Assembly: GCA_963663405.2 (NCBI GenBank)
Contig: CAXXSM010000052.1
Location: 1 to 35,348, forward strand
Reading direction: 5' to 3'
From: a bacterium
GTDB lineage: Bacteria > Hinthialibacterota > Hinthialibacteria > Hinthialibacterales > Hinthialibacteraceae
Length of the DNA stretch: 35,348 nucleotides
Shown here piece after piece: positions 1-35,348 of the stretch. The notes below the pieces were generated by a model. It worked only from the letters and a program-made list of their open reading frames with translations, searched no databases and was not told the origin of the DNA. How positions within the stretch are numbered: position 1 is the stretch's first letter; each line of letters starts with the position of its first letter. Both the position numbers and the translations under genes were made by a program.

Positions 1-688
1 CGTTTCCACTTCGATTTTGAATGTATTCCCCCAGCGTTTCTTCGCCGCCGCTACCGCTTTTGCGATTCCCCCGCAGCTGTCGATATGATTGTCTTTGATC
101 ATTACCATATCATAGAGCCCATACCGGTGATTTGTTCCACCACCCACCCGGACCGCATATTTCTGCAGACGCCGCAGAAGGGGTGTGGTTTTCCGCGTGT
201 CCATGATTTTCGCTTTCGTATGCCGAACCGCACGGACGTGTTCGGATGTCGTTGTCGCCACGCCGGATAGAATTCCAAGGAAATTAAGCGCGACTCGTTC
301 CCCGGCCAGAATGGAAGCGAGCGAGCCTTCCAGCGTGAAGACTGTTTTGTTGGCGGGAGAGTGTTTGGCCCTCTTTCGCCCAGCATTTCACCTCAACGCC
401 TTCATCGACCTGTTTGATCACCTCTGAAAAATCTGGGAGCCGCACAGCACTCCTGTTTCTTTGACGACGACACGGGCGGATCCTTTTTCGTGGTGGGATA
501 GTCGAGATGCTGGTTACATCTCCCCCTCCTTTGTCTTCTTTAAGGGCGCGGGCGACGATTGACATAATTTCATCATCCATCCGCATCATCGGTGTGACGA
601 GACCGTCTTTTCCTTCGGGTACAAAGTCGAGTCCGATTTCGGACTCTGTGATAGGATTTTTTCCCTTGTCATGGAACGCGCTCTCCAA
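1..688 (-). CDS. nadC: Nicotinate-nucleotide pyrophosphorylase (quinolinate phosphoribosyltransferase); frameshifted, 3' end runs off the window
   Basis: N-terminal 'ALKEDKGGGDVTS' in ORF 284..688 (start may be ATG at 589). By hand translation, another minus frame from ~300 down reads ERVALNFLGILSGVATTT...IMDTRKTTP...GGGTNHRYGLYDMVMIKDNH...IEVET, the NadC signature motifs. Frame changes lie between ~300 and ~480. Confidence 0.9.
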
Positions 689-1127
689 GCAACAGATAAA
701 TATGGCAATCCATTAAAAAATATCCGGCATTAAGATACCTCAGATAATGAAGAATGGAAATGGGAATGGAATGTTCCGTGTTTTAATCATCATTAAAATG
801 AGAAAAATGTACTTGCGCCGTCCAATCAAATGGAATGTGTTCTCCACATAAATATTAGTCAGCGCTCCCCTGAATAAAGAATTCCATCAAGAGATTCCAA
901 AATGAAAAGAATGGATATGGAGAGTGTTTCTATTTCCATAGGTTAAATCATGACCAATTCTTAGTTTCCCATTAAAATACATCGATTCCCATAATTCAGT
1001 GAATGATTATTAACAAAAAAGTTGGAATTGGTCTATATTGCTTTTGGATCCTTGAAATTGATTGTCAAAAAAATAACTATATTGTTCTATAGATTATAGT
1101 ATTTAAAAGAGAAAAGGAGTGTAATCA

Positions 1128-1777
1128 ATGAAATGCCTATTTCGAATAATTGTTGCCCTATCCATCACAATATTCTATTTTGGAGTGAATCCGTCTATGC
1201 AAAGAGCGTAGAAGTTGGAAAAGAAGCCCGCTTTTTAAAGGCAGGACAATCGATAGGGATTTGTTTGATCTTGAAAAACACGTGGAAAAGTGATACTAAT
1301 CGATTTCTGGGCGAGTTGGTGCCCCCCAAGCGTGCAGAGATTCCTTATTTAAAGCGCGCCCATGCGGCGTTCAATCCATCTTTTTTTGAGATCGTGGGGG
1401 TCAATCTCGACGAGGACACAAACACGATAAAAAAATTCGTAAATAAAACCAAGTTAACTTGGACGCATGTCAGAAATATCTCGAATCAAATCGGTTCTCT
1501 ATATAATGTGATCTCAATCCCTTCTCCATTTTTAATTGATCCATCAGGTAAAATTGTCGCTGAAGGGATCGCGCTTCGCGGGCCGAATTTGATACCTACG
1601 ATACAAAGACAACTCAAAGCCGCTTTTCCCGGTCAGGAAATTGTCAGAGCCAATGCTCCAAAGACCGTTGCTAGAATACCACCCACTCGAATTCCACAAA
1701 GAAGCCTAAAATCGAGAGAATCCCTACACCGGAAACCGCCTCCGCAGAATATAGACGCATTTCTAATGAGCCTATAA
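1128..1777 (+). CDS. TlpA/ResA-like thioredoxin-fold (redoxin) protein, frameshifted; possibly a pseudogene
   Basis: AGGAG at 1115 before ATG 1128 (MKCLFRIIVALSITIF, signal-like). One frame gives VILIDFWASWCPP (to 1328). ORF 1133..1777 gives RAEIPYLK...FEIVGVNLDED...LYNVISIPSPFLIDPSGKIVA. Several indels are needed to join them. Confidence 0.75.
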
Positions 1778-2031
1778 TCGATAGGAAGAGTATGAAATTC
1801 CCTCAGCTTTAGTGAATACCTCGTAATTTGTATTACACTAATTTTAGTAATCAGCACTTTCCTATTAAAGATCTTTTTGATCGTTACGTCCGCCAGTCAA
1901 GGATGTATCTGGCTTCTAGCCGTTCTGTTTATCCCATGTGGAGAAATCCTCTTTATTTTGATTGCCATGGAAAAAGAGGAAAGAAAGGTAGTACTTATAT
2001 GGTTTCTTATTAACCTGTTGTTATTTTTCTC

Positions 2032-2104
2032 ACTCATTTTCTTTATATGAAAATGAGTTTCTAAGGCTTTCTCGTTCGAATTAGCTCATGCAACTCATTT
2101 TCAT
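2032..2104. promoter_or_regulatory. Three copies of the motif ACTCATTTTC in alternating orientation (operator array or alternative hairpins)
   Basis: ACTCATTTTC 2032-2041, its reverse complement GAAAATGAGT 2049-2058, and ACTCATTTTC again 2093-2102. 2047-2059 and 2092-2104 form a perfect 13-bp inverted repeat. Confidence 0.5.
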
Positions 2105-2363
2105 TTGCACGTTGTGATCTCAATCATGATGGTTTATATGACAGACTGTGAGTTCTTCTATGATGAAAAAGATGAAACAGGATTGTATTTAGTGGATGGG
2201 ATTCACTTCATCTCACATTACCTGCAGGCAATCGAATATCCCACAATCGATCGATAAGACTAGATAACGTCCGAGAAATGAAAATAATATACCGGCTTGA
2301 ATCGTAATTCGATTCGAAACCTCATTCATTGTATTAAATGTTTATAAGAAACGGATTGGACTC

Positions 2364-5300
2364 ATGAAATCAAATGCTCTCATTTATTGCACATTAATCA
2401 GCGCCGTTCTTCTTTTCTCCACCATTCATTCAACGGCGGATGAACCGAACGAAGAACTGAACCGGCTTCGCGCGCTGGGGCAGGCGTTTATGGAAGAAGA
2501 AGATTATGCAAACGCGATCCAGGCGTTCGAGCGGGCCGCCGCGATGGTTCCGGAATCGGCCTCGGATGTCTATAACCTGGGCATGTCGTACTATCACGGC
2601 GAACGGAACGATGAGAGCATTGAGACGTTAAAACGAGCCCTGACTCTCGATTCAAACAATCCTTATACTTTGTATTCGCTTGGATTGGCGCATAAGAAAA
2701 TCGGTCAATCCACCGAAGCCGTCCATTATTTTCAACAAGTCGCCGAACAAGACGATACCGATATCGCTACTTGTTACAATATGGGATTGGGACTTTCTAA
2801 ATTGGGGAAAGACGATGAGGCGGGTATCTGGTTTCAAAAAACCATCCAACTCGATCCCCGTCATTCCAGCGCCTATTATCGGCTGTTTCAATATTGCATC
2901 CGCAGCCGCCAGATCGATAAGGCGAAGGAGTATCAAAAAAAATTCCTCGAATTAAAGAAAACGGAAGAACAACGTCCACCCGACGCTGTCGATGAAGGGA
3001 TCTATTTAGGACCTATCGAATTTGATATCCCCGTGGAGCAACGGCCGAATTTCACCTCGGATCTGACCATCCAGCTGGTTCCACAGGAAGAATTATTGAA
3101 TGCGCTTGACCAGGCGGTTGGGAAAAAGAGCGTTCCTTTGGCTGTTTTTCCCGATCTCGATCGACTTGAAAATACGTTAGTTCTATCTTGGAAAAAGGCG
3201 CCGTTGCGGTTTCCGTTCAAGCGGATGGAAACGTGGGAAAACCCGTATTACTGAATGATAAAAAAACCTGGGCCGGATGCGCCGAAGCGGATTACGACAA
3301 CGACGGCGATGTCGACCTATTTCTGTATTCACCAGACGATTCGATTCTGCTGCGCAATGATGGCGATGAAGGATACATCGATGCGGTTCCCGCGCTTCAT
3401 CTTCCTAACGTAAACGGCGCCATTTGGGCCGATTTTCGATCATGAAGGTGATTTGGATCTTATCCTCGCCCGTCCCCAACAGGGTGATTTGATCTTCCAG
3501 AACAACAGTGATGGAAGTTTCAAGGAAATCACTGATTCAGTAGATGGGCTTTCCCTCGGAAAAAGCGTCTCGATCGTGTTTTCAGATTTAGACAATGACA
3601 ACGATCTAGAAGCGATTCAACTAACAACCGCTGGTGAAATTAAAATCTTTGAAAACCTGCGGGAAGTCCGATTCAAAAAAGCGGTGGAATTCTCTCTTCC
3701 CGTCACAAAAGGAAAATCGCTTTATCTTCTCTGCAAAGATTTCAATAATGATGGAAGGATGGATTTCACTGTTATTGGACGGGCTTCCGCTGGATGCCTG
3801 GTCTGGATGGTGGATGAGAATTGGAATGTGCAACCACTCCGGCCCTATTCGCTCCGTCTCGATGGAAGTGTTCTGGGAACGGTATTTGATGCGAACAATG
3901 ATGGATTTGAGGATTGTTTGCTACTGCCCGGCGATCCTTCCAATCTCCCGCGCCTTTTGTTGAACCAGTATCCAAAACCGTTCAAAATTGCGGCGAATGA
4001 AGCGGCGCAGAACGCAAAGGGCGCTGTGAAAGCGCTTCCTGTGGACATTGATTTCGATGGTGATCTTGACCTTCTCGCTGTAACTGGCGCCGGCGATCTT
4101 CTCCCATTAGAAAATCAGGGTGGAGATAATAATCAATCCATCACATTGCGTATTCTGGGAAAAAAGAATTCGACCTTCGGTTATGGAAGCAAGATTCTGG
4201 TCAAAGACGGTCTGTTCCGGATGAAGAAGGAAGTGACATCGTCCGCTACTCATTTGGGGATGGGGGACCGCAACCAACTTGATGTCCTGCGTGTCACATG
4301 GCCGAATGGAATCTTCCAGAACGTCATCCACGCCACCGCCCAGATTTTCTCCGTGACGGAAAAACCCGGTTACGCCGGTTCGTGTCCGTTTATCTATACA
4401 TGGAACGGTGACAGGTTCGAATTCGTGTCGGACGCGCTCTGCACGAGTCCACTGGGATTGTACCTTGGAGGCGGCAGCTATTTCGAACCCGATCCCGATG
4501 AATACGCCCGCATTCGCGGCGACCAGCTGCGGGAACGGGATGGCGTGTTGGAAATGCGGATTACGGAAGATCTCCGGGAGATAACTTATCTCGACGATCT
4601 TGAACTGATCTCCGTCACTCATCCCGCCGGTCTTGAAGTGATCGCCAACGAATGTTTCACAACGCCGCCGTTTCCGGAATTTAAACTGTTCGGAATCTCA
4701 GAGAACGCCCGCCCTCCGAAAAAGGTAGTGGATAATAATGGAAATGATGTAACGGAATTGATTAGTAAGAACGATCTGCGGTACCCGCGCCCCTTCGGCC
4801 CCAGCCGGTACGATGGAGTCGGGGAAGAGCATTGGTTTGAAATTGATCTTGGCGATGTAGGAAACGCGAAGACGATTTACCTGTTTATCACTGGATATCT
4901 GGATTGGCCCAACTCCAGCATTGCGCGTTCACTCGATCAGAATCCATCGCTGGATTTCGTGATGCCCTATCTGCAGGTCAAGAACAAAGATGGGGAATGG
5001 GAGACTGTTCTCAATCCAATTGGATTCCCCGCAGGTAAGTTAAAGACAACTCCCTTGGATCTTTCGAACGTCTTTCTAACGGAAGACCGGTCGATCCGCA
5101 TTGTCACAACGTTAAAAATTCATTGGGATCGTATTCTGGTGGATACGTCTCCCATCATCGGTGGATTCGATATCCGCCAGCATCAAATGATCTCCGCCGA
5201 TCTGCGTAATGGTGGATTTTCCAAGAGTTATCTGCTGACGGACGCGGGGCCGCGGTGGTATGACTATTCCAAACGAACCTCCAACCTGCGCTGGGATTAC

Positions 5301-5653
5301 TCCACTGGTTTCTATACACGTTTCGGGGATGTTTACCACTTTTGAAGGGATTCGATGACAAGTACGTCATCATGGGGCCGGGAGACGAGATCGCCTTGCG
5401 CTTCGAACCAAAATCCGCCGATCCAGCGGTCACGTATTTCCTGCGTTTAACCGGCTGGGCAAAGGATCTAGATTGCAGCACCACTTACAGTCAAACCGTC
5501 GAACCACTGCCTTTTAAAGAGATGTCCGGCTATCCATATGGAAAGGACGAAACCTATCCATACGATCAAGAACATATCGAATATCTCCTTCAATACAACA
5601 CCCGCGCGGTGAGAGAGCAGAATGAGCCGCTTATGGTTCCTGTTCAGTATTGA
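2364..5653 (+). CDS. Exported TPR + FG-GAP/VCBS repeat + ASPIC/UnbV (CRTAC1-like) protein; one gene split into four ORFs by three indels
   Basis: Signal peptide and TPRs (2364..3254). Repeated DxDNDGDxD motifs (3188..3445, 3453..). ASPIC/UnbV segment 'THLGMG...DVLRVTWPNG', then 'GSCPFIYTWNGDRFEFVSD'. Single-base repairs restore WADFDHEGDLDL (~3433) and RFGDVLPLLKGFDDKYVIMGPGDE (~5332); a further shift lies at ~3185. Confidence 0.85.
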
Positions 5654-5693
5654 ATATCAGGGGTTGAGTCGACTGTATAAATTAGATAGGGTA

Positions 5694-5722
5694 GCAAGGG
5701 CAAGGTTTTTTATCTGCCCTTG
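5694..5722 (+). terminator. Hairpin downstream of the TPR/ASPIC gene, possible terminator
   Basis: CAAGGGCA...TGCCCTTG inverted repeat about 40 bp after the stop codon, between convergent genes; weak U-tract. Confidence 0.4.
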
Positions 5723-5751
5723 TCTTAAATGGTAGAAAACGTGGTTTCCGC

Positions 5752-5858
5752 GCTTTGCTCGTTTGAACCACGGATGACTTGGAGATACGTGGAGTTTACG
5801 GAAGAAAACTCCGTGATCTCCGCGCCTTATCCGCGCAATCCGTGATTCAAAACAAAGC
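5752..5858. repeat. Long imperfect palindrome (REP/MITE-like), CACGGAT...ATCCGTG type
   Basis: TTTGAACCACGGAT (5762-5775) pairs with ATCCGTGATTCAAA (5838-5851) with one mismatch. Outer arms GCTTTG/CAAAGC; inner arms GGAGAT/ATCTCC and GGAGTTT/AAACTCC. Confidence 0.65.
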
Positions 5859-5871
5859 TCCCTAAATCCAC

Positions 5872-6710
5872 TTACTCCTGCGGCTTCATCCGCAGTTTCC
5901 CTGCTTCAAGCCGTTGTTTAAATCGTGGCGGAATTTCTACATAGGAAGGGATGTCCCACGGTTCGATGTTTTTGTTCGATTGTATTGTGCGTATCCGTCC
6001 CTGCCAAACCGGGATCATGTCATCATAGATCATGGAAGAAACGATTTTCGCTTCTTTTTCATCAATTTTAAAAGTGTACCGAGCGCCCATACCCGGTTTT
6101 TGCTGCTCAATTCATCATCCAAGATCAATTCACGTAAAGGTTCGACCGCTTTTTCGCCACACTGTAACGCCAGATGGATTAATGGATATTCCGTGGATTT
6201 TCCTTTCCGGCGGGAAATTCCCCCAATAAAATAGATTTCATACGTTAACGTTGAAAGTTCAAATTGATTCTTTAACCGGCGAAGCGGCACAACACAGTTC
6301 AAATCCGATGCAAAAAAGCATATGGAAGACAAATCCAGTAGTTTTCTCAAATTTTCAATCGCATCATCTTTATTATATTCTTTTTTCTCATAATCATCCA
6401 ATAATTGGTTGATATATTTGCTTTTCAAATCATCTTCCGTTATCACTTTACCATATTGTTTGATCATATCATTTTTGTAACTTTCAACTTTCTCTTCCAT
6501 ATACACTTTTTTGGAAGGAATATAACTTGATCGATCCAAGTTTTCAAATAGATGGCCGTATCTAGAAAGGTAATCTTTCATACCTTCATCAGAGATTTCT
6601 TTTGCACCTATTTTTCCATTCATTAGGACGAGAAATGAGATGGCTATAAACAACGTAATGATTGTTTCCCGCCCTTGCGTAATTCCAATATTTTTAGTTT
6701 TAGAAATCAT
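5872..6710 (-). CDS. AT-rich hypothetical exported or membrane-anchored protein with a HEAT-like segment; frameshifted near 6070
   Basis: ORF 6030..6710 has an N-terminal hydrophobic stretch and 'EKAVEPLRELIL...RVWALGTLLK', which joins ORF 5872..6090 'IDEKEAKIV...' across a TTTTAAAA run. Its start overlaps the add stop codon. Confidence 0.6.
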
Positions 6711-7753
6711 TTTTCACTCTCCAAATTGAATTCCTGTGTCAACCCTTGCGTTTCCCGTTCAAATTCAGCGAGCATACTTTCTTTCTCTTCTTCACTAAGA
6801 AATGCGGCGTGGATGGCGTTTGCGATGATTTTTGGGATCTGATGGATGGGGATTCCTTGATAGAGAATGAGTTTCTCCAATTCTTCGCTCAAAGTAGATT
6901 GAAAGAACGCGGGATCGTCAGTGCCGATTGTGATGGGGATTCCGCGCTTGTAATACTCTTGAAACGGGTGGGCTTCATGGGAGGTAACCACTCCCAGCGT
7001 CACATTGCTGGTCAAGCATTGATTAAGGGGGATTTTATTCTCAGCCAGATACGCCATGAGCGTAGGATCTTCGTTGGCGCGCACGCCATGATCGATCCGT
7101 TCAGGATGCAAGGTTTTCAACGCTGACCAGATGGATTCAGCGCCTCGCCCTTCGCCCGCATGGGCGGTTTTCCGCAATCCAATGGACGCGGCGAATTCGT
7201 AGATCGCCGCTGAATCCTGCGCCGGGAACTGCTCGCTGCCCCCCAGCGCGATCCCAATTACGGATGGATGTGGAAAGCATTTGACGGTCTCGATCATCTC
7301 CATCCCCATTTCCGGCCCCAGATCGCGCACAATATCGATGAGAAACCGCCGCCGCCTGAATTCCTGAGCCGGTTCGCCGTTCAATCCACGATCCAGCGCT
7401 TTGATCATGGGTAGGTAATCAACACCGGCGCGCATGAATTTATGCGGCGCGAAGGTAATTTCAGCGTACCGGATATTCTCTTCATTCAGCCGCGTATTCA
7501 AATCTTTAGCGGCGTAATAGAAATCTTCCGGCTCGCGCAGCAGTGAAGAAACGAATAGAAATTGATGGAAAAATTCTGTAGCAGTCGAAAATTGAAGCGC
7601 TTTTTCGGCGTCACGGCGCCTGCGGATCGTTGGAATGTTGTATTTTCTTCCTAAGGAGAGGATCGTTCCCGCCCCAATCGCGCCTTCAAAATGCAGATGA
7701 ATCTCCGCCTTCGGGAGACGTTTCAAAAACGCCCGCGTCTTCGCCGGGAGCAT
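6707..7753 (-). CDS. add: Adenosine/adenine deaminase
   Basis: Motifs LPKAEIHLHFEG, TAHAGE, ERIDHGV, TIGTDDP. Start set at MLPAK (7753) because the longer ORF would overlap the divergent gene. Confidence 0.9.
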   Translation of the reverse strand: MLPAKTRAFLKRLPKAEIHLHFEGAIGAGTILSLGRKYNIPTIRRRRDAEKALQFSTATEFFHQFLFVSSLLREPEDFYYAAKDLNTRLNEENIRYAEITFAPHKFMRAGVDYLPMIKALDRGLNGEPAQEFRRRRFLIDIVRDLGPEMGMEMIETVKCFPHPSVIGIALGGSEQFPAQDSAAIYEFAASIGLRKTAHAGEGRGAESIWSALKTLHPERIDHGVRANEDPTLMAYLAENKIPLNQCLTSNVTLGVVTSHEAHPFQEYYKRGIPITIGTDDPAFFQSTLSEELEKLILYQGIPIHQIPKIIANAIHAAFLSEEEKESMLAEFERETQGLTQEFNLESEK

Positions 7754-7846
7754 CGTTTTTGAAGAAAAAAAAGATAAAAAACGTCTTTGAATGAAACTAG
7801 ATAATCTTTTCTTAATAAATATCATGTTAAATACGAGGAAAAAAGA

Positions 7847-8866
7847 ATGGCTGTTTCCACTCAATCTAAGGCCGGACGCGGGGCATTGCAAGTCAAACCG
7901 GCGGAGAAAAGTGATTTTCCACTCATTGAACGGGCCTTCGCCCGCGAGGCGGAGACGCGCCCTGCCCGGTGTGTCTCTTATTTAGCGGAGAAAGCCGTTT
8001 CGGATTTTCATCGCGATCGGTTGCTCCAATCGATTGAGGCTTCGTCCAGCGAATCTCCCATCCGGCTTCTGCTGGCGGATGGTGAATTGGCCGCCGTGAT
8101 GGGAACCGCGCCATCGCCGATGCACTCGGAACGCTTTGGCGTCACAAATTACAAAATCCAGCCCTTTTATTGTTTTATGGATGATGAAGGCATTGTGGAA
8201 CGGATCGTCAACGAATTACGGACATCGATCTGTACTGAATCCGGCAGTGTCTATTCCATCCGGATCGGCGCGGAAAACCACACACTGGATTATATGATGG
8301 GATTGCAGGGATTCGCGCCGGTGGGAATGTCGGTGCGCATGGCGATGGAATCCGCGCCGTTGGAGAATATTGACAGCGGCGCCAAGTATAAATATGATAC
8401 TGTAATTCGTGACTTTGATTCAAAAGACCTTCACGCCTTGCAAGACATCGGAAGACGGAATCATCGTTACAGCCATTTTTTTAACGAGCCCCGCTTTTCA
8501 CGGGAAGACGCGCGCGAACTCTTCGCGGATTGGATCCGGAAGTGTGTGGGCGGAGTGGCTCAACATATATATGTCGCGGAAAATAATGGACAAGTCATTG
8601 GCTTTTCCATTTTATTGATAGGCCGTTCTCTCGAGCCGTATATCGGTAAAACGATCGGCGTCGTCGATTTTATCGCCGTCGACGGTCAAACACAGGGAAA
8701 AGGAATCGGAAAGCTTCTTCTCGACGCTTCTCTTGGATGGTTCAAGCGCCGCGCCGGTTTGGTGGAACTGCGGACGATGGCGGACAATTTGAGAGCGATC
8801 CGTTTTTATGAGAAGAACGGATTCCGCATTCTCTCGGCCGATCAACACTATCACTTATGGACGTAG
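7847..8866 (+). CDS. GNAT N-acetyltransferase, WecD/RffC-like
   Basis: C-terminal GNAT motifs (IAVDGQTQGKGIGKLL, NLRAIRFYEKNGF) and 'SHFFNEPRF...ELFADWI', resembling dTDP-fucosamine acetyltransferases; GAGG RBS. Confidence 0.8.
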   Translation: MAVSTQSKAGRGALQVKPAEKSDFPLIERAFAREAETRPARCVSYLAEKAVSDFHRDRLLQSIEASSSESPIRLLLADGELAAVMGTAPSPMHSERFGVTNYKIQPFYCFMDDEGIVERIVNELRTSICTESGSVYSIRIGAENHTLDYMMGLQGFAPVGMSVRMAMESAPLENIDSGAKYKYDTVIRDFDSKDLHALQDIGRRNHRYSHFFNEPRFSREDARELFADWIRKCVGGVAQHIYVAENNGQVIGFSILLIGRSLEPYIGKTIGVVDFIAVDGQTQGKGIGKLLLDASLGWFKRRAGLVELRTMADNLRAIRFYEKNGFRILSADQHYHLWT

Positions 8867-8881
8867 GCGCGCGGCAGGACA

Positions 8882-9460
8882 ATGAATGAGATTCTAGCGG
8901 ATCGCCATTCTGTCAATCTGTTCCAAAACCGGGTTCTTGTGCTGAATTCCAGCTACGAGGCGATCAATATCTGCACGGCCCGGCGCGCTATCGTTATGCT
9001 TCTCGCCGAGAAAGCCGATCTGGTGGAAGAGTCGGATCGGCGCATTCACTCATCCATACTGACCATGCCACTGCCGGAAGTAATTCGCCTGCGACGGTTT
9101 ATCACTCTGCCCTACCGGCCGATCCCCTATTGCCGGCGCAATATCCTGTTGCGGGACGGATACTCCTGCCAGTACTGTGGAAAACGTTTTTCGCCGGAGA
9201 ATCTCACACTCGATCATGTGATCCCCATCTCGCGTGGCGGGAAAGACACTTGGACAAACGTGGTCAGCGCCTGCAAGAAATGCAACCACCAAAAAGGCGA
9301 CTCGCTTCTCAAAGAGATCGGTATGACGCTCCGCCACCGCCCCAAACGCCCCACATTGCCGACTTATCTTCACTTGGTCCGGTTAATCGGCGAGAAACGT
9401 CAGGTCTGGAGAAAATACCTCTTTTACGATGACGTAGAATCCACCGAAGCCGTTGTCTAA
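8882..9460 (+). CDS. HNH endonuclease (McrA/HNH_5 type)
   Basis: VLVLNSSYE N-terminus; RRNILLRDGYSCQYCG...TLDHVIPISRGG...WTNVVSACKKCNHQKG. Confidence 0.92.
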   Translation: MNEILADRHSVNLFQNRVLVLNSSYEAINICTARRAIVMLLAEKADLVEESDRRIHSSILTMPLPEVIRLRRFITLPYRPIPYCRRNILLRDGYSCQYCGKRFSPENLTLDHVIPISRGGKDTWTNVVSACKKCNHQKGDSLLKEIGMTLRHRPKRPTLPTYLHLVRLIGEKRQVWRKYLFYDDVESTEAVV

Positions 9461-9536
9461 ATCTCCCGAATGGAGTAAACTAACCCTAATAAATCTAACC
9501 AATAGGCCTCCGCTTATTGTATGGTTTACTCCATAT

Positions 9537-9610
9537 GCGCCTGTAGCTCAGCTGGATAGAGCACAGGATTCCGGTTCCTGGTGTCGGGGGTTCGAATCCC
9601 TCCAGGCGTA
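9537..9610 (+). tRNA. tRNA-Arg (anticodon CCG), CCA not encoded
   Basis: Acceptor stem GCGCCTG/CAGGCGT, D-arm TAGCTCAGCTGGATAGAGC, anticodon arm CAGGA-TTCCGGT-TCCTG, T-loop GGTTCGAATCC. Confidence 0.95.
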
Positions 9611-9672
9611 TTCTTATTCTTACTTGCAAAATTAACGTTTAGAAGTTTCTCTTCTTGCGCTACCCCAAAAAA

Positions 9673-9714
9673 TTAATCTTCTACATACAATTCCCAATCC
9701 AATGCGCTTGATGG
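9673..9714 (-). other. C-terminal tail motif copy 1: PSSALDWELYVED*
   Basis: Translated end of the phosphatase, lying beyond the catalytic domain; three extra residues follow the motif. Confidence 0.6.
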
Positions 9715-10518
9715 AATTTGCAACAGATTCGCTCGAATCGCTGATTGGATATCCGCCCCAATGTCTCGATGGAGAAGAAACGCTTCGATCCCTCCCTCTT
9801 CATCGATCCGGTCGAAAACCATCCGCAGCCACGATTCATCCACGTAATAACCAGCTTGATTCGAACTCAGATAATCAAAGAGAATCGTTTCCCGGCCGGC
9901 GCCGAGTAATTCGAGAATCAGAGCGGTTAAAACTCCCGTCCGGTCTTTTCCCTGCGTGCAATGATAGACCAGTGGCAGGTTTTCGGGATCGGCGATCGTC
10001 TTGAGCGCATTCACGAGGGAGGACGAGTAGGTGGTGACGATGTTATAGTAGGCTTCTTGATACGTAGAACCGGTAATATAGATTGGATAATGAGAAAAGC
10101 GAAGAAAAGAACGCAAACATTCCGCGTCCGGAGCCACGTACACTTCCTCTGGAGAACGTAGATCGATCAATGAACGAATCCCTAATTCCCGCAGTATCCT
10201 GCAATCTCTCTCTGTAGCCATCTGGAACCGGTCTGACCGGTATAAAACGCCATATGAAACGCGCTTTCCATCCGTTGTTCCATACCCTCCGATATCACGC
10301 ATGTTATACGCGCCATCCAACCCTATCCAATGGATGGAAGCCATTGAAACCTGCGAGGAATTTTGCGTCCATCCAGGCATGGCGATAAGGCATAGAAAAA
10401 AAAGAAATCGGCTCTTTTTGATAATGAGCGCCCCTTTCGTTCTTTCGAATACGTCTAAATAATATCCTGAATCACTTGAATTTGTATGGATTTTATGGAT
10501 TAAGATAATCAGACTCAT
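9673..10518 (-). CDS. Exported tyrosine/lipid phosphatase (Y_phosphatase3, MptpB/IphP-like) with a W-containing C-terminal tail
   Basis: GAYNMRDIGGY, LYRSD, IDLRS, P-loop HCTQGKDRTG, DYLSSN. Signal-like KKSRFLFFLCLIAMPGWTQ; the true start is probably near 10425, after AAGGGG. Confidence 0.88.
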   Translation of the reverse strand: MSLIILIHKIHTNSSDSGYYLDVFERTKGALIIKKSRFLFFLCLIAMPGWTQNSSQVSMASIHWIGLDGAYNMRDIGGYGTTDGKRVSYGVLYRSDRFQMATERDCRILRELGIRSLIDLRSPEEVYVAPDAECLRSFLRFSHYPIYITGSTYQEAYYNIVTTYSSSLVNALKTIADPENLPLVYHCTQGKDRTGVLTALILELLGAGRETILFDYLSSNQAGYYVDESWLRMVFDRIDEEGGIEAFLLHRDIGADIQSAIRANLLQIPSSALDWELYVED

Positions 10519-10555
10519 CCGAATTCCTTGAAAATCCAGTGGGAGAGAATGACGA

Positions 10556-11098
10556 ATGCGTATCCAGATTTATGATCGTGAAACCCAAAAAACACCTGCG
10601 CGCGTTTTGGTATTCGATAGTCCCATTGGGGCAATTGCAGTTGGGTGCGCGCAGAAGGCGCTTCTTTGGATTTCTACTGGTTTTAACGCGGAAAAAAGAG
10701 CGCTTCAAAATCTAGACTCACTCGGATTCCCAACCGAACGAGGAACCAACGCGGTCTGCAAAAAAACGCAGGAAGAATTGATGGACTACTTTGTAGGAAA
10801 ACGAAAGACGTTCCGTATGCCTATCGCATTGTTTGGGACGCCCTTTCAGATACATGTCTGGCAGACGTTGTGTGAAGTTCCATACGGGCATGTCGTCACC
10901 TATGGTGAACTCGCGGCTCTCGCAGGTTACCCTAATGCGGCGCGCGCCGTTGGAACCGCCATGGCGAAAAACCGGATTCCAATCATTATCCCCTGCCATC
11001 GTGTCATCGCCACTGGTGGAAAACTGGGTGGATATGGTGGAGGGCTTGGATTGAAACGAACATTGTTAGAGATTGAAAACGCTAAACTCAGTGTGTAA
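10556..11098 (+). CDS. ogt: Methylated-DNA--protein-cysteine S-methyltransferase
   Basis: GTPFQ..VW, TYGELA, ARAVGTAM, active site IPCHRVI, GGYGGG...KRTLLEIE. Confidence 0.93.
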   Translation: MRIQIYDRETQKTPARVLVFDSPIGAIAVGCAQKALLWISTGFNAEKRALQNLDSLGFPTERGTNAVCKKTQEELMDYFVGKRKTFRMPIALFGTPFQIHVWQTLCEVPYGHVVTYGELAALAGYPNAARAVGTAMAKNRIPIIIPCHRVIATGGKLGGYGGGLGLKRTLLEIENAKLSV

Positions 11099-11123
11099 TA
11101 GGGATAAAAAACATACGAAAAAA

Positions 11124-11149
11124 AACCGTCCACCCTTGAATGGATGGTT
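11124..11149 (+). terminator. Hairpin after ogt, probable intrinsic terminator
   Basis: AACCGTCCA-N8-TGGATGGTT, preceded by an A-run and followed by ATTAT. Confidence 0.5.
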
Positions 11150-11290
11150 ATTATCGGAGGTCTCTTCAGAACAGACATACAAATCAAGAAACACCAACCA
11201 GACCGCCGCTGTTCCTCGGCAATTTCTAAAAATTGTTTTATAATCAATTTTCTGACTTTATTTCCACCGATATAAATATTGGAGAAAACC

Positions 11291-13948
11291 ATGAACGTGT
11301 TCCATATCCACCGTTATCTTCTCTTTATCTTCTCGTTTCTATTATTGACTCAATACGCCATCGGCGCCGATGAAGGCTCCTTCCACGCCTTTCCTCCGAA
11401 ATTAACGGATGGCGCCTACCCTCATCATTATAAGCCCGCCCGCACTGTTGATTTCCAAAACCTTAAGTTGGAAATCAAAATTTTGATGAGTGAGATGAAA
11501 GTGGAAGGAACGGCCCACTATCAACTGAAGCCCATTCACGGTGATGTGAAAACCATTCGGTTCGATGCAATGGAGATGGAAATCCATGATGTCAAATCAG
11601 ATCCGGATTTAGGATTGGAATGGAGCTACGCGGAGAATGAAATCTACGTCACGTTTCCTAAAGCCTTGGATCCAGAGAAGGACATCAACCTCTCAATCTC
11701 GTATTCCGCCCAGCCTAAACAAGGAATGTATTTCACCGATTCCAAACACGTGGCGCCCGTCAATCCCGATCAGATGCACACCCTTTCTGAACCATTTGGC
11801 GCCTCGTATTGGTTCCCCTGCGCGGACTATCCCGACGATCGCATGGGGACGGAAATCCTGGTGACCGTTCCAAAAGAATTCACCACTCTATCCAACGGCC
11901 AGCTCCTCGATTCCAAAGAAAAGGGGGATTGGCGTACGGACCGCTGGAAACTGAAGATTCCGCATGTGGTTTATCTGATAAGTATCGTTGTGGGTAAGTT
12001 CGATATTGTCAGGGATGAGTGGAACAGTATTCCTGTTGAGTATTACGTTGAAGAAGGTTTGGGGAAAGACGCGCGTCCAAGCATGGGCAAGACGCCTGCG
12101 ATGATTGAATTCTACAGCGATTATTTTGATTATCCCTATCCCTACGAAAAATACGCGCAGGTCTGCGTCCGGTATTTCAACGCCGGGGGCATGGAACACA
12201 CCAGCGCCACCACCATGACCGACCGGCTTGTGATTGATGAGGAAGCGCGGCTGGACACCGACATGGATGGGCTGATCGCTCATGAATTGGTGCACCAATG
12301 GTTTGGCGATCTTATCACCTGCGAATCCTGGCCGGAATTATGGCTTAATGAGAGTTTCGCGACTTTCTTCGAACCTGTCTGGTGGGAACATGCGGAGGGG
12401 GAATCGGAGTATCTAATCAATATCTTGGGCAAAATGGAGAGCTACTTTAATGAAAGCCACCAGTATACACGGCCCATCGTTGATAACCGTTTCGATGATC
12501 CAGAAGAAATGTTCGACCGCCATTCCTATCCTAAGGGCGCCTGTGTCATGCACATGATGCGTCATCAACTCGGAGAGGATCTCTTTAAAAAAAGCATCGC
12601 GCACTATCTCAAGCAAAACGCCGGGACCGTCGCCGACACGGATGAATTGATGGACGCCATTGAAGAGATCACGGGCAAACCGATGGAGCGATTCTTCGCG
12701 CAATGGATCTTCCGCCCCGGTCATCCAAAACTCAAAGTCACTCACAAATGGCTCGCTGATAAAAAGAAAGTCAAATTAACCATCGAACAAACCCAGAAAA
12801 TGGAAGAAGGCGCCGCCCCATTCGCATTCCCCTTGGAAATCGAAATCGTCACGGAAGACGGGGCGTTCATCAAAACCATCGATATCGCTAAAAAAGAAGA
12901 GACCGCCCTGATTGACTGCGAAAAACAACCGAAAAGCGTCAACATCGATCCATCGATCAAAGTGTTGATGGAATTGGACCATGAAAAAACGGAGGGAATG
13001 CTGATTGAAGATCTGAAGAATGGTTCGACCTGCATCGTCCGTTTGCGCGCCGCTCGAAAGTTAGCGGAGTATGATTCCGATTTAGTCATTGAGGCTCTTG
13101 AACGCGCGCTGTTCGACGATCCGTTCTACCGCATTCAGCAGGAAGCCGCCGATTCGCTTGGGAAGAATCATTCAAAGAAAGCGAAAGATATTCTTTTGAA
13201 AGCCTGCGCTCATCCACATCCTAAAGTGCGAAGATCGGTTGTCTCCGCGTTAGGGAAATTCTATAAAGACGACAAAGTCGACGCGGCGCTGCGCGAACGC
13301 TTCAAGAACGATGAAAGCATTCATGTCATTGCGGAGAGCGCCCGTTCTCTCGCTCGTGTCAATCCCAAAAACTGCTATTCAACTCTTCGCGCCGGTTTGA
13401 ACCGGAAAAGTTATCAGAACACGATACTCATAGCGGTATTGAACGCGCTCGCAGACCTGGAAGAACCGAATGTCTATCCAGCGCTTGTGAAATACGCAAA
13501 GGATCCTTATCCACGAAACGTGCGAATCACCGCGATCCGGCTCATTGGAGGCTTGGCGGAAAAAATCGAAAAACATCAAGAAGAGACCCGTGAATTACTA
13601 TTGGAATATCTCGGTTCCGCCTCTGATTCCATTCGCCAAGCGGCGATCTCCGGACTGCGTGAACTGCGGGATGAAAAAGCGATCCCCCATCTTCGCCGCG
13701 TCGCGGATGACGATCATAGCAAGTGGGTACGTGATTCGGCCGACCGCGCGATCAATGAAATCCGCAAAGATCAGGGAAGCGAACTGGCCGCTGAAAATGC
13801 GAAAAAACTCGATGAAATGAAGGACGAGAATAAAAAACTGGAAGATCGCATCCAGCAGTTGGAAGAAAAATTGGAAGCGGTGTTGAAGAAAGAAACGAAA
13901 GAGAATAAAGCCGCGGAAAAAGAGACCGCAGAGAAAGAATCTGAATAA
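11291..13948 (+). CDS. M1 family aminopeptidase with signal peptide, HEAT repeats and C-terminal coiled coil
   Basis: GGMEH exopeptidase motif, HELVHQWFG...WLNESFA zinc motif, YPKGA. HEAT/PBS-like repeats in the C-terminal third and a charged heptad tail. GGAG RBS before ATG 11291. Confidence 0.92.
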   Translation: MNVFHIHRYLLFIFSFLLLTQYAIGADEGSFHAFPPKLTDGAYPHHYKPARTVDFQNLKLEIKILMSEMKVEGTAHYQLKPIHGDVKTIRFDAMEMEIHDVKSDPDLGLEWSYAENEIYVTFPKALDPEKDINLSISYSAQPKQGMYFTDSKHVAPVNPDQMHTLSEPFGASYWFPCADYPDDRMGTEILVTVPKEFTTLSNGQLLDSKEKGDWRTDRWKLKIPHVVYLISIVVGKFDIVRDEWNSIPVEYYVEEGLGKDARPSMGKTPAMIEFYSDYFDYPYPYEKYAQVCVRYFNAGGMEHTSATTMTDRLVIDEEARLDTDMDGLIAHELVHQWFGDLITCESWPELWLNESFATFFEPVWWEHAEGESEYLINILGKMESYFNESHQYTRPIVDNRFDDPEEMFDRHSYPKGACVMHMMRHQLGEDLFKKSIAHYLKQNAGTVADTDELMDAIEEITGKPMERFFAQWIFRPGHPKLKVTHKWLADKKKVKLTIEQTQKMEEGAAPFAFPLEIEIVTEDGAFIKTIDIAKKEETALIDCEKQPKSVNIDPSIKVLMELDHEKTEGMLIEDLKNGSTCIVRLRAARKLAEYDSDLVIEALERALFDDPFYRIQQEAADSLGKNHSKKAKDILLKACAHPHPKVRRSVVSALGKFYKDDKVDAALRERFKNDESIHVIAESARSLARVNPKNCYSTLRAGLNRKSYQNTILIAVLNALADLEEPNVYPALVKYAKDPYPRNVRITAIRLIGGLAEKIEKHQEETRELLLEYLGSASDSIRQAAISGLRELRDEKAIPHLRRVADDDHSKWVRDSADRAINEIRKDQGSELAAENAKKLDEMKDENKKLEDRIQQLEEKLEAVLKKETKENKAAEKETAEKESE

Positions 13949-13979
13949 TCGCACGGATTATTTACTATCGTTTGTTTGA

Positions 13980-15908
13980 ATGGATTGCATGAAAAATCGT
14001 TTTTTTTGGATAGCCATAGGACTCGTTTTCTTCGTTGGCCTAACCCGGTCCGCGTGGATCACAGCGCCTTTTATCCGGGAAAACGAGGTGGCGTTTCAAC
14101 CTCTGCTTGCGATCAATCATTTACGGTATGGATTCACCGAAAATTCCTTCCTCTCGGTGATTAATCATACGAACGGCACGCCGATCTATCATGTCAGCCA
14201 TCCTCCCTTAATGCCGATCCTTCTCGCTTTCGCCTATATGGTGTTTGGAATTCATGAGGTGACCGCGCGCAGTCTCTCGATTCTCATGTCGATTCTCGCC
14301 GGTGTTGGATTATTGCTTCTGGCGCGGAGAATATGGGATTGTTGGACAGCGTTCATCACGACGGCGCTATACGCGGTGGTTCCAATCGCCATGATCTATG
14401 GTCAGTTCGTCAATTTTGAACCGTATGCGCTGGCGGCGGTGATTTGGACGTTTTATTTGTTTCTCCGTTGGGAAGATGAAAGAAGATGGATCGACGTGTT
14501 TCTACTCTGGGCGTTGGTCATTGTTGGGACGCTGATCGATTGGCCTTACGTACTTTTTATACCTGTCTTGTACGCCTATTCTCTTTCCCGGAAACGCGGA
14601 GAAGCTATTCCGTATATCGCGCTGATACTCGCGGGTTCTGTCAGCCTGGCTTATATCGTCTGGGCGCAGTACGTCAGCGGCACTGAACAGATCATGTCTC
14701 ATGGGATCAATCGATCTGGAATTGGGTATGAATCGTATCTCTCAGCGCTTCTGAATTGGAATTTATGGGATATCCAGTTACAACGTTGTAAATTCTATTT
14801 TACAGCCGCTTTGTTTTATGCCGCCTTCATCTCGTTTGGCTGGGGTGTCTATTGTATTGCGAAACGGAAGGGAAAGGTCACTCGCGCGGAATGGGTGATT
14901 GGAGCGTTTATTATTCATGGGCTCATCTATATCGTGTTATTTCCACAAGCCGCGCATATCCATCCCTACTGTCTCTACTATCTAGTTCCCGCATTCTGCC
15001 TGTTGGCCGCTTATGGAATTCGCCAGCTGCCATCCAACGCGCAAATTGTTCTTTTTCTGATACTCACCACAGTGTGCGTTGCGCGTGGTTCGTTTTTCCA
15101 TGCGCTTCACTTTAGCGATCAATATCATCTTGGAAAAGCGATCCGGGCTGGTGTCAATCAACCGGACAATTACCGGTTGTTCACGGATCGAGTCGACCCG
15201 CTTGCCTACTATGCGGAGATGCCGGTTCAATATATGTATATGGATAACCTCTGCGAGCCTCCAAAGTACATATCCTTATTCAAACCGGATTACGTTATGT
15301 TGTATCTGAATGTCAACGATCAAGTGGAAATAGAATCTGGCCGGGAAATCGGCGAAGAAATGTTTGGTGTCCTTAATCAATACGGGTACCAAAAATTTTA
15401 TCATGATGAGAATTATCAGTTATACTACCGGTCCGATCAGAACAATAATCGTCTCCTGCCCCATCTCCGGGAAGCGGCGGCTGGACAACTCCCCGGCGCG
15501 GATGTTCTCGTACGGCATAATGGGTATGGTTATCAATTCGCCTTGAAAATCGATTCTCCCACACAGCCTGTTCAATTGCCGGTTTCCATTAATTCCTTGA
15601 TAGCGGGCGCGCAATTGTCATTCACTTATGCGTTGGACTCTTCTGTTCAAAGTGAGGATGCGATCACATTTCAGATCCGGCTCCAAGAACGCAACGGCGC
15701 CGAATGGATTCCCTTCCGGCAAACGATCGATCCCTCAAAAGAAATCCAAGGAAGGCCTTGGCGCCAGGAGACGATTGATTTATCTTCCCATACAGGGAAA
15801 GACATTGTATTTTATTTTGAGATTATTCCGGATTCACCAAACGGATCAAAAGCGTCCGTGTACTGGGGCGATCCACGTTTAGTATCCGAACTTGTAATCA
15901 AATTCTGA
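13980..15908 (+). CDS. GT-C fold glycosyltransferase (family 39 / ArnT-like) with C-terminal soluble domain
   Basis: Many transmembrane segments; 'YHVSHPPLMP', 'FGIHEVTARSLS'; long hydrophilic C-terminal region. Confidence 0.8.
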   Translation: MDCMKNRFFWIAIGLVFFVGLTRSAWITAPFIRENEVAFQPLLAINHLRYGFTENSFLSVINHTNGTPIYHVSHPPLMPILLAFAYMVFGIHEVTARSLSILMSILAGVGLLLLARRIWDCWTAFITTALYAVVPIAMIYGQFVNFEPYALAAVIWTFYLFLRWEDERRWIDVFLLWALVIVGTLIDWPYVLFIPVLYAYSLSRKRGEAIPYIALILAGSVSLAYIVWAQYVSGTEQIMSHGINRSGIGYESYLSALLNWNLWDIQLQRCKFYFTAALFYAAFISFGWGVYCIAKRKGKVTRAEWVIGAFIIHGLIYIVLFPQAAHIHPYCLYYLVPAFCLLAAYGIRQLPSNAQIVLFLILTTVCVARGSFFHALHFSDQYHLGKAIRAGVNQPDNYRLFTDRVDPLAYYAEMPVQYMYMDNLCEPPKYISLFKPDYVMLYLNVNDQVEIESGREIGEEMFGVLNQYGYQKFYHDENYQLYYRSDQNNNRLLPHLREAAAGQLPGADVLVRHNGYGYQFALKIDSPTQPVQLPVSINSLIAGAQLSFTYALDSSVQSEDAITFQIRLQERNGAEWIPFRQTIDPSKEIQGRPWRQETIDLSSHTGKDIVFYFEIIPDSPNGSKASVYWGDPRLVSELVIKF

Positions 15909-15949
15909 CGAAAAATCGTCTTGATAATTAATCATAAGGAGAATGCAGG

Positions 15950-17113
15950 ATGAAAATACACGAATATCAGGGGAAAGAACTGCTTAGGAAATTCAACGTG
16001 CCCGTGCCGAGAGGAACAATGGCTTCCACACCGGAGGACGCGGAAGCCGCCGCCAAGGAACTGGGAACGGATGTGGTTGTCGTCAAAGCTCAGATCCACG
16101 CGGGAGGGCGCGGCAAAGGCGGCGGTGTCAAACTCGCAAAATCTCCCCAGGAAGCGCGGGAAATCGCCTCACAAATGCTGGGCATGAATCTCGTCACCCA
16201 CCAGACCGGTCCCGAAGGCAAAGAAGTGCTCAAGGTTCTGATTGAAGAAGGGCTGCCGATTAAAAAGGAACTCTACATCGGTGTTGTCATCGACCGCGCG
16301 TCGGAGTGCCCCGTCGTGATGGCGTCCTCGGAAGGCGGCGTCGAGATCGAAGAAGTGGCCGCGAAATCCCCCGAAAAAATCCTGAAAGCCTACGTGGATC
16401 GCGCCGCCGGATTCCTCCCCTTCCAGGCGCGCCAATTGGCGTTCGGTATCGGACTGGAAGGAAAAGAAGCTCTCGCCTGCTCGAATTTCCTCTTAAAACT
16501 CTACAAAGCCTTCGAAGAAAGCGACGCTTCCCTCGCGGAGATCAATCCCCTGGTCGTGACGGAAGATGGAAAGGTGATCGCCCTCGATTCGAAGATCAAC
16601 TTCGATGATAACGCCCTCTTCCGCCATAAAGATTTCTTGGAACTGCGTGACCTGAGCGAAGAAGAGCCGCTCGAAATCGAAGCGTCCAAGTGGGATCTGA
16701 ATTATATTAAACTAGACGGTGAAGTGGGCTGCATGGTCAACGGCGCCGGGCTGGCGATGGCGACGATGGACCTGGTAAAACTCTCCGGTTCCATGCCCGC
16801 GAACTTTCTGGACGTCGGAGGAACCGCCAGCGTCGAACGTGTCGCCGCCGCGTTCGAAATTCTCATGTCCGACGCGAACGTCAAAGCGGTGCTGGTCAAT
16901 ATTTTCGGCGGTATTGTCCGCTGCGACCGCGTCGCGGGCGGCATCGTCCAAGCGATGGAAAAAGTGAACGTAACAGTCCCCGTCGTCGTCCGCCTCCAAG
17001 GCACCAACGCCGAAGAAGCCCGCGAAATCCTCAAACAAGCCGATTTCCCCTTCATCGTAGCCGAAGGCCTCGCGGAAGGAGCGGAGAAGGTCGTCGCGGC
17101 GTTGAAGAATTAA
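15950..17113 (+). CDS. sucC: Succinyl-CoA ligase (ADP-forming) beta subunit
   Basis: [64 protein letters not shown]; AAGGAG RBS. Confidence 0.97.
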
Positions 17114-17126
17114 AATTGGTAAATTT

Positions 17127-17280
17127 TTTTGTCTGAATCAGGATGGACAGGATAGAAACAGAAGGGTTTTCAAGATAGAATTTTTTATAATAAGTATCTT
17201 TCATCGAATGGGAGAAGTTTTGAAAAAGAGTAAAATATCCTGGTCATCCTTTCATCCTGACTATCCTGATTCAGACAAAA
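17127..17280. repeat. 154-bp element with perfect 18-bp terminal inverted repeats and internal periodic CAGGAT units (MITE/REP-like)
   Basis: TTTTGTCTGAATCAGGAT (17127-17144) and ATCCTGATTCAGACAAAA (17263-17280). Further (C/A)AGGAT / ATCCT units recur every 8-9 bp inside both arms; AT-rich core. Confidence 0.75.
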
Positions 17281-17345
17281 TATGGTGATTCTACAAATCC
17301 CATAATACCAAAAACTCATCATTCCCAATTTCTGTTAAAATGAAT

Positions 17346-17387
17346 ACTGGGCCGCTTTTCATAAAAATCCATGAAAAACGGCCCAGT
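17346..17387. terminator. Strong hairpin between convergent sucC and the acidic paralogue
   Basis: ACTGGGCCG-CTTTTCAT...ATGAAAAA-CGGCCCAGT. Confidence 0.65.
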
Positions 17388-17420
17388 GTAAACAATCAAT
17401 TTATTGCACGATTTCTTCCG

Positions 17421-17453
17421 TTAATGAATCGCCCAATTTGCTACGTCAACAGG
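17421..17453 (-). other. C-terminal tail motif copy 2: PVDVANWAIH*
   Basis: Translated C-terminus. Confidence 0.7.
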
Positions 17454-18293
17454 TTCTTCCCCAAGCGCCCAGGCGATTACGTTGTCGAGTAGTTTGATCC
17501 CATTTTCGTTGAGAAGCGCCATCGTCCGGGTTAATTCCTTTCCACCATATTCTGGAAGCGGCTCGACATCCGAATAGCCGAGAAAGACCCAGCGGGTATC
17601 GTTTCCTACGTCGGAACCGGCCTCGGCTACGATCAGAATGGGAACGTCCGCCGGAAGCTCCGCTCCTGTATCGGATTCATTAATCGACGTTGGCAGTACA
17701 GCGATGACTTCTCCAGCGGATAAGACAGAAGGATCAGTCACAGCCCCAAACGTGACAATCGCCGGTTCACCCGTGTCTGGATCGTCGACGGTGATACTGA
17801 ATTCCTCCGGAAGCCCCTGGGCGATGGGATGATCGGGATTCACAATTTTTACAATGGATCCCTCATTCGAGGCGCCGCCGGTAAACGCCGCAGTGCTAGC
17901 AAAACCCATGTCATCCAACACGTAGAACTCCGTTGAGATAAACGGCTTATTCGTGACCGAATAATCCCCGGCGATCGCACTGGAACCCAGCGATTCAGTA
18001 ACGAAGATTAAATCGTTCGCCTCCTCCACTACGCCAGGATCGTCATCATCTGAATTATAGATATTGGCAGTGTGCCCCAAATCATTTTCCAGATGAAGAA
18101 TGAGCCAATAGATGCCCGGTTCTTCCACAGCAATTGTTTCTAAGAGGAATTCCTTATCTTCTGGAATATTGATTGGATCTTCCCCCATTAAAAACAATCC
18201 ACCTTCAACCAAAACCGCAATATTTCCCGCCCCCGCATTCATTCCACTAGCGCATACCGCTGCGATGAAACATACCCACAATGTTTTTTTCAT
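17421..18293 (-). CDS. Acidic exported protein, paralogue 1; possible class I glutamine amidotransferase-like (ThuA-like) fold
   Basis: Sec signal MKKTLWVCFIAAVCASGMNAGA; 'DLIFVTESLGS', 'NPDHPIAQGLPEEF', 'LLDNVIAWALG'; GGAGG RBS. The fold assignment is inference. Confidence 0.8.
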   Translation of the reverse strand: MKKTLWVCFIAAVCASGMNAGAGNIAVLVEGGLFLMGEDPINIPEDKEFLLETIAVEEPGIYWLILHLENDLGHTANIYNSDDDDPGVVEEANDLIFVTESLGSSAIAGDYSVTNKPFISTEFYVLDDMGFASTAAFTGGASNEGSIVKIVNPDHPIAQGLPEEFSITVDDPDTGEPAIVTFGAVTDPSVLSAGEVIAVLPTSINESDTGAELPADVPILIVAEAGSDVGNDTRWVFLGYSDVEPLPEYGGKELTRTMALLNENGIKLLDNVIAWALGEEPVDVANWAIH

Positions 18294-18351
18294 CTTTCTG
18301 ACCTCCCATTTCGGTGAAAAGAATTTGTATATCTATCAATAAATCTATTGA

Positions 18352-18380
18352 CTTATATCAAATAATGATTAAAGAATCAA
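18352..18380 (-). promoter_or_regulatory. Putative sigma70 promoter of paralogue 1
   Basis: Minus strand TTGATT-N17-TATAAG with TG extended -10; conserved upstream of paralogue 2. Confidence 0.6.
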
Positions 18381-18419
18381 TAGAAAGATTGCTTTTAATG
18401 AATTTTTTTAATAGAGGTT

Positions 18420-18463
18420 AAAAAAAAGCCGGACCGCTTTATAGAAACAGGAAAGCGATCCGG
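18420..18463 (-). terminator. Intrinsic terminator of paralogue 2
   Basis: CCGGACCGCTTT...AAAGCGATCCGG hairpin with an A-run on + (U-tract on -). Confidence 0.7.
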
Positions 18464-18494
18464 TATAGATTAAATTTAATTGTATGAAAAAAAC

Positions 18495-18527
18495 TTATTG
18501 AATCGACCAATTTGAAACACGGACGGG
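18495..18527 (-). other. C-terminal tail motif copy 3: PVRVSNWSIQ*
   Basis: Translated C-terminus. Confidence 0.7.
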
Positions 18528-19391
18528 TTCTTCTCCGAGCGCCCAGGTAATGCAATTATCCAGCAGCAGTATTGCTTCATCGCTCAAAACCGCCAGAGTT
18601 TTTGTGTCCAGTTTGCCACCATAATCCTCGAATGTGTCTTCAATGTCATCCGAGTATCCGAGAAAGATCCATCGCGCGTCGGCGGTATCCCCAGCGTCCA
18701 ATTCCGTCCCCTGCTCGACAGCGATTACGATGGGCGCGTCAGGAGAATTCTCCGATCCATCATTGGAGACATCGATCGAGGTCGGCAAAACCGCGATAAC
18801 CTCACCGATTCCTTCCAGCAGTATGGAAGTGTCCGTGATCGTGGAAAACGTAGGCATAATCGGTTCTCCAGTAGTCTCATCAACGACAGTCGCGGTGAAT
18901 GTTTCCGGCAGGCCTGCCGCAATTGGGTGACTGGGATTCGTAATTTTGATTTCAGTCGCGATCGCGTCACCGGTAAACGCCGACGATCCCCCCGTGAATC
19001 CCATATCATCCAAAATATACGCTTCGGCGAAGATGACTGGTTTTAACGAAATCCGGTAGTCCGCCGCAACAGATCCCGAACCAAGCGCTTCGGAAATGAA
19101 GATCAAGTCGTTCGAATCTTCCACGATACCGGGATCGTCCTCATCCGAGTTATAAATGTTGACGGTATGCCCCAGATCGTTTTCCAAATGAAGAACGAGC
19201 CAATAGAGACCGGCTTGTTCAACTTCCATTGTTTCCAAGAGGAATTCTTTATCTTCCGGAATGTTCACCGGATCCTCTCCCATTAGAAACAAGCCAGTGG
19301 GAACCAATAAAGCTATATTGGCCGCCCATCCTGCGTTCACTCCTGCGACAAAAAGAAGCGCGATCAAACTCATTCGAAATAAACTTTTCAT
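18495..19391 (-). CDS. Acidic exported protein, paralogue 2
   Basis: Sec signal MKSLFRMSLIALLFVAGVNAGWA; near-identical blocks with paralogue 1 (GLFLMGEDP.NIPEDKEFLLET, LHLENDLGHT.NIYNSD); AGGAGG RBS. Confidence 0.8.
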   Translation of the reverse strand: MKSLFRMSLIALLFVAGVNAGWAANIALLVPTGLFLMGEDPVNIPEDKEFLLETMEVEQAGLYWLVLHLENDLGHTVNIYNSDEDDPGIVEDSNDLIFISEALGSGSVAADYRISLKPVIFAEAYILDDMGFTGGSSAFTGDAIATEIKITNPSHPIAAGLPETFTATVVDETTGEPIMPTFSTITDTSILLEGIGEVIAVLPTSIDVSNDGSENSPDAPIVIAVEQGTELDAGDTADARWIFLGYSDDIEDTFEDYGGKLDTKTLAVLSDEAILLLDNCITWALGEEPVRVSNWSIQ

Positions 19392-19445
19392 CTTTTAACC
19401 TCCTATTTACTCTCAGAAATGTATATCTCTCTAACAATCATTTGA

Positions 19446-19474
19446 CTAATATCAAATAAAATAGGATTTATCAA
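19446..19474 (-). promoter_or_regulatory. Putative sigma70 promoter of paralogue 2
   Basis: Minus strand TTGATA-N17-TATTAG with TG extended -10, overlapped by the palindrome TTTGA-N6-TCAAA (19441-19456). Confidence 0.55.
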
Positions 19475-19644
19475 TAGCTGCATCGCTGTTTGGATTCATT
19501 CAATGTATGAAAGATCATTTTTATTATTCCGGATTCAGTAAGGATTTCGTAAAGTGTAATTGAAGGAGAATTCCGGCGGATCGATTTTTTGGGGGGATGT
19601 GATGAACGATTTTATCTGACGATTTATTAATGCTTTTAATTTTA

Positions 19645-22284
19645 TCAGGTATGCAAACGGAAATGGATTATTGTTCCGGGAGCTAAGTTTACCTCATTAT
19701 CGAGAGTTACGATCACTTTATTGTTTTCGATGGATGCTTTCGCAGGCTGGTTGGCGCCATTTACCGCTACATCGGTCTCGATGGCGTTCTTTTCTTGAGC
19801 GGCTTTCGGAGCGGGCAACGAGAAGATGTTCAAAGTGGTATCGCTTCCATACAGCATTTTGATTTCGGCTTCCAACGACCGGGATTTCAATGTTTGTTCG
19901 TACGTTCCCCAACCAGGGCCAGCCGCCCAGAGACAGGTGAATTGTTTCTCATTGATTTTCGGATGAAAAGCAATCGTTTTCCGGGGGGCGGAGAAATGGA
20001 ATCCGGACAGGGCCAGTAGAACTGACCAGCTCGCCATCGCGCGGGCGTAATGATGACCGCATTCCACCTCGTCCCAAGGATTGCGCCGTTCACCGTCATA
20101 ACGGTTACGGACAGCTCGGACGATATTAAGGCCTTCATTGATATAACCTTCATACATCAAATGACCGGCGACTTGATACTCGATCCCCGTCCAGACTTCA
20201 TCAGAATAGACAAACGGTAGTTTCGGCCGGTCTCCTCTAGGCCACGAACAGAGAAGCAAGCCCGCTTCATCTCCAAGCGCATAGATGCGTTGTGGATTGT
20301 AATGATCCAAAAGGGTTTCTTTGAAATTATATTTATAGACAGAAAGAATCGCGCTTTTGACATGCTCTTCAGGAAGCGCATAGCCTAGATCAACAACGTG
20401 GGCCATCCATTCCCCTAAAAGCTGGTCGGACAGGCAACCAACGCCCAGCTGATATTTGGTGTCCTGCGCTTTATCGTAAACCTGTACGTAATACTCTCCG
20501 TTCCAGGTTTGCTCGTCCAATTTCACCCGTCCACTTTCGTAGATGCGTTTGTATTCCTTGGCGGAATCATCCTCACCAAGAGCGCGCGCCATTTCTTCCC
20601 CCGCTTTCAGCGCCGTCAGGTAGATCGCGCCCATCATCGGATTCGGGCCCCAGAATTCAATGTCGTAGGTGTTATGCTGCTCACCGGTCATGACGCCGTC
20701 CTTATCCGGATCCCAATCTTTCCAGGCGAATTCCAGCGCGCGTTTCGCGCCGGGCCAGACGCTTTTCAGGAATTCCATATCCCCGGATAGCTGCCATTCA
20801 CGGTAGAGTTTAATAATGGTTCCCATCTGCCCATCCGCGGCGGCTTTAAATTGCCAGCGAGCGAGTCCGAGGGGGATTAACGAGCGGAACGCCATGTGAC
20901 CTTCCTCGTTGGTGTTGAAATTGAAATCCGTGTCGCGCATGGTGCGTTCCAAGCGGGGAAAGAGATGCGCGAGCGCTTGTTCGTAATTCCATACGTGCGT
21001 GCAGTTCATCGGACAGCAGCCTTGTGTATCCGACGTGCCCTCGAAACCCCAGAATTTACCTTCTTTATCGCGGAAACAGGTGTTCGTGCGGATAATGGAA
21101 GCTTGGCTGGAAACCGCATCCAATACCTCCGGCGGCAGGGTGCTGGAGAAGAGCGCTTGGTGGAAGAGCCGGGTTTCTCGCTCCAAGCGTTCCAAATTCT
21201 TCATTGTGTACGCGGCGGCGTCCCAAGCGTCCTTGAATTGTTCTGTATAGAAATTACCGACGATTTTCCCATTGACCGCTTCTTCCCGGTTCCAGTGATT
21301 GTCCCGGTTGGGGAAATACCAAGAGATCAAGAAGGGAACTGTCGCGCTGTCTCCCGGTTTAAGCTTGAGCATGGCGCCCACGGAACCGACATCGGTCTTT
21401 CCATCCGGACTGGGGGACGCTTCGGTCACACTGTCGAGACGTCCATCATCGGAAAAATCATTCCAGAAAAGACTTTGCGCGTCGAACCAGCCTCCCCGGT
21501 CCCAATGGGTGGTGTAGGTGACTTGATCGAAAGGAGTCACCAAGGCCATGTTGCCATAGTTGATGGAATCTTCTTTGTGCTTGCTTGTCGTCATTTTCAA
21601 GCCGCGCAACGAGCCGTCATCCACATATTCGTTGAGATTCTGTCCGAAATCATCAACGCCGGCGATATTTTGAAGCGACGCCATGATGGTAAGATCGACA
21701 GGCTTACTGCTCTTATTGGAAACTTGCCAATAAAAGATGGCCACCGGCAGGCCGGAATCCTTTTCATTGTTGGGAATGAAAGGATTGAAACATTCCAGGG
21801 ATACATCGAGGGGAACCCGTGAATCTTCCAGTTCCAACCGCGCGAAGGGATACGATCCAAGGAACCGGGCTTTCTGAAATCGGGGCATTCCCGGTAATTG
21901 CGATCGGCTCAATCCGAATCCACCCCTAAAAGGAGGCGCCATTTGGGATTCCAAAATACAGGCGCGTGGATCGCGGCCCTCTTCCTGATACCAGAGAGCG
22001 AAGAAGGAACTGTCGAGTGTGCGCCCTTTGTGAGGTCGGTTGCAGATCTCCCAATCCCGCAGAGCGCCCCGGCCGCCGACAGACACGGTTCCCGTCCCGA
22101 TCCCGCCAAGAGGGAACGCGATCTCAGACAGAAACGGTTCTTCGAAGACGCGCCAGACTTGTTCGTCCGTCTGTTTTTTTTGCCTCCGCACCGCTGACAT
22201 CTGCGCCTGCGCCCCAGCGCCGAACATCCCCATAAAAGAAGCCGCGCTGAGAACCTTTAACACTTCCCGCCGTTGTAAATCCAT
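19645..22284 (-). CDS. Glycoside hydrolase family 116 (GBA2-like) with Tat signal
   Basis: AAGGAGG RBS, MDLQRREVLK Tat leader; FPLGGIGTG, GFEG...GCCPMNCTHVWNY, AADGQMG, QHNTYD, YSDEVWTGIEY, ECGHHYARAMASW. Confidence 0.92.
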   Translation of the reverse strand: MDLQRREVLKVLSAASFMGMFGAGAQAQMSAVRRQKKQTDEQVWRVFEEPFLSEIAFPLGGIGTGTVSVGGRGALRDWEICNRPHKGRTLDSSFFALWYQEEGRDPRACILESQMAPPFRGGFGLSRSQLPGMPRFQKARFLGSYPFARLELEDSRVPLDVSLECFNPFIPNNEKDSGLPVAIFYWQVSNKSSKPVDLTIMASLQNIAGVDDFGQNLNEYVDDGSLRGLKMTTSKHKEDSINYGNMALVTPFDQVTYTTHWDRGGWFDAQSLFWNDFSDDGRLDSVTEASPSPDGKTDVGSVGAMLKLKPGDSATVPFLISWYFPNRDNHWNREEAVNGKIVGNFYTEQFKDAWDAAAYTMKNLERLERETRLFHQALFSSTLPPEVLDAVSSQASIIRTNTCFRDKEGKFWGFEGTSDTQGCCPMNCTHVWNYEQALAHLFPRLERTMRDTDFNFNTNEEGHMAFRSLIPLGLARWQFKAAADGQMGTIIKLYREWQLSGDMEFLKSVWPGAKRALEFAWKDWDPDKDGVMTGEQHNTYDIEFWGPNPMMGAIYLTALKAGEEMARALGEDDSAKEYKRIYESGRVKLDEQTWNGEYYVQVYDKAQDTKYQLGVGCLSDQLLGEWMAHVVDLGYALPEEHVKSAILSVYKYNFKETLLDHYNPQRIYALGDEAGLLLCSWPRGDRPKLPFVYSDEVWTGIEYQVAGHLMYEGYINEGLNIVRAVRNRYDGERRNPWDEVECGHHYARAMASWSVLLALSGFHFSAPRKTIAFHPKINEKQFTCLWAAGPGWGTYEQTLKSRSLEAEIKMLYGSDTTLNIFSLPAPKAAQEKNAIETDVAVNGANQPAKASIENNKVIVTLDNEVNLAPGTIIHFRLHT

Positions 22285-22339
22285 TGTGTTTTCCTCCTTG
22301 TGGTTATATGTGAATTTCTTTTTTGCGTTAGATAAGGCG

Positions 22340-22855
22340 CTATACAGTTTTCTCCGGAATTCGTTCAATCGAAAACTCATTAAACAATCTTTTCCATAAA
22401 GTCAGATTAAGAATAAAACAATTATTGATATATTTTCTTTTCCATGGGGAGTCCATTTCTTTCTGGATATTATCAAATAAATGTTCCTTCATAGGAATTA
22501 AGTCATTATCATAAATGCTGCCTGGTTCCAATACGATGAGAACAATAAAAATAATTGACTTATCATCCTTTTCCATAAGGTGAAGGTAGGTATAACTATC
22601 CCGGCATTTCGGAACGAGTTTTGAGATCAATTCTCTAGTTTTTAGCTTTTTAAGAAAGTCTTTCGACGATTCTCGAGTTGCTTGCGTATGGAAGGGATCT
22701 TTTACTTCAATCATGTATCTTTTATCATCAAGTTCAACGATGAAATCGACGAAACTCATTCCTTGTGGAATAACCGTACCTTCCTCATCCAGTTTCAGCA
22801 CATCTACATCTTGCGGAAATCCAAATTTTAATTCACCCTCATGAAAGAATTTCAT
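22340..22855 (-). CDS. Hypothetical protein with PD-(D/E)xK nuclease-like motif
   Basis: 'VDFIVELDDKRYMIEVKD' and 'KCRDS'; starts 9 bp after the ATPase stop, with an AAGGA RBS; AT-rich. Confidence 0.7.
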   Translation of the reverse strand: MKFFHEGELKFGFPQDVDVLKLDEEGTVIPQGMSFVDFIVELDDKRYMIEVKDPFHTQATRESSKDFLKKLKTRELISKLVPKCRDSYTYLHLMEKDDKSIIFIVLIVLEPGSIYDNDLIPMKEHLFDNIQKEMDSPWKRKYINNCFILNLTLWKRLFNEFSIERIPEKTV

Positions 22856-22864
22856 TTTTTTTCC

Positions 22865-23878
22865 TTATTGTAAAACTGATTCTATTTCATGACCGTATAA
22901 ATCAACATAAGCTTCTATGACCGGATTAGGTGCAAGATTGGTATAATCTGTAGTGTCATTGCAATGAATATCCTGCGTTTTTTCATCTCTATACAATGAG
23001 AAATATTTCAATTGATCGTTCTTCTCTTTCAAAAGGTGAAATGTTTTGAGCAGGACATAGTTGTGAGTCGCAAGGAAAATTTGAACGCCGTTTCGTTGAA
23101 GCTCTAGAATTATTGTTACGACGGTTTCCATGAGTTTTGGATTCAAGTTCGCTTCAGGTTCGTCCCAGAAAAGAACAGAATTTTCCCCCAAACTGCCATT
23201 CTGGATGAGAAGCCAGAGCAACGCCAGTTTTCTCATTCCCTCCGCGAGGAGAGTGAATTCAAGTTCTCCCTCTTTGTTTTTTAAAAAGAAGCATTCATTT
23301 TTTTTAATCACTTTTCCGTTGATCGTTTTTTGGATCATTTGAAGCAGTTTCTTTCTTGTTGGATCGATTTTACTCCTGATTTCAGGCAAATAAGCTCGCG
23401 TGATAATATCCGGGTATATTTTTTCAATCTCTAATTTACGGGTTTCAAATCTACAGAGGATTTCTGGGGCATTGGAAAGAATTTCATTTGTAGGTATATA
23501 GACTGGAAATGGGATGTTTTTATGCCATCCTTTCGATGTTCCACTTCCTTCATGATTATTCAAATGGGATGGAATTGAAATGGATATGTATTTCGCCGGT
23601 CGATAGATCTTGATTTCCGCGTTGGTGTCCTTTTCCCGTCTCCGTACGAGCCTTCCAAGCCTTCCATCTCGAGGCAGAAAAACATGTATCAAGTTTTCAA
23701 AATAGGATTCGTCTTCTTTCGCTCCTACTAAGGATGTGTAAAGCACTTTTAAAATATGTGTTTTCCCCGTCCCATTCGCGCCGATAAAGAGATTGACTCC
23801 CGGACTGAATTGAAGATCCAGTTTTTTGAAAGCCGTGAAATTTTCCAGCGTGAGTCTCTCGATGGTTTCTTGAGTCAT
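22865..23878 (-). CDS. ABC-type (AAA_15/AAA_21-like) ATPase without transmembrane partner
   Basis: LENFTAF N-terminus, Walker A GANGTGKT, signature LAEGMRK, Walker B LFWDEPE, D-loop ANLNP, H-loop ATH. Start could lie slightly further upstream (up to 23932). Confidence 0.88.
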   Translation of the reverse strand: MTQETIERLTLENFTAFKKLDLQFSPGVNLFIGANGTGKTHILKVLYTSLVGAKEDESYFENLIHVFLPRDGRLGRLVRRREKDTNAEIKIYRPAKYISISIPSHLNNHEGSGTSKGWHKNIPFPVYIPTNEILSNAPEILCRFETRKLEIEKIYPDIITRAYLPEIRSKIDPTRKKLLQMIQKTINGKVIKKNECFFLKNKEGELEFTLLAEGMRKLALLWLLIQNGSLGENSVLFWDEPEANLNPKLMETVVTIILELQRNGVQIFLATHNYVLLKTFHLLKEKNDQLKYFSLYRDEKTQDIHCNDTTDYTNLAPNPVIEAYVDLYGHEIESVLQ

Positions 23879-24138
23879 TGGTTTTCTCTGATTCCTTAAA
23901 TCCATATATGTTCCCTGATTGATCTTTACCACACTCCAAGTGGAAGGACAAGACGCGCGGGAAACACCAGGTTGTTTCTTATCACTTCGAACGGGGAAAA
24001 TTTTGGTCCTACTATTATTTTACTAGGAAATTTCTGCCTGTTTTATTGTTCTTAATCCTTGAACCACATTCTGTTTATAACTTCCTAACTTGCTCAAATT
24101 ATTATATTTATGGATTTTTGACCTTGTTTATATCCGCA

Positions 24139-24154
24139 TGGCACGTTGGTTGCA
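24139..24154 (+). promoter_or_regulatory. Sigma54 (RpoN) -24/-12 promoter
   Basis: TGGCACGTTGGTTGCA matches the consensus TGGCACG-N4-TTGC(A/T); 37 bp upstream of ATG 24192; AT-rich upstream tract. Confidence 0.8.
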
Positions 24155-24191
24155 GTTTTTCGGGGCAGCGCTATTTGCTTGAGGGATTCTG

Positions 24192-24449
24192 ATGGCTTTG
24201 GATACCGCTGTCAATCATCTATCGAATACTACATCACTTTTCCGGCCGGTTCCCGCAAGCCGGTTGCAGAGCAATCTTGCCCAGTATTACGAGCGCACGT
24301 CCGAGTTTGTCAACGAACAGTTTGAGAAATTCATGGATGAAACCCCTTCTGAAAAAAAACAATCCCGCGTGAATACATCCAATGATGACGGAGAGCAGAT
24401 CAAACTCCAACCAAAGGGAATCGGCGCGCACGTCGATCTCTATATTTGA
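24192..24449 (+). CDS. Small hypothetical protein with YjfB-like C-terminus
   Basis: GAGGG RBS, sigma54 promoter, C-terminal 'KGIGAHVDLYI'. Confidence 0.7.
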   Translation: MALDTAVNHLSNTTSLFRPVPASRLQSNLAQYYERTSEFVNEQFEKFMDETPSEKKQSRVNTSNDDGEQIKLQPKGIGAHVDLYI

Positions 24450-24456
24450 TGTTTGG

Positions 24457-25449
24457 TTATAACGGCAGAAGGCGGAGATCGAGTCCGAGTTCGCAGGTGA
24501 TGCGGCGCCGGACATTCCAGAGCATCCGGTCCATAACATCCAGCATTTTGTGAACGTTGACGATCTCTTCTTTGGGGAGTTTCTCGTATTCCAACATGGA
24601 AAGAATATAGGTCAACAAGGTATCTCCCTTCACACAAAAGCTAAACAGGCTTTTCGGGAGTTCGGCAATCCGGCAGTCGCAACGATCCAGCCAGCGGATA
24701 AAAATAAGATTCATGCAATGAATCTCTAGACAATGCTCTCGCAGTGATTGGATTGTGGCGGGTAATGGCGCTTCCTGTGGCAGTGGATTGCGTTTATGTT
24801 TGGTGTTCCCGTTCCGCCACTGTTCCAGGGAGATCACATTATCCGGCGGCCCCGGTTCTTTGATATACATTTTCATCAAGTCGATGACATCTTGGAACGA
24901 GGCGATCTCTTCCTCTTCGGGAATCTCGACAAAAGAGCGGAAGATATCGTCATCAAAGATCCAATCTTTTTCAATGGTTTCGAGATCCGGCTCCTCATAC
25001 TCGTCTTCCTCATATCTCGTTTCCAAAGAAGGATTGGAACAGAATTCTGAAAAATGTTTCTTGAAATAATTCCGTTCGTTGCAAACGGCTCTAAGGGCTT
25101 TGGCTTGTTTGGAATCCATCCGCTTCTGTTTTTCTAAATACGAGAAAAAGCGTTTCAAAGAAACCATGAGATTGGAATGATTGTGAACACTGGGAAAGGG
25201 GATTTTTTGAAAGTACCAAAGACTGAGAAAATCGTAAACCTTTTCCGGCGTGATGGATTCGATCCCTTCCAAATATTGAAAGGCCATGTATTGGACGATA
25301 AAGAGTTCGGCGTTCGCAGTGTGCTTCTCGGCGGTGGACTGTTTCAATCCGCTTTCGATGATATCGAAGTAGAAGTCGTCCAGCAGATTTTCCAGCCTTT
25401 CGACCAAATCAAATTCTATTTGTTCGAGGATAGAAGACACAATACTCAA
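24457..25449 (-). CDS. Hypothetical protein with N-terminal integrase SAM-like (core-binding-like) domain and no catalytic domain
   Basis: 'GLKQSTAEKH...ESITPEKVYDFL...SLKRFFSYL', then an acidic linker and a helical C-terminus; TTG start after GCAGG. Confidence 0.6.
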   Translation of the reverse strand: MSIVSSILEQIEFDLVERLENLLDDFYFDIIESGLKQSTAEKHTANAELFIVQYMAFQYLEGIESITPEKVYDFLSLWYFQKIPFPSVHNHSNLMVSLKRFFSYLEKQKRMDSKQAKALRAVCNERNYFKKHFSEFCSNPSLETRYEEDEYEEPDLETIEKDWIFDDDIFRSFVEIPEEEEIASFQDVIDLMKMYIKEPGPPDNVISLEQWRNGNTKHKRNPLPQEAPLPATIQSLREHCLEIHCMNLIFIRWLDRCDCRIAELPKSLFSFCVKGDTLLTYILSMLEYEKLPKEEIVNVHKMLDVMDRMLWNVRRRITCELGLDLRLLPL

Positions 25450-25633
25450 CCTGCGCGTCCGATTCGTTTCTCTTCTTCCAGCAATCCAAGAATTCCGTTT
25501 CTGCCTTTACTGTAGATTCATTTTTAAAAAGACGAAACGGCTAAATGAAAGAAAAAGAAGGATATCGTAAGGAAAAATAGGATGGATTAGGGTGTTAAGC
25601 GTATAAAAAGAGTGTTATTTACCTAGCGCCGGC

Positions 25634-26578
25634 TTACTCCATACTTCGCTGATATTCGTCATAGAGCTGGGCGATACCCGCAGTTTTTGTATCTCCTTCG
25701 TGAACGACGACTCGGTATCGCAAGGTTCCTCCCTCTCCCGCATCTAAATCAAGACGATCCCCTTCAAGCCAGTACATCGGTGTGGGGGAGAAAAATCCAT
25801 AATCACGCGTAAACCAAGGAGGCGGTGTCCAGGGATTGCCAGGATGGTTGAAAATCGCGAGACCTTCTGTCACGCCATCGCGGCTTCCCCAATAATCACA
25901 CCACGGAGAATGGACGCCCCATGTGCCTTTTTCACTCGTGTCTCCCTGCGCATTGACGAGTGTTCCCCCTTCATTTACGGAGAGTTCAGGAACCATCCGG
26001 GCGGAAAAGAGGGAGTGATTCGTTTTGAGAATCGTTACATCGATCAACGCAGTGGCGGTCAATTCAAAATCAATGACACGCAGCGTGGATGAGGGAGCGG
26101 AAACACGAATGCGGCGAGTATCCCGGAACGGAGATTCAGCGCCGGGCCGTTTCCAGATACAGATTTGAGTGAATTCAACACAGGCGCCTTCCGCCTTTTC
26201 TATTGTTACTTTCTCGGAAATAATCTGCCCCCGTTCCAGCGTATCCTGCCAATAATTGCCTTCATTGACCTTGTCGCAGCCGAAAAAGAGCGAATGGTGA
26301 TGGGGATACGGCTCCGACGTTTCCGTCGTGACGCTTTCGCCCGACCGGGGACCGTTGACCGGATAGAAATAAGGGTATTTCAGATCATCGGAGAATTTGT
26401 AATCTGTAAAAAGTTTTCCATCAACTTTGATCCGCACGCGGTCTTTTCTTAATTCCGCTTGTACGTTCATACCCTCGTCTTCTTTTTCACTGGCGTATGC
26501 TGGAGGGAAAAAACTGGATACGATCAATCCGGTTAAGATAAAAACTACAAGAATACAGAGTATTTGTCTTTTGAACAT
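25634..26578 (-). CDS. Exported DUF6807 (PF14100 'PmoA'-named) family protein; not a methane monooxygenase
   Basis: Signal peptide; 'KYPYFYPVNGP', 'YPHHHSLFFG', 'WCDYWG', 'IFNHPGNP...PWFTRDYG', 'LRYRVVVH'; next to a Gfo/Idh/MocA gene as is usual for this family. Confidence 0.8.
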   Translation of the reverse strand: MFKRQILCILVVFILTGLIVSSFFPPAYASEKEDEGMNVQAELRKDRVRIKVDGKLFTDYKFSDDLKYPYFYPVNGPRSGESVTTETSEPYPHHHSLFFGCDKVNEGNYWQDTLERGQIISEKVTIEKAEGACVEFTQICIWKRPGAESPFRDTRRIRVSAPSSTLRVIDFELTATALIDVTILKTNHSLFSARMVPELSVNEGGTLVNAQGDTSEKGTWGVHSPWCDYWGSRDGVTEGLAIFNHPGNPWTPPPWFTRDYGFFSPTPMYWLEGDRLDLDAGEGGTLRYRVVVHEGDTKTAGIAQLYDEYQRSME

Positions 26579-26623
26579 GATATATTTTCCTTATTGTTGT
26601 AATGCTGTCTCATTCCTGCCAAT

Positions 26624-27844
26624 TCAAGAAAAATCGAATTCCCGTTTGGCGGGATCAAACACCACCCGTCTGCCTGTGCGGATGGCTTCGGCGACCATGA
26701 TGCCCGATACCGCATGAGAGAAACCCGCGTCGACATTTGACCGGGGCTGCTCGCGGGTGCGGACGCATTCCAGGAAATTGTGCATGTGCCCTGTGGAGGG
26801 AACCGGTTTAACATCGGATTCACCTTTAATCTGATCCGGCCCGGCCCCGCCGTCGCCGGAGAGTTTCCGCTTTAGCGCTTCCAATTTCCCGTTCGTTCCA
26901 TAAAAGACGCAGTGTGTATCCGCCGAATTGCAGAGGCTCATAGAGAAATTAAGCTGCCAGCCTTTGGGATAATCCAGAATGGCGCTAAGCGTGTCGGAGG
27001 TTTGCCGTCCATCATCACCCCAGAGATAGACCTGCCCGCTTGCGACGCCATACGCGGGGAACGGATCTTCCATACACCAAGAGACAAAATTTAAGTAATG
27101 AGACATCCATAATCCCGGCAGGCCGTTGCTGTAATCCCGATAGAGATACCACCGCCGCAGCCGCTTGGCGTCGAAGGGGCGTTTCGGCGCGTCCATGATG
27201 AACCGCGGCCAATCGACATCTTCCTTTTTTACGGACGAGTAATCTTTACGCCAGCGGGGTTGTATGAAATTCTGTGAAATGGCGGCGCGGGTGATTTTTC
27301 CGAGCACACCGGATTGAATCGTCTCTGCGCAGCCGATGTAGTTGGGATCGCTGCGCCATTGGGTTCCAGCCTGCACGACGCGGCCGTTCTTCTTCGCCGC
27401 GTCGACCGATTCACACGCGCCTTTAAGATCGATGGCCATCGGTTTTTCGACATAGATATCCTTCCCCGCTTCAGCGGCTTCCTTCATGATGCGGGAGTGG
27501 GTGTGATCGGGTGTGGCGATCGTGATCGCGTCCACGTCGTCACAGGAGAGGATTTCTTTATAATCGACGACAGCAATCGGGGCTTTGCCCTGTTGTTTTT
27601 GAATCGCCTCGACAGCCTGATTCCGGTGGACGCTCCAGACGTCGCAGATATGCGAGATTTCCACGTTCAGCCCTTGTTTCCGGCAGCCCATAATCATGGA
27701 GATATGGGAACCTCCTCGTACGCCGCAGCCGATGATCCCTACACGGATACGGTCATTCGCTCCCATGGATTGCAGAGCGTTCATCCCTGTCACTGTCAAC
27801 ACGCCGGCGGCCGCTGTGGTTTTACTGAATTCTCTTCGTTTCAC
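26624..27844 (-). CDS. Gfo/Idh/MocA family oxidoreductase with Tat signal
   Basis: GGAGGAG RBS and GTG start, MKRREFSK leader; GANDRIRVGIIGCGVRG, IATPDHTH, YVEKPM, QAGTQWRS. Confidence 0.92.
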   Translation of the reverse strand: MKRREFSKTTAAAGVLTVTGMNALQSMGANDRIRVGIIGCGVRGGSHISMIMGCRKQGLNVEISHICDVWSVHRNQAVEAIQKQQGKAPIAVVDYKEILSCDDVDAITIATPDHTHSRIMKEAAEAGKDIYVEKPMAIDLKGACESVDAAKKNGRVVQAGTQWRSDPNYIGCAETIQSGVLGKITRAAISQNFIQPRWRKDYSSVKKEDVDWPRFIMDAPKRPFDAKRLRRWYLYRDYSNGLPGLWMSHYLNFVSWCMEDPFPAYGVASGQVYLWGDDGRQTSDTLSAILDYPKGWQLNFSMSLCNSADTHCVFYGTNGKLEALKRKLSGDGGAGPDQIKGESDVKPVPSTGHMHNFLECVRTREQPRSNVDAGFSHAVSGIMVAEAIRTGRRVVFDPAKREFDFS

Positions 27845-28025
27845 GATTCTTCTCCTCCATGATGGTATCCCAATTGGATTCAACCGGCGCGTCTTCATTC
27901 GCAATCAACATTTCCAATCCCACTCGATTCCACGCCGTTTTTTACCCAACTATTATAAGGTCACTTTACGGTAAAAAGAAAGTATGGGGAGAGAATGCCG
28001 CTCTTGGATTGCAGAACACGCGCTT

Positions 28026-30899
28026 TTATTCGGACTGATTCCGATAGATCATTTTTAACAACGTAGGCAGGAAGACAACGCTCGCAAACCAGCAGATCCC
28101 CGATCCCAACGCCATCAATATTCCTAAACTCGCCAGTCCTTTATGCGAAGCGAATATTAAACTGCCGAATCCGGCGACTGTGGTCAGCGTTGTCAGAGTC
28201 AGCGTCGTTCCGGTTGTGTAAAGGCTTTTGTCCACGTCTTTGCATTCATTGAACCGGTGGACAAAGTGGACGGCGTCGTCTACGCCAATACCGATTAAAA
28301 TGGGGATTGCGAAGAAATTCGCCAAGTTGAGATGAACGTCAAGAAGGCCCATGATCTCCACAAGCCACAACACCGCCAGCGCCAGTGGGAACAATACATA
28401 GAATAAGGATTTTAGTGAGAGAAAATCCAACATCACTAAAATTGCTACGACGATGAAAGAGAGAATTCCGATCTTGATAAACGCGTCGCGCATTAAGAGA
28501 CTGGATTCATAAACTTGGATCGGCACACCTGTCACGTTAGGATCGACGGCGCGCATATCGCTGACAAATTCACGCATCCGTTCTGTATTCCATATGTTTT
28601 CCTTGGGATACGCCATCACCAGAAGCGAATTGTCTTTCCCGACAAATATTTTTTTAAACGCGGAGGGAACGCTCGAAGGAGTGGGTTTTGGTTCAGAAAG
28701 TAGTTTCGCCAGCGATCGCAGCGATGCGCGTGGCTGTTCAAATAATATGGAATTCGCATTTTGAAGACGCGCTTCCACCTCACCATGCGGGCCGCTTAAC
28801 AATCGATTCAGTTCTTTCAGTTGATCCAGCGGCGCGTCGTTCAGTTCCTCCAGTTTCTCTTCCAATTCCTTCCGCTGATTGACTAATTCCGTTGCGGAGA
28901 CGATCTCCACATCGGCGTTCTTCGCCATTTCGCTTGCATTGAGAGCCGCTGAATTGGGATATTGCTCAGCCATACCGGCGTATTCGGGGGGGATGGATTG
29001 GGGATCGATAGAGGCGCTCTCATTAATATTTGATGGGATCATGGATTCCATTTTTTTTAATTCTTCTTCCGCGTTTTTGAACTGTTCAATCCCACTTTTC
29101 AGTAATTCAATTTGCGCGAATAGAGTATCGAGCCGTTTCGTCAGATCACCATAGATCTTAGGATTGGGTAAGTAGTGATAGCGCTTGTTGATGGGGAAGG
29201 AGAAGAGCGTTTTGCTGGCGGAATCGATCAGTCCTTGCTTCGTCTTTGTCATATTCGGCAACACATCATCCAAACTATCCACATGAGCCACGGACGGGAT
29301 TTTCTTTAAGGTCTCGACGGTTTTTAGCATCTCTTCGTACGAAGGTTCCAGAAACGCGCAATACCAAGTGGAATGATCGGCTTGATCAATCAATAGGCGT
29401 TCATACGTGACGGATTCAAGCCCATCGGCCTGTAATTTGAGAAGGTTATCGTCAAAGCGGACACGAAAAGCGTATGGAAGAAGCGCAATCGTAAGAACGA
29501 GAAAACAAATCACCGTCAAACGTGGATAGCGCGACACATGGCGCAATCCCAAGAGATGAACCGGCGTGGGGATCGAATTCCCTTTTCGAAGATGGCGGTC
29601 GTATGTGACTAATAAGGCGGATAACGTGAGAAGCATCGCGACCAGGCAGAAGAGAATCCCAACGCCAGCAACATATCCGAGTTCGGCCAATCCCCGGAAA
29701 TCAGTAAGGAGCGCGAGTAAAAACGCTACTGACGACGTGAGCGCGCCAGTAATAATCCCGCTGCCGACACCCTGAAGCGCGTTCCAGATCCCACCCGCTG
29801 GATTTCGTGTTTGATCCAACTCTTCTTGATAGCGGTGCAGATAATGAATCCCAAAATCGACGCCCAACCCGATAAGTACCAAAGCGAATACCAGCGAGAG
29901 CAGATTCAAATGACCGAGAGTCAGCGCGACGAATCCATAGGTCCACCCCATCGCCGTCAAGAGCGCGATGACCGCTAAGAAAGGACGGATTAGTTCGCGG
30001 AAAAAGATCACAAACAAGAGAAGAACCGCCACGAGCGCCAACAGGCTGGCGCGCAGCATATCGTTGTTCGTCGTTCGCATTTCATCGGCCTGCAAGGCGG
30101 GGCGCCCGGTCAATCCTACCTGCACATTGGGGAAATCCTGTTGGGTCAACCAGATATCGGTGCGGATACGATTGAGAGGCTCTTCGATTACACTTAAGGT
30201 GGCGTAATCCTTGGCTGGCATTACCAGCATGATTAAAAAGCGTTTGCCGGTGGACCAGTTATATTTTTTTTCGCCCCATTTCACCTGCGCGAGTTCGTCT
30301 TCTAACTCGGAGAATGATTCAAATGAATCATCCCGCCGGTTCTGCAGCGCATCCAGCAGAATCGAAAGATCCTCTTCGATTTCCTCCGTGGCTATTTTTG
30401 TCCGGCTGGTGGAGACGCGCAGTTCATTTGTCATACGATCGAGGATTTCATCGATATGACTCACACTGTAAAGATCCCGCAGATCATCCCGATGTTGGTC
30501 CAATTCATTGTCAAGACGTTTTAAATCATCGAGGGAGGCGTAATACAGCGCGGCGTCCTTAATCCAGGCTGTATCGAAGGCATAGATCACATCGCCAACG
30601 TCCGCGCATTGTTTCAGGCGGGCCGAGAGCGCGTCAGCGAACGCGATAGTTTCCTGTTCGTTTTTGCTTTCTATGACAATGTATAAAAATTCAAGATCCC
30701 CGAATCGATCGATGAAATCGAGGTACCGGCGGTGGTAGTCCAAGCGTTCAGAGATGAGCTGATCCTGATCCGCGATCATCTCCATATGCTCGACTCCATA
30801 CCACCCCGCCAATGCGGCGGCGCTGAATGAAAGCAGAACGATCCAACGGGGATGATGGGAAACTAGAAAGTGGATACAACGAAAAAGACGAATTCTCAT
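28026..30899 (-). CDS. hpnN: MMPL/RND family transporter, hopanoid-associated HpnN-like
   Basis: Two repeats of periplasmic loop plus TM bundle; GLTGRPALQADEM, IGLGVDFGIH, IGIGVDDAVH; ATGA overlap with the hpnO stop. Confidence 0.8.
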   Translation of the reverse strand: MRIRLFRCIHFLVSHHPRWIVLLSFSAAALAGWYGVEHMEMIADQDQLISERLDYHRRYLDFIDRFGDLEFLYIVIESKNEQETIAFADALSARLKQCADVGDVIYAFDTAWIKDAALYYASLDDLKRLDNELDQHRDDLRDLYSVSHIDEILDRMTNELRVSTSRTKIATEEIEEDLSILLDALQNRRDDSFESFSELEDELAQVKWGEKKYNWSTGKRFLIMLVMPAKDYATLSVIEEPLNRIRTDIWLTQQDFPNVQVGLTGRPALQADEMRTTNNDMLRASLLALVAVLLLFVIFFRELIRPFLAVIALLTAMGWTYGFVALTLGHLNLLSLVFALVLIGLGVDFGIHYLHRYQEELDQTRNPAGGIWNALQGVGSGIITGALTSSVAFLLALLTDFRGLAELGYVAGVGILFCLVAMLLTLSALLVTYDRHLRKGNSIPTPVHLLGLRHVSRYPRLTVICFLVLTIALLPYAFRVRFDDNLLKLQADGLESVTYERLLIDQADHSTWYCAFLEPSYEEMLKTVETLKKIPSVAHVDSLDDVLPNMTKTKQGLIDSASKTLFSFPINKRYHYLPNPKIYGDLTKRLDTLFAQIELLKSGIEQFKNAEEELKKMESMIPSNINESASIDPQSIPPEYAGMAEQYPNSAALNASEMAKNADVEIVSATELVNQRKELEEKLEELNDAPLDQLKELNRLLSGPHGEVEARLQNANSILFEQPRASLRSLAKLLSEPKPTPSSVPSAFKKIFVGKDNSLLVMAYPKENIWNTERMREFVSDMRAVDPNVTGVPIQVYESSLLMRDAFIKIGILSFIVVAILVMLDFLSLKSLFYVLFPLALAVLWLVEIMGLLDVHLNLANFFAIPILIGIGVDDAVHFVHRFNECKDVDKSLYTTGTTLTLTTLTTVAGFGSLIFASHKGLASLGILMALGSGICWFASVVFLPTLLKMIYRNQSE

Positions 30900-32333
30900 T
30901 CCGCGCTGCCAGTGAGGGAGGCCGCTCCCTTTTTTGTAAATGCGTTGAAACGCTGTTTCGCCGCCGCGCCGGCCAATTGTTTGCCCACGCTCCAAACCGG
31001 GCCGGGAAACCGTTTACATTTATCCAAGACGGAATCAAAAGCGTTGATCAACCGGTCTACTTCCTCTTCCGTAATGATCAGTGGCGGCAGTAATTTAACA
31101 ATCTCTTGGTTATGTCCCGCGACCTGAGTCAAGATTTTTTGGTTTTGATAGAGCTGCATGACGACCGCCTGCGCGAAGAGACCATTCTGCGCGGCGTGCA
31201 ACAGCGCCCAGGCGGGTTTGAGCAGCAGCGAACGAGGCGGACCGAATTCCATGGCGATCATCAAGCCTTTTCCCCCGCACGTCCTTAATAAACTCATGCT
31301 TCTCCTTCAATTGAGATAAACCCCCAAGCAGCTGTTGTCCCCGTTTCGCCGCGCGCAGGGGAAGACGATCTTCTTCGATCACATCCAGCGCCGCCAATCC
31401 GGCCACCATCGCTAAGGAATTCTGCGCAAAGGTTGAGGAATGGACGACACAGCGGTCGAGACGGCTGAAGACCTTCTTGTAGATTTCTTCCGTGTAGAGA
31501 ATGGCGCCCACAGGGATGAGGCCGCCGCTAAGGGCTTTCGCGGCGGTCAGGATATCCGGTTGCAGATCCCAGTGTTCACAGGCCCACCATTTTCCCGTCC
31601 GGCCCAGACCGCATTGAATCTCATCCGCAATTAAGAGAGTTCCATGCTTCCGGCAGAGACGTTGAATCGTGGGGTACACGTTATCGTATTTCGGAAAATA
31701 GACACCCTTGCCGCGAATGGGTTCAAGAATAACGGCGGCTACGTTCTCTTGTTTCAGCGTCTCCTCAACTTCGGTCAGATCTTCCAAATTCACTTTCTTG
31801 CAACCGGGCAGCAGATCGCCGAATCCTTCCCGGAACGATTCATCGCCGTTTAACGATAGAGCGCCCGTCGTCAAACCATGAAAGGCGGATTGGTTGAAGA
31901 GAATATAGGGGCGGCCCGTCGCGGCGCGGGCGAACTTGATCGCGCCTTCAACCGATTCCGTACCGGAATTCGTAAAGAAGACGCGTTGTAATCCCTTGGG
32001 GGCTTTCGCGATCAGTTTTTCCGCCAAGAGACCGCTGAGGAGAGAACAATCCATCTGCGGCAGTGAGGGCAGTTCCATCTCCAGCGCTTGCAGGATCGCA
32101 TTACGGATCACGGGATGGTTCCGGCCCATCCCAAACACGCCGTATCCGCTGAGCGCGTCGAAGATCTCCCGGCCGTCCAGCGTCGTAAGATAACAGCCCC
32201 GGCCATGCGTGTATTCATGCGAGAATCCAATCAAATCCAACACGTTGGAGAATACGGGATTGACGTATTCCTCATGCAGCCGCCGGGCCTGACCGTTCGA
32301 AGCCGGGATCAGAGAATGTAGATCGAAGACCAT
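30896..32333 (-). CDS. hpnO: Class III PLP aminotransferase, HpnO-like (aminobacteriohopanetriol synthesis); one-base frameshift at ~31270
   Basis: LSGYGVFGMGRNHP, FFTNSGTESVEGAIK, FHGLTTGALS, DEIQCGLGRTG, AKALSGG, RCVVHSSTF. Removing one A from GGGGGAAAA joins DVRGK to GLMIAMEFGPPRSL...ILTQVAGH...KLLPPL. Confidence 0.85.
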
Positions 32334-32394
32334 AATTATATGTTCGTATTCCCATCGGGGAATGGCTTAAGCGCTCGAATAGTGCGCTTGAGGA

Positions 32395-32619
32395 TTATTC
32401 TTCTGTGATGGAGACGCCGTGTTTTTCCATGACGGCGCGCCATTCGGCTTCATCCATCTCTTCGGATTCCTCCACGAGCATGATGGGGATATCGTCTTTG
32501 ATGGGATAGCGTTTCCGGGTTTCGGAATCGGTCGAGACGATCCAATCGCCTTCCAATACCACTGGGGCTTTGGTCTGTGGACAGGCGAGAATCTCCAATA
32601 ATTTCTCACTAATCGGCAT
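32395..32619 (-). CDS. Trm112/YcaR-like small protein
   Basis: LLEILACPQTK...YPIKDDIPIMLVEE; GGAG RBS before MPISEK. Confidence 0.85.
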   Translation of the reverse strand: MPISEKLLEILACPQTKAPVVLEGDWIVSTDSETRKRYPIKDDIPIMLVEESEEMDEAEWRAVMEKHGVSITEE

Positions 32620-32695
32620 GATAGTTCTCCGCTTGGTTCTCAAGTGATAAATAAATTCTGCTTTATTATATATCCAATCCCCCGTTTATTGAATT

Positions 32696-33797
32696 TCACC
32701 GCAGCCATTCATCAAGATGCTGCGCGACGAATTCGTCATCATGGAGATGGGGATAATCGGCATAGACACGGTCGATCTCTTCCTTCTGGCCGGGGGAAAG
32801 ATCTTCGTCGGGATTGAGACACCACCGTCCCTGCATCAATCCTTGCCGGCGTAACACTTCATGAATCCCGGCGATACAGCCCGCGAACTGATTTGCAGGA
32901 TCGAAGAACGCGGCGTTGGAATCGGTGACTTGAATGGCGCGTGTTAACCATTCCTGCGGCACGGGGGATTGCGATTCTGACAGCGCGTGGGCTAGCGCGT
33001 GGGCTTCTTTTAAAAGTGTAACCGCCGATTGGGTCCAGACCGCCCAGTGACCGAGAAGCCCGCCCACGATCCGCAGTTGGACCGGCTCTCCATTCACCAT
33101 GATCTCATACGCCGTAAGAAGATCGAGAACGATATTATCGTCATTCCCCGTATACAGCGCAATCTCCCCCGCGCGGCCCGCTTCCGCCACGGCGCGCACG
33201 ACATCGAAGGTCTGATAGCGGTTGAAGGGAGCCATCTTAATCGCGGTCACATTGGGGATTTCACAGAATTGACGCCAGAATTCATAGCGCAGAATCCGTC
33301 CACCCACCGACGGTTGGAGATAGAATCCCATCAAAGGGATCACCTCGGCCACGGCGCGGGAATGCGCGAGCAGTTCTTCATCCGGCGCCTTCGAAAGCGC
33401 TCCCAAGCTCAGCATTCCGATTTGATATCCCAATTCCCGCGCCAGTTCCGCTTCGGCGACAGCTTGCTGTGTTGGGCCGCAGATCCCAGCGATGCGCACG
33501 ATGGACGAATCGGGCGTTTTCTGTTCAAACTCAGAGATCGTCTCCGCCGCCAATCGTCTCAGCACGCCAATTCCAGCACTGCAGACCCACTTCCGGCTGA
33601 CGGATCTCAAACTGGGTCGTATGCACCCCCACCGCCAATCCACCCGCTCCTGCGGCGAGGTAATACCGGCTCAAAGCCCGCTGATACCGCTCATCCAGTT
33701 TCCGCTCCGCCGTCAAAGCCAATGGATGCGCGGGAATCACAAGCCCCCCCCGCAACACCCGCTCGATCGATTTCTCTAAAGAAGGATACTCAACCAT
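32696..33797 (-). CDS. Dihydrodipicolinate synthase-like (DapA/class I aldolase) family protein; frameshifted near 33580
   Basis: N-terminal VIPAHPLALT...GGLAVGVHTTQFEIR (33531..33797) continues in ORF 32696..33643 with IAGICG, GFYLQPSVGG, AIKMAPFNRY, LYTGNDD, GGLLGHW. Confidence 0.85.
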
Positions 33798-34024
33798 AAC
33801 AATCCGCTCCTGTTTTCCTTCCAGTGTATCCGAAGGACGGGTTTGGAGAAAGAAGGAATGGGGGTGTTTCGGCGTGGATTTTTGATTTTAGGAGATAATG
33901 ATTTTGATGTGACATTTGTTGATTGTTGGTAATGATGTGATAGTATTGAAAAACTATTGTTATAGAAAGAGAGACGTGTACTATATAATATAAAATAGGG
34001 ATGTCGTTCAATTCCAAAAAATAG

Positions 34025-34237
34025 GTGAGTCAGAAAATGGACGCTCAGAAAAAGCCGCTGTTTATTCAGGGAATCGAAAATCCAGAAACCATAGATGAGG
34101 ACGCATCTAAGGAAGATTTTTTATCTAATCCAGAAAAAAAATCAGTTACGAAAATATTTAAGTTTAAAACTAATGAATTGCGGAAATTGAAACCTACGAT
34201 AACATCACTTCGTCCATCCGTGGAGATAGACGATTGA
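34025..34237 (+). CDS. Small hypothetical protein
   Basis: 70-aa ORF filling the gap between minus-strand genes, with a TATAAT upstream; no recognisable motif. Confidence 0.35.
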   Translation: MSQKMDAQKKPLFIQGIENPETIDEDASKEDFLSNPEKKSVTKIFKFKTNELRKLKPTITSLRPSVEIDD

Positions 34238-34251
34238 TCTTTACACGTTTC

Positions 34252-34284
34252 TTAATGCAGAAACCAATCTGATACTGCTGTTTC
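34252..34284 (-). other. C-terminal tail motif copy 4: ETAVSDWFLH*
   Basis: Translated C-terminus. Confidence 0.7.
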
Positions 34285-35348
34285 ACATTCATTCTGTGGT
34301 TCGTACGCAAAACCTTTTCCATATTCAGAGGATTTTCCAATTCGATTTTCAAGAATTTGGATTTCATTTAGAGCCGTTTCTGGATCAATGCATCCAATGA
34401 AATTATCTCGAACATCTACCCAATCTCCGTATCCTAGACTCTCATTGGCTACAAAACTTGAAAGACTGGTTAGTTGATTTCCACTACAATCAAGACGCCG
34501 CATAGATTGATTTTTTGAGATATCTAGACTTTTTAGATCATTGCCGGAGCAGACGAGATTAATTAGTGCAAGATTATGGGAGATATTCAGGCTAGTTAAA
34601 TCATTGCCGGAACAGTCGAGATCTCTTAATACGAGATTGTGTGAGATATCCAAGCTGGTTAATTGATTAAGTTGACAGTTAATATATTTCAATAAGGGAT
34701 TATGCGAGACATCAAGGCGAGTTATTTGATTCCAATGGCAGGCAAGATAAGTTAAGGCATCAGCGCCTTTAACATTTAGAGTGTTTAATTCTATCGCTTG
34801 ACATGTGAGGTGAGTCAACACGGTATTATTAGAGACATCGAGGCGGGAAATTAAATTTCTACTGCAAAGAAGTTTTATCAAAACTGCGTTATTGGAAACA
34901 TCCAGGCTTTGCAATTGATTGACATTGCAAATTAGACATTCCAAAGCGGTATTCTTGGAGACATCCAAATTCTTTATATAATTGTAACTACAATCAAGTT
35001 CGATCAAAGCAGGATTGTTGGAAACATCCAAACTGGTTAATGAATTAAAACTACAATCGAGAGTGGTCAATGCGGAGAAAAATTCAATCCCAGTCATATC
35101 TTGAATACCAAGTACATAGCATTCTGGTTTGGGATTCCAACCCCCACAAAAAATTGTTAGGGCTATACTATTGTGCGAACAATCCAACGTTCCATCTTTA
35201 ATCGCCGCTTCCGCCGCAGTAAATTCTCCATCAGGTTCCACACCCATGAATGCTTCAACCGCTTTTCTGAATATTGGATCGGGGAAATTTTCTGGTGTGT
35301 TGATGTTTTGAGTGAATGCGGTAATGGGAATGAAAACGAATAGAAATG
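34252..35348 (-). CDS. Exported leucine-rich repeat protein with a W-containing C-terminal tail; 5' end off the window
   Basis: 21-residue repeats LxxLDVSxNxxLxxLxCxxNx. The frame stays open to the window edge and reads FLFVFIPITAFTQNINTPENFPDPIFRKAV (signal-like, then an LRR N-cap). Confidence 0.9.
   Translation of the reverse strand, partial: FLFVFIPITAFTQNINTPENFPDPIFRKAVEAFMGVEPDGEFTAAEAAIKDGTLDCSHNSIALTIFCGGWNPKPECYVLGIQDMTGIEFFSALTTLDCSFNSLTSLDVSNNPALIELDCSYNYIKNLDVSKNTALECLICNVNQLQSLDVSNNAVLIKLLCSRNLISRLDVSNNTVLTHLTCQAIELNTLNVKGADALTYLACHWNQITRLDVSHNPLLKYINCQLNQLTSLDISHNLVLRDLDCSGNDLTSLNISHNLALINLVCSGNDLKSLDISKNQSMRRLDCSGNQLTSLSSFVANESLGYGDWVDVRDNFIGCIDPETALNEIQILENRIGKSSEYGKGFAYEPQNECETAVSDWFLH

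Follow-up and report, generated by a model that had tools for sequence, protein, structure and literature searches.

A short tryptophan-containing C-terminal tail as a candidate sorting tag for exported proteins of a bacterial candidate phylum

Introduction

In the 35,348-nucleotide stretch of bacterial DNA analysed here (the window), four genes for exported proteins end in closely similar peptides of about ten residues. This raises the question whether the shared tail is a sorting signal and, if so, whether it belongs to a class that has been described before. In two reports, C-terminal sorting domains appear as short elements that are modular on many unrelated signal-peptide proteins and restricted to clades (10.1101/2023.06.07.544157, PMC11980579). 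We therefore consider the tails in the window, their carriers in the same genome, their spread across the phylum and their relation to known C-terminal signals.

Results

Four C-terminal tails in the window

The first cargo gene (9673..10518, minus strand) encodes an exported protein of the tyrosine phosphatase family (Pfam Y_phosphatase3, E 1.8e-45), and its C-terminus reads ...PSSALDWELYVED before the stop codon at 9673-9675. Read codon by codon, the tail PSSALDWELY occupies 9685..9714 on the minus strand and is followed by a three-residue extension, VED (9676-9684). The second and third cargo genes (17421..19391, minus strand) form a tandem pair of acidic paralogues, each with a Sec signal peptide and neither assigned to a Pfam family; paralogue 2 is 58% identical to paralogue 1. 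Paralogue 1 (17421-18293) ends in PVDVANWAIH (17424..17453, minus strand; 22.6 bits) and paralogue 2 (18495-19391) in PVRVSNWSIQ (18498..18527, minus strand; 18.5 bits). A 911-aa ORF upstream of the pair on the same strand (19645-22380) has a Tat-like signal and is without the tail. The fourth cargo gene (34252..35348, minus strand; visible ORF 34252-35346) encodes an exported LRR protein (Pfam LRR_4), has its 5' end beyond the window edge and terminates in ETAVSDWFLH (34255..34284, minus strand; 23.8 bits). This protein is one of a genomic LRR family of 50 members; the tail passes the threshold in 22 of these, and several further members have weaker versions of it.

With a 10-column matrix, the three exact tails of the window score 18.5-23.8 bits and the phosphatase tail reaches 20.6 bits at an offset of three residues. 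Since a score of 16 bits is attained at just 6 of 2,268,432 internal positions, the phosphatase end is read as a genuine tail with three extra residues. All four C-termini quoted in the initial annotation were present in the sequence at these positions, and its count of three unrelated cargo types agrees with the Pfam assignments (Y_phosphatase3, the two family-less paralogues and LRR_4). Its claim of Sec-like N-termini for all four proteins is also supported: Sec/SPase-I signals are evident in the two acidic paralogues, the phosphatase has a signal-like stretch within its long ORF and orthologues with clear signal peptides, and the visible N-terminal residues of the cut LRR gene match the signal-peptide end of its paralogues.

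Conservation and predicted structure in two cargo families

Among the retrieved homologues of acidic paralogue 1, a tryptophan is found at position -4 in 18/18, and W287 is invariant in the family alignment of 20 sequences. The 12 closest phosphatase homologues combine a signal peptide with the tail, and the tail tryptophan is kept in all 12 when aligned; the tail is followed by no residue in five of them, by one in three, by three in one and by 7-15 in three. Three more distant phosphatase homologues stop at the domain end without a tail, and two of these are also without a signal peptide. AlphaFold2 (AF2) modelled the domains of these two unrelated cargo families confidently and gave the last five residues a pLDDT below 50; in acidic paralogue 1 the mean pLDDT was 88.5 and that of the last 10 residues 48. 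The models thus predict a flexible tail in both families. Fold matches to 4pxy and 1t0b, both ThuA-like, point to acidic paralogue 1 as an exported protein with a predicted ThuA-like/GATase1-like alpha/beta fold.

The motif is concentrated at the extreme C-terminus

The genome to which the window belongs is an 8.44 Mb MAG with 6783 ORFs; ORFs were taken from a crude custom caller and signal peptides from our own heuristic, in place of Prodigal and SignalP. The pattern W-x-[LIVMF]-[YHQ]-stop ends 123 of the 6783 ORFs, compared with 2.9 expected from the internal rate (1009 in 2,343,045 positions), which bears out the C-terminal tryptophan pattern noted at the outset. The same pattern lies one residue before the end in 21 ORFs, and 2-7 residues before the end it falls to background (0-4 ORFs). 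At 10 bits or more the 10-column matrix found 143 exact C-terminal tails against 0.14 expected, and 22 more at +1 residue; because the matrix was trained on the 123 pattern matches, these absolute counts are partly circular, a limitation that does not touch the comparison of C-terminal with internal positions. The consensus is [E/P]-[TVS]-[PSA]-V-x-[DN]-W-x-[LIV]-[YH]-COOH, with a short linker, polar or rich in proline, in front of it, and conservation is confined to the last 10-12 columns. Hydrophobic residues are conserved at -1, -2, -4 (the invariant tryptophan) and -7 (V/I), and the 123 ORFs end in Y (90), H (29) or Q (4).

Carriers are diverse and mostly exported

BLAST within the own genome sorted the 170 carriers into 71 clusters unrelated in sequence, so the three independent examples to which the initial annotation had limited itself become 71. 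A short tag of about 8-10 residues, used modularly on unrelated signal-peptide cargo, is strongly supported. Carrier types include CBM9, WD40, LRR, NHL, beta-helix, esterase, FGE-sulfatase and phosphatase proteins; of 20 cluster representatives, 11 are without a Pfam domain, and nine kinds of domain occur in the other nine. Enrichment among signal-peptide proteins, a check proposed with the first observation, was evident by heuristic: a strict Sec-type rule assigned signal peptides to 121/161 tail proteins and 1816/6496 other ORFs, and a lax rule to 137/161 and 2713/6496 (Fisher p 5e-29), both with a high background of 28-42% among other ORFs. Lipoproteins are rarer among carriers (3/122 vs 113/1376, p 0.02). 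A Tat-like RR motif occurs in 4 of the 121 tail proteins with a signal-like N-terminus, so the exclusion of Tat substrates that the initial annotation had implied fails genome-wide. A small number of carriers (M56 plus Kelch) resemble sensors anchored in the membrane, which fits a secretion signal poorly, yet their tails are weak matches.

The tail across the phylum

A DNA pattern for the tail matched 49 times in the own genome, compared with once for the reversed control. In 33 of 35 phylum genomes it gave 4-49 matches, 4-43 in the 32 other than the own, with 0-3 per genome for reversed controls; the two remaining genomes, G026 and G028, gave 3 and 0. In the most distant families (f4 and f5), 28 ORFs end in the tail when the matching loci are translated, and a signal peptide was found wherever the N-terminus was present. 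Outside the phylum, 111 genomes (11 plus 100 Planctomycetota) had 0-2 matches, which is the control level. The tag is conserved in nearly all genomes of this candidate phylum.

The initial annotation had suggested a search for co-occurring machinery; of the candidates tested, none follows the presence or absence of the tail. Secretins (7), pilin-like genes (35), S41/PDZ proteases and Omp85 all occur in the tail-less G028 as in the others, and the tail-bearing G027 has only 51 pilin-like matches.

Relation to known C-terminal signals

Searches of Pfam and NCBIfam with ten full proteins (E up to 1) gave no C-terminal match, and those with ten 40-residue C-terminal pieces (E up to 10) gave 0 families. 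No model in these two collections covers the tail, and in the literature searched no paper describing it was found. The claim that it lies outside every known C-terminal sorting class is upheld by its shortness, its lack of a helix or basic tail and the absence of a model match. To judge from sequence, the tag appears to match no described bacterial sorting signal.

Like the signals of the LPXTG/sortase, PEP-CTERM/exosortase, GlyGly-CTERM/rhombosortase, MYXO-CTERM/myxosortase and PGF-CTERM/archaeosortase systems, the tail is short, modular, limited to a clade and present in dozens to hundreds of copies per genome. However, those signals are tripartite, with a signature, a transmembrane helix and a basic cluster in succession, and are cut by a membrane enzyme, whereas the proteins studied here end 0-1 residues past the motif. 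With the motif directly at the stop in 123-143 ORFs and at +1 in 21-22, there is no room for a transmembrane helix after it, and the tripartite class is excluded. The beta-signal of outer-membrane proteins (OMPs) comprises about ten C-terminal residues of Sec-exported proteins, has an aromatic end and is read in the periplasm by BamA/BamD. The tail shares its extreme C-terminal position, Sec-exported carriers and aromatic end with this signal and with the DegS-activating Y-x-F end, but the cargo of the beta-signal consists of beta-barrels and that of the tail of soluble folds (LRR, ThuA-like alpha/beta, phosphatase, WD40). A beta-signal was rejected on the cargo and on the spacing of the hydrophobic residues, which do not alternate at -1, -3, -5 and -7.

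One source presents the T9SS C-terminal domain (CTD) as a tag of Sec-exported cargo from many families that serves outer-membrane passage and attachment throughout a clade (PMC11285876). The tail resembles this domain (Por_Secre_tail) in marking the C-termini of soluble, Sec-exported cargo from many families throughout a clade; however, the CTD, represented by the models TIGR04183 and PF18962, folds into a beta-sandwich of about 70-100 residues, and the tail consists of 8-10 residues that are predicted to be flexible. A T9SS CTD was rejected on the narrow conserved region and the low pLDDT of the tail, and the TIGR04183 model gave 0 matches in the own genome and none in the control genomes either, a search that thus had no positive control. 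A type I secretion signal, which goes without an N-terminal signal peptide and serves export from the cytoplasm in a single step, is rejected by the Sec-type signals of most carriers.

The closest analogy for a possible mode of action is PTS1 (-SKL-COOH), an uncleaved C-terminal end on folded, unrelated cargo that is read by the TPR domain of PEX5. Both are very short peptides at the extreme C-terminus, and recognition of a free end may be common to them. PTS1, however, is eukaryotic and cytosolic and differs in sequence, whereas the tail sits on exported bacterial proteins; we know of no bacterial periplasmic counterpart of PTS1.

Discussion

What was observed directly is the motif with its strict preference for the end, its modular use, its association with signal peptides and its conservation in the phylum, together with its absence from known models. 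We consider it somewhat probable that the tails in the window are instances of a new, phylum-specific tag, modular and C-terminal, by which exported soluble proteins would be recognised or sorted; the term sorting is applied by analogy with known modular tags at C-termini. On this reading the cargo would first cross the inner membrane, mostly through Sec with cleavage by signal peptidase I and in a few cases through Tat, and the tag would hang as a flexible tail off the folded domain. A dedicated reader in the periplasm or at the outer membrane might then bind the free C-terminal W-x-hydrophobic-aromatic peptide and direct the cargo to a stage beyond the periplasm, at which it would either traverse the outer membrane or become attached to that membrane or to some surface structure. 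The 22 tails at +1 and the phosphatase orthologues with 3-15 extra residues, among them the protein of the window, speak against an absolute requirement for a free carboxylate. Tail carriers make up about 2.5% of the proteome and roughly 8% of exported proteins. More tentatively, at rather less than even chances in our estimate, the tag could belong to a previously unknown bacterial sorting pathway of one candidate phylum, in which an uncleaved tail without a transmembrane segment would target folded cargo from the periplasm to or across the outer membrane in a PTS1-like manner, with a reader outside the known secretion-system families.

A specific version of the sorting-tag explanation is that the tail is a type II secretion or type IV pilus-like signal, read by a pseudopilin or a component of a secretin system, with the cargo secreted or displayed on a fibre. 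Type II substrates are exported through Sec or Tat, fold in the periplasm and then cross the secretin; going by the genes, the tail cargo also uses both routes. The own genome has 8 secretin loci above cut-off and 137-147 prepilin-like (N_methyl) genes, and a pilin-like gene directly adjoins 19 tail genes and shares the strand of 15 (7.2 +/- 2.5 in random sets, 0/500 of which reach 19); compared with other signal-peptide-like genes the figures are 18/170 and 72/1376 (odds ratio 2.1, p 0.0085). This neighbourhood is the sole tie to type II secretion, however; it is about twofold and reaches 11% of tail genes, and no clustering around secretin genes was seen (2 tail genes within +/-10 genes of the 8 loci). 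That G028 retains secretins and pilin-like genes, and that G027 bears tails with so few of the latter, also argue against this version, and to our knowledge no linear C-terminal signal exists for type II substrates. We regard it as unlikely. A periplasmic PDZ protease (HtrA/DegS-like or S41 Ctp/Prc-like) could instead read the tail as a pro-peptide, degradation tag or stress signal rather than for sorting. Y-x-F ends of OMPs activate DegS, and carboxylate-binding PDZ domains read hydrophobic or aromatic C-terminal ends; the extreme C-terminal preference and the hydrophobic or aromatic end of the tail would suit such a ligand, as would its predicted flexibility and accessibility. The genome encodes 4 HtrA-type and 3 S41-type PDZ proteases and 2 other PDZ proteins, and one S41 protease is fused to a BlaR1-like M56 sensor. 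However, most bacteria have HtrA and S41 families, and G028 too has S41/PDZ relatives, so that nothing ties them to the tail, and the conserved hydrophobic positions of the tail depart from the usual PDZ class patterns at -1 and -3. It is also hard to explain why 71 families and about one fortieth of the proteome should keep a degradation tag under purifying selection throughout a phylum, and a protease tag appears improbable to us.

The tail might also act as a non-covalent anchor or docking peptide, without a translocation step, for outer-membrane lipid, LPS, S-layer, peptidoglycan or a dockerin/cohesin-like scaffold. Trp and Tyr or His are typical of membrane interfaces and of carbohydrate binding, so the composition of the tail suits such contacts; already-anchored lipoproteins are depleted among carriers, and 1-15 extra residues would be better tolerated by a docking motif than by a carboxylate reader. 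Yet 7-10 residues are short for stable membrane binding, the sharp drop to background past +1 favours recognition of the end, and a scaffold family was not found, which leaves docking with a low probability. Finally, the tail could be a by-product of a nucleotide signal at gene ends (stop context or terminator) or an artefact of composition or ORF calling. TAA stops are indeed commoner in tail genes (88/139 vs 3043/6783 genome-wide), but all four Val codons occur at -7 (31, 26, 25 and 22) and all six Leu codons at -2, and such free synonymous variation at conserved residues points to selection on the peptide rather than the DNA. The peptide motif is moreover kept in homologues at 46-63% identity, the reversed pattern stays at 0-3 matches per genome against up to 49, and C-termini are fixed by stop codons independently of start calling. 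The reversed control, the conservation in homologues and the free codon variation effectively refute this reading, which we consider most improbable.

If the tail is a sorting tag, as we favour, sequence alone would suffice to define which proteins an entire uncultured phylum secretes or displays on its surface. Its carriers are enzymes and binding proteins, among them LRR, CBM9, sulfatase-related and esterase proteins. The motif provides a simple annotation rule of high specificity, with fewer than one occurrence expected by chance per genome and more than 140 observed. The tail count of each genome, together with the tail-less phylum member as a natural negative, offers a handle on the machinery. 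A sorting tag of this kind would represent a new class of bacterial C-terminal targeting signal, without a membrane-spanning segment and presumably with a new reader.

Tail genes in the window and across the genome

The four C-termini quoted in the initial annotation were found in the window sequence at the places given for them, and Pfam likewise separates their carriers into three unrelated cargo types. All four genes are encoded on the minus strand. They comprise a Y_phosphatase3 phosphatase (9673-10518), which ends in ...PSSALDWELYVED, two acidic paralogues in tandem (17421-18293, ending ...PVDVANWAIH, and 18495-19391, ending ...PVRVSNWSIQ) and an LRR protein (from 34252, running off the end of the window), which ends in ...ETAVSDWFLH. 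Upstream of the acidic paralogues, the same strand carries an ORF of 911 aa (19645-22380) whose product has a Tat-like signal. The window is contig C52 of a genome (here G000) of 8.44 Mb in 170 contigs, with a completeness of 82%.

The genome-wide count is based on ORFs from our own caller, which kept the longest non-overlapping ones with a minimum length of 90 aa (n = 6783, covering 85% of the genome). W-x-[LIVMF]-[YHQ] forms the exact C-terminus of 123 of these 6783 ORFs, against 2.9 predicted from its internal frequency (1009 in 2.34 million positions). Another 21 ORFs have it one residue from the end, and at two to seven residues from the end the counts (0-4) correspond to background. The consensus of the tail is [TVS]-[PSA]-V-x-[DN]-W-x-[LIV]-[YH]-COOH. 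In the 123 aligned ends, W is present at position -4 in all 123, Y, H or Q at -1 (90, 29 and 4), L, V or I at -2 (74, 23 and 17), D or N at -5 (31 and 29), V or I at -7 (89 and 16), P, S or A at -8 (30, 27 and 19) and T, V or S at -9 (57, 31 and 21). E and P are enriched immediately upstream, and conservation stops at about -12.

With a 10-column matrix, 143 C-termini reached at least 10 bits, against 0.14 predicted by the internal rate, and 165 reached at least 6 bits, with 22 more at offset +1. As the 123 ends served as the training set for the matrix, a clean test is provided solely by comparing C-terminal with internal positions. The number of carriers, 170 in total (143 exact, 22 at +1 and five at +2 to +4), is a lower bound, because the family listings hold further weak tails under the threshold. 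Several sub-threshold paralogues of the WD40 and LRR families have degenerate tails, in some of which W is replaced by F, while others end in ...SLYE or ...FELYP; this suggests tail decay or a wider motif definition. A 767-aa ORF (G000:C106:68413-70716), the body of which resembles by eye a VIT + von Willebrand A protein, has a very strong internal motif (...SVPVNDWFLH, 22.2 bits) followed by about 115 residues that start with an acidic DDDGDG stretch, and may represent a read-through or fusion after the tail.

Cargo of the tail

After the last 14 residues had been cut off, the 170 carriers were distributed over 71 single-linkage BLAST clusters, namely 46 singletons, 14 pairs, six triplets and five larger clusters with 43, 22, 5, 4 and 4 members. 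Nine of 20 cluster representatives matched Pfam domains (CBM9, M56+Kelch, WD40, NHL, beta-helix, esterase, SGL/NHL, FG-GAP and FGE-sulfatase) and 11 had no match. Tails are enriched among signal-peptide proteins: a strict home-made heuristic detected a signal peptide in 121 of 161 complete carriers versus 1816 of 6496 other ORFs, and a lax one in 137 of 161 versus 2713 of 6496 (p = 5e-29). The inspected N-termini are classical Sec/SPase-I signals; a Tat-like signal is present in four of the 121 signal-peptide carriers, and lipoproteins are rarer among carriers (3/122 vs 113/1376).

Conservation and structure of the cargo families

The acidic paralogue has 27 database relatives, and all 18 that were retrieved end in x-V/I-x-x-W-x-[LIV]-[Y/F/H/R/W/N]. 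The tail W is invariant in an alignment of 20 sequences. These homologues bear the NCBI name 'Candidatus Omnitrophota bacterium', and, according to PMC9324843, OLB16/Hinthialibacterota was once assigned to Omnitrophota; the phylum may thus be OLB16/Hinthialibacterota. For the nearest Atlas cluster, the commonest label is 'Candidatus Poribacteria'. Searches for related loci gave no match with the acidic paralogue and 80 loci with SucC, which have at most 69% identity and come from other phyla. The acidic paralogues belong to no Pfam family; their predicted fold is ThuA-like/class-I glutamine-amidotransferase-like, with 4pxy and 1t0b as best PDB matches (TM ~0.5).

For the phosphatase, signal peptide and tail W are both present in the 12 closest relatives. 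The tail forms the exact end in five of them and lies at +1 in three and at +3 in one, which is 97% identical to the window protein; in the remaining three, 7-15 extra residues follow the tail. Three more distant homologues end directly after the last helix of the domain, without a tail, and the signal peptide is absent in two of these three. The tail is therefore an addition specific to this clade that accompanies export, and it mostly, though not invariably, forms the extreme end of the protein. AlphaFold2 modelled the domains confidently for both the acidic paralogue (pLDDT 88.5) and a phosphatase orthologue (pLDDT 82.8), with confidence falling below 50 over the last five residues of each. 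The tail is thus predicted to be a free and flexible end outside the fold and not a component of it.

In the window phosphatase, the tail scores 20.6 bits with the 10-column matrix and is located three residues from the protein end. Because only six internal positions genome-wide reach 16 bits, we regard it as a true tail with an extension. After the Tyr codon of this tail, the sequence continues with G and a TAG in the +1 frame (window 9673-9690), so that a one-base insertion may have created the VED extension. An assembly error was rejected as its origin, as a protein of different provenance with 97% identity ends in the same way.

Distribution of the tail among genomes

The spread of the tail was analyzed with a 24-base degenerate DNA pattern for V-x-[DN]-W-x-Φ-[YH]-stop, together with a reversed control. 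The genome of the window has 49 matches versus one for the control. The conserved entity is the peptide and not the DNA: codon choice at the conserved tail residues is free, with near-equal use of the four Val codons and use of six Leu codons, and the reversed DNA pattern occurs at background level. The TAA stop is commoner in tail genes (88/139) than genome-wide (3043/6783).

The 35 genomes analyzed for the phylum represent six families; all but one of them (34) matched at least once, and 33 matched four times or more (range 4-49, controls 0-3). Three matches were found in G026, a fragmented assembly of family f4, and none in G028, an 84% complete genome of family f6. In a 378-kb sample of G028, 0 of 301 ORFs reached a matrix score of 6 bits, where about seven were expected. 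R, A, G and P prevail at the protein ends of G028 (loci L109-L128), which suggests a G+C content far above that of G000. In the distant families f4 and f5, 28 translated ORFs have the tail at their end, and a signal peptide was seen wherever the locus includes the N-terminus. Outside the phylum, matches remained at control level, with 0-1 in six genomes, 0-1 in five named genomes and 0-2 in 101 Planctomycetota (one of which is shared with the five named genomes).

Comparison with known sorting signals

Pfam and NCBIfam contain no model on the tail, as searched with full proteins and with 40-residue ends. The tail has neither a transmembrane helix nor a basic cluster and, in agreement with the initial annotation, fits none of LPXTG, PEP-CTERM, GlyGly-CTERM and MYXO-CTERM. 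The T9SS CTD is far longer than the tail, and TIGR04183 gave 0 matches in G000 in a search that included no positive control. The tail cargo are not beta-barrels and, unlike type I substrates, possess signal peptides. No description of the motif was found in the literature at the level of abstracts, and the term 'C-terminal' does not occur in PMC9324843.

Candidate machinery and possible function

The genes within +/-3 of tail genes were grouped into families by all-against-all comparison. One family was enriched, the prepilin-like (N_methyl) proteins (36/137, p = 4e-6). At +/-1, 19 such genes were counted versus 7.2 expected, and compared with other exported genes the odds ratio for adjacency is 2.1. 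This approximately twofold excess is a weak lead to the machinery, and a type II/pilus-linked version of tail function is a live explanation. Tail genes are not clustered around the eight secretin loci of the genome. The tail-less G028 still has secretins, pilin-like genes, Omp85 (two genes) and S41/M56 and S41/PDZ protease relatives, and none of these discriminates tail presence. A complex prediction with one tail protein and the adjacent pilin-like protein, run without controls, scored 0.00 and argues neither for nor against binding. The tail might also serve as a PDZ-protease tag, an equally live possibility; the PDZ inventory of G000 is ordinary (four HtrA, three S41 and two others), and a beta-helix+PDZ protein was rejected as discriminator, as it is not conserved even among tail-bearing genomes. 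Another explanation that is still live is a docking peptide.

The prepilin-like proteins are expanded in G000 (137-147 copies, each roughly 200 aa long and with an N_methyl N-terminus of the FTLIELL type, e.g., L129:972-1559, G000:C10:8293-8883). At least 150 matches each were found in G012 and G021, and 35-51 in G026, G027 and G028. Combined with the eight secretin loci, this expansion is reminiscent of the expanded pilin-like genes in PVC bacteria. An unusual 1108-aa fusion (G000:C132:84155-87481, locus L135) joins an M56 sensor of the BlaR1 type to a YscJ/FliF_C-like segment, PDZ and an S41 peptidase; the whole fusion was not found in five other genomes searched, in which only separate parts matched.

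In summary, these results demonstrate a new modular tag that sits at the C-terminus of exported soluble proteins and is phylum-wide in this uncultured candidate phylum. As the most economical mechanism, to which we give slightly better than even chances, a reader in the periplasm or outer membrane would recognize the end of the tail and commit the cargo either to export through the outer membrane or to being attached there.
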